A stretch of DNA of 54,258 bases from a virus. Its lineage: Duplodnaviria; Caudoviricetes. The notes beneath the pieces were generated by a model. It was not told the DNA's origin, did not search any database, and saw nothing but the letters and a program-made list of their open reading frames with translations. Numbering within the stretch: the stretch's first letter is position 1; each line of letters begins with the position of its first letter. A program made the position numbers and the translations under genes. Location: positions 1 through 54,258 of the IMG/VR virus record IMGVR_UViG_3300027963_000096; one strand, 5' to 3'. Positions 1 through 54,258 of this stretch are shown piece after piece.

Positions 1-829
1 TGTCGTTGGCCTTCTGGGCGCGGGTCTGCTCGGGCTCTTGGCCGGAGACCACGTGCGTGCCGTCCTTGTACATGCCGCTGGCCACGCGCCGGTCGTACTC
101 CCACTCGGTGATCTCATGCACCTCGGCAGCGCGCTGGGCGGTGTAGAAGTTGCTGGCCGCGAACGGCAGGATCATGCGGTCGATGGGCAGGAACTCCACG
201 CAGGGGCGCTTCTTGGTCTCGTCGTACCAGAGCTTGAGGTACTGTGAGCCTCCCAGTGGTAGCTGGGTCAGCATCTGCTCCTGCTCGTCGCGGAACTCCT
301 CGATCTGCTCGGTGATCTGCCAGTTCAGGAAGTCGCGCTTGCGCTCGGCGCGCTCTTGCTTGAGGTCGTCGACCTTGCCGATGATCTTGGTGCGCACGGG
401 GCCGTCTGGTGGGAACAGCTCTTTGATGGCGCGGCTTGCAAAGTCCACGCAGCCCTCGGCCATGACGGGGTGCACCACACGGCTTGCGCCGAGGAAGTTG
501 GCCCCACCGGGTGCGTCTTTGCCCATGCCAGTGCGCCGGATGCCCTCCTCGTACTGCTTGTCACGCTCCTCGCGGGCGTTCTTGTCCTTCTCCAGCAGGT
601 TGACGTAGCGCAGGCCAAAGTTGGTCAGGTCGTAGGTGTCAATGCTCTCGGCCAAGTTGGAATAGAAGTCAGGCGACTCTTCCGGACCGCTGGTCTCCAT
701 GCTCACCACGGCAGAGCCGTCGGGCATCTCGGTGACGTCGGAGATGTCTTCGGGCAGCTCTACATCAACGGAGCCGTCCTCGTTGGCTTCAAGGTCGTCG
801 TCGTCTTGGTTGTCGTAGGTGTCAGCCAT
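1..829 (-). CDS. Portal protein, N-terminal part (runs off the left edge)
   Basis: Not in the ORF track; translated by hand from ATG at 829 (TAATG overlap with the upstream gene): MADTYDNQDD...FYSNLAE...GASRVVHPVMAEGCVDFASRAIKELFPPDGPVRTKIIG...RKRDFLNWQITEQ...LPLGGSQYLKLWYD. Open to base 1; resembles phage portal N-termini; downstream of terL. Confidence 0.8.
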   Translation of the reverse strand, partial: MADTYDNQDDDDLEANEDGSVDVELPEDISDVTEMPDGSAVVSMETSGPEESPDFYSNLAESIDTYDLTNFGLRYVNLLEKDKNAREERDKQYEEGIRRTGMGKDAPGGANFLGASRVVHPVMAEGCVDFASRAIKELFPPDGPVRTKIIGKVDDLKQERAERKRDFLNWQITEQIEEFRDEQEQMLTQLPLGGSQYLKLWYDETKKRPCVEFLPIDRMILPFAASNFYTAQRAAEVHEITEWEYDRRVASGMYKDGTHVVSGQEPEQTRAQKAND

Positions 830-3534
830 TATTTGACTTTCTTGGTAATTAACTCGTACTGCATGACGTCCATGTTGGGCGAGATTGTAACTTTCTCTTT
901 GACTACACCGCCTGTAGCTTTATTCATGTGCGGCTCGTTGATGTCGTAAGTGCCACGGTTGCCGATAGCCGATTTAATGGCGTTGGGGTTAAAAACGCCC
1001 AAATTTTTAACTCCCATTTCCTTCATGTACATGGCATCATGCCCAAGACTCTTAGCCGCTGCCATTACATCAGGGTCTTCTATCCATGCCCAATCACCGC
1101 TTGCCAATCTATCTTTTATGTAATCAAGCGGTTTTCCGTGGTGCATAGCCCAGATGTTATCTGTCGGTTTAAGTGCTTCTGCTACTTTTGCAACGTGCGC
1201 TGGGTTTTCATAATCAAACGGGTTTTTTACTTGAACATGCACGGGATACACCGCACCGGACATTTTGTCTGCTTTTTTGTTTTCTCCCGCATACTCGTTA
1301 GCAAATTCTGTATCGGGCGTGACAAAAGACATACCTCGAATACCGGGGGTGATAGACGCAAACCCTCCGGTGTTGCGCATTTTTTCGGTGTAGTTTGGAT
1401 CAGCTTCCGGACTGGTTGCTGGGTGCCCACCCTTTACACCACGGGTGTAGTGGCGGGTGCCGTGGTACATGCGGCGTTTCTCTTTGCTGGGCTCCAAGAA
1501 TTTTGCAAGATTGGCATCACGCTCTTTCTGTGGCAGCACCTTGTAGTTCACATGCTCCTCGGCCATAAATTCTTCTGGTCCGACGGAGCCGCCTTTGGCA
1601 AAGCCAAACTTCTTGGCGTTAAACGGCTTGGCTCGGGGCAAGTCTGCCAGTCCGGCGGCCTTGTTGATCTTGGCCACCTCCTTGTCGGTCAGCACGCGGT
1701 TGACTTTCATGGACCCACCAATCAGCCAGTTGCCGGTCATGTTGGGATTGGTCTTATAGCGGTAGTGGCCGCCCACCGGCAACTGGTCGGTGATGTGCGC
1801 CTTGACGGGAATCAGCTTGCCTTGCGCGTTGGTGCCGCGCTTGGTGGCCTCGGCCTGCCAGTCCACGTCGTTGGGCATCTCGACCTCGGCCCATGCGTGG
1901 TTCTCTGGCCGCACGTCGGGTGCTGTAAGCGACGGGTCAGACTTCTCGCCGATGTGGGTGGCGATGGGTAGGTCGCCAGCGTGCCAGCCGGGACGGTAGG
2001 CAAGCGGTCCAATCTTGGACTTCACTTTGCCGTTGGCCATCTCGCCTTCCTTGGCCGCAATCCACTTGTTCATTTCCACTGGTGTGTTGGAGTCTACGAA
2101 CAGCGGGAACAGTTTGCCGGGGTGCTTGGGGTGCACCCGGAACAGCTTGTACGCCTTGGTTGTTTCACGTGGAACATCTTCCCCGACCTCGCCGCCCTCG
2201 GCATAGCGCGGGATGCCGTTCTTCAGCACGTCCTCGCGCATGCCCGGGGTGATGTCGAACGTGTGGACGGGCGTGGTATAAGTTTTTTGATTGTCCCAAT
2301 ATTGCTTCTCAAGCTGCGCTCGGTTAGGAAGATTTATAAATTCACGAAATGGATAACCCATTGCTTCCGCAATTTCTCCACCAGTAACAGGATTAGCACT
2401 TCCAGCCGTTGCAACTTGGCCTTGCTGCACCTGCACGCCGTGCTTCTTGCCGAACTTGTTCAGGAAGGCGGGCACCATCTTGTCGTAGAACCCCTTCATG
2501 CCCTCACCACCAAACTCAAGGTCTTGGTCTTTTAGCTCTCGGTATCCATGTTCATCGGGCTTTTGTTCTAATAGTTTTCGCGCCCCTTCTTTGCCAATGT
2601 ACTGAGGCAGTTGGGAATGGGGCACGTTGTGCTTCTCTACTATCTGGTTACCCTTTGGGTCAAAGGCGAACAAAATACCGCTATCAGGATCATCGTGGTG
2701 CGTCATGTGTGTAATGCGTCCGACGTGTTTACTCAGTTCATATCGCTTGGCCTGCTCCGCACCCGGGGTGATGGCGATCTGGTCGTAGCCCTTCTCAGCG
2801 GCGTGCTGGATCATGGCCTTGAGCGCCAGCTCGTGCCAGTCCTTGGCGTGGGGGCCGTAAGGGATTGCTGGCTCTTCTTCCAGCTTACTCATCTGGTCCC
2901 ATAGCGCCCTCATTTGATTTGTAATAGGCGCCAGCGCTATGTACGGTTTGGGGTCATTTTTAAGTCTAAGTTCCTCCGACTTAGCCAACCACTCATCATG
3001 AAGTTTGGCTCTCTGGGCACTAATTTCTTCTATCTGCTTTTTATTGTGGGCGTCCTCGTAGCCTTTCTCGCGGCCTTGCTGGTGCCAATCCGACTGAATC
3101 TCCTCAAGGTGCAGTATCTTCTTGCCCTCGGGGCTGATGCGGTCCTTGGCCCGGATGCTTGCGATGACGTTGGGCGTGCCGCCAAAGTGGTACTCCACGC
3201 CGGGGAAGCCCTCGCCCTCGGGCATGGGCGTGTGCAGCAGAATCTCTCGGTAGTTCTCGCCACCGGGCAGGGTGTACGTCTCGTGGTGCGTCTGCGTGCC
3301 GGTCAGCTCGCGCTGCTTGAGCGGGAACTTGTTCTTCTTGTTTTTGAGCCTCTCCATGAACGTGGCCCGCTCCATCTGGGGCAGCGCCATCAGCGTCTGC
3401 AGGTCACGGTCCTGCGCCTCCGCAGGCTTGTAGCCGGGCTTCTTGGCCAGCTCGGCCATGTACTCCGCACCCGTGCCCTTGGGGCGGGTGACCTGCTCCA
3501 TGAGCCTGTTGATGGGTGAGTACAGGCCGGTCAC
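829..3534 (-). CDS. Polyvalent multi-domain protein: EEIQSDW domain, LAYRPGWH domain and C-terminal ART-PolyVal-like ADP-ribosyltransferase
   Basis: C-terminal MYHGT...FVTPDTEFANEYA...VYPVHVQVKNP...GHDA...VFNPNAIKSAIGNRGTYD matches the ART-PolyVal pattern. Domains are separated by YAEGG, FAKGG and KATGG. Confidence 0.75.
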   Translation of the reverse strand: MTGLYSPINRLMEQVTRPKGTGAEYMAELAKKPGYKPAEAQDRDLQTLMALPQMERATFMERLKNKKNKFPLKQRELTGTQTHHETYTLPGGENYREILLHTPMPEGEGFPGVEYHFGGTPNVIASIRAKDRISPEGKKILHLEEIQSDWHQQGREKGYEDAHNKKQIEEISAQRAKLHDEWLAKSEELRLKNDPKPYIALAPITNQMRALWDQMSKLEEEPAIPYGPHAKDWHELALKAMIQHAAEKGYDQIAITPGAEQAKRYELSKHVGRITHMTHHDDPDSGILFAFDPKGNQIVEKHNVPHSQLPQYIGKEGARKLLEQKPDEHGYRELKDQDLEFGGEGMKGFYDKMVPAFLNKFGKKHGVQVQQGQVATAGSANPVTGGEIAEAMGYPFREFINLPNRAQLEKQYWDNQKTYTTPVHTFDITPGMREDVLKNGIPRYAEGGEVGEDVPRETTKAYKLFRVHPKHPGKLFPLFVDSNTPVEMNKWIAAKEGEMANGKVKSKIGPLAYRPGWHAGDLPIATHIGEKSDPSLTAPDVRPENHAWAEVEMPNDVDWQAEATKRGTNAQGKLIPVKAHITDQLPVGGHYRYKTNPNMTGNWLIGGSMKVNRVLTDKEVAKINKAAGLADLPRAKPFNAKKFGFAKGGSVGPEEFMAEEHVNYKVLPQKERDANLAKFLEPSKEKRRMYHGTRHYTRGVKGGHPATSPEADPNYTEKMRNTGGFASITPGIRGMSFVTPDTEFANEYAGENKKADKMSGAVYPVHVQVKNPFDYENPAHVAKVAEALKPTDNIWAMHHGKPLDYIKDRLASGDWAWIEDPDVMAAAKSLGHDAMYMKEMGVKNLGVFNPNAIKSAIGNRGTYDINEPHMNKATGGVVKEKVTISPNMDVMQYELITKKVK

Positions 3535-5654
3535 AGCTTGCGCTCCGTGATGCGGATGTAGTCCTTGACCGTGCCGCCTGCGGCCAACTTGTCAAGGATT
3601 GCAGACTCGGGGATGCGCATTTCATGCACTTCCCCTTTGTGCTCCCTGCGAACGTCGTAGCCGGGCTCGTAGGGTGTGCGCTTGGTCTTACCGGTTGCCG
3701 GGTCCTTGATGAACTTGCCCATGTTTGGGCCTAGCTGCGCGTGGTTCTCGCGCATGGGGGAATTGCCCACCAGCGCCTTGCGGATCACCTTAAACGGCGG
3801 CAGGTTGTTCTTGGCGCTATGGGCGGTAAACACGGTGTGCCCCACGTCGTACTTGAACGGCATGGACTCAATCATGTCCTGCATGTCGGCAGCTTTTTTG
3901 CGGACATCGTCACCCAGCGACTGGTAACTGTCCTGCAGGGTCATCATGTTGCGCGTGTTGGTCACGGGCGCCTTCATGCCCGCAGACGTGGCCGCGCTTG
4001 CGATGGCCCTGCGCATCTCCTCCACCGAGGGCGTGGTCGAGCCGCCCCCAGCCATCTTGGGTGGTGGCATGTTGGGCCGCATGGCCGCCATCGCCTGACC
4101 CTGTGGGGTCATTTGCAGGATGTTGCTGCGCGGGGCGCCGGGTGGTTGTCCTTGTGGGGGCGCTGGTGGCTGGCCGGGTTGCCCCGGTTGACCGGCTGGC
4201 GCTGGTGGCTGGCCGGGCTGGCCCTGCGGGCCCGGCTGCATTTGTGGCAGGGGCATCATCTCTTGCTCTGGCAGCATCTGCTGGCCCTCGGCGCCCTGCT
4301 GGAAGTCCACGCCACCAACGGGCAAGCCGGGGCCGCCAGCGGGCGGTACGTACCGTTTGACGTGCATGTTGGGTGCCTCGTTGGCCCCGACGTCCTTCAG
4401 GTTGGCCATGCCCTTGAGCATGATGTGCGCCATCATCTCGTCTTGGCTGGGCTCGCGGTCCTTGACCATGCCGCCCTCGGCGTAGCCAACGGAGCCGCCT
4501 TCGGCCTTGCCTGCGTAGGTCTTGCCCATCAGCACCATGTCGCGCGCGGTCTCTGGCGACACGTTTAGCCGACGCGCGGTCATCATGATGTTCTTGGCCA
4601 GCAGCTCCAGCTTGCCCGCGCCAATGGGCGTGTCCACGCCGGTTTGTGGGGCAAAAGTCCCCCAAGTCAATCCCTGTGCGGACACCGGCTCTAGGCCGAC
4701 CTTGTCCGCGATCTGGCTGCGCCACCACGGTGACAGCATGGCCATCTCAGGGTTGGTGACGCTGGCCCCCGGTATGGCCTGCTTGCCCTTGACGTTCTTC
4801 CAGTTGCGGGTGTCCGCCAGCCCAACGGCGCGGCTCCAGTGCGCGTCGCCCACGGGCGTGGCCGTCTGAAACCCTGTCTCCGGAACGCCACTGGCTTGGA
4901 TGTACAGCGGGACCTTGGGGGTCTTCATGGTCATCTCGCCCGACTCAAGGTACTTGGCCATGGGCCCGGCTTGAGCGGTCTTGTGGTAGGCGTGCCCCGG
5001 CACGTTGCGGATGTCCGCAGGAAATCGCCGGGTGCGCTTGCCTTCAGGCTTGCCCGCGTATTTCAGGAAGTCCGCAAACCGGCCTTGGGTGTTCAGCGCG
5101 TAGGCGGCGGTGCCTCGGGGTATCTCCGTCATGACCTCGCTGGCCGGGGATGCCATGCCCATCAAGTGGTTCATCCTGTCGTACTCACGCACCGCGTCCT
5201 CGTAGCCGATCAGATGCACCATGCGCTGGAACGCCGGATCGGTGATGTACCACGGCTCCATGCCGTGGCGCAGCGACTCGTGCTTCTGGGCCTCGCCCAA
5301 GGTGTCCACCAGCCGTTGCTCGTTCTCCTTGGTCATTACCCGGGCGGCGGCAGCGGAGCCTTTTGGCTTGGCGGCGGCGCCCGGCAGCGTGCCGGGCAGG
5401 TTGCCCTTGCGGCCTTGGTTCATCTCGTACAGATCGGCACGGGTGACGCCAAAGAGCTGCTTGAGCGCCGGGTCTTCGGGCGCCACGCGGGACGCGGCCA
5501 TGGCCGCGATCTCCTTGGGGTTGCCGTAGATGCCGGGGAAGGCCATGCGCTGGGGGTCTTTGACCGTCTGCAGCCTTGGGTTCAGGTTGGCCTTGGCAGC
5601 GGCAACGCGCCTGCTGTCTTGTACGTCGTCGTTGTCAAATTCTGAGTCTGCCAT
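3531..5654 (-). CDS. Multi-module late protein: N-terminal possible HhH-glycosylase-like domain, Pro/Gln-rich linker, C-terminal module
   Basis: 707-aa ORF coupled to the next gene (ATGA overlap). Motifs WY...ASP...PK...GDAHW...AQGLTW; KAEGG, YAEGG, MAGGG and LAAGG separators. Function is inference. Confidence 0.6.
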   Translation of the reverse strand: MADSEFDNDDVQDSRRVAAAKANLNPRLQTVKDPQRMAFPGIYGNPKEIAAMAASRVAPEDPALKQLFGVTRADLYEMNQGRKGNLPGTLPGAAAKPKGSAAAARVMTKENEQRLVDTLGEAQKHESLRHGMEPWYITDPAFQRMVHLIGYEDAVREYDRMNHLMGMASPASEVMTEIPRGTAAYALNTQGRFADFLKYAGKPEGKRTRRFPADIRNVPGHAYHKTAQAGPMAKYLESGEMTMKTPKVPLYIQASGVPETGFQTATPVGDAHWSRAVGLADTRNWKNVKGKQAIPGASVTNPEMAMLSPWWRSQIADKVGLEPVSAQGLTWGTFAPQTGVDTPIGAGKLELLAKNIMMTARRLNVSPETARDMVLMGKTYAGKAEGGSVGYAEGGMVKDREPSQDEMMAHIMLKGMANLKDVGANEAPNMHVKRYVPPAGGPGLPVGGVDFQQGAEGQQMLPEQEMMPLPQMQPGPQGQPGQPPAPAGQPGQPGQPPAPPQGQPPGAPRSNILQMTPQGQAMAAMRPNMPPPKMAGGGSTTPSVEEMRRAIASAATSAGMKAPVTNTRNMMTLQDSYQSLGDDVRKKAADMQDMIESMPFKYDVGHTVFTAHSAKNNLPPFKVIRKALVGNSPMRENHAQLGPNMGKFIKDPATGKTKRTPYEPGYDVRREHKGEVHEMRIPESAILDKLAAGGTVKDYIRITERKL

Positions 5655-5663
5655 GGTGCCGTC

Positions 5664-7163
5664 CTATGTTGCTTTGCGCACGGGCAGCGCGCCGAATACT
5701 GCCGCCATCGGCATCTGGGTGTTGCGCTGAAGTATGCCACCGTAGCCGTGCTCCTGCGCCAGCCGCTCTAGGTCGGTGAAGGCGCCTTGGCGGTTCTCCA
5801 CGCCTTGGTTGGCCTTGGCCGTGAACGGCGTGACGTTGTACTCCTTGGCCAGCGCGTGCAGGTTTTCCGGGTCGCTGGCCACGTCGTACAGGTCGCTGGA
5901 GCGGGCACGGTACTTGTGCGCACCCAGCCCGGGCTCGCCGCGCTCGGGGTTGCCCGCGTAGAAGTAGGTCCGGTCGCGCACGGCGTTCGGGCTGGTCAGG
6001 CGCTCGGCCTCCGCGCCCTTGATGCCCGTGCCGTAGCGGCTGGGGTCGGTGGCGGTCAGGTTGGGCTCGTTGCTGAAGTGCGTCAGCTCCGCGCTGGCCG
6101 GGTTGGCGGGCTTGATCAGGTGGCGCAGGTACGGCGGTATGCCGCCCGCGTAGTCGCCCCGGTTCATCTCGGGCGGCAGCAGGATGGACGCCTGCGGGCC
6201 GTAGGTGAAGCCCTCACTGAGCAACTGCTGCTTGAGGTTGATGAAGCGCTCGGCCTGCGCGGTGTCGCCCTTGCGGGCGGCGTGGTACGCGGCCTCGTCG
6301 AGCTTGCGGACTTGGCCCTTGATCTTGGCGTTGAGCGGGGTGTAGTTCACCACGCTGTTCTGGCCCCGTGTCTCGGTGGTCATGGCGGCCTGCGCCAGCG
6401 GGCTGTACATGCCCGAGTGCGCCGCCCATGCCTTCTCCTCGCCCTTGGGCCCGAACTCGTTGCCGTGCAGCGCGTGGCCGTAGAAGTCGTGGACCGCCCG
6501 AAACATCTCGGTGTCGTTGAGCCCGGTTTGCGGGTCGACGTTGTTCATGGACAGGTGCGGCTCGCCGCCTTGGAACACGTACAGGTGGCCGTTGCCGTGG
6601 ATGTCGCGCAGCATCTCTTTGCTGTTGCGGTAGTTGCCCTCACCGTTGCGGTGGAAGCTCATGTTCACCGGCAACGTGTCGAACTGCTGCTTGGTCTCGC
6701 GGTTGAGCTGCTGGTAGGCCTTGGCCACCAGCTCGTCGTAGTCGCGGGCGTCGCCCACGTGCTCGGGCATCTGGCGCTTGTAGGCGTCGTAGACGGCCTG
6801 CTTGTACTCCGGGCCGCCCTCGTTGGCCAGCGTGAACACGCGCCCGATGGGGGCCTGCTTCTTGAGCGAGCTCTCGGTGTTGGGGATGGGCGCGTAAGGC
6901 CTGCCGAACATCTGGCGGCTGTAGGCGTGCGCCGCCTCGTGCGCGGGCGTTTGCCCGCCACGTATCAGGTCATAGACCTGCGCATCCGAAGGTGGTTGCG
7001 GAACTGCGCCTCGTGGTGATCCGGGTGCAGCTTGGGCACCGGGCCCACCTTCTTCGCGTAGGCCTGTAGCTCTTGCTCCACTTTGCGCAGCAGCGCGTGG
7101 ACGGACTCGGTAGAACGGCCCTTCTTGTGTTGTGTCATATTGCGCCTCGGTAGGTGTGGGCAT
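5664..7163 (-). CDS. Two-domain protein: FRAVHDFYGH putative metal-binding/peptidase-like domain plus C-terminal ART-like domain
   Basis: 499-aa ORF directly after terL. HDxxGH...GEE...H...ETRGQNS motif, then THFS...TDP..YG.G...RTYFY...LYD...GYGG. Confidence 0.55.
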   Translation of the reverse strand: MPTPTEAQYDTTQEGPFYRVRPRAAAQSGARATGLREEGGPGAQAAPGSPRGAVPQPPSDAQVYDLIRGGQTPAHEAAHAYSRQMFGRPYAPIPNTESSLKKQAPIGRVFTLANEGGPEYKQAVYDAYKRQMPEHVGDARDYDELVAKAYQQLNRETKQQFDTLPVNMSFHRNGEGNYRNSKEMLRDIHGNGHLYVFQGGEPHLSMNNVDPQTGLNDTEMFRAVHDFYGHALHGNEFGPKGEEKAWAAHSGMYSPLAQAAMTTETRGQNSVVNYTPLNAKIKGQVRKLDEAAYHAARKGDTAQAERFINLKQQLLSEGFTYGPQASILLPPEMNRGDYAGGIPPYLRHLIKPANPASAELTHFSNEPNLTATDPSRYGTGIKGAEAERLTSPNAVRDRTYFYAGNPERGEPGLGAHKYRARSSDLYDVASDPENLHALAKEYNVTPFTAKANQGVENRQGAFTDLERLAQEHGYGGILQRNTQMPMAAVFGALPVRKAT

Positions 7164-7189
7164 AACAGGTCCCGGTGGTTTCTTGCATT

Positions 7190-8608
7190 TTATACCGCGT
7201 ATGGGTTCTCGGCCTTGCGCGGGTTGGCGTCGGCGTAGTCATCCTCGTCTACCCATTCCTTGGGGAAGTCGATGGTCAGCCAGCCAGCGTCGCGCAAGTA
7301 TCGCAGGGCTTGGCTCATGGCGTCAACAAAGTCGTCGTGCTCGCTGCCGTCGGGGAAGCTGCATATCTGGCTGACCATGCCCTCGGCCCAGTCGCGCACG
7401 TAGCCCTTGCGGTTGCTGGACTCGGGTATCCACAGCCGACCGGCCTTGATGATGTTGGCCACGATGGACAGCCGCTGGACCTTGTCGGCCCGCCCGGGGT
7501 TGTACGGGATGACCGGCACGCCCGCGCGGCGCAGGTCTTGTATAAGACTGATGCCCGCGCTCTTGTCCTCGACCAGCAGCAGGTCCACGCGCTTCTTGTT
7601 CTTGCCCTCACCGTAGACAACCTCGTACTCGTCGAGCACCTTGGGGCGCAGGTCAGGGTACTGCAGGTGCTCCTGCCAGCAGTCCACCACCAGCGCGCAC
7701 ATGCCGCCGTCCTCGGGCTTGTAGACGCCCAGCGTGATGTGCGCCGTGGGGTCGTTGACCGTCTTCTCTGAGGTGGCGCAGTCCAGCGACTGGATCACGA
7801 ACTCGAACTTGGGCAGCGGCTTGCCTGCGGGCCAGAGCTTGAACCAGTCTCGCTTGACGATGCCGCCCTCCTCGGGGTCGATGATCTCGGCGTGAATCTC
7901 TTGGCGGCCCAGCTTGGTGCCCTCGTACTGCAGTATCTGCTTCTGGAAGCTGGGCGCGAGGTTCTTGATGTTGCTGTACGTGGACGCCCGGCTGACGAAC
8001 ACATCGTCGCCCTCGCGGGCGATCAGGTCCATCACCACGGGCTTGGGCTTGGGGGTGGTGGACGCGATCAGCTTGGTGTTCTTGCCCAGCCGGATGCCGA
8101 ACTGGATCATGTCCCACGCCTCTTGCAGGTACTCCCACGCCGCCAGCTCGTCGAGCCAGCCACCGTGGAACTGCGGCCCCCGGAAGCGCTCGGGCTCCGA
8201 CGCGGGGATGCCCTTGATCAGGCTGCCGTTGATCAGGGTGAGCTCGTGCAGGCTGCTGTTGTACTTGGCCACCAGCGCCTTGGGGATCACCGACAGCAGC
8301 CCAGAGTCGCCCTCGAAGCACGTGCCGCGCAGGTCGGCGCTGGTGGGTGCCGAGACGAGCCAGCGGGTGCCCGGCTGCTCCCACGCCCACCAGCCCAGAT
8401 TCTCGGCGGCTGCGCGGGTCTTGCCCGCACCACGGCCCGCGCACATCAGCCAGATGGACCAGAAGCTGTCCAGCGGCTCGAGCTGGTGCTTGTGGGCGGC
8501 TATGAGCCAGCGGGCGCGCCACTCGAAGGCCGCGCGCTGCTCGGGCTTGAGCTTGGCGTACTGCTCGCGGACCTTGGGGTCTTGGAGCAGGGCGGCTGCA
8601 CTACTCAC
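7190..8608 (-). CDS. terL: Terminase large subunit
   Basis: Walker A AGRGAGKT, Walker B GWLDE, RGPQF, STTPKP coupling motif, RNase H-like nuclease (SLD...VEDK...HDDFVDA). Confidence 0.95.
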   Translation of the reverse strand: MSSAAALLQDPKVREQYAKLKPEQRAAFEWRARWLIAAHKHQLEPLDSFWSIWLMCAGRGAGKTRAAAENLGWWAWEQPGTRWLVSAPTSADLRGTCFEGDSGLLSVIPKALVAKYNSSLHELTLINGSLIKGIPASEPERFRGPQFHGGWLDELAAWEYLQEAWDMIQFGIRLGKNTKLIASTTPKPKPVVMDLIAREGDDVFVSRASTYSNIKNLAPSFQKQILQYEGTKLGRQEIHAEIIDPEEGGIVKRDWFKLWPAGKPLPKFEFVIQSLDCATSEKTVNDPTAHITLGVYKPEDGGMCALVVDCWQEHLQYPDLRPKVLDEYEVVYGEGKNKKRVDLLLVEDKSAGISLIQDLRRAGVPVIPYNPGRADKVQRLSIVANIIKAGRLWIPESSNRKGYVRDWAEGMVSQICSFPDGSEHDDFVDAMSQALRYLRDAGWLTIDFPKEWVDEDDYADANPRKAENPYAV

Positions 8609-9086
8609 TGGCTTGGCGGGTCAGGGCGAGGTTCTTCAGCACCTCACCGAACACGTCGAAGCTGACCTCGACGGCCAGCGGGGCCTCGTCATCACCGGCC
8701 ACCACCGTGCGGTCGCCGTAGACCTTGGGCAGGTACTTGGCGGCCAGCCACTTGCGTGCGTCCATGCGCAGCCGGTTGTGCGCGATGCTGCCTGCGTCGT
8801 AGCGCTTGTTGCCCGCTTCGTCGAACACGGCCAGCGGCTCGGTGTCCACGATGTCCTGTATCTGGTCTGCCAAACAATGCGCGCCATCTCTCCGCGCATC
8901 CGCGTAACGCTGACAAAAGTCCGGTTTCTCCCGAAGCCAGCGATAAATTGTCACTGGGTCCGGCATGTGCGCAGACTGCGTTATTTTGGCCATCGGCTCA
9001 CCGCAGGCCAGACGCCCGCATATCTCATCCACGAGGGTATTGGTGTACTGCGTAGGCCTGCCCATCTTTTTGCCTGTTGCCATCAT
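8601..9086 (-). CDS. terS: Terminase small subunit (Sf6/P22-like HTH type)
   Basis: GRPTQY...EICGRLACGE...MPD..TIYRWL...YADAR...RLRMDARKWLAAK..PKVYGD; overlaps the terL start. Confidence 0.9.
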   Translation of the reverse strand: MMATGKKMGRPTQYTNTLVDEICGRLACGEPMAKITQSAHMPDPVTIYRWLREKPDFCQRYADARRDGAHCLADQIQDIVDTEPLAVFDEAGNKRYDAGSIAHNRLRMDARKWLAAKYLPKVYGDRTVVAGDDEAPLAVEVSFDVFGEVLKNLALTRQASE

Positions 9087-9125
9087 CCACTCCTTAGCGC
9101 ATCTCTCAGCGCGTTGGAGCGGAGT

Positions 9126-9278
9126 TTACTGTAACTGCGCCAGCAAGTCTGCAATGGCCTCTTTCTCGGTGGCGCCGTGGCCCAGCGCGTCGCCGGGCTC
9201 GTAGCCATCCACGTAGGCCTCCCAGTCGAAGTCCCGCACGGGGATGGGCGGGTAGACGAAGGATGTCTTGATGTCCAT
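9126..9278 (-). CDS. Small hypothetical protein (50 aa, MDIKTSFVYPPIPVRDFDW...)
   Basis: Hand-translated; GGAG RBS upstream; fills the gap in a co-oriented gene chain. Confidence 0.65.
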   Translation of the reverse strand: MDIKTSFVYPPIPVRDFDWEAYVDGYEPGDALGHGATEKEAIADLLAQLQ

Positions 9279-9287
9279 GGTGCTCTC

Positions 9288-9488
9288 CTAGTTGCCGTAC
9301 AGGCTTCTTGGGTGCCAGTCCTTTTCGGGCTCCCAGTCGTGGTCCACGGCGGGCTCGACGTGGGTCTCCTTGATGTGGTAGCCCACGCCACGGTCTAACA
9401 CGATCTCAAGGGCGTCGTCCTCGGTGGATGCCTCGACATCGCTGTGCCAGTCGCCGTTAATGAACACGGCGTAGAGTGTCTTGGTCAT
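9288..9488 (-). CDS. Hypothetical early protein (66 aa)
   Basis: GGAGG RBS; ATGA overlap with the upstream gene. Confidence 0.65.
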   Translation of the reverse strand: MTKTLYAVFINGDWHSDVEASTEDDALEIVLDRGVGYHIKETHVEPAVDHDWEPEKDWHPRSLYGN

Positions 9489-9682
9489 GCTGCCTCCGCG
9501 AACGCGAGCAGGGCTGCGGCCAGCTCCTTGGCCTGAGCGGGCGTCAGAACCACGCTCGCGCTGGCCGTGGGCACCGCAATGTTCAGCCAGACATCGTCCC
9601 GTCCGTTGGGCGTATCCCAGTTCGCGTAAACATCCACGCTTACACGGGTGCCGCGCTCTGTGGTGATTGTGGTGGGTTCCAT
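9485..9682 (-). CDS. Hypothetical early protein (65 aa, MEPTTITTERG...)
   Basis: AGGAG RBS before the ATG at 9682, preferred over the longer track start. Confidence 0.65.
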   Translation of the reverse strand: MEPTTITTERGTRVSVDVYANWDTPNGRDDVWLNIAVPTASASVVLTPAQAKELAAALLAFAEAA

Positions 9683-9731
9683 GGTGATCTCCTGTGTGGG
9701 TGTGTGGGAGGGGGCCGAGGCCCCCTGTGGT

Positions 9732-9914
9732 TTAAGAGACGATGCGTTTGATGTAGCTGGTATCGCAGACTCCGCCGTCCACGATCTTGCCATTTTTCAG
9801 CGGGTAGACCAATTTGACATTGAAGCCGTCAATCTGGGCGATGGTGTAGACATGGGCGTCCGGCTCGTCAACAACGACTACGCGCATACCGACAGACAGT
9901 TCTTTAGGGTTCAT
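9732..9914 (-). CDS. Small beta-rich (SH3/KOW-like) hypothetical protein
   Basis: ELSVGMRVVV pattern; AAGGA RBS; follows an AT-rich promoter-like gap. Confidence 0.55.
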   Translation of the reverse strand: MNPKELSVGMRVVVVDEPDAHVYTIAQIDGFNVKLVYPLKNGKIVDGGVCDTSYIKRIVS

Positions 9915-9934
9915 GATATTTCCTTAGTGTGTAT

Positions 9935-10015
9935 ACGTTGGTCGGAAGTAACCAACGCCTTTATTGTAACTTCAAATTACAGTAAAAACCGCTTTTGAAA
10001 AAATAAATCGTAGGT
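9935..10015 (-). promoter_or_regulatory. AT-rich putative leftward promoter region
   Basis: AT-rich intergenic island in a GC-rich genome; TACAAT -10-like hexamer at 9963-9968 on the minus strand; TGTAA-N7-TTACA inverted repeat. Confidence 0.4.
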
Positions 10016-10023
10016 GTTTACCC

Positions 10024-10278
10024 TTAGTGCTCGGTTGGCCGCCTCCAGCGGTTGCGGATCGTCTCGCCCAGCTTCTCGATGTCCACGCAGTTGTCGGCCA
10101 GCTCCGCGCAGGCCTCGTTCTCGATGGCGATGGCGTGCTTGGTGGTCTGGATGGCCACGGTCATCATCTCCGCCTTGGCCAGCGCCAGCGCCTCGTCAAA
10201 CTCTTGCTGGGTGAAAAACTTCACGTGGTCGTTGGTGCCCAGCAGTTGCCGGGCGAGGGGGCTCAGTTCTTTCTGCAT
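10024..10278 (-). CDS. Hypothetical protein (84 aa)
   Basis: AGGAG RBS; co-oriented chain. Confidence 0.65.
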   Translation of the reverse strand: MQKELSPLARQLLGTNDHVKFFTQQEFDEALALAKAEMMTVAIQTTKHAIAIENEACAELADNCVDIEKLGETIRNRWRRPTEH

Positions 10279-10281
10279 CGT

Positions 10282-10518
10282 CTACTCCTGTGATTGGCCC
10301 ATGACACGGGTCTCCATGACCTTGTTCGCGCGCTTCAGACCCGCGTTCTCGGCCTTGAGCTCCTCCACCTTAGTGGTCAGGAACGTCAGCCGAGCCTCGG
10401 CCTGCTTGATCCAGTCCGCGACCTCGGCAGGCATGCGCCACTCCATGACGGAGTCTGTGGGGGCCACAATGGCCGTTTTGACGCGTTTGGCGGCTGGTTT
10501 GGGGGTGGTGGTGCTCAT
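10282..10518 (-). CDS. Coiled-coil hypothetical protein (78 aa, MSTTTPKP...)
   Basis: GGAGG RBS and ATGA overlap at 10515-10518; heptad VEELKAENAGLK. Confidence 0.65.
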   Translation of the reverse strand: MSTTTPKPAAKRVKTAIVAPTDSVMEWRMPAEVADWIKQAEARLTFLTTKVEELKAENAGLKRANKVMETRVMGQSQE

Positions 10519-10679
10519 TGGGCCTCCAGCTCGTCCAGAGCCTGCTCCAGCTCGTGCTGGGCGTCCACCAGCTCGCCCAGCAGCTTCGCGTCGGGGTGGT
10601 CCTCGATGTAGGCCAAGCGTTCGCGCTCGGCCCACGCTAGGTGCTGCCGTTCGGCGGCGGTCAGGGGGCGGATGTTCAT
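10515..10679 (-). CDS. Small hypothetical protein (54 aa, MNIRPLTAAE...)
   Basis: Hand-translated; AGGAG RBS; ATGA coupling to the next gene. Confidence 0.6.
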   Translation of the reverse strand: MNIRPLTAAERQHLAWAERERLAYIEDHPDAKLLGELVDAQHELEQALDELEAQ

Positions 10680-10719
10680 GGTCGTCTCCTAAAAGTGGCC
10701 CCCAAGGGGGCCGGGTTGG

Positions 10720-11586
10720 TTATGCGAATGAGTGCTCGTACTTGGCCACGAACTCGTCGGCCACCTTGTCCAGCTTCAGCGCGGCCATGCTGTCGGCCAG
10801 CGTCCAGAGCGCCTTGTTGAGCTTGACGTTCTCGTTGACGCCGCCCACCGCGCGCGTGGTGGTGCGGCGGCCAGTGGAGCTGCGTCCGGGAATGCCGCCC
10901 TTGAGCATGTTCTCCTGCACGCGGTTGAACGTGGTCCACAGGTCACCCTTGATGTCCTCACGGCGATGGGCGGCCAGCAGCCGGTTGGCCGTGACCGGGG
11001 CGGTGTCACCCCAGCGCAGTTGCATGGCCGCCGTGGCGAACGCGCGCTGCTCGTCTTGGCCCAGCTCGATGCCCTTGTACTCGTCGATGCGGTAGCCGAT
11101 CTGCTTGGCGTCCTCCAGCACCCGGGTGGCGCCCTCGATGACGTCGTCCACCACGGTGCCACTGTGACGCACGCGGATGTTGTTGAACATGTCACCGGCG
11201 ATCAGGCCGTTGCTGCACACGAACCGGAACACGCCCGACATGATCTGGTAGCTGCTGCTGCCGTCGTGGGAGTTGAGCAGGATGATCTCGGGCACCTCGT
11301 CCTTGGTGCTGATCTGGCTTGCGTGACGCATGCGCACCATGTGCTTGGTGTGCTCGCGCTTGCCTGCGTCGCGCACCTTGGTCTGGCGAATCTCGTAGGG
11401 CTCGAAGCCCTCACCGCGCAGGGCGTCGATCACTTGGATCGTGGGGATGAAGCTGTAGCGCTCGCCACGGCTCTCGTGGGCGGCGTCGGCCATCACGCTG
11501 GGGGCGTGGTAGGCGATCTGTGCGTTGGACAGGGGCAGTTGCGAACGGAACTCGGACTGCTTGGTGGAGGATGCGTAACGGATCAT
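10720..11586 (-). CDS. DUF932/DUF945 family protein (plasmid YubP-like)
   Basis: APSV.A..AHESR.ERY.FIPT...LRGEGF.P...KREHTKHMVRMR...EIILLNSHDGSSSYQ...FRFVCSNGL...DLWTTFNRVQEN. Confidence 0.9.
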   Translation of the reverse strand: MIRYASSTKQSEFRSQLPLSNAQIAYHAPSVMADAAHESRGERYSFIPTIQVIDALRGEGFEPYEIRQTKVRDAGKREHTKHMVRMRHASQISTKDEVPEIILLNSHDGSSSYQIMSGVFRFVCSNGLIAGDMFNNIRVRHSGTVVDDVIEGATRVLEDAKQIGYRIDEYKGIELGQDEQRAFATAAMQLRWGDTAPVTANRLLAAHRREDIKGDLWTTFNRVQENMLKGGIPGRSSTGRRTTTRAVGGVNENVKLNKALWTLADSMAALKLDKVADEFVAKYEHSFA

Positions 11587-11627
11587 GATGAGGTCTTTCA
11601 AAAGATGCCCCCGAGGGGGCGGGGGGT

Positions 11628-11921
11628 TTAGCGGGAGGTAACGCGCACCGAGATGCAGGAGGTGTTCTTGGTGTAGGCATCGTAGATGGCCGCACCATCG
11701 GGGCCTTGGTCCTTGATGAAGAAGTCCTTGTCGAACACCTTACGGTCCATGTCCACCAAGGTGGCCATGAAGAAGTTGCCCTCGTGGGACTCACCCGTCT
11801 TCTTGATCGCCGCCTTAATCGCATCAGCCTCAGCCGTGAGGTCCGCGATCTGTGCGAGCAGCATGCCCAAGCGGTCCACAGAGCCTTCGTTCAATTCCAC
11901 CACCAGTTTTGCTTTAGCCAT
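11628..11921 (-). CDS. Hypothetical early protein (97 aa)
   Basis: GGAG RBS; first gene after the putative promoter at about 11980. Confidence 0.7.
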   Translation of the reverse strand: MAKAKLVVELNEGSVDRLGMLLAQIADLTAEADAIKAAIKKTGESHEGNFFMATLVDMDRKVFDKDFFIKDQGPDGAAIYDAYTKNTSCISVRVTSR

Positions 11922-11978
11922 TTTTTACTCCAATGTGTTTGTGTTGAGAAGTACCGCAGTGTTTGCTGCGATGGAAGA

Positions 11979-12001
11979 AGTATACAACGATTTTGTTGTT
12001 G
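11979..12001 (-). promoter_or_regulatory. Putative promoter -10 (TATACT) abutting the operator-like palindrome ACAAC-N6-GTTGT
   Basis: The 18-mer ACAACGATTTTGTTGTTG (11984-12001) is identical to 16457-16474. Confidence 0.55.
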
Positions 12002-12004
12002 TAC

Positions 12005-12185
12005 GAGTCTTTTGCAAATATTTTCAAATTATTTTTTATCTGTTGTTTTTTGCAGACAATGCCTTCAATTACTTCAAACTGCCGTGCTTCATGCTTCAAC
12101 CCCTAAAGGGGTGTTGAAGCAGTTGAAGCAGTTTGCCGTGATTCTGAAGCGCTTCTGAAGCTACTTGAAGCAGTTGAAGCACGCT
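12005..12185. repeat. Iteron-like (T)TGAAGC(A) array in inverted arrangement plus AT-rich tract; putative replication origin
   Basis: Four CTTCA units left of and six TGAAG units right of a central CCCTAAAGGG hairpin (12101-12110); AT-rich at 12010-12050; downstream of primase-helicase. Confidence 0.6.
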
Positions 12186-12216
12186 GTTTTTTACACGTAT
12201 GTAAAACATTACGCGC

Positions 12217-12582
12217 TCACGTCATACCTAAGTCTATGCTCCCGTCGTCGTGTTCGTACAAGTAACCTTTTGTAATGAGCGCCCTCACGGCCCTCATCGC
12301 ATTGCCTTTGCGACGGTCCCGCGTGCCCCCAAGGGGTTCCGGGAAGAGCTCTTTGACCATCTCGGCGGCCTGATCCAAGCTGTCATAGGCCACGGGGCAG
12401 CAGGTCAAGGCATCTAAAACCCGAGCCTCTTGTGGGTTTAGTTTTGTCGTGTTGATCCACTTGCCGCGCTCTTCTGTGGGCTCCGGCTGCGTCATCAGCG
12501 CCCGCAGGTTGCTGAGGTCTTGGGACACCACTGCGAGCAGGCGCAGGGCGGTATCGAGGCGTTGCAGGTTGTCTTCGGTCAT
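12217..12582 (-). CDS. Winged-helix-like protein paralogous to the C-terminus of the primase-helicase
   Basis: RDRRKGNAMRAVRALITKGYL aligns with RDQRKGNANRDIDALIEDGFL of the upstream gene. Confidence 0.7.
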   Translation of the reverse strand: MTEDNLQRLDTALRLLAVVSQDLSNLRALMTQPEPTEERGKWINTTKLNPQEARVLDALTCCPVAYDSLDQAAEMVKELFPEPLGGTRDRRKGNAMRAVRALITKGYLYEHDDGSIDLGMT

Positions 12583-14669
12583 GGTGTATCTCCGTTGGTT
12601 GGTTTGGTTGGTAAACTGATCTGCCCGGCCTCGTTTTGCAGCAGGAAGCCGTCCTCGATCAGCGCGTCTATGTCCCTGTTCGCGTTGCCCTTGCGCTGGT
12701 CGCGCTTGTCCACGTCGCCCCGTGGGTACTGCTCCCAGAGCAGGGCCACCAGCTCGTTCCTAGTGATGCTGCCGTCCACCGCGATCACCCCGGAGGCCGT
12801 TTCCAGCACCAGCTTCTTCTTCGCCCCCTTGGGGCCCTTGACCACGGCCACGGTGGCTCTGGTGCTGTCGGTGGCCACCACCACGCAGGTGGTCTCCTCA
12901 TCGCCGTCGTCGTCCTTGCCCACGCCGATGCTTTCCAGCCGGAAGCCGTACTCGCCGCCGTCGGCCCCGCCCTTCATCTTGGTGACGGTGGCCACGCGGT
13001 CTTCGTCGGCCCGGATGATCTCGAACTCAAAGTCAGCAGCCGCACGCAGCCCGGACCAGCCCCGAGCACCCCGTGACTCGTCCTTGCCGCTGTGGTGGAT
13101 CAGGATGACCATGGCGCCCGTGAGACGCGTGATCTCGCGGCAGTAGGCCAGCACCTTGCCCATGTCCTCGCCGCTGTTCTCGTTGCCCCCGGCCATGACC
13201 TGCGCCAGCGTGTCGATGACAACGATGTCGAACCGGCCCTTGGCGCGCATCTGCTTGATCACGGCCTTGACGTCGGGGGCCTCGAGGAAGTTTGGTGCCT
13301 CGTCGATAAACTCCATGGGCAGGTCTTTGGGGTCGATGCCAGCGTGCATGCAGTAGGCCTGCACGCGCTTGCGCATGTCCTCCTGACCCTCAGCAGCCAC
13401 CCAGCAAATCTTGGCGCCCAGCAGCTTCAAATTGCGCCACACATTGTGCTTGAGCTCCTTGCCCTGCTCCAGCGCCTCTTCGATCTGCTTGGCCGTGACG
13501 GCGCGCGCAACGGCGGCCATCAGGTCCAAGACGAAGAACGACTTGCCCGAGCCGGAAGCCCCGTAGATCACGCCCAGCGTGGCGTTGGGCACCAGCCCCT
13601 TCACGATCCAGCTCGCTTTCTGGCGCTTGACGAACTCGGTGGTGTCCTTGAGCCGAAACCTGTCCTCCCGCTGCGCGGTTGCCTCCTTCACCTCTGCCTC
13701 GGCAGCGACCACCTCGGGGTCTGCGGAGACGTCGTCGAAGCCGGAGAGCAGGTCGGCCTTGGTCTTTGCCTTGGGCTTGGCCTTCTGGCAGTGCTCGACC
13801 CATAGGTACTGCAGCGCGCGGTCGGGGTCCTGCTTGCGGTGGGCCATGGCCACGTCCATGGCGTGGTCGTTGGCGGCCAGTATCGACAGCACCATGGCGT
13901 CGTCGTACCCGGCACCGTAGAGCTGGACGCCTGCGGCGTGCAGGATGCCGGAGCGGTCCTCGGCTGCCTGTGGCCCGTGCAGCAGGAACTCCATCACCGG
14001 CGCGGACAGGTCCAGCTCGGACACATCGGGGATGGCGATCTCGTTGTACAGCTCAGGCATCTCCAGCGGGATGACGTTGGCCGTGGGCACGCTGGACTTG
14101 CGGTGGGTGGTGAACAGGGCCTGCAAGGCCCCGGGCGTGGCCTGCGCCATGGGCTTGGCCAGCTTGGTGTGGCCGGTGATGGTCAGGAAGCGCGGCGTGT
14201 GTCCGCTGTAGACCTCGATGCCCACGTCGTGGTTGTTCCAGTCGGTGTGGAAGTCGCCGTGGGCCAGTATGCGCAGCCCGTTGCCGCTGGGGCTGATCTC
14301 GGTGTAGCTGGCCATGACGTCGACGATCTCGCGGGCCCACGGCGCGATGTGGCCGTCCTTGCGGCAGTTGTCCAGATCAATGCCCACCACGCCCTTGACG
14401 TCGGTGAGCACGAACCCGAGCCCGGCGTAGCGCGTCGGGTTCAGCGCCAGCGTGGTGGCCGCGGTCTCGTAGTCACCCCAGTCGGGGACCTTCTTGGTGG
14501 AGAGCCCGTAGTGCTGGGCGTTGTAGGGTATCTTGTCGTACTTCTGTCGGGCCTCGTTCCAGACCGCCTTCCAGACCGCCCAGCGGCGCATGGCCTTGAG
14601 CTCCGGCGGGATGTTGGCGCCGTTGAAGACCTTGCCGATTGGGGGAAGGTCGGGTGTTGGTTGTGACAT
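12579..14669 (-). CDS. Primase-polymerase (AEP, NrS-1-like) fused to AAA_25/RepA-like helicase
   Basis: W.VWK...KIPY...GLGFVL...GIDLD.C...YTEISPSGNGLR...EVY...RFLTITG; Walker A GASGSGKS; VVIDT; HHSGKD..RG.S. Confidence 0.9.
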   Translation of the reverse strand: MSQPTPDLPPIGKVFNGANIPPELKAMRRWAVWKAVWNEARQKYDKIPYNAQHYGLSTKKVPDWGDYETAATTLALNPTRYAGLGFVLTDVKGVVGIDLDNCRKDGHIAPWAREIVDVMASYTEISPSGNGLRILAHGDFHTDWNNHDVGIEVYSGHTPRFLTITGHTKLAKPMAQATPGALQALFTTHRKSSVPTANVIPLEMPELYNEIAIPDVSELDLSAPVMEFLLHGPQAAEDRSGILHAAGVQLYGAGYDDAMVLSILAANDHAMDVAMAHRKQDPDRALQYLWVEHCQKAKPKAKTKADLLSGFDDVSADPEVVAAEAEVKEATAQREDRFRLKDTTEFVKRQKASWIVKGLVPNATLGVIYGASGSGKSFFVLDLMAAVARAVTAKQIEEALEQGKELKHNVWRNLKLLGAKICWVAAEGQEDMRKRVQAYCMHAGIDPKDLPMEFIDEAPNFLEAPDVKAVIKQMRAKGRFDIVVIDTLAQVMAGGNENSGEDMGKVLAYCREITRLTGAMVILIHHSGKDESRGARGWSGLRAAADFEFEIIRADEDRVATVTKMKGGADGGEYGFRLESIGVGKDDDGDEETTCVVVATDSTRATVAVVKGPKGAKKKLVLETASGVIAVDGSITRNELVALLWEQYPRGDVDKRDQRKGNANRDIDALIEDGFLLQNEAGQISLPTKPTNGDTP

Positions 14670-14756
14670 TACTTATCCATGTGCTATCCGGATGAAGGAA
14701 CGTCGGCGGGCGTGGATAAGGCGCGTTCAGGCGTGGGATCAGCACGCCCTAGCCGG
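14670..14756 (-). promoter_or_regulatory. Putative structured 5' leader of the primase gene
   Basis: Stems CGGC/GCCG, GGCGTG/CACGCC and GCG/CGC; loop CTTATCCA is complementary to TGGATAAG just before the ATG. Confidence 0.45.
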
Positions 14757-14773
14757 GTTCGGGTCGCAGTCTA

Positions 14774-14995
14774 TCAGATGCCAGCGGTCAGCAGCGCGGC
14801 CAGCTTGGGGTCCACCAGCACGGACCGGCTGATGCCGGTGGCCTGCTCGATGGCCACGGCCTGCTTGGGCGGCACGTAGCCCCGGCGCAGCCACGAGCTG
14901 ATGTTCTGCTGGCTGCAGCCCAGCAGCTCGGCCAGCTTGGCCTGACTGCCTGCGGCGCGGATGGCCTGCTCGATGCCCGACATGGTGGCGCTCAT
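14774..14995 (-). CDS. Cro-like (YdaS-type) HTH regulator
   Basis: AIRAAGSQAKLAELLGCSQQNISSW...VPP..AVAIEQATG. Confidence 0.85.
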   Translation of the reverse strand: MSATMSGIEQAIRAAGSQAKLAELLGCSQQNISSWLRRGYVPPKQAVAIEQATGISRSVLVDPKLAALLTAGI

Positions 14996-15252
14996 GACGT
15001 CACCGGCGTGATCAGCCGAGGGGACTGGGCGTGGGAGCGCACGTAGCGGGCATAGGCGCCCGAGCGCGGCTGGTCCATGAACACCCGCTCCGACAGGTCC
15101 TTGGGCGTCAGGAACAGCTCGGGGTACTCCTCACGCAGCTCCTTGATGTAGGCCTCCAGCGGCGCGTTGGCTGCCACCGGGTAGTCCTTCTTGTCGCCGG
15201 TGATCACGCGGCTTAGGTCGCGCAGCCTTTGTTTTTGTAAATCGTTGAACAT
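14992..15252 (-). CDS. Hypothetical protein (86 aa)
   Basis: Coupled gene chain (ATGA overlap). Confidence 0.65.
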   Translation of the reverse strand: MFNDLQKQRLRDLSRVITGDKKDYPVAANAPLEAYIKELREEYPELFLTPKDLSERVFMDQPRSGAYARYVRSHAQSPRLITPVTS

Positions 15253-15253
15253 T

Positions 15254-15469
15254 TTAAAATCCTTTACTCTTGATGTGTTGATGGTCGTTGGCTCCGGGGC
15301 GTCCGGATGTCATCTGCTCTGGCCGGTATTCGGGGCGCTCCCACAGGCTCATGGCCGGTGAGGGCGTAGGTGGCGGCGTAGTGCGTGTCGGGTCAACTTC
15401 AGCAAGCAGCTTTCGCAGTTCCCGCGCTTTGCGCTCTGCGGCCCAGTCTCTGACTCGTACTCTAGTCAT
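15254..15469 (-). CDS. Hypothetical protein (71 aa)
   Basis: ATGA overlap; C-terminal RPGA.DH..I.S.G pattern seen in small phage proteins. Confidence 0.65.
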   Translation of the reverse strand: MTRVRVRDWAAERKARELRKLLAEVDPTRTTPPPTPSPAMSLWERPEYRPEQMTSGRPGANDHQHIKSKGF

Positions 15470-15771
15470 GTTGCCCTCATTTTGTTTTCAACGATGCCCG
15501 TTGTTTTGATTGGTGGTTCCATTTGCTGTGGCGGTGTGCAAGTGTGTATCGTTGTTGGGTCGGGTGTGCGCTTACCGCAGCGGGGGCAGAAATTGTGAGG
15601 CTCCTGCTCTGGCTGTGCCAAGACTTCTTTGATGGCGGTGATGGCTTGCTCACGCTTTGCGGCGTCTTGCTTATGCTCAACCTTGTAGTGCGCTTCTTCC
15701 AGCGCCTCAAGCGCCAGCTTCAATGCTTCTTTGTCTTGCGCCATCCGGCGCTTGCTATCAAATCCTGTCAT
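15466..15771 (-). CDS. Hypothetical protein with KLALEALE helix and CPRCG...HTC zinc-knuckle-like motif
   Basis: Start at ATG 15771 by ATGA overlap; FCPRCGKR...IHTCTPP. Confidence 0.65.
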   Translation of the reverse strand: MTGFDSKRRMAQDKEALKLALEALEEAHYKVEHKQDAAKREQAITAIKEVLAQPEQEPHNFCPRCGKRTPDPTTIHTCTPPQQMEPPIKTTGIVENKMRAT

Positions 15772-15899
15772 GATTTTGCCCACCAGTACCCAAGGCACAT
15801 CATGCCAAAGCTAAAGATGCCAATGAGGGCAAGCATCGTCCACACGCCGGTGACAAACATTAGCCACAGCGGGGGGTTCTCTATTTCTTTGTCGTTCAT
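15768..15899 (-). CDS. Small single-TM protein (43 aa, MNDKEIENPPLWLMFV...)
   Basis: Hand-translated; ATGA overlaps at both ends; hydrophobic stretch. Confidence 0.55.
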   Translation of the reverse strand: MNDKEIENPPLWLMFVTGVWTMLALIGIFSFGMMCLGYWWAKS

Positions 15900-15988
15900 T
15901 TCCAAATTCTCCACGATGATTTAATGGACTGGATGACCGTCCAGCCTTTACGGCGGAACATGCAATACAGGTGGTACAGGCTCATCAT
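15896..15988 (-). CDS. Very small ORF (30 aa, MMSLYHLYCMFRRKGW...)
   Basis: Hand-translated; exactly bridges its neighbours with ATGA overlaps; GGAG upstream. Confidence 0.45.
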   Translation of the reverse strand: MMSLYHLYCMFRRKGWTVIQSIKSSWRIWK

Positions 15989-16329
15989 TTTGCATCTCCA
16001 GCAGCGGCCTTTTCGGCGCGCTTCTTGGCGTAATACTTCCGGGCGTAGGCCGCGCGCTGCAGGCGGCGCTTGGCCTCCTTCTCCACGTCGGCGCGGGAGA
16101 TGACGACAGGGCGCGTGGGGTCCATCCGGGACATGAATTGATTTTGCAGTGACTGCAGTCGGCCTTCCTGTTCGGCGGAGGCAAGGCTCAGGTTGTTGAG
16201 CCGTTTGACATGCACCGCATTCTCAGCGTTCAGGATGTTGAGCCTATCGGTGAGCGCGCTCAATACGTTGACGTTCTTGGTGTGCAACGCTTCCAGCTCG
16301 GCGATGCGTTTGTAGGGGTTCCAGTTCAT
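15985..16329 (-). CDS. Coiled-coil/basic hypothetical protein (114 aa)
   Basis: AAGGA RBS; first gene of the leftward operon. Confidence 0.7.
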   Translation of the reverse strand: MNWNPYKRIAELEALHTKNVNVLSALTDRLNILNAENAVHVKRLNNLSLASAEQEGRLQSLQNQFMSRMDPTRPVVISRADVEKEAKRRLQRAAYARKYYAKKRAEKAAAGDAK

Positions 16330-16373
16330 GTGTATATCCTTGGTTTACGACAGCAAGAGCGCTGCCGAAGCGG

Positions 16374-16474
16374 ATAGTACAACATCTTTTTGTATTTCAC
16401 AACATATTTTTTATAAAGTTACAGCAGACCGCAAAAAGTGTGTATGATTGCGCTCAACAACGATTTTGTTGTTG
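16374..16474. promoter_or_regulatory. Divergent promoter region with operator-like palindromes
   Basis: Leftward TTGTGA-N17-TACTAT (16402-16374); rightward TATGAT (16443-16448); TACAA-N7-TTGTA (16378-16394); CAACAAC-N6-GTTGTTG (16455-16474). Confidence 0.65.
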
Positions 16475-16494
16475 CTTAACTGGAGTACACACAC

Positions 16495-16896
16495 ATGAGT
16501 CTCGAAGACAAGATCGGGGAGCTGACCGCAGCGGTCAACGCCCTCACCGCCGCACTGGCGCACCTTTCCACACCCACCATGTTGACGGGCGTCAAACCGT
16601 GGGTAAGCGAAGTCATCCCCGTTCCCGAGAAGGCCAAGGCCGAGGTGGCGCCCCCAAAGTCGCCACCTACACAAAAGCCAGTCGAACATACGAGAGTGCT
16701 CTCGACGAGCCCTGCCTCGGGGACGAGCGCTACTACGCTAACGATTGACTATGCCCAAGTGGCCAAGGCCATCACGGACACCTTCAAGGTGGACCGGGCC
16801 AAGACCATAGAGACGCTGGCCAAGTTCGGCGCGCAGAAGGGTCCCCAGCTCAAGCCTGAAGACTACGCGGCCTTCCTGAAGGAGCTGACATCATGA
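16495..16896 (+). CDS. Hypothetical protein typical of the first gene of DUF2800/DUF2815/PolA modules
   Basis: MSLE..I.ELTAAV N-terminal helix, Pro/Thr linker, C-terminal LAKFGA....LKPEDY; GGAG RBS. Confidence 0.75.
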   Translation: MSLEDKIGELTAAVNALTAALAHLSTPTMLTGVKPWVSEVIPVPEKAKAEVAPPKSPPTQKPVEHTRVLSTSPASGTSATTLTIDYAQVAKAITDTFKVDRAKTIETLAKFGAQKGPQLKPEDYAAFLKELTS

Positions 16897-17123
16897 GCAC
16901 CAACGACAAAGGCGGCCCAGCATTCCCCCTGCACCCAGATATGGCGAGTCAGTTAGGTTGCATACCCAGCGCATCAGACGCAGGCATGAGCCTGCGTGAT
17001 TACTTTGCCGCTAAGGCGATGCAAAGCCTGATAGTTGTTTACAGCGACGATAAAAACCTTGTGGGTGATTACGCGCAACGCGCTTTTGAAATAGCAGACG
17101 CAATGTTGGAGGCACGCAAATGA
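16893..17123 (+). CDS. Conserved small phage protein (GGPAFP...GMSLRDYFAAKAMQ family)
   Basis: Recognisable motif; ATGA coupling. Confidence 0.8.
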   Translation: MSTNDKGGPAFPLHPDMASQLGCIPSASDAGMSLRDYFAAKAMQSLIVVYSDDKNLVGDYAQRAFEIADAMLEARK

Positions 17124-17308
17124 GCACCGTAATCCTGACCCTTACCGACCACCCGGACGATCCCAACGTGGTGAACATCAAGTGGGACGTGACCGGCGAC
17201 GAGGGCAGCACCAGCCCCGCCAAGGCGCTGGCGCAGCACCTCATCGAGCACCTTGAGTCAATCCGCAGCACCACCGACGAGGTGACCGACGTGGAGCCCA
17301 AGGAATGA
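17120..17308 (+). CDS. Hypothetical protein (62 aa)
   Basis: ATGA overlaps on both sides; GGAGG RBS. Confidence 0.65.
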   Translation: MSTVILTLTDHPDDPNVVNIKWDVTGDEGSTSPAKALAQHLIEHLESIRSTTDEVTDVEPKE

Positions 17309-17589
17309 ACACTCTAGCAACACACGATATGTCATTCAGCGAGGCACTACGCGCCTTGAAACACGGCAAGAAGCTGGCACGCGTTGGGTGGAACGGCAAG
17401 GACATGTTTGTTTTCCTTGTAAAAGGCAGCACGTTTACCGTCAATCGCGCTCCCCTGCTTGGTATTTTTGAGGAAGGAACCGAGGTTAATTACCGTCCAC
17501 ACATTGACATCAAAAATGCGGACGGGTCAATTTCAACTTGGGTTCCAAGTATTGGTGACGTAATGGCAGAAGATTGGATGCTGGTATGA
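17305..17589 (+). CDS. DUF2829 protein (Tad2-like nucleotide-signal sponge candidate)
   Basis: MSFSEAL.ALK.GKK.AR.GWNGKDMF...PHIDIK...W.PS..D..AEDW signature. Confidence 0.85.
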   Translation: MNTLATHDMSFSEALRALKHGKKLARVGWNGKDMFVFLVKGSTFTVNRAPLLGIFEEGTEVNYRPHIDIKNADGSISTWVPSIGDVMAEDWMLV

Positions 17590-18737
17590 GCGGCCACGCC
17601 AAGCTCTCCCCGAGCTCTGCGGTGCGCTGGATGACCTGCCCCGGCAGCGTCACCCTGTCCGAGGGCATCGAGGACAAGTCGTCAAGCAACGCCGACGAGG
17701 GCACGATGATGCATTACTTCGCGGCAGGCTGTTTGGAGACCGGTGTCGATGCCACGGATTACTTTGGCGTATCGTGTGAGGAGACTGGCCTGCGTTTGAA
17801 CGAGAAGCAGGCCAAGGACGTGCAGTTCTACGTGGACCACGTCCGCGAGATCGTGGCGGCCACCGGTGGAGAGCTGATGGTGGAGCAGCGCCTGCCCATC
17901 GGCTGGCTGACCGGTGAGGAGGGTGCCCACGGCACGGCTGACGCCGTCATCGTGACGCCCGACGAGCTGATCATCGTGGACGCCAAGTTCGGGTACAAGG
18001 AGGTGGATGCCGACGACAACCCGCAGCTCATGATCTACGCGGCAGCGGCATGGGACGAGCTGAAGGTCGCCTACGACTTCCAGCGCGTACGTGTCGTCAT
18101 CAGCCAGCCCCGCCTGTTGGCCAAGCCGGAGTTCAGCTTCAGCATGGGCGGGCTGCAAAACTTTATAGCCGAAGTAGCCTTTGCCGCAGAGTACACGCGC
18201 CACAACCCTGACAAGTACGTGCCAAGCGAGAAGGCGTGCCAGTGGTGCCGGGCCAAGGCGATCTGCCCGGCCCTGCGCGAGCATGCGCTGGCCGACTTTG
18301 ACGTGGTGGTGCCCGAGACAGCGCACGAGGACGATCTGGCGCGGGTCATGGCCAACGCCAACCTGATCGAGGGCTGGATCATGGCCGTGCGTGCGGAGGT
18401 CGAGCGGCGCCTGCTGGCCAACATCCCCGTGCCCGGCTACAAGCTGGTACAGGGCAAGAAGGGCAACCGGGCGTGGGCCGACGCGGACGTGGCCGAGGCG
18501 GCGCTCAAGGCCATGCGCATCAAGCACGACCAGATGTACGACTACAAGCTGGCCAGCCCCACCAGCATCGAGAAGCTGGCCAAGGCCGACGAGATTGGGC
18601 CACGCCAGTGGACCAAGATTCAGGCCCTGATCACCCAAAGCGACGGCAAGCCATCGGTGGCGCCCGTATCCGACAAGCGTCCTGCACTGGTCACGTCAGT
18701 GGATGCCTCTGAGTTTGACGACGTGACAGACCTTTAA
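17586..18737 (+). CDS. DUF2800 Cas4-like PD-(D/E)XK exonuclease
   Basis: HAKLSPSS..RW..CPGS; EGT..H; EQR; GTADA; IVDAKFG; NPQL.IYA; CQWC..K..CP. Confidence 0.9.
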   Translation: MSGHAKLSPSSAVRWMTCPGSVTLSEGIEDKSSSNADEGTMMHYFAAGCLETGVDATDYFGVSCEETGLRLNEKQAKDVQFYVDHVREIVAATGGELMVEQRLPIGWLTGEEGAHGTADAVIVTPDELIIVDAKFGYKEVDADDNPQLMIYAAAAWDELKVAYDFQRVRVVISQPRLLAKPEFSFSMGGLQNFIAEVAFAAEYTRHNPDKYVPSEKACQWCRAKAICPALREHALADFDVVVPETAHEDDLARVMANANLIEGWIMAVRAEVERRLLANIPVPGYKLVQGKKGNRAWADADVAEAALKAMRIKHDQMYDYKLASPTSIEKLAKADEIGPRQWTKIQALITQSDGKPSVAPVSDKRPALVTSVDASEFDDVTDL

Positions 18738-18753
18738 CTCTTGAAAGACCATC

Positions 18754-19311
18754 ATGGAAATCATCATCAAAAACGTGCGCCTGTCGTACCCCAACCTGTT
18801 CACCGCCAAGGAATTCAAGGCAGGTGACGGTAAGCCACGCTGGAGCGCCGCGTTCATCATCGAACCCGGCAGCGACAACGACCAGCACATCCGCGCGGCC
18901 ATTGAGGCCGAGGCCAAGACCATCTGGGGCGTTAAGGCAGCGGCCACGCTCAAGGGCATGGTTGGACAGTCCAACAAATACTGCTACACCGACGGCAACA
19001 CCAAGGGCCAAGAGGAGTACAAGGACAAGATGGTGCTGGCCACGCACCGCTCGGCCAAGCTCACCCGCCCGGTCATCATCGACAGGGACAAGAGCCCGCT
19101 GATTGGCGACATCAACCGCCCATACGGTGGCTGCTACGTCAACGCCAAGGTCGAGATTTACTGCCAGACCGGCGAGAACGCGGGCGTGCGCGCCAGCTTC
19201 TCGGTCGTGCAGTTCTACAAGGACGGCGACACGTTCTCCGCCAGCACGCCTTCGATTGAGGGCTTTGACGCCATCGAGGACGACGGCATGGACGGCGACG
19301 ACTTGGTCTGA
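18754..19311 (+). CDS. DUF2815 single-stranded DNA-binding protein (gp2.5-like)
   Basis: NVRLSYPNLF...YGGCYVNA...VQFYKDG, acidic C-terminal tail. Confidence 0.9.
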   Translation: MEIIIKNVRLSYPNLFTAKEFKAGDGKPRWSAAFIIEPGSDNDQHIRAAIEAEAKTIWGVKAAATLKGMVGQSNKYCYTDGNTKGQEEYKDKMVLATHRSAKLTRPVIIDRDKSPLIGDINRPYGGCYVNAKVEIYCQTGENAGVRASFSVVQFYKDGDTFSASTPSIEGFDAIEDDGMDGDDLV

Positions 19312-19316
19312 TTTTC

Positions 19317-19369
19317 GGGGGGAAAGCTAAGTTTCAATTTGCAGTTGCCGCTTTACAGCGAGTACCCCC
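19317..19369 (+). ncRNA. Putative structured RNA hairpin with bulged-G (loop E / sarcin-ricin-like) internal loop
   Basis: GGGGG-GAAA-GCU...AGC-GAGUA-CCCCC immediately after the SSB stop codon. Confidence 0.4.
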
Positions 19370-19396
19370 ACCTACACACACTTTGGAGATACACAC

Positions 19397-19759
19397 ATGA
19401 CACGAGCTATACCCACCCGCCTGACCCACCTGAAGTTCAACAAACTGATGGAATGGGCCAAAGAGAACAACAGCATCCTGCAGAGCCTAGACCGCACCGA
19501 GCTGGCCAAGCTGGCATCCGCTGCGCTAGATTTTCCCGTATCCACGTCCACCTTCACGTCGCTCAGTGACGTACTGGGGGTTAGGATTGGCAAGCCCTAC
19601 ATCCAAAGGAAGGGTCCAAAAGACGCAACCCGCCTTGACCAGATCGAGGCCGATATTCGTACTCTGGCAAACGCTTTTCAAGCATTTTCAGAAAATCAAA
19701 TTAATCAAAAATCTCCGCATGTGGACCGTATTTTGGCCCGTAACAAGGAAACATCATGA
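19397..19759 (+). CDS. Hypothetical protein (120 aa)
   Basis: GGAG RBS; coupled to the next gene. Confidence 0.65.
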   Translation: MTRAIPTRLTHLKFNKLMEWAKENNSILQSLDRTELAKLASAALDFPVSTSTFTSLSDVLGVRIGKPYIQRKGPKDATRLDQIEADIRTLANAFQAFSENQINQKSPHVDRILARNKETS

Positions 19760-19947
19760 GCGCGATGAAAGAAGAACTGCTGACCATCGTTGAGGCCATC
19801 GACTGGGTGTTTGGCGAGGGCTATGCCAAGAAGAACCCCGAGCTGGTGGGGCGCATGCTCCAGTCCAACGCGGTGAGCTATGCCTCGTACCAGATGAGCG
19901 AAGCCATCCGCCCATTGGACGAAGAAGACGAAGAAATTCCGCTGTAG
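19756..19947 (+). CDS. Hypothetical protein (63 aa)
   Basis: AAGGA RBS, ATGA overlap; ID..FGEGYAKKNPELVG motif. Confidence 0.65.
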   Translation: MSAMKEELLTIVEAIDWVFGEGYAKKNPELVGRMLQSNAVSYASYQMSEAIRPLDEEDEEIPL

Positions 19948-19971
19948 ACTAGCATCGCACTACATACCCAC

Positions 19972-22032
19972 ATGCGAACGCTTTACCTCGACTTGGAGAC
20001 CTACTCCGAGAGACCGATTACACATGGCACCCATGCCTATGCCGCAAACGCGGAGATTCTGCTTGCGGCATGGGCATGGGACGATGCCCCCGTGCAGGTC
20101 CACGACTTCACGCTTTCTGATATGCCGTCAGAATTCACCGACCCCTTGCTCGACCCCGACGTTGAGGTGGTCATCCACAACAGCCACTTTGACCGCACGG
20201 TGATCCGGCACGTCTGGGGCATCGACATCCCCACCAAGCGCATCCACGACACCATGGTGCAGGCCATGGCGCACAGCCTGCCCGGCGGCCTTGGCATGCT
20301 CTGCGAGGTGCTGGGCCTGCCCGCCGACAAGGCCAAGGACAAGGACGGCAAGAAGCTGATCAACCTGTTCTGCAAGCCGCTGCCCGCCAACCGCAAGTTG
20401 CGCCGCGCTACCAGCGGGACGCACCCAGCCGAGTGGGAGCGCTTCAAGGCCTACGCCGCCAGCGACATCGAGGCCATGCGCGAGGTCAAGAAGCGCATGC
20501 CTATGCTCAACTTCACGCCCGCAGAGCGCGAGCTGTGGCAGCTCGACCAGCGCATAAACGACCGGGGCGTGGCCATCGACCTCAAGCTGGTGGACTCGGC
20601 CATCGACGCGATATACGCCGCCCGGCACGAGCTGGCGGACCGCACGCGGGCGCTGACCGACGGCAGCGTGTCGAGCACCACGCTCAACGAGGTCTTCCGG
20701 CTGCACCTGTTCGAGGCCTTCGGCATCGACCTGCCCGACCTGCAGATGGCGACGCTGGAGAAGGCGCTGGCCGCCAACGACATGAACCCGGCCATGCGCG
20801 AGCTGCTGCTGATCCGGCTGCAGGCCAGCAGCACCAGCACGGCCAAGTACCGGGTGCTCAGGAACGGCACCAGCGATGACGGGCGCCTGCGCGGGCTGCT
20901 GCAGTTCTGTGGGGCCACCCGCACGGGGCGCTGGGCGGGGCGGCTGTTCCAGCCCCAGAACCTGCCCCGGCCAACGCTCAAGCAGAAGGCCATCGACGCG
21001 GGCATCGAGGCGCTGCGGGCTAACTGCGCGCACCTGACCACCGACAACGTCATGGAGCTGGTGAGCTCCGCGATCCGTAGCTGCATCGTGGCACCCCGAG
21101 GCAAGAAGCTGGTGGTGGCCGACCTGTCCAACATCGAGGGCCGGGTCCAGAGCTGGCTGGCCAACGAGGAATGGAAGCTGAAGGCCTTCCGCGACTTCGA
21201 CGCCAAGGTCGGCCCCGACCTGTACAAGCTGGCCTACAGCAAGTCCTTCGGGATCGCTCCAGAGGCCGTCACGGACGACCAGCGGCAGGTGGGCAAGGTG
21301 CAGGAGCTGGCGCTGGGCTACGAGGGCGGCGTGGGCGCGTTTGCGACGTTTGCCGGGGCCTACGGCATCAACTTGGATATGCTGTCCCAGAAGGTGCTGC
21401 TGGACGCGCCAGAGGGCTTGGTGGCCAAGGCCGACGACTTCTTGGTGTGGTTCAAGAAGGAGAAGCGCTCGCGCTACGGGCTGTCCGACGACGCCTTCGT
21501 GGCCTGCGACGTCTTGAAGCGCATGTGGCGCGACGCGCACCCCAACATCGCCGGGTACTGGCACAAGCTCAAGGACGTGGCCGCGCGGGCGATAGCCAAC
21601 CGTGGCAACACCATCAACGAGCTGGGCCTGCGGGTACGGTCCACCAAGAGCTGGCTGGTGGTGGAGATGCCCTCGGGCCGCTCGCTGTGCTACCCGAAGC
21701 CTCGGATTGACGAGGACGGCGCCCTGAGCTACATGGGCGTCGACCAGTACACCCGCAAGTGGACCCGCATCCACACCCATGGCGGCAAGCTGTTTGAGAA
21801 CCTGTGCCAAGCCGTGGCGCGCGACATCATGGCGGCCAACATGCCCCTGATTGAGGAGGCGGGCTACAAGATCGTGCTCACGGTCCACGACGAGATCATC
21901 GCCGAGGCGCCCGACGAGCCGCAGTACAACGCCCAGCACTTGGCCAGCCTGCTGGCGGCCAACCCTGCTTGGGCACCCGACATCCCGCTGGCTGCAGCGG
22001 GCTTTGAGACATACCGATACCGGAAAGGTTGA
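19972..22032 (+). CDS. polA: Family A DNA polymerase (SPO2/APSE type) with 3'-5' exonuclease
   Basis: ExoI DLET, HNSHFDR, YAASDIE; TGRW...QPQNLPR; motif A DLSNIEGR; motif B RQVGKVQELALGY; motif C TVHDE. Confidence 0.95.
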   Translation: MRTLYLDLETYSERPITHGTHAYAANAEILLAAWAWDDAPVQVHDFTLSDMPSEFTDPLLDPDVEVVIHNSHFDRTVIRHVWGIDIPTKRIHDTMVQAMAHSLPGGLGMLCEVLGLPADKAKDKDGKKLINLFCKPLPANRKLRRATSGTHPAEWERFKAYAASDIEAMREVKKRMPMLNFTPAERELWQLDQRINDRGVAIDLKLVDSAIDAIYAARHELADRTRALTDGSVSSTTLNEVFRLHLFEAFGIDLPDLQMATLEKALAANDMNPAMRELLLIRLQASSTSTAKYRVLRNGTSDDGRLRGLLQFCGATRTGRWAGRLFQPQNLPRPTLKQKAIDAGIEALRANCAHLTTDNVMELVSSAIRSCIVAPRGKKLVVADLSNIEGRVQSWLANEEWKLKAFRDFDAKVGPDLYKLAYSKSFGIAPEAVTDDQRQVGKVQELALGYEGGVGAFATFAGAYGINLDMLSQKVLLDAPEGLVAKADDFLVWFKKEKRSRYGLSDDAFVACDVLKRMWRDAHPNIAGYWHKLKDVAARAIANRGNTINELGLRVRSTKSWLVVEMPSGRSLCYPKPRIDEDGALSYMGVDQYTRKWTRIHTHGGKLFENLCQAVARDIMAANMPLIEEAGYKIVLTVHDEIIAEAPDEPQYNAQHLASLLAANPAWAPDIPLAAAGFETYRYRKG

Positions 22033-22033
22033 T

Positions 22034-22336
22034 ATGCGTGAATCTGAGATTGAGAAGTACCTTGTCAAGAAAGTCAAGGCACTGGGCGGCGAGGTCCGCA
22101 AGGTCAAGTGGATCGGGCGCAACGGCGCGCCTGACCGGCTGGTGATGCTGCCGGACTGGGAGCCATCGCCCGGCAACTTCTACACCCGCACCGTCTGGGT
22201 AGAGCTGAAGGCCACCGGCAAGGTCGCAGAGCCGCATCAGTACCGCGAGCACAATCGCATGCGGGCCATGGGCCAACGCGTCGTGGTGATCGACAGCATC
22301 GAAAGCGTTGACGCGCTGTTCCCAAATGAGGTCTGA
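22034..22336 (+). CDS. VRR-NUC nuclease
   Basis: MRESEIE...GAPDRL...VELKA...Q...H..MR..G..V.VIDS. Confidence 0.9.
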   Translation: MRESEIEKYLVKKVKALGGEVRKVKWIGRNGAPDRLVMLPDWEPSPGNFYTRTVWVELKATGKVAEPHQYREHNRMRAMGQRVVVIDSIESVDALFPNEV

Positions 22337-23702
22337 ATTCACCCCCCGCCCGTATCAGGGCATGATCATCGACCACATCATCGACACCCCGCGCTGCGCG
22401 ATCTGGGCCGGTATGGGCACCGGCAAGACCGTGGCCACCCTGACCGCGCTGGACACGCTGCAGATGGTCGAGGACGGCCCCGTGCTGGTTATCGCGCCCC
22501 TGCGGGTGGCCAACGACACGTGGCCCAACGAGGTTTTGAAATGGGAGCACCTGCGCGACGTGAACGTGTCCGTGATCACGGGCACCGAGAAGGAGCGGCT
22601 GGCCGCCATCAAGACGCCCGCGCAGGTCTACGTCACCAACTACGAGCAGATCGTCTGGCTGGTGGAATACTGGGGCGACCGGTGGCCCTACGCCACGGTG
22701 GTGCTGGACGAGTCCACCAAGGTCAAGAACTTCCGGCTACGCCAAGGTGGCAAGCGCGCGCAGGCCTTGGGCAAGATCGCCCACACCAAGATCAAGCGGC
22801 TGATCGAGCTCACCGGCACCCCGGCCAGCAACGGCCTCAAAGACCTGTGGGGCCAGTCGTGGTTCTTGGACGCGGGCACCCGGCTGGGGCGCACCTACAG
22901 CGCCTTCAGCCAGCGCTGGTTCCGCGAGGGCTTTGACGGCTTCAGCTTGGTGCCCGTGCCCGCAGCCCAGACCGAGATTCAGGACCGGCTGCGCGACGTC
23001 TGCCTGACCATCGAGGCCAAGGACTGGTTTGACCTGCACGAGCCCATCGTCACCGACGTCATGGTGGACCTGCCGCCCAAGGCGCGCAAGCACTACCGCG
23101 ACATGGAGGACGAGATGTACACCGAGCTGGAGGGCATCGAGGTCGAGGCCTTCAACGCGGCGGCCAAGACCATCAAGTGCCTGCAGCTCGCCGCTGGCGC
23201 GGCCTACACCGACGACACCCGAAAGAACTGGACCGAGACCCACAAGGTCAAGCTAGAGGCGCTGGAGTCGATCATTGAGGAGGCCGCAGGCATGCCCGTG
23301 CTGGTGGCCTACAACTTCAAGAGCGACTTGGCGCGGCTGCTAAAGGCCTTCCCGCAGGGGCGGCATCTGGACAAGAACCCCGGCACCATCAAGGACTGGA
23401 ACGCGGGCAAGATACCGGTTATGTTCGCCCACCCGGCCAGCGCGGGCCACGGCCTGAACCTGCAGGACGGCGGCAACATCTTGGTGTTCTTCTCGCCCAA
23501 CTGGAACCTTGAGGAGCACCTGCAGATCATCGAGCGGATCGGCCCCACCCGGCAGATGCAGGCGGGCTACGACCGCCCGGTGTTCATCTACCGGATCATC
23601 GCCCGCGACACCGTCGACGAGCTGGTGCTGGACCGCCTTACAACCAAGCGCAGGGTGCAGGACATCCTGCTGGACGCAATGAAGAAACGGAGAAAGAAAT
23701 GA
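22326..23702 (+). CDS. SNF2-family helicase
   Basis: PRPYQ; GMGTGKT; VLDES; LTGTP; SAGHGLNLQ; Q...RIG..RQ. Confidence 0.93.
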   Translation: MRSEFTPRPYQGMIIDHIIDTPRCAIWAGMGTGKTVATLTALDTLQMVEDGPVLVIAPLRVANDTWPNEVLKWEHLRDVNVSVITGTEKERLAAIKTPAQVYVTNYEQIVWLVEYWGDRWPYATVVLDESTKVKNFRLRQGGKRAQALGKIAHTKIKRLIELTGTPASNGLKDLWGQSWFLDAGTRLGRTYSAFSQRWFREGFDGFSLVPVPAAQTEIQDRLRDVCLTIEAKDWFDLHEPIVTDVMVDLPPKARKHYRDMEDEMYTELEGIEVEAFNAAAKTIKCLQLAAGAAYTDDTRKNWTETHKVKLEALESIIEEAAGMPVLVAYNFKSDLARLLKAFPQGRHLDKNPGTIKDWNAGKIPVMFAHPASAGHGLNLQDGGNILVFFSPNWNLEEHLQIIERIGPTRQMQAGYDRPVFIYRIIARDTVDELVLDRLTTKRRVQDILLDAMKKRRKK

Positions 23703-23929
23703 TGGCAGACTTTGCGAGCTGGAAGCAGGAGAACTTGGCGAAGTACGCCGAGGAGGTGAGCGAGGAGAACCGGCGGCTGCGGGACGACAACAAGATGCTG
23801 CTGGCCGCGTGGCGGCTGGCGGTCAGCGAAAAATGTCGGGCCGAAGCTCTTGCCGGGTCACAAGGCCCTGCGTCGCCTCCTCAATCTTCAGCGCCAGTAT
23901 GGGCGAAGGCTGACGGGTCCCGGCAATGA
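23699..23929 (+). CDS. Hypothetical protein (76 aa)
   Basis: ATGA overlap with the helicase; 3' half overlaps an antisense Cro-like gene. Confidence 0.5.
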   Translation: MMADFASWKQENLAKYAEEVSEENRRLRDDNKMLLAAWRLAVSEKCRAEALAGSQGPASPPQSSAPVWAKADGSRQ

Positions 23930-24023
23930 GCAGGGCCATCCACGTGGGGGTGATCTTGAGGTACTCGGCCATCTCGCCCTTGGCACCCCGCACATCCGAG
24001 CTAAAGTATTCTTGCAGGTTCAT
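23823..24023 (-). CDS. Second Cro/YdaS-like HTH regulator (66 aa)
   Basis: MNLQEYF...EMAEYLKIT..W...IAG.RQPSP.LALKIEEATQG.VTRQELRPDIF; TATAAT 6 nt before the ATG. Confidence 0.8.
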   Translation of the reverse strand: MNLQEYFSSDVRGAKGEMAEYLKITPTWMALLIAGTRQPSPILALKIEEATQGLVTRQELRPDIFR

Positions 24024-24068
24024 GCCTGCATTATAATCAAACCCTAAGTTACACCGATAGGAAACACC

Positions 24069-24311
24069 ATGCTTACCGAACACGATCTCAAGATGGCCCT
24101 CATGGACTGCAAGTGCCAGTCACCCTTCGCGCCCGTAGACCCCAAGGGCCTGTACACCAACAACCTCGACATCCTTGAGTTCGGGCGCAAGGTCGAGGAG
24201 AAGGTGGCGCTGATCTACGCCCGCAAGGAGCGCAAGCTGTGCATCGAGTTCGTGGAGTCGATCAACCCCTTGGTGGCGGCTGCGCTCACCGAGAAGCGGG
24301 GCGGGATGTAA
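24069..24311 (+). CDS. Hypothetical protein (80 aa)
   Basis: AGGA RBS; genome-typical GC3 bias. Confidence 0.65.
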   Translation: MLTEHDLKMALMDCKCQSPFAPVDPKGLYTNNLDILEFGRKVEEKVALIYARKERKLCIEFVESINPLVAAALTEKRGGM

Positions 24312-24380
24312 TGGCTATCTTGCTGGCCATCCTTGTGCCATTCAAGATTTTGCTTTTGCTGCTCTACCTATCGACGCGGT

Positions 24381-25838
24381 TTAGTAAACATTTCCCATAG
24401 CATCAACCTGATCCGGAATAGTCTGCTGCTCTTCCGGATGCGTTTTTAGATACTCGACACGGTCACGGGCCATGTTGTATAGGGGTAGCGCAACGGCTGC
24501 AGCGGGCAAAGCCCCTGCGGAACCAATAAAAGTTCCAGCCAAACCGGCGGCGCCTCCTAAACCTGAAAGCAACGCGCCGGTGTTATCCCCTTGCTTTAAC
24601 CGGTTGTACACATCGATAGCGCTAAACCCTGTTCCAGCACCAGCCAAGGCACCCTTTAGCGGAAAGCCTGCAAGCCGTTTGGCGTATTGCCATAAGGGGG
24701 ATGTGCTTTCAGCAGCGGGTGTGGCTGCGGCGGGGACTCGGGCGAGCATGGCCGCTTCCGCCGCTTTTGATTGCTCAAGTCTTTGCAGCGCTATGCGAGC
24801 TTGGGCTTGCCGCACCAGTTTTGCATTTTCAGCAAGCTGTTCGGCTTGACTCAGTTGGCCTGTCTTAGCCGCCAATGCGGCGGCGTCTTGGGGACTGATA
24901 ATCACGCCGCCCTTGGTAATTGTTCCACCAGTAAAACCGGGGGAGCCGTTTCTTCCTACGGTTTTCTTCATGAGCTTGGCGGCATCCAAGTCTTCTTTGC
25001 CCATCTGAGCATCAGGGATGTCAACGCCGGTCAGAGCCTTGGTCCAGTTCTCACCGCCGTATTTTGGGCTAACAGCGGCAGCAGCGGGGGCGGCCCCCGG
25101 GCGCACAGGTGCTGCTACGGGTTCAGACACCACGGCAGGCACAACTTCAGGTACGGTTGCCGCTGGCGGGACTCTACCGCGAAGGGAGTCAAAGGCCTCC
25201 CTCAACCCCGAGGCAGCGTTAAATTTAGCATCGAGCAGCGCTGCAGCGGTACCCGTAGCCGCACCCGCTTTTGCGCCCATTGCCGCGCCCAGTAACGGGT
25301 TTAGCGGCGTGGGTTCAACTTTTTGGTCAACAACCGGCTTTCCGGTTTGCTTACCGGGCAGCGCTGGTGCTTCAGGAGGCTCTTCTCCAACGGGTTCTGT
25401 AATGGGGTTTGAGGGAAGTTCCCCACCATAAAACGAGGCTACCTTGGCCATGTGGTTTACGGTTTCCTCGGGCAAGTCTTTTAGGTCACCCGAGGACAAA
25501 AACAAAGTGGTGGGGCTTGCGTTGTACCCCGCCAAAATCTTGTAGGGGTCGTTGCCAATTCTAGGATTACTGGATAGCTCCTTTAGCAGCCGCATCCCAC
25601 CTTCAATATTTTCATCTATATCGGCGGAATCAACCTTCAGCCCTTTGGCTGTTGCAGGCATCAACTGCATTATTCCAAACGCGTTTGAATTTGGATTCTT
25701 TATGTGGCGAAAACCGCTTTCTGCCATCACCATGGGCATAACGAAATCAGGGTTGATGCCGTACTTTTGAGCGGCTGCAGCTACCTTGGCCGCGTTGGCT
25801 AGCTGCTCATCGTCCAGTTTGCTGTAGTCCAATGCCAT
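24381..25838 (-). CDS. Virion-associated lytic transglycosylase (SLT domain) / ejection protein
   Basis: AESGF catalytic Glu, AFGIMQLMP, ENIEGG..LL, AGYNA; Ala/Gly-rich hydrophobic C-terminus. Confidence 0.85.
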   Translation of the reverse strand: MALDYSKLDDEQLANAAKVAAAAQKYGINPDFVMPMVMAESGFRHIKNPNSNAFGIMQLMPATAKGLKVDSADIDENIEGGMRLLKELSSNPRIGNDPYKILAGYNASPTTLFLSSGDLKDLPEETVNHMAKVASFYGGELPSNPITEPVGEEPPEAPALPGKQTGKPVVDQKVEPTPLNPLLGAAMGAKAGAATGTAAALLDAKFNAASGLREAFDSLRGRVPPAATVPEVVPAVVSEPVAAPVRPGAAPAAAAVSPKYGGENWTKALTGVDIPDAQMGKEDLDAAKLMKKTVGRNGSPGFTGGTITKGGVIISPQDAAALAAKTGQLSQAEQLAENAKLVRQAQARIALQRLEQSKAAEAAMLARVPAAATPAAESTSPLWQYAKRLAGFPLKGALAGAGTGFSAIDVYNRLKQGDNTGALLSGLGGAAGLAGTFIGSAGALPAAAVALPLYNMARDRVEYLKTHPEEQQTIPDQVDAMGNVY

Positions 25839-27355
25839 TATTGTTTCCCTTTAGCTGCAGCGGCACGCCGAGCTATTTCCGCCTGAATGGCCGCTAAGGT
25901 CGTACCAGTAGCAGCGGGAGCGGCGGAAGTAGCGGCGGGAGTAGCGGCGGTGGTAGGAATCGCTGGCGCCTTTCCTGATGCGGGCTTGGGCGCTGCATCG
26001 GCAGTAGGCGCAGGGGGCTCTGTAGAGTAGTAAAAGGACGGCGTGGCATCAAGCGCCGATTTTGCCGCCATATCGGAAGCCATCTTGCGCGAGTCATTGC
26101 GGAATTTTCGTAGTACAGCGGTGTCCACCAGTTCGTTGTTTGGCACTTTCAGCCGTTTGCGCAGGCTGTGCTCCTCAATATCCCGGTACGCGCTAAGGCC
26201 CAGTTGGTCCAATATGCCAAGGAAGCCCGCTTGAGAGTTTTCCAAACTTGGTGATCTCTGCGCGCTTAGAGCTGTTGCTACGTCGGTGGGATTACGCAGG
26301 CTTCCGCGCATTTGCACTTCCATCGCAAATATGTTTTTAATTAGCTTATCGGCTTTTGCTCGGGCTTCTGGGCTGGCATTCTTTAGTTTTTCCATTGCAG
26401 CGGCATATAGCCCTTCCATCGCCGCATTGGTATTACCACCCGTTGTGTTTAAAAAGGCGCGGGCTTGCGCGAACAAGTCCCCGTTTTTTCCAAGAGAAAA
26501 TAACGGGGCCAGCTCTGGGTCGGCAGCGAGCGTCCTTGTGGGCGCCGCTAAATCTAAAAAGTTATTTGCGTCATCGGCTTTTTGAGACGATTTTTGCCCT
26601 TCTTCCATAACCGTATCAGATCGTTTGCTTTGCGCCTCGGCAAGGGCCCGGGTTTTATCGCCATATCCAAGGTTTTCCCACCCTTCACGGGTGTACCCTT
26701 GCGGAACTAGGGCATTCATTGCTTTTAGATTTGCAGCAGCTTCATCCGCTGTACGGCCAAATTCCATAGAAGGGTTTTTAAGGGTATCCAGTGACAGTGC
26801 CGGGTTATCCAAAAGTGCTTTTTGCACATCTAACCCAAACCCAAGTCCTTCACGACTGGCGCGATCTAATTCCATTTTTGTTTTTACAGCGGACCCAACA
26901 TCCGACTCCGGGCTCATTGCCAGAATACGTTGCAACTCAACCGTGTCGTTTTTGCCCGCTTTGTTGTAGTCTTGCAGGGCTTGGTATTGCGACTTGTTGG
27001 TCTCCAGCCCCAGTCGGCCTTGGGCAGTTTCAGCGCGCATGCGCGCTATTGATGGTGCAATTGCGCGTTGGGCTTCGGTGTTCTCCCCCAGTGCTTGGGC
27101 TGCGGTGCCCAAAGATGCACCAAAACCGCCCAGTTGGGGCTTTAGGAAACCAGCAGCAACCTTGAACCAGTTGGGCTGCGCGTAGCGTTCTTCTAATCTC
27201 TTTGCGAGCAGGTCATTAGCCGCCAAAATATCGGATTGTTGTTTTTCAACATTAGGGTACGTCCCCGCAACAGGATTAAATTTTGAATAATCCAACGGGC
27301 TTTTGATGTTAAACAGCGGGGGCGCTGTTTTTTCAATGTCAGTGATGTCTGCCAT
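25838..27355 (-). CDS. Putative internal virion/ejection protein (505 aa)
   Basis: Helical and Ala-rich; AAGFL.P..GGFG.SLG motif; located between a pilot-like gene and the SLT gene. Confidence 0.6.
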   Translation of the reverse strand: MADITDIEKTAPPLFNIKSPLDYSKFNPVAGTYPNVEKQQSDILAANDLLAKRLEERYAQPNWFKVAAGFLKPQLGGFGASLGTAAQALGENTEAQRAIAPSIARMRAETAQGRLGLETNKSQYQALQDYNKAGKNDTVELQRILAMSPESDVGSAVKTKMELDRASREGLGFGLDVQKALLDNPALSLDTLKNPSMEFGRTADEAAANLKAMNALVPQGYTREGWENLGYGDKTRALAEAQSKRSDTVMEEGQKSSQKADDANNFLDLAAPTRTLAADPELAPLFSLGKNGDLFAQARAFLNTTGGNTNAAMEGLYAAAMEKLKNASPEARAKADKLIKNIFAMEVQMRGSLRNPTDVATALSAQRSPSLENSQAGFLGILDQLGLSAYRDIEEHSLRKRLKVPNNELVDTAVLRKFRNDSRKMASDMAAKSALDATPSFYYSTEPPAPTADAAPKPASGKAPAIPTTAATPAATSAAPAATGTTLAAIQAEIARRAAAAKGKQ

Positions 27356-27365
27356 GATTTATTCC

Positions 27366-28358
27366 TTATGGTCCCATATACGTTTTATACGCGTCCAAGA
27401 AACTGTCCAACGGAGACTTTCCGGTAGCGGCGTCTTTAGTAAACGCACCGGCACCAAGTGCGGCAAGACCACTGATCTGAGACAGCGGCGACATATTTAT
27501 AACGCTGGTGCTTGAGGTGGGCAGCACCACGCCCGAGGTGTTCCCGAGGGTCTTGCCCAGTATGTCCAGCGGGGCGTTCAACCGGTTTGTGGCAATGGTT
27601 TGCTGGGCAGTCCCGGTCTTCAGCAGCGCATCGGTGTCCGCCAGCCCTTGCGCCTGCAACTGTTTGGCCAGCGCGGCCTGAGCCGTACCAGTATCAAGGC
27701 CCAGCTTACCCTGCGCGGTAGTGGCTCTAGTGGCTAGGTCGGCGGCCTGTATTTGGGCTGCGCGCTGGGCTTGAGCCGCCGCCAGTGCCTGAGCGTAGCC
27801 CGACTGCAGCGCCTTGCTCTGTTCCCCGAGCGCGCCGATGTTGGCGTTGGATATGCCCAAGGACAGGGCATTGGCTCCGCGTTGCGATCCAAACTGGCCG
27901 CCGCCCACCGCGCCCGCAGTAAGGCCGGGGGCCAAGTTCTGCTGGATGTTGTTTTGGTTGGCGAGCCTAATCTGGTCCACCACGTTCTGGATGTACGGGT
28001 TCATGTACCCGCCCACCAGATCGGCGGAGCTGCTTGTCCCCGCCGTGAGGTATGGGTTGGCCGCACCGACGATGTCAGTCTTTCCCGCGTTATTTACGGT
28101 GGTGTTTGCCGCTGATAGGCCGGGGATGTAGTTCCCCACGTTGCCCGCCGCGTTGGTAAAGGCTTGGGTCTGCAGCGCGTTGGGGTCATACGCCGTCTTG
28201 GCGGCGGCGGTAAGCTGGCCCGTCGTCGGGTCTACTATGTTGCTCGACGCGGCGGTGTTGGCGTTCAGCGCCTGCGTGGTGTTCGTTAGGTAGGCATTCC
28301 CTAGATCACCCGTGGGGCTGGTCGTGGCTACGTTTGACGACTGGGTAATATCAGGCAT
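27366..28358 (-). CDS. Putative DNA-transfer/pilot ejection protein
   Basis: YMNPYIQNVVD...GGGQFGSQR, Gln/Ala-rich, C-terminal hydrophobic Gly-rich helix. Confidence 0.65.
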   Translation of the reverse strand: MPDITQSSNVATTSPTGDLGNAYLTNTTQALNANTAASSNIVDPTTGQLTAAAKTAYDPNALQTQAFTNAAGNVGNYIPGLSAANTTVNNAGKTDIVGAANPYLTAGTSSSADLVGGYMNPYIQNVVDQIRLANQNNIQQNLAPGLTAGAVGGGQFGSQRGANALSLGISNANIGALGEQSKALQSGYAQALAAAQAQRAAQIQAADLATRATTAQGKLGLDTGTAQAALAKQLQAQGLADTDALLKTGTAQQTIATNRLNAPLDILGKTLGNTSGVVLPTSSTSVINMSPLSQISGLAALGAGAFTKDAATGKSPLDSFLDAYKTYMGP

Positions 28359-30537
28359 ACTTTTTCCCCTTTGAGGACTTCAGGTATTCTAGCGGGGACT
28401 TGGCATCTGGGGGCAACTTGTCAGGAGGTGCCGAGCGGGCGCGTGACCGGATGGCGTGCACCATCCTGTCAAGCTCTTGGGCCCCAGCTTTGTTGGAGCC
28501 GTTGCCCAAGGCCGATACCACATCGGCGCTGAAGACGTACTCGCCGTTGGCCAGCATGGCCGCGATGTCGTCGCTGGTGCCGTCGCCCTTGCCCTCAACG
28601 TACTTTCCACCAAGGCCCGTAAGCCCGCCCGTGCGCAGCAGCGGCGTGCCGTCGTACTGAGGGTGGGAGCGGTCCTGTGGCGTGGCCCGCGACCGGAGCA
28701 GCGACACGAGCTCGGGGATTACATTGTGGCCGCCTTTTGCGAATTCTTTCAGGTAATCACGGTCCATCTGCTGCACAGCGCGCTGCAATGGGCCACCTTT
28801 CCCCACGTCCCCCACCTTCGAGGTTGTCCCCGCAGCCGGGGTATCGTTACCTGATGAAGAATTAGCCGCCAGTAAGGCTTGCGTAAGGTCGGTGACAGAA
28901 CCCCCGCCGGAGAAGTTTGGAGAGGTGCTGTTGTATAGCTGCTGGATGGGGCGTTGCAGCAACGCGCCCGAACCCATTTGGCCAACCCGGCCCAAGGGCG
29001 AATCTATTCCGGAGCCAGAAGAATCGGTTCCATCGCCAGAAGTCTTTTTACCAAACAAGCCCGCGCCTTTATCAAACAAGCTCTTGGCCTTCTGAACGGC
29101 ATCTAGCACATCTAGCGCGGATAGGCCACTGGTAGCAGGAAGAACGCCAGCCGCTGTAGCTAAGGCATCCCCAGTTAAGACGCCATCCACAGCGCCTTGT
29201 GCGCCAGCAGACCCCGGGGACATGCCGGAGGCTACCATCTCGTTGATGGATGTTGCCGCAGGAAGAACGCCTGTAGCCGCAGCTAAATCTGTCCCGGTTA
29301 AAAGGCCGTCCACAGCACCCTGCGCGCCAGCCGACCCCGGGGACATGCCAGAGGCTACCATCTCGTTGACACTTGTATTACCCAACAAGTCAGTAGCAGC
29401 CGTGTCAAAACCGGTTGGAGCAGCTACCCCTGTGCCAACAATAGCATCAGTACCACCCAACAAGTCGGCAGCAGCCGTATCAAAGCCGGTTGGAGCAGCT
29501 ACTCCCGTAAGATCAGCGGCAACACTGGAAAGTCCTCCCGCACCACCGGTGCCCAACAAGTCGGCAGCAGCCGTGTCAAAGCCGGTTGGAGCAGCTACTC
29601 CCGTAAGATCAGCGGCAACACTGGAAAGTCCTCCCGCACCACCGGTGCCCAACAAGTCGGCAGCAGCCGTGTCAAAGCCGGTTGGAGCAGCTACCCCTGT
29701 TAAACCCGAATTAACAGCACCAGTCCCCAGCGCCTCTCCGCCACTCCCAGCAAGAGCATCAAGACCAGTAAGGGCGTCAGCACCAGCACCGGCGTCAACA
29801 AGCGCCCCAGTGCCAGCATCAACAAGCGCCCCAGTGCCAGCATCAACAAGCGCCCCAGTGCCAGCATCAACAAGGGCTCCAGTGCCAGCATCAACAAGCG
29901 CTCCAGCCCCAAGACCCGATAAGTACGCGCCAGCACCTGAACCGGCGCCTGCGGCTGCGCTTGCTCCATACCCGGCAGTACCAATCAACGACTCAAGCGC
30001 GGCAGGCGTAAGTGCTGCAGCACCCGCCCCAGCACCGGCGGCGCCAGCACCCGCAGCGCCAGCACCCGCCGTTCCAGCAGCGCCCGCTTCTAATCCCGGC
30101 AAGCCAGCATATAGCGCAGCTAATACAGCCGCCTCTTTTACCCCGGGGTTTTCAAAAAATTGAGTAGTTGATTTGGCAGGGTCCTTGACAAAATCTGTAA
30201 CGGTGTTGGCGATTGTCCCAAGGGGGTTGCCCAGAAAACTGTCTAGCCAGCCACCACCACCTTTGTTAGGGATTACCCATTGCCCTGTAAATAGTTTCTC
30301 ACCTCCGGCTGACCCCGCTTGACCTCTCGGACCTGCAAACATTGTTGGTTGAAACACGTATCCGGGGCCGGGAGGACCTTGGGCCAGCAGCGCGGCATCA
30401 TTGATCTGTGCTTCTACTTTTGGGTCTACGTAATAATACCCCCCAGAGCCGCCCATCCCCCCACCAGTCCTAGGAACATACACTGCTCCGGGTGTATTTG
30501 CAGTAATCTCTCGAAAGTACGGATTTGGACCGGGCAT
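28351..30537 (-). CDS. Gly/Ala-rich repeat virion protein with C-terminal GDGTSDDI.AML.NGEYV domain (728 aa)
   Basis: AAGGAG RBS before ATG 30537 (MPGPNPYF); tandem repeats; FSGGG, FAKGG and LRTGG motifs precede the conserved C-terminal domain. Confidence 0.7.
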   Translation of the reverse strand: MPGPNPYFREITANTPGAVYVPRTGGGMGGSGGYYYVDPKVEAQINDAALLAQGPPGPGYVFQPTMFAGPRGQAGSAGGEKLFTGQWVIPNKGGGGWLDSFLGNPLGTIANTVTDFVKDPAKSTTQFFENPGVKEAAVLAALYAGLPGLEAGAAGTAGAGAAGAGAAGAGAGAAALTPAALESLIGTAGYGASAAAGAGSGAGAYLSGLGAGALVDAGTGALVDAGTGALVDAGTGALVDAGTGALVDAGAGADALTGLDALAGSGGEALGTGAVNSGLTGVAAPTGFDTAAADLLGTGGAGGLSSVAADLTGVAAPTGFDTAAADLLGTGGAGGLSSVAADLTGVAAPTGFDTAAADLLGGTDAIVGTGVAAPTGFDTAATDLLGNTSVNEMVASGMSPGSAGAQGAVDGLLTGTDLAAATGVLPAATSINEMVASGMSPGSAGAQGAVDGVLTGDALATAAGVLPATSGLSALDVLDAVQKAKSLFDKGAGLFGKKTSGDGTDSSGSGIDSPLGRVGQMGSGALLQRPIQQLYNSTSPNFSGGGSVTDLTQALLAANSSSGNDTPAAGTTSKVGDVGKGGPLQRAVQQMDRDYLKEFAKGGHNVIPELVSLLRSRATPQDRSHPQYDGTPLLRTGGLTGLGGKYVEGKGDGTSDDIAAMLANGEYVFSADVVSALGNGSNKAGAQELDRMVHAIRSRARSAPPDKLPPDAKSPLEYLKSSKGKKYA
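29130..29905. repeat. Coding tandem repeats: 123-bp x2, 96-bp x about 2.5 plus a partial copy, 24-bp x5
   Basis: GCTACCATCTCGTTGA at 29231 and 29354; CAAGTCGGCAGCAGCCGT at 29461, 29557 and 29653; GALVDAG(T) x5 at about 29785-29905. Confidence 0.9.
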
Positions 30538-30539
30538 AT

Positions 30540-30767
30540 CTATCTCCTTAAAGCGTTGTTGAGCGCGAAGGCCCAGTCTTGCCACGTGGCAAAACCTCGG
30601 CTGTCCGGTACGCCCGGAAACCGGCCAATACCCGACAAGCCATCCGCCCAAGTTGTCCACTGGTCTTCCGCAACGGTGCCCAGTTGGTTGGCAGCAAACA
30701 GCTCGGCCATGAGCGCGCACCATGCGTCCCACGCCATGTTCCGAGGATCGTAGACCTGTGCGATCAT
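30540..30767 (-). CDS. Small Trp-rich tail-region protein (75 aa)
   Basis: ATGA overlap; DPR.M.W..W...W..W...P....F.TWQDWA. Confidence 0.7.
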   Translation of the reverse strand: MIAQVYDPRNMAWDAWCALMAELFAANQLGTVAEDQWTTWADGLSGIGRFPGVPDSRGFATWQDWAFALNNALRR

Positions 30768-33700
30768 GGGTTCCCTGTGCTCCGGCTGTCGCCAGTGGTT
30801 ACGGACAAAAGCACGCGGCCTGTCTGATAGGTGCCGCCCGCCATGTTGGACTCAAACCGCAGCCGCATCTCGCGGCGCTGCTCGCGCATGTCGATTTTAA
30901 GCGTGGTCGGGTCAAACGGGTAAGGGTCGGAGTCCACCACGGTGTCGTCGGCATAGCCCTGCCCGGTGATGGTCACCGTCATGGTGCCCGTCTGCACGAA
31001 GTCGGGCTCCACGCGCTCCAACCGGGTCCACAGGTTGTCCCCGGGCTGCTGCTGGGTGCCTACCAGCCCGCCCAAGGTGCCGATGCTGTTGGTCTCAAAA
31101 TAGCTCTGGATCGCGGTGACGTTGGTCAGGTAGATGGAGTCGTAGCCCGTCTCGTGCTGCCATAGCAAGTAGTTGTTGCCCGTGAACGTGACCGTGATTG
31201 TCCCGCTACTGGTGGCGCTGTTGGACATCGTTACGGTAGTACCCACCACATTGGTCACGGTTGTGCTTGCCGGTATGTAAGTGCCGGAGATGGACATCCC
31301 AATGATGATTCGGCTATCCGCTGCGGCAAGCGTCAGCGTGGTGGTGTTGTTTACCGTGGCGTTTACTGCGGTAAAGGTAATGCCAATCGACTCGTTGCCC
31401 GCCCAGAAGGGCTTAGGGAACACCTCCGAGAACACGCCCGCAGAGCGGCGCGCACCCAGCGCTTCACCGGCGTCGTACCACGACTTATTGCGCACGTTGT
31501 AGATGATGGCATCGGTGCACTCGGTGGCGTTGCCTTTGGGGTAGAACCACCATATCTCGCCGTACCGGCTCACCTTGCTGACCCACACCTTCTGGCGCTG
31601 GGCAATGTTGACGTTGTCAAAGAAGTAGTTCTGGTTCAGATCGTTTGGTATCTCTTGCACCACGCCGTTGTACGACAGGAAGCGGTCCACGCCGATCCAG
31701 TAGAAGATGCCGTCGTACTCGATCACGCAGCTTGACGACATGATAGAGGTCTGGCTGCTCACTAGGTCGTAGGTCCAGTAGAAGTTCTGGCCGCCCGCAG
31801 AGGATGGCTGGAAAGACACGCGCACGAGGGCGTCAACGGCCCAGAACAGCCCAGACGGCGACGTGGAGCCGCCCCGGATGGGTAGGCCCTTGACGATCTT
31901 GCCGGTGGCCACGTTGTTTGAGTTGGCGTCTGCGGACACCCAGTTGGCAAAGTCCCCCGCGCTGGAGTTCTGGATCAGGCCGTTGTCGCCATACACAAAC
32001 AGGTACGGGTGGAGCACCACACACCCTCCGGACACCGAGATGTTGTTGTCAAAGGTCAGCGTGACCGGGTTAGACACGGTGAAGGTCAGGTTGGTCGTGG
32101 TGCCGATGGCCGTCACCAGCGCCGTGCCACCCGAGGTGGCCGAAATCTGGAACGTGGTCGTGCCGTTGGTGGCGATGATGTAATAGCTTGGGGTTCCCGG
32201 GAACCCCGTTATCACCGCGCCAGACAGGGTGTAGGACAGGCCCGTGGGCGTCCCCGCCGTGGTGGTGATGGCCGGGCCTCCCAGCGTGGCGGACAGCGTA
32301 AACGTCGTTGAGCCGTCGGTGGTGGTGATGTAGTACGTGGTGGGGTTCAGGTAGCCCGTTATGGAGCCAGTGCCGCCAAAGGCGCCGCTGATCACCACGG
32401 GCTGTCCGTTCTGGAGTAGCGCGGGCGATGCGCTGCAGGAGAACTGGCCCGCCGTGCCCGTTATCGCGACCCCGCTCAACGCGGAGGGCGTGTTCAGCAA
32501 GAACGACAGCCCCGTCACCGGCCCGACCGTGTTGGTGATGGCCCCGCCCCCGCTGGTGGCGGATAGCTGGAAGTACGACGCGCCGTCCGTGGCTATTACG
32601 TAGTACACCTTGGGGCTGGTGTAGCCGGTAATGACCGTGGCTTGGGCGGTCACGGAAAGCCCCGTGGTAGGCCCAATGGTCACCGTGACCCCACTGCCTG
32701 TAGGCGTGGTGGACAACGTGAACGTGGTGCCGCCGTTGGTGGCGATGATGTAGTACGTGGCCGCAGCGACGTTGGATGCCTTGGCCGTGAAGGTCAGGCC
32801 GGTGCTCGGCCCGGCGGTCGTTGTCACCGCAGCCCCGCCAGAGGTAGTCGATAGCTGGAACGTGGACGCGCCGTTGGTGGCGATCACAAAATAGTTTGTG
32901 CCGCTGGAGTACCCCGCTATGGACAGCGCATTCGCGCTAAACGTAAACCCAGTGCCCGCGCCAATGGTGGTCGTCACCGCAGCGCCGCCCGACGTGGCGG
33001 ACAGCGTGAACGTGGAGGACCCGTTGGTGGCGATGATGTAGTAGGGCGTGGAACCGGATATGGTCAAGGCGTTTGCCGCAAAAGTCAGGCCCGTGGTCGC
33101 GCCTACCGTGCTCGTCACCGCCGCGCCTCCGGAAGTGGCCGACAGCGTCAGGGTGTTCACCCCGTTGGTGGCGATGATGTAGTACGTCGCGGCGCTGTAG
33201 CCCGTGGCCGCGCTCAGGGTGTACGTCACACCCGTCGGGGTTCCCGCCACGGTAGTTACCGCCGCGCCGCCCAAGCTGGCCGACAGCGTGAACGTGGTGC
33301 TCCCGTTGGTCGTGATGATGTAGTACGTCTTGGGGTCGGTGTACCCTGTAATGCTGCCCGTACCACCAAAAACACCGCTGATGACAACAGGCTGGCCCAC
33401 GTACAAGGTAACCGGCGAGGCCGCGCACTGGAAGGTGCCAGCCGTGCCGGTGATGACCACGCTGGATAGCGCCGTGGTGCTGGTGGTGCCCGTGGTCGTG
33501 ACGGTCTGGCCAACCTGCAAGACGGTGCTTGAGTTGCTGCACACCAAAGTTCCCGCTGCACCGGTAGAGTACACGTTACTCAACGTGGTGGCCGTGCCCG
33601 ACCCGGTCACCGATACTGTCTGGCCTACCGCAAGGGTATTGATACTTGTGCAAGAGAAAGTTCCGGCCAACCCCGTGGTGTAGACGTTGGTCAGGCTAGT

Positions 33701-34810
33701 CGACGTAGGCGTGCCGCTCACCGTGACTATCTGGCCTATGGCCAAAGGCGTGGTGCTAGTACACGTAAAGTTGGCGGTGGTATCCGTGCCGTAGACGGTG
33801 CCGAGCACGGTATCGGTAGCGGTCCCGCTGACTATTACCTGCTGCCCCACACTGAGCGGAGTGGCCGACGCCGCGCAGGAAAAGCCCCCGGCGGTGCTGA
33901 TGGCGTAGGTGCCGCTCAGGGCGGTGTTGGTCGCGGCACCGCTTATCGTGACCGGGGTACCCACCGAAAGCGCGGCCCCGCTGTAGTTAAAGCGGCCCGA
34001 AGAGTTGGTGGCGTACACGCCACTGAGCGCCGTGGGCGTGGTGGTCCCACTGATGTTGATCGTTTGACCGTTGGCCAGCCCCGTAGTGGCCGTGCAGGAG
34101 AACTGCCCAGCCGTGCCGGTAAGGTTCACGCCTGACAGCGACGCCGTCGTGGTCGCCGTAGCCGCGTTGGACAAGGTGACCGTGTTGCCCAGCACCGACG
34201 ACACCGTGGTAGAGGCGGGGATGCCGGTGCCCGTCACCGCCTGCCCCGCGCCCACGCGGACATTGGCCGCCGTCAGCACCACCGCAGCGCTGCCGTTCGT
34301 GGTGTTGGCGCTGGCGGTAAACACGCCGACTTTGGACAGGGACAGAGAGCCTGAGTTTCCCGGAAACGTCCCATACAGCACCGGAGTGGCCGTGGAAGAC
34401 GTCATGTAGGACAGGTTCTGCCCGGGGTGCGCGACTATGTTGTTGGTGTTGTTGCCCGTGGAGTCGTAGGCGATGTCAAACTGCCACAGATTGTCGACGT
34501 TTGACGTGAAGTTGTTCAGGGTGTACTTGTACGGCCCCGAGCCCACGCCGCCTGTTGGGCTGGTTATCCACTGCTCCAAGCCGCCACTGTAGCCCGACAC
34601 CACGTAGTTGTAGCCGTTAACGGTGCTCATGGCCATGCCACGGGAGATGCCCGAGGCATTCAAAAACACCGCGTCATATCCACCGATCTTACGAGGCCGA
34701 CTGCGCTGAAAACGCACCCACTTGCCGTCGGTATAACAGGGAGCGTCGAATTGCGTTCCGTCCCGCTGTATCCCCGGAGGGATTTCCATGGATATGACTT
34801 TTTGGGTCAT
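30764..34810 (-). CDS. Tail nozzle / DNA-stabilisation protein (P22 gp10-like position) with a large nested beta-repeat insertion
   Basis: N-terminal PPGIQRDGT...WVRF..RPRKIGG; C-terminal propeller-like YWIGVDRFLSYNG...GEIWWFYP...IYN...WY...LWQHETG; 691-aa Thr/Gly-rich insert. Confidence 0.75.
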   Translation of the reverse strand: MTQKVISMEIPPGIQRDGTQFDAPCYTDGKWVRFQRSRPRKIGGYDAVFLNASGISRGMAMSTVNGYNYVVSGYSGGLEQWITSPTGGVGSGPYKYTLNNFTSNVDNLWQFDIAYDSTGNNTNNIVAHPGQNLSYMTSSTATPVLYGTFPGNSGSLSLSKVGVFTASANTTNGSAAVVLTAANVRVGAGQAVTGTGIPASTTVSSVLGNTVTLSNAATATTTASLSGVNLTGTAGQFSCTATTGLANGQTINISGTTTPTALSGVYATNSSGRFNYSGAALSVGTPVTISGAATNTALSGTYAISTAGGFSCAASATPLSVGQQVIVSGTATDTVLGTVYGTDTTANFTCTSTTPLAIGQIVTVSGTPTSTSLTNVYTTGLAGTFSCTSINTLAVGQTVSVTGSGTATTLSNVYSTGAAGTLVCSNSSTVLQVGQTVTTTGTTSTTALSSVVITGTAGTFQCAASPVTLYVGQPVVISGVFGGTGSITGYTDPKTYYIITTNGSTTFTLSASLGGAAVTTVAGTPTGVTYTLSAATGYSAATYYIIATNGVNTLTLSATSGGAAVTSTVGATTGLTFAANALTISGSTPYYIIATNGSSTFTLSATSGGAAVTTTIGAGTGFTFSANALSIAGYSSGTNYFVIATNGASTFQLSTTSGGAAVTTTAGPSTGLTFTAKASNVAAATYYIIATNGGTTFTLSTTPTGSGVTVTIGPTTGLSVTAQATVITGYTSPKVYYVIATDGASYFQLSATSGGGAITNTVGPVTGLSFLLNTPSALSGVAITGTAGQFSCSASPALLQNGQPVVISGAFGGTGSITGYLNPTTYYITTTDGSTTFTLSATLGGPAITTTAGTPTGLSYTLSGAVITGFPGTPSYYIIATNGTTTFQISATSGGTALVTAIGTTTNLTFTVSNPVTLTFDNNISVSGGCVVLHPYLFVYGDNGLIQNSSAGDFANWVSADANSNNVATGKIVKGLPIRGGSTSPSGLFWAVDALVRVSFQPSSAGGQNFYWTYDLVSSQTSIMSSSCVIEYDGIFYWIGVDRFLSYNGVVQEIPNDLNQNYFFDNVNIAQRQKVWVSKVSRYGEIWWFYPKGNATECTDAIIYNVRNKSWYDAGEALGARRSAGVFSEVFPKPFWAGNESIGITFTAVNATVNNTTTLTLAAADSRIIIGMSISGTYIPASTTVTNVVGTTVTMSNSATSSGTITVTFTGNNYLLWQHETGYDSIYLTNVTAIQSYFETNSIGTLGGLVGTQQQPGDNLWTRLERVEPDFVQTGTMTVTITGQGYADDTVVDSDPYPFDPTTLKIDMREQRREMRLRFESNMAGGTYQTGRVLLSVTTGDSRSTGNP

Positions 34811-36021
34811 TAGAACGTGCCCCCGCTGATGCCGTTGGTCACAGTAAGCCCGGTTGAACTGAAATACCCCGCCAAAAGATTGGCAACCACAAACCCTAAC
34901 TGGCCCGTAGACGCCAAGTAAATACCGGTATTGGCGTCCCCCGTAAACTTAATCGAGGGAACTGACAAAGAACCATTTCCTACCGTCAAAGCGGTGATGG
35001 TGCTGGATGATCCAGAGGCGGCGTTATACACCCCGGTGCCCGTGCAGGTAACCACCAAGGACGTGCCTGCGGGTATCGTCACCGTTGGCCCAGAAGTCGT
35101 CTGCACCGTGATGCTGCCCGACGCGTTGTTGGTGATGGTGTAAAGCTGGACGGTAGGAGGAACTGTCAACGTAAATGTGGTTGATACCGTGCCGGTATAC
35201 ACCTGCAGGGTGTTTGCGGCTTGCGTGGAACTGAGCGTTAGCGCGGTAGTGGCCGGTGCAATGTTGTAGGTAAACAACGTGTAGGCAAAGGTGTTGGACC
35301 GACCAATGCCAAAGCTGTTCCAGTTGGCGCCGTTGGACACAAGGCTTATGGATTCTGTGAGCTGGAGCTGCTGGCTGGCATTCCCGTCAATGGTTTCAGA
35401 CCCCGACGGAGTGATCGTAAGCACACCCGTGCCGTTGTTTTTAAGGGTTATGAACCAGCCGGTTCCCACCGTGACTGCGGAGGGTAATGTCAGCGTGCCC
35501 GCGCCACCCGTCCACACGCTCAGGTCGGCGCTGTTCGCGGATGTCAAGGTGTAGTTTGAGCTGTACGCGATGACGGGGTACACCTGATTGAGCGTCAATC
35601 CCGAGGCCAAGAGGCCGTATCCTGCCAGCGCGGAGGCATTGGCGGACGAAGTGCCCGCGCCAAGCACCACCGAGGCCCATACGCCATTGGTAGTGGTGTT
35701 GTCCGTCAGGAAGATGTATTGCGAGATGCCCGACGCTATGGCGATGATGGTGCCACCGGAGTTGTTGGTGACTGTGAAGGTGTTGGACCCGACGTTGCGG
35801 ATCAGCGTGGACTGCCCGGTCGATACCTGTTGCGCAGGGGGCATCTTGAGCAGCAGCCCGGTCGTGGTAGCGGTCACGTCGATGATGCTGCTCACCGGCG
35901 TGTTGGTGTTGCCGTTTACCGGCCACTGCAGCTCGGTGGTAACGCTGATCGACAGCGACTCATAGCTGACCGATGACGGGTTAATGGTCTGGCCAGAAAA
36001 CGGGTTGGTGTAAGCGGTCAT
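34810..36021 (-). CDS. Tail fibre/tail structural protein (403 aa)
   Basis: Thr/Ser/Gly beta-rich; TLTLPSA..VG.GW...KNNG.G...P.GSETIDG; C-terminal GS...PSI.F.GD.NTGIY. Confidence 0.65.
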   Translation of the reverse strand: MTAYTNPFSGQTINPSSVSYESLSISVTTELQWPVNGNTNTPVSSIIDVTATTTGLLLKMPPAQQVSTGQSTLIRNVGSNTFTVTNNSGGTIIAIASGISQYIFLTDNTTTNGVWASVVLGAGTSSANASALAGYGLLASGLTLNQVYPVIAYSSNYTLTSANSADLSVWTGGAGTLTLPSAVTVGTGWFITLKNNGTGVLTITPSGSETIDGNASQQLQLTESISLVSNGANWNSFGIGRSNTFAYTLFTYNIAPATTALTLSSTQAANTLQVYTGTVSTTFTLTVPPTVQLYTITNNASGSITVQTTSGPTVTIPAGTSLVVTCTGTGVYNAASGSSSTITALTVGNGSLSVPSIKFTGDANTGIYLASTGQLGFVVANLLAGYFSSTGLTVTNGISGGTF

Positions 36022-36023
36022 GA

Positions 36024-36665
36024 TTAGGAGTCCTGTGCGATGGCTTGGCGGTCGCCAATACGGAGCTGGTCCTCGGCCTTCAACGCGGCCATGGCGGCGT
36101 CAAACAGGCCGCTCCAGACCTGTAGGCGGGCGTCGTCCTTCAAGAACGGCGCGGTCTGCTTCAGCGTGCCGTACAGCATGGCGTTGGGCGCGTTCTGGGT
36201 AAGCCAGTTGGTCTGGTTGTCGGATGCCAGCGGCTGCAACCGGGTGTAGCAGAGCGTCTCGAACGCAAAGTTGCTGCTGGGCGTGGGCGCCACGAACCAG
36301 TGGTCGGCGTCGTAGTCGGCGTAGTAGAGCGGCGTGCCGGTGGCGGTGACGTCGGGGGCGTAGTTGTTCAGGTACTCCAGCTTGCGTAGGAGGATGGGCT
36401 GCTTCTGGCCAGCCGTGGTGGTCAGGGTCATTGACACTGTCTTGCGCCAGCGCGCGGGCTTGGCTATCACCGGGTTATTGATGTTCATGTTGCCGTCGGC
36501 CACGAGCATCTGCCCAAGGGTCTTGATGTTCTCCGCGATCTCAAACTCGGCCAGCATGATGGCCATGGGAATGAAATTAACCACCGCAGCGTCAGTACGC
36601 TCCAGATACTGGAGTACCGTGGAGGTAAGGTTGTCGTAAGTAAGGACGGCGGCGGGTGTAGTCAT
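36024..36665 (-). CDS. Head-tail adaptor / tail tubular protein A-like
   Basis: TY..L...V..YLER.D...IP..I.LAE; G.P.YYA; APTP; TNWL..NAP...LYG.L...PFLKDD.R...W. Confidence 0.75.
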   Translation of the reverse strand: MTTPAAVLTYDNLTSTVLQYLERTDAAVVNFIPMAIMLAEFEIAENIKTLGQMLVADGNMNINNPVIAKPARWRKTVSMTLTTTAGQKQPILLRKLEYLNNYAPDVTATGTPLYYADYDADHWFVAPTPSSNFAFETLCYTRLQPLASDNQTNWLTQNAPNAMLYGTLKQTAPFLKDDARLQVWSGLFDAAMAALKAEDQLRIGDRQAIAQDS

Positions 36666-36883
36666 TTGTCAGCCTTGGCGTCAAGTTTGTCAAAAATCTG
36701 TTTGCAGATTGCCTTGATCTCGTCGATGTCGCGGTGGTAGTCTTGCTTGGTGACATAGTCCCGCTGTAGACCTCGGACATCGGTATCAAGGCGCTCCACC
36801 GCGCGGGTGATGCTGTTGATGACCCACCCGCCAAAGAAGCCTATGAGGCCCAAACCGATATTAAATAACATCTGCGCGTCCAT
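36662..36883 (-). CDS. Small single-TM coiled-coil protein in the lysis cassette
   Basis: N-terminal TM helix, then YVTKQDY..DI.EIK...IFDKLD.KADK. Confidence 0.7.
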   Translation of the reverse strand: MDAQMLFNIGLGLIGFFGGWVINSITRAVERLDTDVRGLQRDYVTKQDYHRDIDEIKAICKQIFDKLDAKADK

Positions 36884-36892
36884 GGTGTCCCT

Positions 36893-37336
36893 TTAAACGA
36901 ACGGGCGGGTGCCGGTTTTGTCAATTATAAGAGCCTGACGCCGAGGCGGGTGGTTGGAATGGTTGGGGACGCTGATGTGCGTCCACCGGTCAAATTCCCT
37001 GATTATCTGGTCGTAGGGTAAACCCGCAGCAATGATGGCCCGCACCACCTGATCGGGGGTCATAGCGGGTACACGAATATCAGCAGCGCAGCCGAGGCGG
37101 TGCTGAGACCGGTCAGAGCTGCCCACAGCATCATTGACGGGTTTAGACCTGAACGCGGAGTTGACCATGATGGGCTTTCCTCCAAGTACCGTTTTGACGT
37201 CTTCAAGAAACGCTGCGAGGCGTTTAAGGTTTGCAATTTCTGATTCATTGGGGGTGTTATCTAGTGTCCGGTGGTCGGTTGCGGTAAGTTCCGCAAGGGA
37301 AAAATGTTCAGTTAGTTGTGTCACTATTGCTTCCAA
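36893..37336 (-). CDS. Endolysin, peptidase M15A family (start may be GTG 37324)
   Basis: HFSLAELT; SAFRS..VN.AVG....SQH..G.AADI; W.HIS zinc ligands. Confidence 0.9.
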   Translation of the reverse strand: MEAIVTQLTEHFSLAELTATDHRTLDNTPNESEIANLKRLAAFLEDVKTVLGGKPIMVNSAFRSKPVNDAVGSSDRSQHRLGCAADIRVPAMTPDQVVRAIIAAGLPYDQIIREFDRWTHISVPNHSNHPPRRQALIIDKTGTRPFV

Positions 37337-37535
37337 TCTTGATGCCAGTGATTAGCCCAATAAAGCCGCCAATGATTGTCTGGAAGGCTGGGCCTACGAT
37401 TTCAAACAGCTTGTTGTTGTCAACCTTCTCGTCAAAAAACCCAAGAACAAAAACCGACACCATCGCCATAACCGTAGCCGCCAAGGTAACAGATGCGATG
37501 AGGGTCACCCAGCTTGATAGCCGTTCTTTGTTCAT
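37308..37535 (-). CDS. Two-TM membrane protein (holin/antiholin-like)
   Basis: Two hydrophobic helices; located between holin and endolysin. Confidence 0.6.
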   Translation of the reverse strand: MNKERLSSWVTLIASVTLAATVMAMVSVFVLGFFDEKVDNNKLFEIVGPAFQTIIGGFIGLITGIKIGSNSDTTN

Positions 37536-37939
37536 TTCTTGCTCCGCATATCAGCCAGTTTTTCAACGGTGCGGCCACCAAAATACGCCAAGAAGATTAT
37601 CTGGCCCCACTGGCCGAGAAGCTGGACGTAGGTTTCTTGGGCGTTATACCCAAAAGCCGACATCATCGTGAACGTAAAGAAACCCACGAAGATAGCTATA
37701 AGGGCCATTGGGCGGATGTTTTTGGATAGCCAAGAGTCTGACCCCATGTCAGCCTGCCAGCGACCAGTAATGTTTTCCTGTTCCACCTCGAACAGCTTGG
37801 TGTCGTTCGCCATCTTGGCGAGTTCACCGTTCTGGGCAAGCGTAGCCAGCTCAAGCTGCGCTTTGGCTTTGGCTTCCGGGTCAGGAATTAGTTTGTCGAT
37901 CAGCTTGTTGCCGATGCCAAGGATTGAGTCAAGTAGCAT
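37532..37939 (-). CDS. Holin of 3-TM (GTA-release type) family
   Basis: KLIDKLIPDP..KAKAQLEL...RW.ADM.SDSWLSKNIRP...AYFGGRT.EK. Confidence 0.85.
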   Translation of the reverse strand: MLLDSILGIGNKLIDKLIPDPEAKAKAQLELATLAQNGELAKMANDTKLFEVEQENITGRWQADMGSDSWLSKNIRPMALIAIFVGFFTFTMMSAFGYNAQETYVQLLGQWGQIIFLAYFGGRTVEKLADMRSKK

Positions 37940-38422
37940 TTAGTGTCTCCCCATAAAATCAACGTACTGCATGGTGCCCCATGCGACAAGTGTCACCAGA
38001 CCAGCGCCAGCAATGGCTAGCAGCACAATCGTGATGGCTTCCTCAATCTCTTGCTTGCGCTTTGCCTTGGCCTTCTCCGCCGCAATTTCTTCGCTCTTGC
38101 GTTTGGCTACGATGTTGTTGCGCTCTACCATTATTGCTTGCCAGACATCAGCTTGGCCCGACCAGATCAGGTGCTGCTTGAGCTCATTCTCGGCGTCTTG
38201 CAGCATCTTGGCGTGCATGACCGACTCAAACGCCTGCGCCGTGTCAGACTTCCCGAACGTCTTCTTGGGCTGGGACGCCGCCTTGGCCACGACGTCTTTA
38301 TGCTCAAAAAACGCCATCAGATCGCCGCTCATGCTCTGGATGTCCTTGCCCATCTTGATCGCGGCTTGGATACCCTTTATGGCGGCTTGCGCCGCCGCAA
38401 AAGCGGTGAAGGGATCGATCAT
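37940..38422 (-). CDS. Membrane-anchored protein (160 aa, MIDPFTAFAAAQAA...)
   Basis: Start at ATG 38422 right after the upstream stop; C-terminal TM helix. Confidence 0.7.
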   Translation of the reverse strand: MIDPFTAFAAAQAAIKGIQAAIKMGKDIQSMSGDLMAFFEHKDVVAKAASQPKKTFGKSDTAQAFESVMHAKMLQDAENELKQHLIWSGQADVWQAIMVERNNIVAKRKSEEIAAEKAKAKRKQEIEEAITIVLLAIAGAGLVTLVAWGTMQYVDFMGRH

Positions 38423-38423
38423 T

Positions 38424-38744
38424 TTACGTGGACCAAGGGAAGGCTTTGGGTGCGGGGGCAACCGGCGGGGTCACTATGCTGTCGATCTGGCCCTGCACGC
38501 ACGCCTGCATGTTTAACACGGTCTGCGGGTCAACCCAGCCAATTACTTGGTCTGGGGTCAGTTGATCGTAAGGAGTGAACGGTGCACCCTGCTGAATAAT
38601 AAACTGCTTGCTAAACGAGATGCTGGCGGTGTTTTCACCCTCTACGCCAGTGACAAGGTACGTCACCTTTACGACAGCATCAGTTTTATCATTAACTTGC
38701 GGCAGCGTAAGTATCTCAGCGATGGTAATAGTAAAAGTGGTCAT
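38424..38744 (-). CDS. Small fibre-associated protein (FTPYDQLT.DQVIGWV motif)
   Basis: AGGAG RBS; follows the fibre gene; motif is common after phage fibre genes. Confidence 0.7.
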   Translation of the reverse strand: MTTFTITIAEILTLPQVNDKTDAVVKVTYLVTGVEGENTASISFSKQFIIQQGAPFTPYDQLTPDQVIGWVDPQTVLNMQACVQGQIDSIVTPPVAPAPKAFPWST

Positions 38745-38752
38745 AATAACTC

Positions 38753-41107
38753 CTAAGCAATACGGTACAAAATATACCCGCTAGATAAAGTTCTGCGAAT
38801 GCGGAAACGTGCAGAAACCCCAGTAGCAATTGTCATGGCGCCAAGTGTTGTTACCCCAGTATTGCCTGCCATTGTGATAGTGCCAGATGCGGTGTTAATT
38901 ACATAAAAGTCATAACCCGTATTATAGGAACCTACCCACACAGAAACTAAAGAGTTAAGGGTAGTTTGCGTTGGCATTGTTACCGTGTATGTCGTACCAG
39001 TAGTATTAATTATTTGCGCTTGAATATCAGCGTTGGTCAATGTGGCAACGGCACTTATTGTTGTTGGGTCGGGGGCGTAGACTACTACCGGCCCTCTAGG
39101 AAAAGTAGTAACCCCTGCGGAGTCAATAGCACCTTGTACAGCACCCGTGCCATTACTAAGTACGATCCAACCAGTACCAGTGCTACCAATAGGTGTTGTT
39201 GCGCCTTCATAGCTACCAAGAATTACGTTATTGGCGCCGTTTGTCATCCCGTACCCAGAACGGTAACCGACGTAGGTATTGTTGCCCCCGTAAGAACCGT
39301 AACCCGCTGAAGTCCCAAGGGCAGTGTTGTAATCTCCAGCGCTACTAGTACCAAGCGCGCCATTTCCAAGCGCAACGGCTCCGGTTACAGCAGCAGCAGA
39401 ATACAGCGCTGCTGCCCCTATTGCGGTGTTATAATTTCCGGTAATATTACCGTTAGCAGCGTTAATACCTACTGCGGTATTATTGTCTCCTATAGTGTTA
39501 GATGCTAAAACGGATACACCTACTGCGGTATTATTTGCTGCGGCTCCACTGCCTAATCCAACAGTCAGTCCTTGAACAACTGCGCCTCCTGTCAAAGTGG
39601 ATACGCCTGATGCCCTTAGCGTTCCCGTAATGTCCACTTTAGCATTGGGCGAAGTATTACCAAAACCCGTATTGCCGCTAGAATTAATAACTTGGCGCAC
39701 GGTACCCGCGCCGTCACTCAAGACAATCCAGTTGCTGCCTGTTTGGGAGATAGGGGCAGCAAGGCCGGTGTAGGAGCCAAGGATTACGTTGTTGCTGCCC
39801 GTGGTAACGCTATACCCGGCGTTATACCCAAAGAAAGAGTTTTGAGCCCCACTAGATGTTGCAAGCCCCGAACCCTGCCCAACAAAAGTGTTGGAACTGC
39901 CGGTTGTTAAATTTCCAGAAAAGTCCCCTACAAATGTATTATTTGTGCCAGTTCCATTGGTTAGCCCACAATATGCTCCAACAAAAGTGTTGGAACTGCC
40001 GGTAGTATAAAACCCTGCTCTGATTCCAACTGCCGTTATTTCTATGCCCGATGAATTATAAAAAGCAGCCTGATACCCCACAATAGTATTTTCGCCACCA
40101 GTTCCATTGGTATATGCCGCTTGAACCCCCACAACGGTATTCGTAGCAACAGCACCCGGACCAAGGCCAACAGTCAGTCCTTGAACGCTATTAGCGCCGG
40201 TCAGTATCGCCGCATCAATTGTGGGGCTTGAGGCTTTGACAACCGAGCCTGTGCCGGTAACATTACTCCATGTTGGCGCTGCGGCACCCGCACTGATTAA
40301 AACTTGGCCAGACGTGCCCACAGCAGAATAGCCAAGTGCTGTACCCGTACCGTAAGTTATTCCTCCGTTAGTAGGAGTTGTCGTCGTGTTGGTGCCGCCG
40401 TTGGCGATGGGCAGCGTGCCATTGACGTGCGTTGTCAGTCCAATCTTGCCGTAGCTAGGGGCTGTGTTTGTGCCGCCGGAAATAAGCGCGTTGCCTGTGG
40501 CTATATCAGCCAACTTTGCCAAAGAGGTAGTGGTGTCGGCGTACAGCAGGTCGCCCACTGCGTAGCTGGTCTGGCCCGTGCCGCCTGCTCCAGCGGAAAC
40601 AGACCCCCATGTTGGGGCAGCAGCAGCAGCGCTTAAAAGCACCTGCCCAGACGTGCCCGCAGCCGTTGTGGCATACGCAGAACCGGTGCCGTAAGCAGCT
40701 CCCCCTGCTGTTGGCGTGGAGGTTGAATTTGTTCCTCCATTAGCAGTTGGCAGCGTGCCATTGACGTGCGTTGTCAGTCCAATCTTGCCGTAGCTAGGGG
40801 CTGTGTTTGTGCCGCCGGAAATAAGCGCGTTGCCTGTGGCTATATCAGCCAACTTGGACAAGGCCGTGGTGGTGGAGGCGTACAGCAGGTCGCCCACGGC
40901 GTAGCTGGTCTGGCCCGTGCCGCCTGCGGTGGCCGGGGTAGTCTTCCAGCCGATGACCTGCACCACGCTGCTGGAGTCCTTGTAGAACAGCTTGCCGTCG
41001 TTTGTGTTGATGGCCAGCTCCCCGGGAGATAAATCCCCCGGCGCGGGCACATTTCCCATAGTGGCGCTGTAATACAGCTTGATGGGGGTGAAACCTGATG
41101 CAGCCAT
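38753..41107 (-). CDS. Tail fibre/spike with Mtd-N-like anchor, GGTG repeats and beta-helix
   Basis: P...L..GELAINT.DGKLFYKD anchor; GGTGQTSYAVGDLLYA x2; NT(A/F)VG..A beta-helix repeats. Confidence 0.8.
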   Translation of the reverse strand: MAASGFTPIKLYYSATMGNVPAPGDLSPGELAINTNDGKLFYKDSSSVVQVIGWKTTPATAGGTGQTSYAVGDLLYASTTTALSKLADIATGNALISGGTNTAPSYGKIGLTTHVNGTLPTANGGTNSTSTPTAGGAAYGTGSAYATTAAGTSGQVLLSAAAAAPTWGSVSAGAGGTGQTSYAVGDLLYADTTTSLAKLADIATGNALISGGTNTAPSYGKIGLTTHVNGTLPIANGGTNTTTTPTNGGITYGTGTALGYSAVGTSGQVLISAGAAAPTWSNVTGTGSVVKASSPTIDAAILTGANSVQGLTVGLGPGAVATNTVVGVQAAYTNGTGGENTIVGYQAAFYNSSGIEITAVGIRAGFYTTGSSNTFVGAYCGLTNGTGTNNTFVGDFSGNLTTGSSNTFVGQGSGLATSSGAQNSFFGYNAGYSVTTGSNNVILGSYTGLAAPISQTGSNWIVLSDGAGTVRQVINSSGNTGFGNTSPNAKVDITGTLRASGVSTLTGGAVVQGLTVGLGSGAAANNTAVGVSVLASNTIGDNNTAVGINAANGNITGNYNTAIGAAALYSAAAVTGAVALGNGALGTSSAGDYNTALGTSAGYGSYGGNNTYVGYRSGYGMTNGANNVILGSYEGATTPIGSTGTGWIVLSNGTGAVQGAIDSAGVTTFPRGPVVVYAPDPTTISAVATLTNADIQAQIINTTGTTYTVTMPTQTTLNSLVSVWVGSYNTGYDFYVINTASGTITMAGNTGVTTLGAMTIATGVSARFRIRRTLSSGYILYRIA
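40410..40855. repeat. Exact 107-bp direct repeat (40410-40516 and 40749-40855) within the fibre gene
   Basis: Base-by-base identical from GGCAGCGTGCC to CCAACTT; offset 339 bp (in frame). Confidence 0.9.
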
Positions 41108-41116
41108 GGTCTGTCC

Positions 41117-43429
41117 TTAAAAGAATGCAAAAAAGCCAGAGGTGGGTAGCGTGGTAAACAGCCAGCCCGTATTATTACCGCCGTTTGTGTTGGTTGTTGA
41201 CGTGGCGTTCCACACCGCCCCGCCCGTGGCGTTGCTGTCGGTGATGTGCAAGTACGTCACTGTGTCCGTCCCGCTTGCGTCGCTGATGGTGGCCTGTGAA
41301 CCGGGCGTCGTGGCTTGCAGGTACTTCACGGTCGTGCCGGAGGTGGCAAACGACCCCACGGTGCTGGTTGTACCAGACTTGAGCCGCAAGGTGCCATTGC
41401 TCATTGTTAACACGCCGGTAATAGACAAAGCATCTTGCATGGCCCATATGCCACCAACGCCAACAAAACCAACATTCAAAGGGAAAGTTAATGCATTTGA
41501 AAAAATAGTTTTTGTTCCTGATGTACTTGCAAATTGTGGGCTTGCTGCGCCCGTCATTGAAGTAGCATTACCAGCGTTAAAATTTCCATAAACAGCAATA
41601 GCGTTGTTATAATTTATAGCCCCAGTAAACCCTGTAAAGTTTAGGTTATTATACGCACCGGTTGTGGTTGCCAATCCAATAATGTCTGAACCTGCGGTAA
41701 CATTAACGCTAATTGCGTTGATTTCACCAGCCGCACCCATAGTAATGGTTCTTGTTCCTGCACCGCCAACGATTGCTTCAATTAATGGGTTTGCTCCAGT
41801 AACAGTCAAGCCTGTTGCAGTTGATGTTGTAAAAATACTGCCAGAAGTAGCATTCAATACAATCTTGCCTGTTCCAAAAGCCAATGTGCGCGTGTTGCTG
41901 TTGCTTGAGGAAAACAGCCCCGTAGTCAGCGTAAAGTTGTTCAGGTTCAGCGTACCAGCGGTAAGGGTGGTTGTTATTGTTGCCGTTGATAATGCAGTAA
42001 ATCCGTTTGTTAGGACATAAGTAGTAGCCGTTGACCCCGCAACACCAAACACAACGCCGTTGGCTATTGTTGCTGTGCCAAATTGAGTAGACCGAAAATT
42101 AAGATTTTGCGTGCCAGATGCAGCACCAAAAGTAATAATTGCCGTACTTGCTAAAAAAGTGTATGCCGTAACCCCACCAACATCAAAATTACCATACACA
42201 AAAATGTTGTTAGATATTTGTAATGTGCCAGTAAAAGTGCTGGAGAATGTTACATCTTTATATGATCCGTTAGTTGTAGCCAACCTAAAAATGTCTACTG
42301 CGCTTGTTCCCGAATTTATGTTAACGCTAATGGCTTGAGATTCACCGTGAGCGCCAGCAGTAAAGTTTCTGGTTTGAACAGATGTGCCAGTAGTTCCCGT
42401 ACAGTTGACCACAGGCGTGCCCGAGAGTGTCATTCCCGTTACAGTACCTGTATTAAAAATTGTAGCGTTAACGCCTGTCAACGTAATGTTGCCCGTCGTA
42501 CCAAAAGCCAATGTACGAGTATTGCTGTTGCTTGAGCTAAACAAACCCGTGGACAACGTAAGGTTGTTCAGGTTTAACGCGCCGTTGGTTAGCGTGGTTG
42601 TACGGGTTGCGCCAACCGTCATGTTGTCTTGAAGTTGCCAAGAACCGCCTACGCCGTCAAACGTGACGGGGCAATCTATTGTTTCATTTGCGGTGGTAAT
42701 AGTCCGGCTTCCAGTACCGTTAAAGGTAAGTGTAGATGCCCCGGAAGAAAAGCTAGTAATGGCAGAGTCTAAAGTCAAATTACCAAAAATACTTCTAGTA
42801 ACATTTCCAAAAGTTCCTGTAAAGCCACTGGTAAACGTAAGATTATTAAATGTATTACCAGCCGCGCTATTTATCGTGTCGCTTCCATTGCTAATGGTAA
42901 ATGAAATTGGTGCGCTAACGGCAAGTGAATTTCCGGGGTTAACGGTTCTTGTAGTTGTGCCGTTACCCGTTACATTAACTTGAGCCGTTCCAGTAATTGT
43001 TAGCCCAGTGTTGGTAGATGTTGGGCCAGAAAACACAGTTCCAGATACAGCATTAACGGTAATATTTCCTGATCCAAACGCTATTGTTCGTGCGTTTGTA
43101 TTGTTTGAGGAAAACAAACCTGTAGTCAGCGTAAAAGTGTTAAGCGTTATAGTTCCCGCAGTAAGCGTACAAGTACCTGCTGCTGTGCATAACGTGGGAT
43201 TTCCAGATAGTGATAAATTAATGTCTGCCTTGTTAATTGTGGTGCTCAAAGATACCGCAGTAGACGTAACCGTAACTGTAGCCGCCGTGCCTGAGTTGGC
43301 ATCAAAGTTAACTGTGTCAGCAGCGGTAGGGTTTAAAACAGTAGCAACCCCGCCTGAAGTTATAGCAAACTGCGTGTTTCCTGTTCCACTCCAAGTTCCA
43401 GTTCCACCAACCCAATAATAAGTTGCCAT
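41117..43429 (-). CDS. Beta-helical adhesin-like virion protein (770 aa)
   Basis: YYWVGGTGTW start; LT.G.L.LNN.TL.TGLFSS.N.N.RT.AFG x3; ends GGNNTGW.F...FFAFF; lower GC. Confidence 0.7.
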   Translation of the reverse strand: MATYYWVGGTGTWSGTGNTQFAITSGGVATVLNPTAADTVNFDANSGTAATVTVTSTAVSLSTTINKADINLSLSGNPTLCTAAGTCTLTAGTITLNTFTLTTGLFSSNNTNARTIAFGSGNITVNAVSGTVFSGPTSTNTGLTITGTAQVNVTGNGTTTRTVNPGNSLAVSAPISFTISNGSDTINSAAGNTFNNLTFTSGFTGTFGNVTRSIFGNLTLDSAITSFSSGASTLTFNGTGSRTITTANETIDCPVTFDGVGGSWQLQDNMTVGATRTTTLTNGALNLNNLTLSTGLFSSSNSNTRTLAFGTTGNITLTGVNATIFNTGTVTGMTLSGTPVVNCTGTTGTSVQTRNFTAGAHGESQAISVNINSGTSAVDIFRLATTNGSYKDVTFSSTFTGTLQISNNIFVYGNFDVGGVTAYTFLASTAIITFGAASGTQNLNFRSTQFGTATIANGVVFGVAGSTATTYVLTNGFTALSTATITTTLTAGTLNLNNFTLTTGLFSSSNSNTRTLAFGTGKIVLNATSGSIFTTSTATGLTVTGANPLIEAIVGGAGTRTITMGAAGEINAISVNVTAGSDIIGLATTTGAYNNLNFTGFTGAINYNNAIAVYGNFNAGNATSMTGAASPQFASTSGTKTIFSNALTFPLNVGFVGVGGIWAMQDALSITGVLTMSNGTLRLKSGTTSTVGSFATSGTTVKYLQATTPGSQATISDASGTDTVTYLHITDSNATGGAVWNATSTTNTNGGNNTGWLFTTLPTSGFFAFF

Positions 43430-43431
43430 GG

Positions 43432-44292
43432 CTAGAACCCAAATACTTTAGCCAGCAACTGCCACTTGGCTGCCGTTGAGTTGTAGATGAACCCGACGTA
43501 GTCGTACTTGGAAGTCCCGGTGGTTGCTGTTGGCAATATGAGGTCCGTAGACCCGGCGAATATGGCGTTCCAAGAGAATGTCTGGGCGTTGGTGCATTGC
43601 AGGCGCAGGATGAATTTTTGGCCGTTTATGGGTGTCCCCGTGGGTGCGTTTACGGTTAACGTGCCAGCGGCTTGGGTGTTGGTTTGCACCGCCAAGTCCG
43701 TGGCGTCCACGTTTACGGTGACCGAGGTCCCGTCAGCAAGCACCGTGGTGCGCACAGGGACGGTTACGGCGGTGGTAGCGGTGGCGGCATTGCCGCCTAT
43801 GGATAACGCTGCTGCGGTGCCTGTAAGGCCTGTTCCCGCCCCGCTGAACGACCCCGCAGTTGCAATCCCAGAGAAAATTGGATTGGTGGCAACGGAAATC
43901 GTTGGGTTGCCTGAAATTCCGTCTGCATTGGTTATGGAAAGGTTTGCGGTATTTACATCAATTTGCCTGTTTGTTATCGCTGTTGCGGAAGTCTTAACTT
44001 GGAACCCCGTGCTGGAGTTCACCAACGACAAAAGGGCACCCGTAGTCGTGACATTAAATACGCCCTGCGCACCGCCATCGGTGATGGTCAGGCCATTGGT
44101 TGCGCCAAAATATCGGCTGTTGGCCAACTGAGGTGTTTGGACAACGGTTAGGTAGGTGTAAGGCTGCGACGGGGAGGCTGAAATCGCCGCCGTTGTAGTC
44201 TGCACCGTGACGCCATTTTGGACAATAGGGACCGACTCGGTGCCTGTAATAGCACCAGCCGATGGGAGTTGGGTAATTGTTACGTTTGCCAT
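43432..44292 (-). CDS. Tail fibre-like structural protein (286 aa)
   Basis: ITQLP.A..ITG.E..PIVQNG.T anchor; C-terminal APTGTP.NGQ...W...F...LP..T...YD..GFIYN...KW. Confidence 0.7.
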   Translation of the reverse strand: MANVTITQLPSAGAITGTESVPIVQNGVTVQTTTAAISASPSQPYTYLTVVQTPQLANSRYFGATNGLTITDGGAQGVFNVTTTGALLSLVNSSTGFQVKTSATAITNRQIDVNTANLSITNADGISGNPTISVATNPIFSGIATAGSFSGAGTGLTGTAAALSIGGNAATATTAVTVPVRTTVLADGTSVTVNVDATDLAVQTNTQAAGTLTVNAPTGTPINGQKFILRLQCTNAQTFSWNAIFAGSTDLILPTATTGTSKYDYVGFIYNSTAAKWQLLAKVFGF

Positions 44293-44639
44293 TATTGCCC
44301 CGGTGATGGACTGAGGGTGTCGAGGTTGCCGTTGTTCGTGGGAATCTGCGTGTTCTGCTCAGGCGACAAGACGTAGTCGTTGGTGCCGCCCGTCGTGATG
44401 CCATCCGGCACCACGTCAATATTGACATCGGGCCTCGGAAAACGCAAGTTTATCCGCTCTGTCTGGCGCGCGGCGAGCCGGTACGGGTCAAGCTGATCCG
44501 CGCAGCCTTGGTCGCACACGCGCAGGCCCGGGAAGTTAGGGTCCGAGCCCATCGAGGAAAACGCGCGCTTCATCTTGCACCGGTCACAGACGCCGATGGC
44601 TAGGGAAGCATTGCCTTCGGTGTCAAGGAAACGGGGCAT
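44292..44639 (-). CDS. Neck-region protein with CDRC...C...C motif
   Basis: AIGVCDRC...GLRVC..C.D..DP...LRFPRPD; TAATG coupling. Confidence 0.7.
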   Translation of the reverse strand: MPRFLDTEGNASLAIGVCDRCKMKRAFSSMGSDPNFPGLRVCDQGCADQLDPYRLAARQTERINLRFPRPDVNIDVVPDGITTGGTNDYVLSPEQNTQIPTNNGNLDTLSPSPGQ

Positions 44640-45712
44640 TATCGTGTGTAAACTGAAATGTTAGGGGCGAGATAGATCGGCGACTTGTCGCGCTCTTCCG
44701 ACTCGGCGTCGTTCAAGTACTGGGCCGCCATCTTCTCAAGGTAGCCAATACGGTCGAGCTGCACGCCGGGGAGCTCAAGGCTCATCCGGTGGGACAGGTT
44801 CATCAGCACAGCCTCATACCAGCGCTGTGGAACTTCCAGCTCGCCGTTCAGGGCGCCCACGTCCATGATCTGGCGGGAGTACCACACCGTCATCTGCACA
44901 AAGGGGTCCGAGGGCACCGGCCACAGGTACATCGTGGGCTGGGGGATCGTGCGGTCAAACCAGAACTGGAAGGGCTGGTTGGCCGTGAAGTTCTTGTTGG
45001 GCAGGTTGGTGTAGTCGTCGCGGTTCAGGCGGGCCATCTGCAGCTCGCGCGAGTTGTTTCCAAAGTACAGCTCCCGCAGCGCCAGCGTAGTGTTGCCGGT
45101 GGCCCGCATGCGGTAGTAGTTCACGTTCTGGCCGGGGTCAATGTCCGTCCACACCCACTGCATATCCGACACGGCCACGTTGGTGCCCGTGGCCAGAGCG
45201 CTCCACGTAGACCCATCCGTAGAGTATTCCAGCACGTAGCTCCACGTAGCGCTGCCGCCGCCCGACACGTAGGGCAGGAAGCCGATGGAGCCGATGTACT
45301 GGGGGTCGTTGGTGCCGTAGATCACGGCGATGTTGCCGTTGCTGGAAGTCTGCTGGCAGTAGGTGGCTGTGTCGCCGTCGTAGACGTTGGCCACCACCCC
45401 GCCTGCGGAGGTGGTGTAATTGCCCACAGGGCGGTTCATCTGCCGGTACAGCACGTTCTGGGCGTCTATGGTGCCCACCGGCAGGCTGTAGATGTACTGG
45501 TTGGCGTTGAGGCCGATTACGGTCTTGTTGATGGCCCAGTAGTTGATGCCAAGGTTGGCCAAGTTGGAAAGGAAGAAAAACAGCGACTCCTTGGCCGACT
45601 GCACCTGCTCAACCGTAAGTTCTTCGGCCAGCTTACCGCAGCGCCGGGCACCATGGTCGATGAGCGTCTGTACTGAGATTACGGTCTGACCAACGGTGCC
45701 CGAGTAGGCCAT
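44639..45712 (-). CDS. Head-to-tail adaptor with inserted discoidin-like domain
   Basis: SGT...LID.G.RRCG...A..SL.....AN.GIN.W; R..Y..LPNK....P.QFWFDR...LWPVP; VPQRW.EA; insert DGD..T...LEYSTDG.TW...YYR...ELYF. Confidence 0.7.
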   Translation of the reverse strand: MAYSGTVGQTVISVQTLIDHGARRCGKLAEELTVEQVQSAKESLFFFLSNLANLGINYWAINKTVIGLNANQYIYSLPVGTIDAQNVLYRQMNRPVGNYTTSAGGVVANVYDGDTATYCQQTSSNGNIAVIYGTNDPQYIGSIGFLPYVSGGGSATWSYVLEYSTDGSTWSALATGTNVAVSDMQWVWTDIDPGQNVNYYRMRATGNTTLALRELYFGNNSRELQMARLNRDDYTNLPNKNFTANQPFQFWFDRTIPQPTMYLWPVPSDPFVQMTVWYSRQIMDVGALNGELEVPQRWYEAVLMNLSHRMSLELPGVQLDRIGYLEKMAAQYLNDAESEERDKSPIYLAPNISVYTR

Positions 45713-45721
45713 AGTGTTTCC

Positions 45722-45982
45722 TTACCAGCCGGGGCAATCCCAGCGTTTTAATGATGCCTTCGCGCGGGGCGCGTCACCCTTGGAATGCTCCACCACGCCG
45801 CTCATGCGGGCGCAAAATGAATCCTTGCGGGCGCCGCCCTTGGGCTGGGGGGCTTTAAGGTTCGAGCCCGTCTCCCGATTGTACTTGGCGCGGCCTTTTG
45901 CAGTAAGGCCCGCACCCTTGGCAACGGACAGCTTTTCGCCCCGGCCTACGGCCAAAGAGGGGGTCTTGTCCTTCTTTGCCAT
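45722..45982 (-). CDS. Small basic protein, DUF6321-like
   Basis: GLTAKGRAKYNR.TGSNLKAP...R..SFCARM.G...SL.RW.C. Confidence 0.7.
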   Translation of the reverse strand: MAKKDKTPSLAVGRGEKLSVAKGAGLTAKGRAKYNRETGSNLKAPQPKGGARKDSFCARMSGVVEHSKGDAPRAKASLKRWDCPGW

Positions 45983-45987
45983 GGCGT

Positions 45988-46644
45988 TTACCAGTTAGAA
46001 GATTTCTTGGAAGGAGCGCAAGTTGATACCTTGCGGGTAGTAACTTGGCCGCCCTTCTTGTACCCATAAAACTGCTCGCCATCCCCACCCTTGGAGCCGC
46101 CATCGGCCATCTGCTGGGGGTTACCCAGCGGCTTTTGCGGGGGCTGCAGCTCTCGGCTGTTGTCGCGCGAGGCCACCGTGGGCGTGTTGGGGGTGCTGGA
46201 GGTCATGCCGCCGAGGCTGGCAATGCCGCCATCGGCCATCTTCTTGGTCTTTGCAGACTGACGGAAGGCCTCGGCAGTTGGTGCGCCCTTGCTGCCCGGC
46301 TTGCGCATGCGCTCGTCGGAACCCTCGGCGATGCGTTTTTGCTTGGCGTGGATGTTGGCGTACAAGCCGCCTGCTTTCATCTTCTTTGCTAAAAATAATT
46401 TATCAACCATTTCCAGCCTTTGAGGTTTAGTTGTTACATCGTTAATGATATTCAGGCGTTCTGATTTACTTTTCCCGGCCTCGTAGAATCCGTCTCTTTT
46501 CAGAGAGCTAACCACCCCACCCTTTTTCATGCTGTCGGCCTTGACAAACTCCTTGCCGACCTTCTGCGGCACGCCACCAAAGCCGCCCTTGGTATGAGCA
46601 GCGGCCTCCATCAGGCGGTGTTGGGCGGGGGATTTGCTTGGCAT
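45988..46644 (-). CDS. Basic concatemer of small modules separated by GG motifs (218 aa)
   Basis: MKKGG, MKAGG, MADGG x2, YKKGG. Confidence 0.75.
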   Translation of the reverse strand: MPSKSPAQHRLMEAAAHTKGGFGGVPQKVGKEFVKADSMKKGGVVSSLKRDGFYEAGKSKSERLNIINDVTTKPQRLEMVDKLFLAKKMKAGGLYANIHAKQKRIAEGSDERMRKPGSKGAPTAEAFRQSAKTKKMADGGIASLGGMTSSTPNTPTVASRDNSRELQPPQKPLGNPQQMADGGSKGGDGEQFYGYKKGGQVTTRKVSTCAPSKKSSNW

Positions 46645-46646
46645 GA

Positions 46647-47051
46647 TCAGGCGTAGGTCTTGATCATCTCAAGGACCACGGTGTACGTGTCCCCTGAGGA
46701 GGCGTCAGCCGTGCTAAACACAATGTTCCCGTTCTTGCCGGTACCAGAGTTGTTCTGGATACCCCCGATTTTGGAGAAGTCGTTTTCGTAATTGGTGTTG
46801 ACAGTGGACAAAAAGAAAGGCACGTCCGTGCTCGCGTCCCAGTACATCCGCACTTCCATGCCGTGGCAAACAGACATTATTTTGTTTACGATTACCCCAG
46901 AGCAGGCCTTTCCGGAGCCGCTGGCCGCTAAACTGGATGCGGTAACTTTTGTGACCGCAGTCTCGCCGGTACCGTCACTGATGTTCGTGAATTTCATGAT
47001 GGCCAAGCGCTCGCCATCCATTAAAGTTTGACTCGTTACTGCGTCAGCCAT
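46647..47051 (-). CDS. Putative virion structural protein (134 aa, MADAVTSQT...)
   Basis: GGAG RBS before ATG 47051; beta-rich. Confidence 0.7.
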   Translation of the reverse strand: MADAVTSQTLMDGERLAIMKFTNISDGTGETAVTKVTASSLAASGSGKACSGVIVNKIMSVCHGMEVRMYWDASTDVPFFLSTVNTNYENDFSKIGGIQNNSGTGKNGNIVFSTADASSGDTYTVVLEMIKTYA

Positions 47052-47062
47052 GATGTTCTCCA

Positions 47063-47094
47063 ATTAAAAGTAAGGGGCATTTTAAGCCCCTTAC
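47063..47094 (-). terminator. Intrinsic terminator-like hairpin
   Basis: GTAAGGGGC/GCCCCTTAC stem followed by TTTTAATT on the minus strand. Confidence 0.65.
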
Positions 47095-47097
47095 CTA

Positions 47098-48396
47098 TCA
47101 GCACTTGGCGTTGCCGCCTTTTTTGTAGCCACCGGTGTGGATGACCTGTTTTTCCGTTGGTTTGGAGCCGATGCCTAGCAATTTCTTTACGCTCCCCACT
47201 GGGTCGCGGAAAGCCTTTGCCATCTCCATCTCGTCTTCCCCCGGCCCAATTGCCTTGTCGTAGGCGCCTTTGGATGCGTCTATCAGCTCAATATCGACCG
47301 TTCCGCCCTTCTTGAAGGTGCCCGATTGACGGCTGTTGCTTACCGGCTGGGAAACAGGGCGCTTTGGCATTGCCACGGCATGGCCAGTGCTAACACTGCC
47401 CCCCGTGGCGTAATGCTTTTTTGCGGCACCGCCTTTTTTCATCGGATTGGTCAGACCACCCGTGGCGTAGCGCTCGTAGCCGGGATCGGCTTTGCTGGTG
47501 TTAGCAGGACGGTTTGCAAAGTCAACCTTCCCGCCTTTTTTCATCGGATTGGTCAGGCCACCAGTAGCCATACCGTTTACGACGCCACCAGTTGCGTAAC
47601 GCTCGTAACCGGGGTTGGTCTTCTTGCGCTCCATCTTGGTATTGGCAAAGGTGCTTTCGTTGCCTTCCACAGTGCCGCCAGCAGCGTAGCGCTCGTAACC
47701 GGGATTTGTTGCCTTGCGCTCCATCTTGGTTTTAACAAAAGCGCCTTCGTTACCCTTAACGGTGGTCTTGTCCATCGCGGTGTCAATAGCCGCGCCCGAG
47801 ACCTTGCCGCCCTTTTTCATGGGGTTGGTCAGGCCGCCCGTGGCCAGCTTGAGCTTGGTGCCCTTGCCGCCCGTATGCTCTTGCATATCGTGCTGCTTAA
47901 AGGCTTTCATGATCATGGCCTTGTCTTGCGACTTGTCGCCAGCCTTGCCGCCCTTCTTCATGGCGGGCATGCCACCGGGGGCAACCATAGGCGCCGCAGG
48001 CGCGCCCATAGCGGCCTTGCGGGCCAGCAAGGCCTTCATCATGGCCGCTTTGCGGGGGTCCATACGAGCACCCATAGGAGCGCCCATAGGGGCAGCCATG
48101 GGTGCGGCCATCGCTGGCGCGCCCATCATGCCGCCCATGGCCTTCTTCTCGACCTTGCCGCCGTTTTTCATCATAGAGCCGGACATGGCCTTGCGGCGGT
48201 CCGACATCGAAGGCTTCTTGGGCGAAGCTCCGTCTTCGCAAGACTCTTCGTTGCCTCCCTTCATGAAGTTTTTACCCTTCATGTTGGTGTGGCCGTTGTC
48301 GTCCTTGTCCATTGCGACGTGACCGCCCTTTTTCAGCTTCAAGATTACCGAAGGCTCGGTGGTCTCCATCTTCACCATTGGTTTGAATTGGCCCAT
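47098..48396 (-). CDS. Met/Lys/Gly-rich protein with 16 GG motifs (432 aa)
   Basis: AAGGAG RBS; MKKGG x4, YATGG x3, LKKGG, FKKGG, YKKGG, YAAGG, LATGG, MATGG, MKNGG, KAMGG, FMKGG. Confidence 0.8.
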   Translation of the reverse strand: MGQFKPMVKMETTEPSVILKLKKGGHVAMDKDDNGHTNMKGKNFMKGGNEESCEDGASPKKPSMSDRRKAMSGSMMKNGGKVEKKAMGGMMGAPAMAAPMAAPMGAPMGARMDPRKAAMMKALLARKAAMGAPAAPMVAPGGMPAMKKGGKAGDKSQDKAMIMKAFKQHDMQEHTGGKGTKLKLATGGLTNPMKKGGKVSGAAIDTAMDKTTVKGNEGAFVKTKMERKATNPGYERYAAGGTVEGNESTFANTKMERKKTNPGYERYATGGVVNGMATGGLTNPMKKGGKVDFANRPANTSKADPGYERYATGGLTNPMKKGGAAKKHYATGGSVSTGHAVAMPKRPVSQPVSNSRQSGTFKKGGTVDIELIDASKGAYDKAIGPGEDEMEMAKAFRDPVGSVKKLLGIGSKPTEKQVIHTGGYKKGGNAKC

Positions 48397-48406
48397 GATC
48401 TACTCC

Positions 48407-49381
48407 TTATGCTTGGGTGACACCGAGGGCGCCAACGCGGGTAGCGTTAGGTCCAACCGCGATAGCTGGCAACAAGATGCCCATCGTCGTGCGAACGATG
48501 CCATTTGAAGCCGTAGCAGGTGCATACGTGCCGCGAACGTCGCCAGTGGTAGTGGTCGCCGTGGCGGTATCCGCAGCCACAAAGGTGCCCGCGTCTTGTG
48601 CCAAGGTGTTGTTGGACTTCACGCTGGCAACGTAGGCCACGTTAAACACGCGGACCGGAAGGCCCAAAACGTCACTGGTACCAACCACAACAGCAGTTGC
48701 AGAGCCAGCAATAGTCACGCCACTGATTTGGTAGAAAGCCTTCAAACCAGTTACAGCAGTTGCGGCAGTAACCACCGTGATAACTTCACTCATTGCTTGT
48801 CCGTAGTAGTCGTAACCACTCACGGTAAACGCGCGGGCCGTAGTAGAACTGTTCACTTTAACTGCGCGGGGCAGGTCCAACTGCAGCACGGTCGTGCCGT
48901 CGGTGCGAACCACAGACTTCACGGAAGTGCCAGCGGTCAACGTCAAAGCGCCAGCGGCAGCAGGTGCTTGCGATGCGGCGATGTTGTTGGTGACTGCGGC
49001 TTGGGGAACAACGTCCCAGACGTAGATACGTCCCAGTGGCCCAATGCCCAAGTCCATAGGGGACGGGTTGTCAAATGCGACATTACCGTGCAAGGTCAAC
49101 GCGGTGGTATTGGCGATGTTAATTGCTTGGTTCAGCGTGTAAGTACCCGTTCCACCGTTGCCGGTAACAAAGGCCGTGATGTAGGTGCCGTCGGTTACGC
49201 TTGAACCGTCAACGTACATACCCAAAACAATTGGGTTACCGGAGTTGAGAGCGGTAATTGTTAAGGTTGACGATGACGTGCCACCGGTGCCGCCAGTAGC
49301 GGTAAGGGTGTAGGAGCGCAGTCCGGTGCCCATGTAGGTTTGGGCCGGGCCTAGAAAAAGGTCGTCTGAGAATTGAGGCAT
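48407..49381 (-). CDS. Putative head decoration/structural protein (324 aa)
   Basis: AAGGAG RBS; follows the capsid gene; Thr/Ala/Gly beta-rich. Confidence 0.65.
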   Translation of the reverse strand: MPQFSDDLFLGPAQTYMGTGLRSYTLTATGGTGGTSSSTLTITALNSGNPIVLGMYVDGSSVTDGTYITAFVTGNGGTGTYTLNQAINIANTTALTLHGNVAFDNPSPMDLGIGPLGRIYVWDVVPQAAVTNNIAASQAPAAAGALTLTAGTSVKSVVRTDGTTVLQLDLPRAVKVNSSTTARAFTVSGYDYYGQAMSEVITVVTAATAVTGLKAFYQISGVTIAGSATAVVVGTSDVLGLPVRVFNVAYVASVKSNNTLAQDAGTFVAADTATATTTTGDVRGTYAPATASNGIVRTTMGILLPAIAVGPNATRVGALGVTQA

Positions 49382-49412
49382 GGTCTGCTCCTTGAAAAGT
49401 TTGACCGATGTT

Positions 49413-49444
49413 AAAAATGGGGCGGGGGATTAAGGCCCCCCGCC
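49413..49444 (-). terminator. Intrinsic terminator after the major capsid gene
   Basis: GGCGGGGG/CCCCCGCC stem, then CCATTTTT on the minus strand. Confidence 0.7.
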
Positions 49445-49460
49445 AAGACCTTGGCCGGTA

Positions 49461-50375
49461 TTAGATACCGGGTGTCCCATAAAGGCAGCGTGGGTCGGTA
49501 AATCCGACGTCGTAACGCTCAGTGGCCTTGTAGCGCATCGAGTCGGTCTCGAAGTCGCCTTCCATGGTCTTCTCCAGACGACGACGCATCAAGAGCTTCA
49601 GGCCCTCGGGAGCATCGGTCTGGACCCACCATGCGTTGGCACTGGTCAGACGAGACAGCACAGTAGCGCCGCCGTCCAGCAAGCCGATGGACTTGATGGG
49701 GTTGACGTCGTTGTTGGCGTTGCCTGCGCGCAGGACCGACTTCAGCAACACTTCCGACTGGAAGACGTTACCGGGAGCCACGACGAGCTGCTTGGGCACC
49801 AGACGGATTTTCTTGCCGTTGTTGTCCACAGCTTGGCGTACTTGGATAAGCATCTGCTCAAGGGAGGTTTGCGAAAGCACAGCGGCGGTGGCCAACTGGT
49901 TGCTGAACGTGCCGTTCACGATGGGGTGAGCGGTGTTGATCAACGACACGCCGTCGCCGCCGGGGTACGAGCTGTTGAAGGCCACGTTCAAGACGTTGGC
50001 GGACAGCAGTTCCTTGGTTTCCACCAGAGACTGTGCCAAGTGACGTGCGTACACTTGACCCAGACGGATGTGGTCGCCGTCTTCCACGAGGACCTTGGTC
50101 AGGGCAAAAGCCAGACCGTAGACCTTGTAGACGTAGCGCTTCAGGAACAGGACACCACCTTGTTGGTACGTCACCGGTGTGCCGTCAGGCAGTTGAGGTG
50201 CCGCGCCGAAACCGTACAGGACGGGCTCTTCGTGGTAGTTACGGGGGATGCCGTCTTCCTCGCGGAAAACACGTGACCACTCGTCGGCGCGTTGGTCATA
50301 GACTCCATCGAAGCACTCGTTCAAAATTGGTTCGACGATGCTTCGGAAGTCCGTACTTCTCATTGGTGCTGCCAT
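49461..50375 (-). CDS. Major capsid protein (Mu gpT-like, HK97 fold)
   Basis: EE..LYGFG.AP...DG..V.Y; L.VEDG; KE...ANVLN..F...GGDGV.L....HP; LEQ.LI; P..LVV.P; EGDFET...RYKA.ERY..G..DPR...G.PG; followed by a terminator. Confidence 0.88.
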   Translation of the reverse strand: MAAPMRSTDFRSIVEPILNECFDGVYDQRADEWSRVFREEDGIPRNYHEEPVLYGFGAAPQLPDGTPVTYQQGGVLFLKRYVYKVYGLAFALTKVLVEDGDHIRLGQVYARHLAQSLVETKELLSANVLNVAFNSSYPGGDGVSLINTAHPIVNGTFSNQLATAAVLSQTSLEQMLIQVRQAVDNNGKKIRLVPKQLVVAPGNVFQSEVLLKSVLRAGNANNDVNPIKSIGLLDGGATVLSRLTSANAWWVQTDAPEGLKLLMRRRLEKTMEGDFETDSMRYKATERYDVGFTDPRCLYGTPGI

Positions 50376-50386
50376 GTTATTGCTCC

Positions 50387-50959
50387 TTAGATAGCGTTAA
50401 TGGTAGCAACGTACTGGCTGCGGCTCACTTGAACCTGCACCACGGTGTACGCATCACCCCAAGCGTTATCAACGCCGTTACTCAAACCGATGATGCGCAT
50501 GTCACCAACGGCGCTAGTTCCCGCCAACGTAGTGGAGATCATGCACTGCGACAAGCCCGTGGTCGTAGAACCAGCGGTAATGCTTGTAAAGTTGGCTTGA
50601 TCGCCAATAGACGTTTGCAACAAGCTACCATTTGCCTGAATCTCGTAAACGATAAGCGGGTCAGAGTAGTAGTAGGTCACTTGAGAACCAGCGATGTAGG
50701 TGGTGTTAGCAATCCATTGGTTGCTAATTTGACGACGGCCAGTTGCATCGGTGTACTCATGACCGGCGAAGGCACCTTGATAGGGGTCACTAGCGGCAAT
50801 GGCCACAATGTTTCCAGACGTGTTAAGAGCCACAGGTTGGCCCTTCAGAATTCCGGTTCCGTAACCGGAGGCGATACCGCCAGCAAGCGCCACTGCACGA
50901 TCCAGACCAGAAGGGTGGAACGCAGGACGCAAGCCAAACGGAGCAGAGGTAGAACTCAT
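50387..50959 (-). CDS. Capsid-associated (cement/decoration-like) protein
   Basis: APFGLRP N-terminus; DP...YEIQA; immediately upstream of the major capsid gene. Confidence 0.6.
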   Translation of the reverse strand: MSSTSAPFGLRPAFHPSGLDRAVALAGGIASGYGTGILKGQPVALNTSGNIVAIAASDPYQGAFAGHEYTDATGRRQISNQWIANTTYIAGSQVTYYYSDPLIVYEIQANGSLLQTSIGDQANFTSITAGSTTTGLSQCMISTTLAGTSAVGDMRIIGLSNGVDNAWGDAYTVVQVQVSRSQYVATINAI

Positions 50960-50972
50960 ATTAACTCCTTAG

Positions 50973-51521
50973 TTAGCCGGAAAATACCGGCGTTCGATTG
51001 GGTTGCTTGTCAAAATTGCCCATTCCGTCGCCCTCAATGCCCACCAGCGACTTGCCGTTGCTGTCCCTTGCGCCTTGGAGTTGCTCCACTTGGACGCGGA
51101 TTTTCTCCGCCTCGTCACGGGGTTTCTCGTCGTGCATATACGTCATGATCTCTTGGTAGACATCCATCGGTAGTTTGAACAGCAACATCTCGTTGCAGGA
51201 GATATATCCAACGTGCTCACCGGTCTTCACGCGCAGGTCTTCATACCCGGGTAACTCTTCAGTTTTCACTGGAACGTACCCTTGGCGAATCCTTTTGTCG
51301 ATGGAGTCGTAAGTGTTGGTTGTTGAGAGCCAGCAAAGATGCCACCCACTTAGGCTGGGTAGTTTAGGCAACGCTGATTGCGTCCACTCCTCGTTCCACA
51401 TCTTGCGACGTTCTTGCGTAGAAGCGAACTTATCTTCAGGTGCTGCGCGGCTTGCGTCCTCGCTTGCGCGATCATTGCGGCCACCAGCATTGAGAGATTT
51501 TTTGAGACGTGATTCAGTCAT
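50973..51521 (-). CDS. Conserved head-module hypothetical protein (182 aa)
   Basis: LP..P...GWH.CW...R.RQGY.PV..EE; located between scaffold and capsid genes. Confidence 0.65.
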   Translation of the reverse strand: MTESRLKKSLNAGGRNDRASEDASRAAPEDKFASTQERRKMWNEEWTQSALPKLPSLSGWHLCWLSTTNTYDSIDKRIRQGYVPVKTEELPGYEDLRVKTGEHVGYISCNEMLLFKLPMDVYQEIMTYMHDEKPRDEAEKIRVQVEQLQGARDSNGKSLVGIEGDGMGNFDKQPNRTPVFSG

Positions 51522-51523
51522 GA

Positions 51524-52471
51524 TTAGTTACTCCGGGGATTATTACGTGATTCGGCTGCATATCGTTTAACCATCTTGGCGCGCTTTTCGGGGTTATCCC
51601 ACATACCGGCGTCCTTCATCGCTCGCACTTGTTCAGCGGAGAGAGTAAAGGTGCGGTTTGTGCCCCCGTATGCGGCTGATGCTTCACGTCCTGAGCTTCC
51701 CACGGTATTCCTTGGTGTTCGTCGATCTGTATCACGCTTATCTGACGCGCCATTATAGCGGTGAGGTAATCTTTTTTGCAAACGCGAGTCCAATTCGTCC
51801 CAATAATCGTCGGAATCGGGGCTCCAGCCCTCTTTTACAAGGTCTTCGTCGATTACTTTGGCGATTTTGCTGTCGGTGTCCGATAAATCGGGCTTATACC
51901 AGCCATTTCGCTCAATCCAGATGCTTGCTTGACGCTGGACGTTTGGATTAATACTCGGCGCGGCCTGTTGTTGGGGCTGATCGGCCTGTTTTTTAAAGTG
52001 ATTGAGCTGCTGGAGCTGTTGGCGGGCCTCGTACAGCAGCTCTTGGGCGCTAACGGCGCCCTCACCATCCCCTGCACCGGTGGCTTCGGACAGTTTCATG
52101 CGCGCATACTCCAAGCGCACCTGCTGGTCCTCGATGGCCTTGTCCAAACGGGCTAGATCGGCCCCTTGGGTGCGCTGTTCCACGCGCGAAAGCCGGTTGC
52201 GCATCTCCTCGTTCTCGCGTTGAAGGGCCTGCAGCCGCACGTCCTTCTCCACGTTGGTCTTGCGGATCAGGTCCTTCTTGGATCGGCGGCGCGCGCGGCG
52301 CGCTGCGCGTACCGCCTCGCTGTCATCAGGGTGGTCTTCGTCTCCGCCGTCGTCAGCAGGGGCCGAGTTATCCTCATCCGGGGGCAGGATGCCCTCGGGC
52401 AGCTCCACCGTGGCGGTGCCATCCGTACCCTCTTCGATGCGCAGAATTTCTTCCTTGTTCTCTGTTGCCAT
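51524..52471 (-). CDS. Capsid scaffolding protein (putative)
   Basis: Acidic N-terminus, long coiled coil, W..RN.W...Y.DELD.RL...PH, C-terminal LS.EQV. Confidence 0.7.
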   Translation of the reverse strand: MATENKEEILRIEEGTDGTATVELPEGILPPDEDNSAPADDGGDEDHPDDSEAVRAARRARRRSKKDLIRKTNVEKDVRLQALQRENEEMRNRLSRVEQRTQGADLARLDKAIEDQQVRLEYARMKLSEATGAGDGEGAVSAQELLYEARQQLQQLNHFKKQADQPQQQAAPSINPNVQRQASIWIERNGWYKPDLSDTDSKIAKVIDEDLVKEGWSPDSDDYWDELDSRLQKRLPHRYNGASDKRDTDRRTPRNTVGSSGREASAAYGGTNRTFTLSAEQVRAMKDAGMWDNPEKRAKMVKRYAAESRNNPRSN

Positions 52472-52480
52472 GGTATCTCC

Positions 52481-52936
52481 TTAGACGTAGGCTTTGAAGG
52501 ACAGCGGGTCGTCGGTGACCTTCGCTATGACTTCGTGGTCGTTGATGGTCATGAACAGCACCGGGTTAAGGTCGCCGTTCTCCTCGTTGAACACGGGCCG
52601 CTCCCAGCGATCCCCTCCCCAACGCGGTACTCGGACATAGTCGCCGACCTGCGCCCAGCACCCTTCGGGCCATGTTGCCATGGTGTCCCTGTTGCGGTAT
52701 GCCAGTGGGCCGATTGCGACGACACGTCCGATCATGTTGTTCCACTTCTCGTTCTCCTTGGTCTCCTCCACCAAGATGATCTTTCCCGCGTTTTTCTTAA
52801 TGCGGCGAAGCTGAACAATGACCCGGCCACCTAACGGGGCCTGACCTGCCGGTACGTCTGGAAATGCCCATGCCAGCTCGGCAGGGTCAGACGCCTGTTG
52901 CGCCCCTACGATGTAGGGAACTTTTTCTTGACTCAT
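52481..52936 (-). CDS. groES: GroES-like co-chaperonin
   Basis: PLGGRVIV...GKIIL.EET...GRVVAIGP.AY...VGDYV...INDHEVIA; AGGAG RBS before ATG 52936. Confidence 0.85.
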   Translation of the reverse strand: MSQEKVPYIVGAQQASDPAELAWAFPDVPAGQAPLGGRVIVQLRRIKKNAGKIILVEETKENEKWNNMIGRVVAIGPLAYRNRDTMATWPEGCWAQVGDYVRVPRWGGDRWERPVFNEENGDLNPVLFMTINDHEVIAKVTDDPLSFKAYV

Positions 52937-52946
52937 ACTCACTCCT

Positions 52947-53012
52947 ATCGACAAAAACCATATTTCAGGTTCGATGTGCGCATATTTCAGCGCGGCTTAG
53001 GGCCTTGCGGCC
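52947..53012 (-). promoter_or_regulatory. Tandem hairpins with identical UGAAAUAU loops plus a GCAA-tetraloop hairpin in the groES leader
   Basis: GCGC-TGAAATAT-GCGC and AACC-TGAAATAT-GGTT have different stems and the same loop; GGCC-GCAA-GGCC lies upstream. Confidence 0.6.
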
Positions 53013-53183
53013 TTATTCGTTCTCAGCGAGTTTTGCGTTAAGGGAGTCCAATATCCATTGCAGACCTTGGTACTCCCCAACGATGCGGGAATATGTTGTG
53101 TGGTCACCCACGGGGTTTTGTACCAAGGACAGGCGAAGCTCCGCCTGCCGTACTTGGATTTGGTGGATTAACTCGGAGATCAC
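53013..53183 (-). CDS. Small head-module protein (56 aa, MISELIHQIQ...YSRIVGEYQGL)
   Basis: Hand-translated from a GTG overlapping the upstream TGA; Y...VG...GL motif typical of genes preceding phage groES. Confidence 0.65.
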   Translation of the reverse strand: MISELIHQIQVRQAELRLSLVQNPVGDHTTYSRIVGEYQGLQWILDSLNAKLAENE

Positions 53184-53332
53184 TTTTTCTTCTTGGCCAG
53201 CGCGCTCAGGCCGCCAGCGGGCTTACTGCCGCCCTTGGGCTGCATGCTCTGGCCGTCGAGCTTCTCGCCCATGGCCATGCGCTTGTGCTGGGGCACGTTA
53301 ATCGACTTTTGTTCAGTATCAGACGTTGCCAT
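53180..53332 (-). CDS. Small basic protein (50 aa, MATSDTEQKSINVPQHKRMAMG...)
   Basis: Hand-translated; AAGGAG RBS within the portal 3' end. Confidence 0.65.
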   Translation of the reverse strand: MATSDTEQKSINVPQHKRMAMGEKLDGQSMQPKGGSKPAGGLSALAKKKK

Positions 53333-54258
53333 TTGGGGCTCCTTGCGGTGGTTGGACCATAGTCTGTATGGTCTGGTGGGTTAACTTGGCGTTCTCAATC
53401 TCAATGCGCGCCTGATTATTAATCTGCGCTATCTGCAATTGTAGTTGTGCGTCTTGCTGGTCGCGCTGGGCGGCGGCCTGCATCTCGGCTTGGCCACGCA
53501 TCTGGCCATCTTGAATCTTGGCTTGGGCAATCCGGGCGTCCTGCTGGTCCTTGGCGGCCTTGCGCTGCGTCTCGGCCATGGCGGTGTCCTTGACCACTTG
53601 GGCATCGGGCGGCAGCACTGGGGGCTTGGCGTTGGCCTGCAGGGCCTGCTGGAGCTGCTGGAGCTGGGGCAGGATTTGCTGGAACACCTGCTCGCTGTCG
53701 AGCGCGACGTGCTGGCCGACAGTGGCGTAGAGCTTGTCGATGATGGCCGTGAGCTTGGGGTTCTCGTAGTCGTTCACGGGCTTGCCGCCGCGCAGGTTGG
53801 TCACGTAGCCGTTCATGCGGTTCAGGTACCACAGCGTCATGTGCTGCTTGATGTGCTCGACCGCATTGGGCAGGAACGCCGGGGCAATAAACGGGTTTGC
53901 ACCAAAAGACGGGTCCATGCCGAACATCAGGTGCCCTTGGATGTGGGCGATGTGGTCCTGCTGGATGTAGGCATAGGCCGGGTGTCCCATGGACATGGCC
54001 GCGTTCTCGTCGGCCAGCGTGCGCTGCTCGGGCTCGGGGACCGCCTTGAGCAGCTCGCTGACGTTGGGTATCTTGATCTGCTTGAGGAAGCGCTCCTCCA
54101 CGGCCTTGGCGTCGTACAGGTCCGGCTTGGCGTCCGAGCGGGCCAGCACGGCCTGCATCTGCGCCATGCGCTGGGTCTCGGAGAAGATGTGCGGGTCGCT
54201 GACTGGGATGACGTCGGTGTTCTTCTCGAAGTCCTCGCGCTCGATCTCCAAGTCCGCC
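53319..54258 (-). CDS. Portal protein, C-terminal part (enters from the right edge)
   Basis: DF....DVIPVSDP.IFS..QR; EN.......AY..QDH.AHI..H; Gln/Ala-rich coiled-coil barrel; frame open to the window edge. Confidence 0.8.
   Translation of the reverse strand, partial: ADLEIEREDFEKNTDVIPVSDPHIFSETQRMAQMQAVLARSDAKPDLYDAKAVEERFLKQIKIPNVSELLKAVPEPEQRTLADENAAMSMGHPAYAYIQQDHIAHIQGHLMFGMDPSFGANPFIAPAFLPNAVEHIKQHMTLWYLNRMNGYVTNLRGGKPVNDYENPKLTAIIDKLYATVGQHVALDSEQVFQQILPQLQQLQQALQANAKPPVLPPDAQVVKDTAMAETQRKAAKDQQDARIAQAKIQDGQMRGQAEMQAAAQRDQQDAQLQLQIAQINNQARIEIENAKLTHQTIQTMVQPPQGAPNGNV

Follow-up and report, generated by a model that had tools for sequence, protein, structure and literature searches.

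Polyvalent proteins are regarded as sets of tools that phages inject into their hosts; the loading of unrelated modules into a head, and their later separation, is understood mainly for T4, P1 and the giant phages. In T4- and phiKZ-type phages cleavage follows an x-E consensus, and the injected ADP-ribosyltransferase Alt is among the proteins that share the T4 cleavage motif. The consensus of adenain, the adenovirus protease, has Met, Ile or Leu two residues before Gly-Gly. For the polyvalent proteins, a zincin-like peptidase domain (MPTase), frequent but not universal, has been proposed as the processing enzyme (Iyer, Burroughs, Anand, de Souza and Aravind, 2017, PMC5512222). In the main text of that paper, 'glycine' and 'linker' are both absent.

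The window considered here is the whole stretch of viral DNA that was analysed (IMGVR_UViG_3300027963_000096, 54,258 nucleotides), in which 56 ORFs were called. Four co-inherited late proteins of this window carry, in their flexible joints and tails, a short linear motif whose fuller, 7-residue form is (G/R/K)-[Y/K/M/F/L]-[A/K]-x-G-G-x-[V/I]. The two large ones are encoded between the terminase and portal genes and the two small ones after the capsid gene:

829..3534, minus strand: 'B type' polyvalent protein of 901 aa, immediately upstream of the portal gene
aa 1-446: its conserved N-terminal module, GNAT-like fold
2191-2205 (aa 444): YAEGG
aa 449-644: its second module, phrog_30118
1588-1602 (aa 645): FAKGG
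aa 733-862 (Pfam): its ART-PolyVal module, E = 1.3e-10
907-921 (aa 872): KATGG, then a conserved 25-aa C-terminal tail
3531..5654, minus strand: 707-aa polyvalent protein, 'A type'
aa 1-382: its N-terminal module
4494-4508 and 4470-4484: KAEGG and YAEGG in tandem, after the N-terminal module
between the tandem motifs and MAGGG: conserved module c1 with a Pro/Gln-rich spacer
4041-4055: MAGGG, then module c5
3573-3587: LAAGG, then a conserved 13-aa tail
45988..46644, minus strand: 218-aa basic protein, pI 10.1, five strict motifs
47098..48396, minus strand: 432-aa basic protein, pI 10.0, Gly/Lys/Met-rich, 15 strict motifs, predicted disordered

When all 56 ORFs are scanned with the strict pattern [YFMLK][AK]xGG, 27 of the 28 matches fall in these four (three, four, five and 15 in the 901-, 707-, 218- and 432-aa ORFs, respectively). 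Composition-preserving shuffles (1000 per ORF) lead to an expectation of 0.19-0.70 copies per ORF, with p = 0.003 for the 901-aa ORF and p < 0.001 for the other three, which bears out the enrichment that an earlier, sequence-only reading had proposed to compute. The prefix is present at 27 of 46 GG dipeptides in the four ORFs versus 1 of 131 in the other 52 (Fisher p = 1.8e-18). As that reading had stated for replication enzymes, capsid and terminase, no strict copy was found in the terminase subunits, capsid protein, polymerase, helicases or primase. Its count of five late ORFs has to be reduced to four, the fifth (there '728 aa') being an ORF outside the feature:

28351..30732, minus strand: 793-aa glycine-rich tail/injection-region ORF, one strict match

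FSGGG, FAKGG and LRTGG do occur in this ORF; its one strict match against 0.95 expected is at chance level (p = 0.6), and its 21 GG dipeptides come from 18% glycine. The positions proposed for the 901-aa motifs are right if read as 7-residue windows, the five copies in the 218-aa ORF were recovered by the strict scan, and of the 16 copies claimed for the 432-aa ORF 15 are strict, while the sixteenth (FMKGG) lies outside the pattern.

The motif was also said to be often followed by x-V. Position +6 is indeed Val or Ile in 16 of the 27 window copies, against a V+I background of 8.5% in the same proteins, and in the large proteins of relatives it is Val in 71% and Ile in 12% of 160 distinct contexts. 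The second position is Ala in 82% and Lys in 18% of copies in large proteins, and Lys in 56% and Ala in 44% in small ones; a hydrophobic residue stands one position upstream. The codons flanking GGC GGC vary synonymously (GCC/GCT/GCA; GTC/GTT/GTG/GTA). Together with the unrequired Val or Ile at +6, this variation points to selection acting on the motif at the protein level, and a DNA-level recombination signal is ruled out by the varying codons. GGC encodes 42 of 54 glycines within motifs versus 113 of 186 glycines elsewhere in these genes. The idea that the K-type motifs hold a frameshift-prone AAA AAG run was rejected on codons that are inconsistent among copies, and RTX-like tandem nonapeptides on inspection by eye, with only three in a row and in a different register. 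The mobile loop of GroES is another possible look-alike; it was dismissed because the Cpn10-like gene is kept in relatives without the motif.

Judged from their domains, the two large ORFs are mosaic effector proteins of the polyvalent type. From the polyvalent repertoire, ART-PolyVal is found in the 901-aa ORF, and ART-PolyVal, PcfJ, ASCH and LPD23 in the orthologous modules of relatives, so that multidomain proteins with repertoire domains are present. The setting is that of late/virion genes, between large terminase and portal on an IMG/VR viral contig. No MPTase or any other peptidase Pfam match was found in the 901-, 707- and 499-aa ORFs, 20 module representatives and four giant relatives. 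With VIA-align, the model of the 901-aa protein shows a GNAT-like core at residues 67-444 (Z 9-10.7, about 130 residues aligned), and this core led to the rejection of the N-terminal module as a protease. Foldseek gave no PDB match for the same model at E <= 1e-3; its weak rows contain GNAT enzymes and a cyanophage A4 pre-ejectosome chain (E = 0.048). PDB sequence searches with capsid and polyvalent profiles returned no matches.

The motif lies between domains rather than inside them, and on this earlier claim Pfam hits, model confidence and module borders agree. The confidence of the 901-aa model drops at residue 447, within the motif at 444-448; its ART fold ends near residue 855, with the motif at 872 beyond the fold, and the GG dipeptides inside the folded N-terminal domain are without the prefix. 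Both large proteins end in a motif followed by a short conserved tail. In four uncut giant relatives, none of 25 motifs is inside any of 6 Pfam domain hits, and in four of four proteins a motif follows exactly 10 residues after the end of the ART-PolyVal hit. The effector proteins have 2-9 copies each, and in relatives their modules are found reshuffled, with the borders at the motif. The earlier notion of swappable modules thus holds, the same cassettes recurring in other orders and numbers; from these comparisons, a module and its motif travel from one relative to another as a single cassette.

The two small proteins are largely disordered, by prediction in the case of the 432-aa protein. 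The AF2 model of the 432-aa protein has a mean pLDDT of 42.8, with 348 of 432 residues below 50. An alignment of 20 orthologues leaves few invariant columns, largely GG pairs, between spacers of varying length. Members of this group have 3-15 copies in all 21 cases among 42 related loci, and 7-16 copies each in all 120 database relatives among the matches listed. The 218-aa protein is a chain of conserved peptide modules of about 40 aa linked by M[KA]xGG. PHROG searches linked its N-terminal module to phrog_16759 and to the beginning of phrog_22033 ('virion structural protein'), and residues 92-136 to phrog_16028; whole-module insertions and deletions in the family occur exactly at the motif. 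Metagenomes contain relatives of both, at least 4792 for the 432-aa and at least 1904 for the 218-aa protein, all without names, and the motif is present in all 240 relatives of the two among the matches listed. Some motifs stand only 4-7 residues from the C-terminus.

The surrounding genes are motif-free:

2..829, minus strand: portal gene, N-terminal part, truncated at the contig end, no motif
53319-54251, minus strand: C-terminal part of the portal gene
5664..7163, minus strand: 499-aa protein, module c7, no motif here, in the same terminase-portal block
7190-8608, minus strand: large terminase, no motif
8601-9086, minus strand: small terminase, Sf6-type, no motif
48407..52954, minus strand: head module, motif-free
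48407-49381, minus strand: 324-aa head-module protein
49461-50375, minus strand: major capsid protein, 304 aa
within 48407..52954, minus strand: 182-aa and 190-aa head-region proteins
51524-52471, minus strand: coiled-coil scaffold-like protein, 315 aa
52481-52954, minus strand: Cpn10/GroES-like protein, 157 aa

For the 182-aa protein, the ESM Atlas contains unnamed viral clusters only. Module c7 is fused into a motif-bearing giant polyvalent protein in two of seven relatives (L035, L044).

Across 42 related contigs the motif is restricted to the same four orthologue groups. It is absent from 28/28 large terminases, 27/27 capsid proteins and 39/39 Cpn10-like proteins of the related loci, and 35 of 38 scaffold-like orthologues have none. 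A polyvalent and a disordered protein occur together in all ten IMG/VR loci that span both regions, as well as in MW202545 and MW202675. Strict co-occurrence fails in the other direction: in L067, L079 and L072 the small motif proteins are present while the terminase directly abuts the portal, with no polyvalent proteins, and in L059 the polyvalent position is taken by a 937-aa protein that lacks the motif. Some phages share the head module but have no motif-rich genes at all; these are Caulobacter RLK, Alcaligenes QDWS535 and the covered parts of CRP-901 and HTVC023P. Beyond the motif proteins themselves, no gene specific to the motif-bearing phages was found. Text searches of the literature yielded no published description of such a motif, no paper on a prohead protease with Gly-Gly cleavage or on DUF6321/DUF3008, and, among the matches listed, no use of 'double-glycine' with phage virion terms.

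Judging by the position of their genes and by family, we infer that the four proteins are head-internal cargo ejected with the DNA. Their head-operon genes support an internal location, as do the PHROG match of the 218-aa N-terminus and pelagiphage HTVC028P, where a domain resembling the N-terminal module occurs among proteins annotated as internal to the virion. Tentatively, and as the preferred reading, the motif may be a shared non-covalent binding or co-assembly tag for such cargo. It would be a common 'sticker' through which multivalent disordered proteins (7-16 copies) and effector proteins (2-9 copies) bind each other or a single head component; any motif-flanked module could then be loaded into the prohead, no protease being needed. 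The motif would mark domain borders because it must lie in exposed linkers, and recombination between copies would reshuffle cassettes because it is repeated. In favor of the tag are the restriction to and enrichment in the same four orthologue groups, the signs of selection on the protein (Val or Ile at +6, varied synonymous codons), the disorder and multivalency of the 432-aa protein, the linker position, the lack of a recognised protease, and the absence of the motif from relatives with the same head module. A further point is L064, where a 956-aa protein has the motif and a B-tail-like element near the N-terminus only, followed by about 870 motif-free residues: a tag without a junction. 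Against it, a place at nearly every module joint exceeds the strict needs of a loading tag, the 218-aa family resembles a precursor meant for cutting, and co-occurrence is not strict. Iyer et al. (2017, PMC5512222) argue in addition that polyvalent proteins need processing into units. A predicted complex between the capsid protein (alignment A3) and the C-terminal 46 residues of the 901-aa chain, which comprise motif and tail, scored 0.00 in a run without controls and speaks neither for nor against the tag. Going further, it is conceivable, if rather doubtful, that the system is a protease-free plug-and-play cargo code: a disordered 'matrix' protein and sticker-flanked effectors would co-assemble, perhaps into a condensate-like inner body, to be packaged and injected together. 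The lineage would then swap injected effectors by moving 'module plus motif' cassettes.

The main rival is a cleavage site, recognised by an endoprotease of the host or by a phage enzyme of unrecognised fold, a possible though somewhat doubtful reading. Cutting would release single effectors from the polyvalent proteins, remove terminal targeting tails and break the disordered proteins down to small basic peptides. Such processing would suit motifs at module joints and the 218-aa family, with a motif after each conserved peptide of about 40 aa and module indels exactly there; the order of elements, with a conserved tail behind cargo and motif or, in L064, a tag and motif ahead of the cargo, resembles a targeting peptide and its cleavage site. 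Cleavage would have counterparts in the motifs at which several head proteins of T4 and phiKZ-like phages are cut and in the Gly-Gly sites of adenovirus and ASFV, and host oligopeptidase A reportedly has a role in processing P22 gp7. This oligopeptidase is described as needed for P22 development (Conlin et al., 1992), and Iyer et al. (2017, PMC5512222) predict processing of polyvalent proteins, albeit with the MPTase domain that was not found here. However, no peptidase family was found with Pfam (40 window proteins), PHROGs (30), NCBIfam (10), or in the 20 module representatives and four giant relatives. The Pfam, PHROGs and NCBIfam searches likewise revealed no prohead protease, in line with the sequence-only reading, several head-region ORFs being without fold assignment. 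A head protease encoded by the phage is made less likely by the failure to find a gene for one, by the motif-free capsid, scaffold-like and portal proteins (unlike T4, phiKZ and adenovirus) and by the phages that share the head module but not the motif. The lack of a further gene specific to motif-bearing phages also speaks against cleavage. Some motifs lie 4-7 residues from the C-terminus, and the register is off the adenovirus consensus, with A/K where M/I/L is expected. Self-cleavage, including the G|S type, is unlikely since position +5 has no conserved nucleophile.

A passive joint, that is a flexible hinge kept by cassette recombination between short repeats (GCC NNN GGC GGC NNN GTC) and not specifically recognised, is quite unlikely. 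It would account for the borders of module insertions, deletions and swaps at the motif and for the excess of GGC. However, the flanking codons vary synonymously while residues 0, 1 and +6 are kept, a hinge needs neither an aromatic residue or Met at 0 nor Val at +6, nothing is joined where motifs are kept 4-7 residues from C-termini, and the motif is invariant in orthologues with diverged spacers. Finally, the 432- and 218-aa proteins are rich in Gly and Lys, and a by-product of such low-complexity sequence might be considered. This origin is hardly credible, being refuted by the shuffles (p <= 0.003 for each ORF), the Fisher test on prefixed GG dipeptides and the conservation of motif positions across orthologues; the glycine-rich 793-, 784- and 1348-aa ORFs together have 52 GG dipeptides and one motif.

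One short motif thus ties mosaic effectors to two abundant disordered proteins and offers a concrete, mutable handle. Should it prove a loading tag, it would provide a natural route for packing proteins of choice into phage heads; should it prove a cleavage site, there must be a protease that has escaped recognition.

Among known systems, the prohead-protease systems of T4 (gp21) and of the phiKZ/SPN3US type (gp175) likewise have one short motif that recurs in several head-internal proteins; here, in contrast, the searches revealed no protease, the motif is missing from the capsid and scaffold-like proteins, and it is based on Gly-Gly. Adenain and ASFV pS273R process Gly-Gly sites of polyproteins and basic core proteins within dsDNA virus particles, a setting that this locus would share, but no clan CE protease has a Pfam match among 40 window proteins, and A/K, not M/I/L, stands four positions before the presumed cut. 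Bacteriocin double-glycine leaders are single and N-terminal and depend on a C39 peptidase/ABC exporter, whereas the copies here are internal and number up to 15, with no C39 match in the window proteins. Capsid-targeting peptides (T4 CTS, encapsulin cargo-loading peptides) are also short and portable on unrelated cargo, and conserved terminal tails adjoin the motif here; in this locus there are many copies per chain, internal as well as terminal, and shell binding is a candidate. In phage P1, small accessory head proteins are similarly encoded with a giant injected effector (the adaptors DarA and Hdf load DarB and other antirestriction proteins), a layout that PMC5512222 discusses; P1, however, processes DarA with its head protease. 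With the polyvalent proteins of Iyer et al. (2017, PMC5512222), the locus shares large mosaics, the late/virion gene setting, the same domain repertoire and rapid shuffling. Unlike in those described there, no MPTase or other peptidase domain and no MuF domain was found in the proteins of this locus, and they carry a 7-residue joint motif that is common to two separate disordered proteins.

The strict form of the motif, [YFMLK][AK]xGG, occurs 28 times among the 56 called ORFs, and 27 of these copies are located in four ORFs:

829-3534, minus strand: 901-aa ORF (B type), 3 copies
3531-5654, minus strand: 707-aa ORF (A type), 4 copies
45988-46644, minus strand: 218-aa ORF, 5 copies
47098-48396, minus strand: 432-aa ORF, 15 copies

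Composition-preserving shuffles yield an expectation of 0.19-0.70 motifs per ORF (p <= 0.003 for each of the four). The motif prefix precedes 27 of the 46 GG dipeptides in these ORFs versus 1 of 131 elsewhere (52 ORFs; Fisher p = 1.8e-18), and the glycine-rich structural ORFs used as internal controls (793, 784 and 1348 aa) contain 52 GG dipeptides and one motif. The sequence-only reading had named five late ORFs; the fifth is the 793-aa ORF (28351-30732), whose single strict match equals the chance expectation, so that the motif is a genuine, enriched feature of four ORFs but not of this one. The pattern proposed there is present but too short, as conserved positions extend beyond it. With the first motif residue as position 0, the 160 distinct contexts in the large proteins of this clade mostly have G, R or K at position -1, A at position 1 (82%) and V (71%) or I (12%) at position +6. 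The codons beside GGC GGC vary synonymously and, therefore, selection acts at the protein level. The motif is real, and a chance origin is extremely improbable.

The window is a full IMG/VR viral record (54,258 bases, classed as linear and ~85% complete) of a podovirus-like genome with its late genes on the minus strand. The terminase and portal genes are found at:

8601-9086, minus strand: Sf6-type small terminase
7190-8608, minus strand: large terminase
2-829, minus strand: portal, N-terminal part (gene cut by the contig ends)
53319-54251, minus strand: portal, C-terminal part (gene cut by the contig ends)

The portal halves are out of frame with each other across the contig junction and seem to fall ~240 codons short of the 826-aa portal of uncultured phage MW202545, the nearest GenBank record. 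This makes the record a permuted genome that is nearly complete but has a gap within the portal gene. The 499-, 707- and 901-aa ORFs stand, in that order, between large terminase and portal. Past the portal follow a Cpn10/GroES-like gene, a 315-aa coiled-coil scaffold-like gene, ORFs of 182 and 190 aa and the major capsid protein (304 aa, Phage_capsid_4 / Mu gpT-like), and past the capsid gene the 324-, 432-, 138- and 218-aa ORFs, an SU10-type adaptor, and tail and injection genes. By capsid protein, the nearest isolates are the Caulobacter phages RLK, RW, KcrB and GB2A (77% identity); the capsid relatives in genome bins lie mostly on contigs assigned to freshwater Betaproteobacteria, binning being weak host evidence.

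Several other genes were recognized. The Cpn10/GroES-like gene (52481-52954, minus strand, between portal and scaffold-like gene) is kept in every relative with this head module (39/39 loci) and is annotated in RLK-like, Alcaligenes, Roseobacter and Pelagibacter phages. Two SU10-adaptor-like proteins are encoded (44639-45712 and 36024-36665, both minus strand), the 357-aa one bearing an inserted F5/8 type C (discoidin-like) domain. The replication module (9485-23702) comprises DUF932, an AAA_25 primase-helicase-like protein (696 aa), a DUF2800/PD-(D/E)XK nuclease, an Enc34-type ssDNA-binding protein, a family A DNA polymerase and an SNF2 helicase. At 37532-37939 a GTA-type 3-TM holin is encoded, and a 485-aa ORF at 24381-25838 contains an SLT transglycosylase domain.

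With the C-terminal part of the portal as query, 42 related IMG/VR loci were retrieved, and motif-rich ORFs occur only in orthologues of the same four proteins. Most of these loci are close kin, MW202675 and the L067/L079 group being the main independent points, so that the following counts do not represent independent events: 3-15 copies are present in 21/21 members of the 432-like group, and at least one in 24/24 of the 707-like, 30/32 of the 901-like and 15/16 of the 218-like proteins. In the same loci, zero motifs were found in large terminases (28/28), small terminases (20/20), capsid proteins (27/27), 324-like (21/21), Cpn10-like (39/39) and adaptor proteins (13/13). Database relatives number at least 4792 for the 432-aa and 1904 for the 218-aa protein, all unnamed or called 'hypothetical protein'. 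Among the matches listed, every one of 120 relatives of the 432-aa protein has 7-16 motifs, and all 120 relatives of the 218-aa protein have one or more (two or more in 114). The shorter forms (86-118 aa) keep the motif in 119/120.

The motif sits in flexible joints and tails of these four co-inherited late proteins and marks the borders of cassettes that move among relatives. The 901-aa ORF contains ART-PolyVal (residues 733-862, Pfam E = 1.3e-10), and its residues 458-646 match phrog_30118 end to end. When 63 orthologous large ORFs, with lengths from 500 aa up to the 2035-2393 aa of single giant proteins, were split at the motif, the 212 segments of at least 25 aa fell into 52 clusters that recur in varying order and number. 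Cluster representatives match ART-PolyVal, PcfJ, ASCH and LPD23, which identifies these as polyvalent proteins sensu Iyer et al. 2017. Of 538 internal homology breakpoints, 120 lie no more than 15 residues from a motif, compared to 39.8 +/- 6.0 (maximum 60 in 2000 trials) for random placement. In four giant relatives scanned uncut, 0/25 motifs fall inside the 6 Pfam domain matches, and in 4/4 proteins, the window's included, a motif lies exactly 10 residues past the end of the ART-PolyVal match. The earlier observation that the motif falls between domains is hereby borne out.

Of the large proteins, only the 901-aa one was modelled (AF2, 22-row alignment, mean pLDDT 59). Its N-terminal domain is confident to residue 446, and confidence drops sharply at 447, precisely at motif 444-448; the GG dipeptides within this domain lack the motif prefix. 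The middle module failed, so the second motif is uninformative there. Confidence in the ART fold holds to ~855; the stretch after it, which contains the third motif (872), is of low confidence. All A-type members end in a motif plus a conserved 13-residue tail, and all B-type members in a motif plus a conserved tail of ~25 residues, its end predicted helical. The N-terminal domain has a GNAT-like core (VIA-align, Z 9-10.7, ~130 aligned residues). This module (residues 1-446; 2197-3534, minus strand) carries a long coiled-coil insert and has no Pfam family match; VIA-align matches its core to many GNAT enzymes, tRNA-acetylating toxins included. Residues H116, D131, E145, Q147-D149 and H151 are invariant, and the sequence suggests that the module may be an active enzyme.

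The small proteins are built differently. Basic in composition (pI 10.0; K 14%, G 15%, M 9%), the 432-aa protein is predicted to be disordered (AF2 mean pLDDT 42.8). An alignment of 20 orthologues shows invariance mainly at the GG pairs and in the first 25 residues, while the spacers vary in length and sequence. The 218-aa family is a chain of conserved ~40-residue peptide modules, each followed by K-M-[K/A]-x-G-G, and its relatives have whole modules inserted or deleted exactly at the motif. The minimal form (~97-100 aa) consists of two modules, two motifs and a 6-7-residue tail. Among the matches listed, a C-terminal Trp (mostly ...CW or ...NW) ends 116/120 relatives of the 218-aa protein and a C-terminal Cys 57/120 of the 432-aa protein. 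A 50-aa basic ORF directly past the portal gene (53180-53332, minus strand; two loose GG sites, poly-Lys end), with a homologue in MW202545 (64% identity), could be another small protein of this class.

Both kinds of protein, motif-bearing polyvalent and disordered, are present in 10/10 IMG/VR loci that span terminase to adaptor. MW202545 encodes a polyvalent protein (890 aa) with the motif, a disordered-type protein (449 aa) with 10 copies and a 171-aa protein with 2. MW202675 is distant from the window (capsid 32% identical, different gene order); past its portal lie three large proteins with 1-3 motifs each and, right behind these, a 382-aa protein in which the strict pattern finds 4 motifs and a looser one 5. 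No motif-rich gene was found in Caulobacter phage RLK and Alcaligenes phage QDWS535, nor in the examined parts of Roseobacter phage CRP-901 (33/53 kb) and Pelagibacter phage HTVC023P (40/61 kb); in all four, which have the same head module, the terminase adjoins the portal. In RLK (2445-5248), the large terminase is annotated as two pieces with a methyltransferase gene in between, which suggests an inserted element.

A strict link between polyvalent and small motif proteins is ruled out by five related loci. L067, L079 and L072 encode small proteins with 3 motifs and no polyvalent protein ahead of the portal, L059 has a motif-free 937-aa protein at the pre-portal position, and the 956-aa protein of L064 has one motif and a B-tail-like element near the N-terminus only. 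This suggests that the motif belongs primarily to the small basic proteins and is shared by the polyvalent ones. Small motif proteins of polyvalent-free phages are encoded at:

L067, 12459-13028
L079, 16750-17313
L072, 11126-12601
L077, 16014-16499

They combine other conserved short peptide modules, such as '...EF..G.LHSGS...KQAVAIA.SEA'; the module 'HKHE..LHPGKP' occurs in them and in the 432-aa protein.

From the head-operon position, the polyvalent family, a domain resembling the N-terminal module among the annotated internal virion proteins of pelagiphage HTVC028P, and a PHROG match named 'virion structural protein' among the motif proteins, we infer that the four are head-internal cargo. 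Tentatively, the motif is read as a non-covalent sticker through which multivalent disordered proteins and effector proteins would bind one another and enter the head jointly. Multivalency, disorder, the conservation of the stickers between variable spacers and the failure to recognize a protease in the searched proteins point to this, as do motifs a few residues from C-termini and, separately, the tag at one end of a protein that has no other motif.

The main rival reading, somewhat less probable, is that the motif is a cleavage site: the 218-aa family resembles a peptide string, the layout 'cargo, motif, tail' would suit processing, and cleavage at motifs has precedents in T4, phiKZ-like phages and adenovirus. 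Processing of polyvalent proteins is also expected in the text of Iyer et al. 2017 (PMC5512222). However, the capsid and scaffold-like proteins are motif-free, and no protease was recognized among window proteins by Pfam (40 proteins), PHROGs (30) or NCBIfam (10), nor by Pfam in 20 module representatives and 4 giant relatives; the remark that no conventional prohead protease was recognized in the head module agrees with the window searches. The genes common with RLK are the portal, Cpn10-like, scaffold-like, 182-aa, 190-aa and capsid genes, and since RLK has no motif, these cannot easily encode a motif-specific protease. Several head-region ORFs lack an assigned fold, however, and a host enzyme could also cut. 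Since short linear motifs are bound to lie in linkers, joint position alone does not favor cleavage. A passive hinge maintained by recombination is improbable.

Among known systems, the large proteins show the tested hallmarks of polyvalent proteins except for the MPTase domain, which many but not all members of that class possess; none was recognized in the window's large proteins. The system differs in tested features from prohead-protease systems (no motif in the capsid protein), from adenain-type systems (A or K in place of M, I or L two residues before GG) and from bacteriocin double-glycine systems (motifs internal and repeated). Text searches of the literature turned up no earlier account of Gly-Gly motifs at the joints of phage virion or polyvalent proteins, and the words 'glycine' and 'linker' do not occur in the main text of Iyer et al. 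(PMC5512222). Polyvalent and head-internal proteins are known; the shared junction motif is, as far as these searches showed, previously undescribed, and two families of disordered partner proteins accompany it.

Follow-up and report, generated by a model that had tools for sequence, protein, structure and literature searches.

Recursive insertion of a domain into copies of itself is already known from Si3 of cyanobacterial RNA polymerase (subunit beta'; HABAS or sandwich-barrel hybrid motif). In the accessible part of a survey from 2026 that covers 2.7 million classified domains, the six-level nesting in this polymerase serves as the example of such complexity, and Si3 is described as consisting of eight domains, arranged recursively on six levels (PMC13114784). 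Some of the recursively inserted Si3 domains swap secondary-structure elements, according to the available portion of a second paper (PMC11515920, BEAN/HABAS). As regards phage tails, the available excerpt on the SU10 nozzle protein, which is hexameric, places four Ig-like domains in a chain between propeller blades 2 and 3, and rearrangement of these inserted domains extends the tail by 28 nm (PMC9509320). Outward-facing FCCH domains on siphophage tail tubes are reported in the accessible text of PMC13576161.

The window analysed here is a stretch of 54,258 nucleotides from a virus of the Caudoviricetes. It encodes P0001, a nozzle-type protein in which, very probably, a single beta-barrel of ~85 residues, composed of an A half and a B half, is inserted repeatedly into itself, the whole being nested in a loop of a small outer domain, D1. 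Like Si3, this array consists of a small self-inserted beta domain with discontinuous hosts, and the whole nest lies within a loop of a larger protein. It differs from Si3 in its host, a phage tail protein rather than a polymerase, and apparently also in domain family, its unit being a putatively FCCH-like barrel without a Pfam model. Against six levels in Si3, parsing the sequence of P0001 yields seven for a single domain, to which D1 adds one more, and homologues of the array vary in depth from 2 to 7-8 with balance between the halves kept. The SU10 nozzle (gp17) shares with P0001 a chain of small inserted domains, there in a propeller, but in the part of PMC9509320 at hand these are described as Ig-like, and their chain path is not given. 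Podophage nozzles (SU10 gp17, T7 gp12 type, 8zkk gp16) are among the nearest known counterparts of P0001, whose own relatives with lengths from 510 to 672 aa are devoid of the array. The FCCH domains on tail tubes are single terminal copies, as far as the available text of PMC13576161 shows, in contrast to the nested arrays of P0001.

Host protein, half-units and outer domain

P0001 falls into the virion structural protein family PHROG 3287 (E 5.7e-21), while its likeness to the solved nozzle gp16 (8zkk_O) is weak and partial, being restricted to residues 1006-1111 (phmmer against the PDB, E 3.9e-4). A single 403-aa gene separates it from an upstream gene for an SU10-type adaptor (Table 1), and the same adaptor/nozzle gene order is found in MW202545. 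The earlier note had labelled the protein a tail nozzle, and these similarities agree with that label, the host being putatively of the nozzle type and the phage short-tailed.

The array occupies positions 32069..34141 (-), that is, residues 224-914 of P0001 (691 aa). Its A units of ~37 aa follow the motif L.gV..tG.aG.F.C....L.vGQ.V.vsG and its B units of 47-53 aa the motif itGY..p.tYYIiATNG..TFtLSaTsGG.A.tT..G..TGLtF. Profile HMMs built from the protein's own units detected exactly eight A and eight B in P0001, with i-E-values of 8e-14 to 3e-25 per unit, and no A or B unit in other reading frames of the window. They occur in the order A A A A A A A B B B B B B A B B, which is a balanced-parenthesis word. 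Only two whole units are contiguous (A7+B, residues 447-530; A8+B, residues 777-863), each joined via an FGGTGSITGY linker; their identity is 72% at the protein level and 66% at the DNA level. The counts, the order and the double occurrence of the whole unit, all asserted in the earlier note, were thus borne out by motif parse and HMMs, and a BLOSUM62 self dot-plot, a type of check that it had proposed, resolved the A and B families as distinct blocks. The linkers between successive A's and between successive B's are short (0-6 residues in the cores listed). Guest and host belong to the same domain type, as one A and one B profile match all 16 half-units. A tandem repeat array of whole units arranged head to tail was rejected, since just two of the eight have their halves side by side and the halves run A7 B6 A B B.

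The block is preceded by TVTLSNAATATTTAS and followed by NPVTLTF. In the homologue P0002 (672 aa, ~62% identical over the matched parts), the sequence reads through (TVTLSNNATASGTVTLTFDNN) at the place of the 691-aa block; D1n and the displaced strand D1c both align to this uninterrupted domain, D1c to its VTLTF. Moreover, residues 164-168 and 192-193 are predicted to touch residues 916-920. The proposed interruption of an outer domain just before its last strand is therefore upheld, and so is the existence of a later, uninterrupted domain of the same type (D2), which is itself an insertion in the core and is missing in P0002, in the homologue of Caulobacter phage GB2A and in 16 of 21 orthologues. 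In the GB2A protein D1 is absent as well.

Table 1. Positions in the window of the host gene, the adaptor gene, the outer domains and the half-units of the array.
Feature	Position	Strand	P0001 residues	Basis or remark
P0001, nozzle-like tail protein, host of whole array	30764..34810	(-)	1348 aa	ORF list and translation
Adaptor gene, upstream of P0001	36024..36665	(-)		Pfam PF24175 SU10_adaptor, E 2.4e-20; PHROG 2941
D1n, N-terminal part of small outer domain D1	34142..34333	(-)	160-223	Up to TVTLSNAATATTTAS
A1, opens level 1, partner last B	34031..34141	(-)	224-260	HMM 9.4e-17
A2, level 2, partner sixth B	33920..34030	(-)	261-297	HMM match
A3, level 3, inferred partner fifth B	33809..33919	(-)	298-334	HMM; pairing from parenthesis parse only
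A4, level 4, inferred partner fourth B	33698..33808	(-)	335-371	HMM; coordinated orthologue gap
A5, level 5, inferred partner third B	33587..33697	(-)	372-408	HMM; same gap as A4
A6, level 6, partner second B	33473..33586	(-)	409-446	AlphaFold2, block pLDDT 85-95
A7 + first B, intact tip unit, level 7	33221..33472	(-)	447-530 (A7 447-483, B 484-530)	Contiguous A-linker-B
Second B, closes level 6	33080..33220	(-)	531-577	HMM 5.5e-21; model block pLDDT 89-96
Third B, inferred closer of level 5	32930..33079	(-)	578-627	HMM; coordinated gap 617-666
Fourth B, inferred closer of level 4	32792..32929	(-)	628-673	HMM; coordinated gap
Fifth B, inferred closer of level 3	32642..32791	(-)	674-723	HMM
Sixth B, closes level 2	32483..32641	(-)	724-776	724-775 in predicted A2 interface
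A8 + seventh B, intact side branch in level 1 loop	32222..32482	(-)	777-863 (A8 777-813, B 814-863)	Contiguous unit
Eighth (last) B, closes level 1	32069..32221	(-)	864-914	Predicted A1 contacts
D1c, displaced last D1 strand NPVTLTF	32048..32068	(-)	915-921	
D2, uninterrupted D-type small domain	31187..31387	(-)	1142-1208	Dot-plot similarity to D1

Predicted structures of base and tip

All structural support for the pairing of the halves consists of predictions; coordinates or contact maps were not inspected. The tip (residues 409-580, A6-A7-B-B) was modelled with AlphaFold2 from 14 aligned cores with a mean pLDDT of 93.7 and a pTM of 0.82. When this model was used in a structure search, most rows spanned model residues 37..127, corresponding to the inner unit A7-B (best Z 6.8), and four rows spanned residues 1..172 or 3..172 with 63-71 aligned residues, which corresponds to the discontinuous outer unit; domain 2 of aEF1A is one of these four. 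Small barrels are thus matched by the tip model in its inner part as well as in its discontinuous outer one.

For the base, a two-chain fold of residues 160-297 with residues 724-922 reached an ipSAE of 0.71 (runs 0.70, 0.71 and 0.74), the best control remaining at 0.00; this mark was attained by 58 of 80 solved complexes and by 2 of 110 mismatched pairs. Partner pLDDT was at least 91, and contacts agreed between runs to at least 97%. The 25 lowest-error pairs listed fall into the groups A1-last B, D1n-D1c and A2-sixth B. Specifically, residues 225, 236, 237, 247-249, 252 and 253 of A1 are predicted to contact residues 878, 886-888, 910 and 911 of the last B, the predicted A2 interface comprises residues 265-294, with residue 288 touching residue 735 of the sixth B, and residues 162-197 of D1 share an interface with residues 915-922. 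Of the side branch A8-B, only residues 798 and 800 take part in the predicted interface with chain 1. An effect of memorised structures is not expected because no solved structure with sequence likeness to the unit was found.

A model of the whole insert (residues 160-930; 8 alignment rows) had a mean pLDDT of 33.6 and was usable neither for levels 3-5 nor for the overall shape. Of the anti-diagonal register foreseen in the earlier note, the pairs A1-last B, A2-sixth B and A6-second B were hence recovered in the predictions, whereas levels 3-5 remain without a model. As far as prediction alone can tell, the split halves of the host domains come together around their guests at levels 1, 2 and 6.

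With respect to fold, the A-B unit as modelled may resemble the E1 FCCH domain, a six-stranded closed beta-barrel, in being a small closed barrel of ~80 residues, and the nearest named Atlas cluster is E1_FCCH (0.89), which we take as a lead only. The tip model aligned to an N-terminal fragment of E1 (4p22_B; Z 6.0, rmsd 3.0, 77 aligned residues), to the FCCH domain of mouse E1 (2v31; Z 4.8) and to 9n71_B, a tail tube protein from a phage (Z 6.3). Because other small barrels, EF-Tu domain 2 and FAD-binding barrels among them, have similar scores (Z 5-6.8) and none reached a Z of 8 in VIA-align, any likeness between the unit and E1 FCCH is limited to the general fold. Foldseek returned no PDB match at E<=0.001, and no Pfam family, E1 FCCH (PF16190) included, was found at E<=10 for the two intact units and three small single-unit homologues. 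Chains with the HABAS or sandwich-barrel hybrid motif were not among the 50 structure rows obtained for the tip model, a direct comparison not having been made.

Balance among homologues and alternative explanations

If the halves are nesting partners, as the earlier note held, homologues should always contain them in equal numbers. We tallied 262 proteins with at least one unit, drawn from the 150 listed of 347 matches (E<=1e-3) and the 120 listed of 523 matches. Among these listed matches, 125 are flat (AB)n arrays and 92 are nested and gap-free, and all of the latter are balanced. They represent 15 architectures, 2 to 7 deep, including A2B2, A3B3, A4B4, A5B5, A6B5ABB, A7B6ABB, AABABB, AABAABBB and AAABABBB. 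Ten further proteins are nested and balanced with a gap. Another 29 are nested and unbalanced, and in every one of these over 25 residues within an open nest went undetected; 6 are unbalanced without such a gap. Five of these six are a fragment, a split unit, a partial duplicate or weak distant matches; in the sixth, P0120, B B B follows an unrelated N-terminus, and we have no explanation for its imbalance. Most of the 35 non-balanced strings come down to gaps in detection or to fragments. Inspection by eye resolved only some of them (P0005, P0022, P0027, P0039, P0051, P0131), and P0010 and P0034 remain unexplained along with P0120. For instance, two divergent A-like stretches were read by eye within a 71-aa gap of P0027, which gives the order canonical A, two divergent A, two divergent B and canonical B, a co-divergence in favour of nesting. 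Equality of the counts therefore stands for all gap-free nested arrays, with P0120 as an exception. Many of the tallied proteins are close relatives, so the number of independent events lies well below 92.

By their flanks, the nested proteins form 15 clusters, among them tail sheath proteins with PF17482, and within the nozzle family (72 core-positive proteins) nest depths of 3, 4, 5, 6 and 7 are present. Whole units also occur within other loops, namely inside an A (P0027, P0170) or inside a B (P0051). Seven of the 21 orthologues, with a six-deep nest, lack both residues 353-388 (A4/A5) and residues 617-666 (third and fourth B). This supports a paired loss of presumed nesting partners, amounting to one A period and one B period. 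A7 and the first B are among the most conserved units in the orthologues (0.81 and 0.85 identity).

Within P0001, sequence divergence did not reveal which halves are partners. A-A identity and partner B-B identity were not significantly correlated (r 0.28; 3716 of 40320 permutations as high), nor were they when only split units were considered (r -0.19; 526 of 720), and a coupling score trained on intact units barely favoured nested partners, with a mean z of 0.22 and a positive z in 62% of 86 proteins. Mild support came from the correlation of rates across orthologues (685 of 40320 permutations as high), the value for A4 and the fourth B being negative (-0.52). An origin of the nest by repeated insertion of whole units is not shown, the within-protein tests of unit similarity being not significant.

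The lack of partner-specific relatedness in these tests is compatible with a view that takes the A run for one tandem array and the B run for another, independent one, each folding on its own as a solenoid or sheet stack, with equal counts reflecting coincidence or shared history. The A's and the B's do each follow in tandem along the chain, and the uninformative whole-insert model does not speak against it. However, balance in all gap-free nested arrays across several host families, the joint loss of an A and its nesting-partner B in orthologues, the predicted contacts of A1 and A2 with the last and sixth B at zero controls, and the confident folding of A6 with the second B into a part that aligns to a barrel are all difficult to reconcile with it, and an insert in the D1 loop needs its ends close together. 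We regard this model as largely refuted and scarcely credible. A different arrangement of the same halves, in which A-B barrels form between chains by three-dimensional domain swapping, so that the A run of one subunit reaches the B run of its neighbour and cross-links the nozzle ring, seems very improbable. Short linkers and the intact unit A7-B at the tip favour closure within the chain, and the single-chain tip model closes in this way. Unrelated hosts, sheath proteins for instance, have nested arrays too, and their neighbour geometry is different. Nevertheless, the two-chain fold indicates that halves can complement in trans, and elements are exchanged in some Si3 domains according to the accessible portion of PMC11515920.

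Finally, the topology could be as we propose and its role another one, the array being no passive adhesin or spacer but an arm, initially folded back, that would straighten when it meets the host and lengthen the tail channel as in SU10. The depth range of 3 to 7 within one family is more in keeping with a decoration than with a part of the channel, the close relatives P0002 and GB2A do without the array (GB2A even without D1), and the unit recurs in nested form as a decoration of sheath and other proteins. This role thus appears unlikely in spite of the neighbouring SU10-type adaptor gene and of the tail extension that the available excerpt of PMC9509320 ascribes to the four-domain nozzle insert of SU10.

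Proposed architecture and implications

Taken together, the unit order, the outer domain, the balance in homologues and the predicted register at base and tip support nested domains in P0001, the pairing at levels 3-5 being inferred. In the proposed architecture, a loop of the nozzle core would carry D1, and the loop before the last D1 strand would carry the array. Level 1, formed by A1 and the last B, would enclose level 2 (A2 to the sixth B) as well as the complete side branch A8-B; level 2 would enclose level 3, and so on down to the intact A7-B at the tip. The chain would run outward via seven A halves, turn in the tip domain and return via the B halves, closing one barrel per step. Because it goes out and returns, both ends of the array would lie in the base domain, and a long multi-domain projection could therefore sit in a surface loop. 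We infer a rod-like shape of roughly seven barrels, although a straight stalk has not been shown. By analogy with hexameric nozzles, six copies per virion may be present, and the projection may point outward and contact the host surface, a role for which there is no functional evidence.

Domain insertion is common and deep self-nesting rare, and the nest of P0001 (seven levels plus D1) would be deeper than the six-level polymerase case described in the accessible part of PMC13114784. Natural variants of 2 to 8 levels offer a length series for studying the folding order of discontinuous domains and the evolution of nests. Since gain or loss of an A appears to require the same of its partner B, fold topology would impose a grammar on repeat evolution, with the halves almost always equal in number. 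The arrangement also suggests a design principle for placing long rigid projections in the surface loops of an assembly, sites at which a tandem array cannot close. Moreover, it draws attention to an unannotated phage decoration domain that lacks a Pfam model and occurs in hundreds of metagenomic tail proteins; among the matches listed, the source names of unit-bearing proteins are all 'hypothetical'. On balance we favour, with some reserve, the idea that this is an undescribed insertable barrel whose usual way of multiplying in a loop is recursion, up to seven or eight levels. If true, recursion would provide phages with length-tunable projections on the nozzle, the sheath and other virion proteins.

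Half-units, their order and the site of insertion

The array that the earlier note described as nested occupies residues 224-914 of a 1348-aa nozzle-like tail protein and is built from two half-units, A and B, of what is predicted to be one ~85-residue β-barrel domain. Pattern searches and alignments placed eight A units of ~37 residues and eight B units of 47-53 residues along the chain (A1-A8 and b1-b8), and profiles built from the units recovered the same eight of each, the i-E-values of single units lying between 8e-14 and 3e-25. A profile search found neither half in any other frame of the window. The order, A7 B6 A B B, is exactly as the earlier note had written it, and the self dot-plot suggested there resolves A and B as two distinct repeat families, together with a third similarity between residues ~186-222, in the region of the small outer domain D1, and residues ~1158-1200. 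Only twice are A and B joined into a whole unit by the FGGTGSITGY linker; identity between these two units is 72% at the protein level and 66% at the DNA level, and thus they are not a recent duplicate. A similar ..ITG.. strand opens both halves. The insert contains nine Asp, Glu, Lys or Arg among 691 residues; seven of the eight A units have one Cys (in the F.C motif) and the B units none.

Coordinates of the features discussed
Feature	Protein residues	Window position	Strand	Basis or remark
Nozzle-like tail protein		30764..34810	-	1348-aa ORF
Nested array	224-914	32069..34141	-
A units A1-A7	224-260, 261-297, 298-334, 335-371, 372-408, 409-446, 447-483			pattern searches and alignments
A unit A8	777-813			pattern searches and alignments
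B units b1-b8	484-530, 531-577, 578-627, 628-673, 674-723, 724-776, 814-863, 864-914			pattern searches and alignments
D1 (array host)	160-223 and 915-921
D2	1142-1208	31187..31387	-	insertion in nozzle core
Third insertion hot spot	99	~34514	-
SU10-type adaptor gene		36024..36665		PF24175
793-aa ORF		28351..30732	-	GTG start
901-aa ORF		829..3534	-	PF18760
Third domain type, P0010	1690-2205			in gap
Third domain type, P0034	176-582, 774-900			in gaps
Whole A-B unit at other loop, P0027	142-325
Whole A-B unit at other loop, P0170	query residue 241
Whole A-B unit at other loop, P0051	1386-1562

The window is phage DNA encoding a family A DNA polymerase, helicases, a DUF2800 nuclease, an endolysin and tail spike-like proteins, with an SU10-type adaptor gene; no terminal repeats were found in it. 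The host ORF matches PHROG 3287, and its residues 1006-1111 show a weak similarity to nozzle proteins of solved structure (8zkk_O, E 3.9e-4). Full-length tblastn against 50,697 phage records returned nine records, each covering at most 44% of the protein and none covering the insert. The insert alone found nothing in these records at E<=1e-3, although the low-complexity filter may have masked this query, which is 23% Thr. The phage collection searched thus yielded no isolate with the array; for the core of the protein, the closest relatives in culture are Caulobacter phages. The best record, MW202545, codes for a 672-aa homologue (P0002), and Caulobacter phage GB2A codes for a 510-aa homologue. 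In a three-way alignment TVTLSNNATASGTVTLTFDNN of P0002 corresponds in the host protein to TVTLSNAATATTTAS, followed by 691 residues and NPVTLTFDNN; D1 is wholly missing from the GB2A homologue. The uninterrupted reading of P0002 and the absence of D1 from GB2A indicate that the array was inserted ahead of D1's final strand, and that D1 itself was inserted in the nozzle core.

The second D-type domain, D2, is lineage-specific, being present in five of 21 aligned orthologues (61-93% identity) and missing from the other 16, from P0002 and from GB2A. At a third hot spot, residue 99, five orthologues (P0163, P0164, P0170-P0172) have 84-92 extra residues and P0002 has a different domain. The Ala/Gly-rich 793-aa ORF downstream contains internal tandem repeats (GTGALVDA five times, ~32 aa three times, ~45 aa twice) and has only weak tape-measure PHROG matches, near its C-terminus; its product is possibly an ejection protein or an internal protein of the virion. 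At its C-terminus the 901-aa ORF has an ART-PolyVal ADP-ribosyltransferase domain (E 1.3e-10) like those of phage polyvalent proteins.

Balance of A and B among homologues

A full-library search with the insert returned 347 proteins at E<=1e-3, of which the best 150 were taken; a word-index search contributed 120 of 523 proteins, 111 of them new. Units were counted with iterated A and B profiles (i-E<=0.01, overlaps settled by score), and the tally comprises the 262 proteins with at least one unit among the matches listed in both searches, which are not independent of one another. Flat (AB)n strings account for 125 proteins. A further 92 are nested and gap-free and read as balanced-parenthesis words, and ten are nested and balanced with a stretch of >25 residues within the nest. 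Unbalanced strings fall into 29 nested proteins, each with an undetected stretch of >25 residues in an open nest, and six proteins without such a gap. The 92 gap-free nested arrays represent 15 architectures: A5B5 (32 proteins), A7B6ABB (14), A3B3 (10), A6B5ABB and A4B4 (7 each), AABB and AABABB (4 each), AABAABBB and AABBAB (3 each), and six others found in one or two proteins each.

The prediction that A and B counts should always be equal, which the earlier note offered as a means of refutation, holds for these 92 arrays; 35 of the 262 strings are unbalanced, mostly through detection gaps or fragments. Among the six gap-free exceptions, P0039 is a fragment cut at its N-terminus, P0051 has a B interrupted by a whole A-B insert, P0131 contains a 17-residue partial duplicate of B, and P0108 and P0244 each have a distant, weak B-like match. 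The 477-aa protein P0120, with three B and no A after 203 unrelated N-terminal residues, is unexplained; it could be an assembly chimera or a genuine departure from balance. Several gaps hold recognizable material. That of P0005, which the first-pass profile scored as balanced, contains an A split by a D-like domain, and those of P0022 and P0025 a divergent B. In P0027 two divergent A-like stretches, recognized by eye in a 71-aa gap, come before two B that are also divergent, and a canonical B closes the series, an order of co-divergence that fits nested rather than parallel pairing. A third, related domain type occupies the gaps of P0010 and P0034, whose strings are unresolved. This domain combines an A-like part (..VGTP.TISG..) with a B-like part (..GQ.YY.G...L...AI...L.I...GATFT).

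When 128 nested proteins were clustered by flanking sequence, 15 groups resulted: a nozzle-like group of 68, a second family of 42, four tail sheath proteins (PF17482) and 12 smaller groups. The nozzle family alone includes depths of 3, 4, 5, 6 and 7. The sheath proteins (P0011, P0206, P0233, P0247; ~1440 aa) have a four-deep A4B4 nest and PF17482 at the C-terminus, suggesting that the same device decorates contractile tails. Whole A-B units also occur at other loops, inside A after the F.C strand and inside B before the last two strands; in P0170 an 88-residue whole unit lies within A1. The A-B junction is therefore the usual insertion site and not the sole permissive one.

Predicted structures and tests of partner pairing

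No Pfam family was found for the unit with the host protein, the units or the homologues as queries. Sequence searches of the PDB, with a single sequence and with a profile of 14 cores, gave only the nozzle core and chance rows (best match of the unit profile: a protein named Ika8, E 0.0049), and unit homologues, among the matches listed, are all named 'hypothetical protein'. An AlphaFold2 model of the tip (residues 409-580, A6-A7-B-B), based on 14 aligned A-A-B-B cores, had a mean pLDDT of 93.7 and a pTM of 0.82, with block means of 85-95 for the outer A6 and 89-96 for the outer B. In a fold search of 48,161 solved chains most rows put model residues 37..127, the intact inner unit, on small closed barrels, such as phage head-to-tail protein 9jlf_E (Z 6.8, rmsd 2.6, 76 aligned), tail tube 9n71_B (Z 6.3), E1 fragment 4p22_B (Z 6.0) and EF-Tu domain 2 in 4iw3_B (Z 5.9). 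As all Z values are below 8, only the general fold is in common. Four rows span 1..172 or 3..172 with just 63-71 aligned residues (7anu_B, 3okx_B, 3wy9_A at aEF1A 222-310, and 4tko_B), the pattern expected of a barrel formed by the two outer segments. Foldseek with the tip model gave no PDB row at E<=0.001; among predicted viral structures it matched uncharacterised proteins of uncultured phages (best E 7.6e-16).

The nested reading pairs A1 with the last B, A2 to A7 with the sixth to the first B, and A8 with the seventh B as a side branch. Prediction of residues 160-930 from an 8-row alignment was unusable (mean pLDDT 33.6), so that the whole-insert fold is uninformative. The base was modelled from a 22-row alignment as two chains, residues 160-297 (start of D1, A1, A2) and 724-922 (sixth B, A8-B, last B, D1 strand). 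This model scored 0.71 (runs 0.70, 0.71 and 0.74; best control 0.00). Of 80 solved complexes 58 attained this mark, as did 2 of 110 mismatched pairs, counts that are only a rough guide with a custom alignment. The partners had a pLDDT of 91 or higher, and the runs shared at least 97% of their contacts. A memory effect is unlikely because no similar solved complex was found by sequence. The listed lowest-error contacts join A1 (225, 236, 237, 247-249, 252, 253) to the last B (878, 886-888, 910, 911), A2 (288) to the sixth B (735), and D1 (164-168, 192, 193) to 916-920; the side-branch unit contacts the first chain only through residues 798 and 800. The proposed pairing is thus predicted for A1 and A2 at the base and, in the tip model, for A6 with the second B, and is inferred for A3 to A5. 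The predicted D1 contacts and the uninterrupted P0002 also bear out the suggestion that the block interrupts an outer domain, here ahead of its last strand.

Orthologues provide a second line of support. Seven of the 21, with a six-deep nest, are short of one A period spanning A4/A5 (residues 353-388) and of one B period spanning b3 and b4 (residues 617-666). Because the nested reading pairs A4 with b4 and A5 with b3, the two gaps lie at the same depth. They probably reflect a single event and support nesting without being decisive, as the depth would match by chance about 1 time in 6. Tip and side-branch units are among the best conserved of the array in orthologues (0.76-0.85 identity versus 0.58-0.75 for the others). 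A within-protein Mantel test of A-A versus partner B-B identity was not significant (r 0.28; 3716 of 40320 permutations as high), and split units only gave r -0.19. A coupling score based on mutual information, learned from 320 intact units, gave nested partners a mean z of only 0.22 when applied to split pairs from 86 proteins, its top couplings being partly in linker columns. Across the 21 orthologues the correlation of residual identity with nested pairing was weak (685 of 40320 permutations as high, without phylogeny correction), the strongest single cell being A6 with the second B (0.84), against -0.52 for A4 with the fourth B. Given these null or weak results, copying of whole units into each other is not shown by the data, and stepwise duplication of A and of B, with balance restored by selection, is equally open. 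We infer that the common ..ITG.. strand start could seed unequal exchange.

Precedents and proposed architecture

Recursive self-insertion has a precedent in Si3 of cyanobacterial RNA polymerase, in which, as far as the available text of the reports goes, HABAS/hybrid-motif domains are inserted into one another, with nine added domains at six levels (PMC11515920, PMC13114784). On the same basis, siphophage tail tubes carry FCCH-type barrels as single outward-facing domains (PMC13576161), and the SU10 nozzle protein has four Ig-like domains inserted in its propeller (PMC9509320). The open-access literature searched yielded no description of nested or recursive insertion arrays in phage tail proteins. 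Recursive self-insertion is therefore already known from Si3; new here are the domain family, for which there is no Pfam model, the phage tail setting, a depth beyond the six levels cited for Si3, and a natural depth series.

We regard the nested topology of the array as very probable, its projection shape, copy number and function being inferred. The chain would leave D1 and build the first halves of seven barrels, complete the seventh at the tip, and return to finish barrels six to two; it would then form one whole side-branch barrel, finish barrel one and supply the last strand of D1. In the base model residue 225 touches 910, so that the opening strand of a barrel is predicted to lie next to its closing strand; this would make the unit insertable and keep both ends of the nest in the base domain. 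With eight units in tandem, a loop could not be closed in this manner. By analogy with hexameric nozzles (PMC9509320), each nozzle may carry six projections, each perhaps seven barrels long. An arm that straightens to lengthen the tail, as in SU10, is a live alternative. We favour, as an inferred function, that the array is an outward decoration contacting the host surface.
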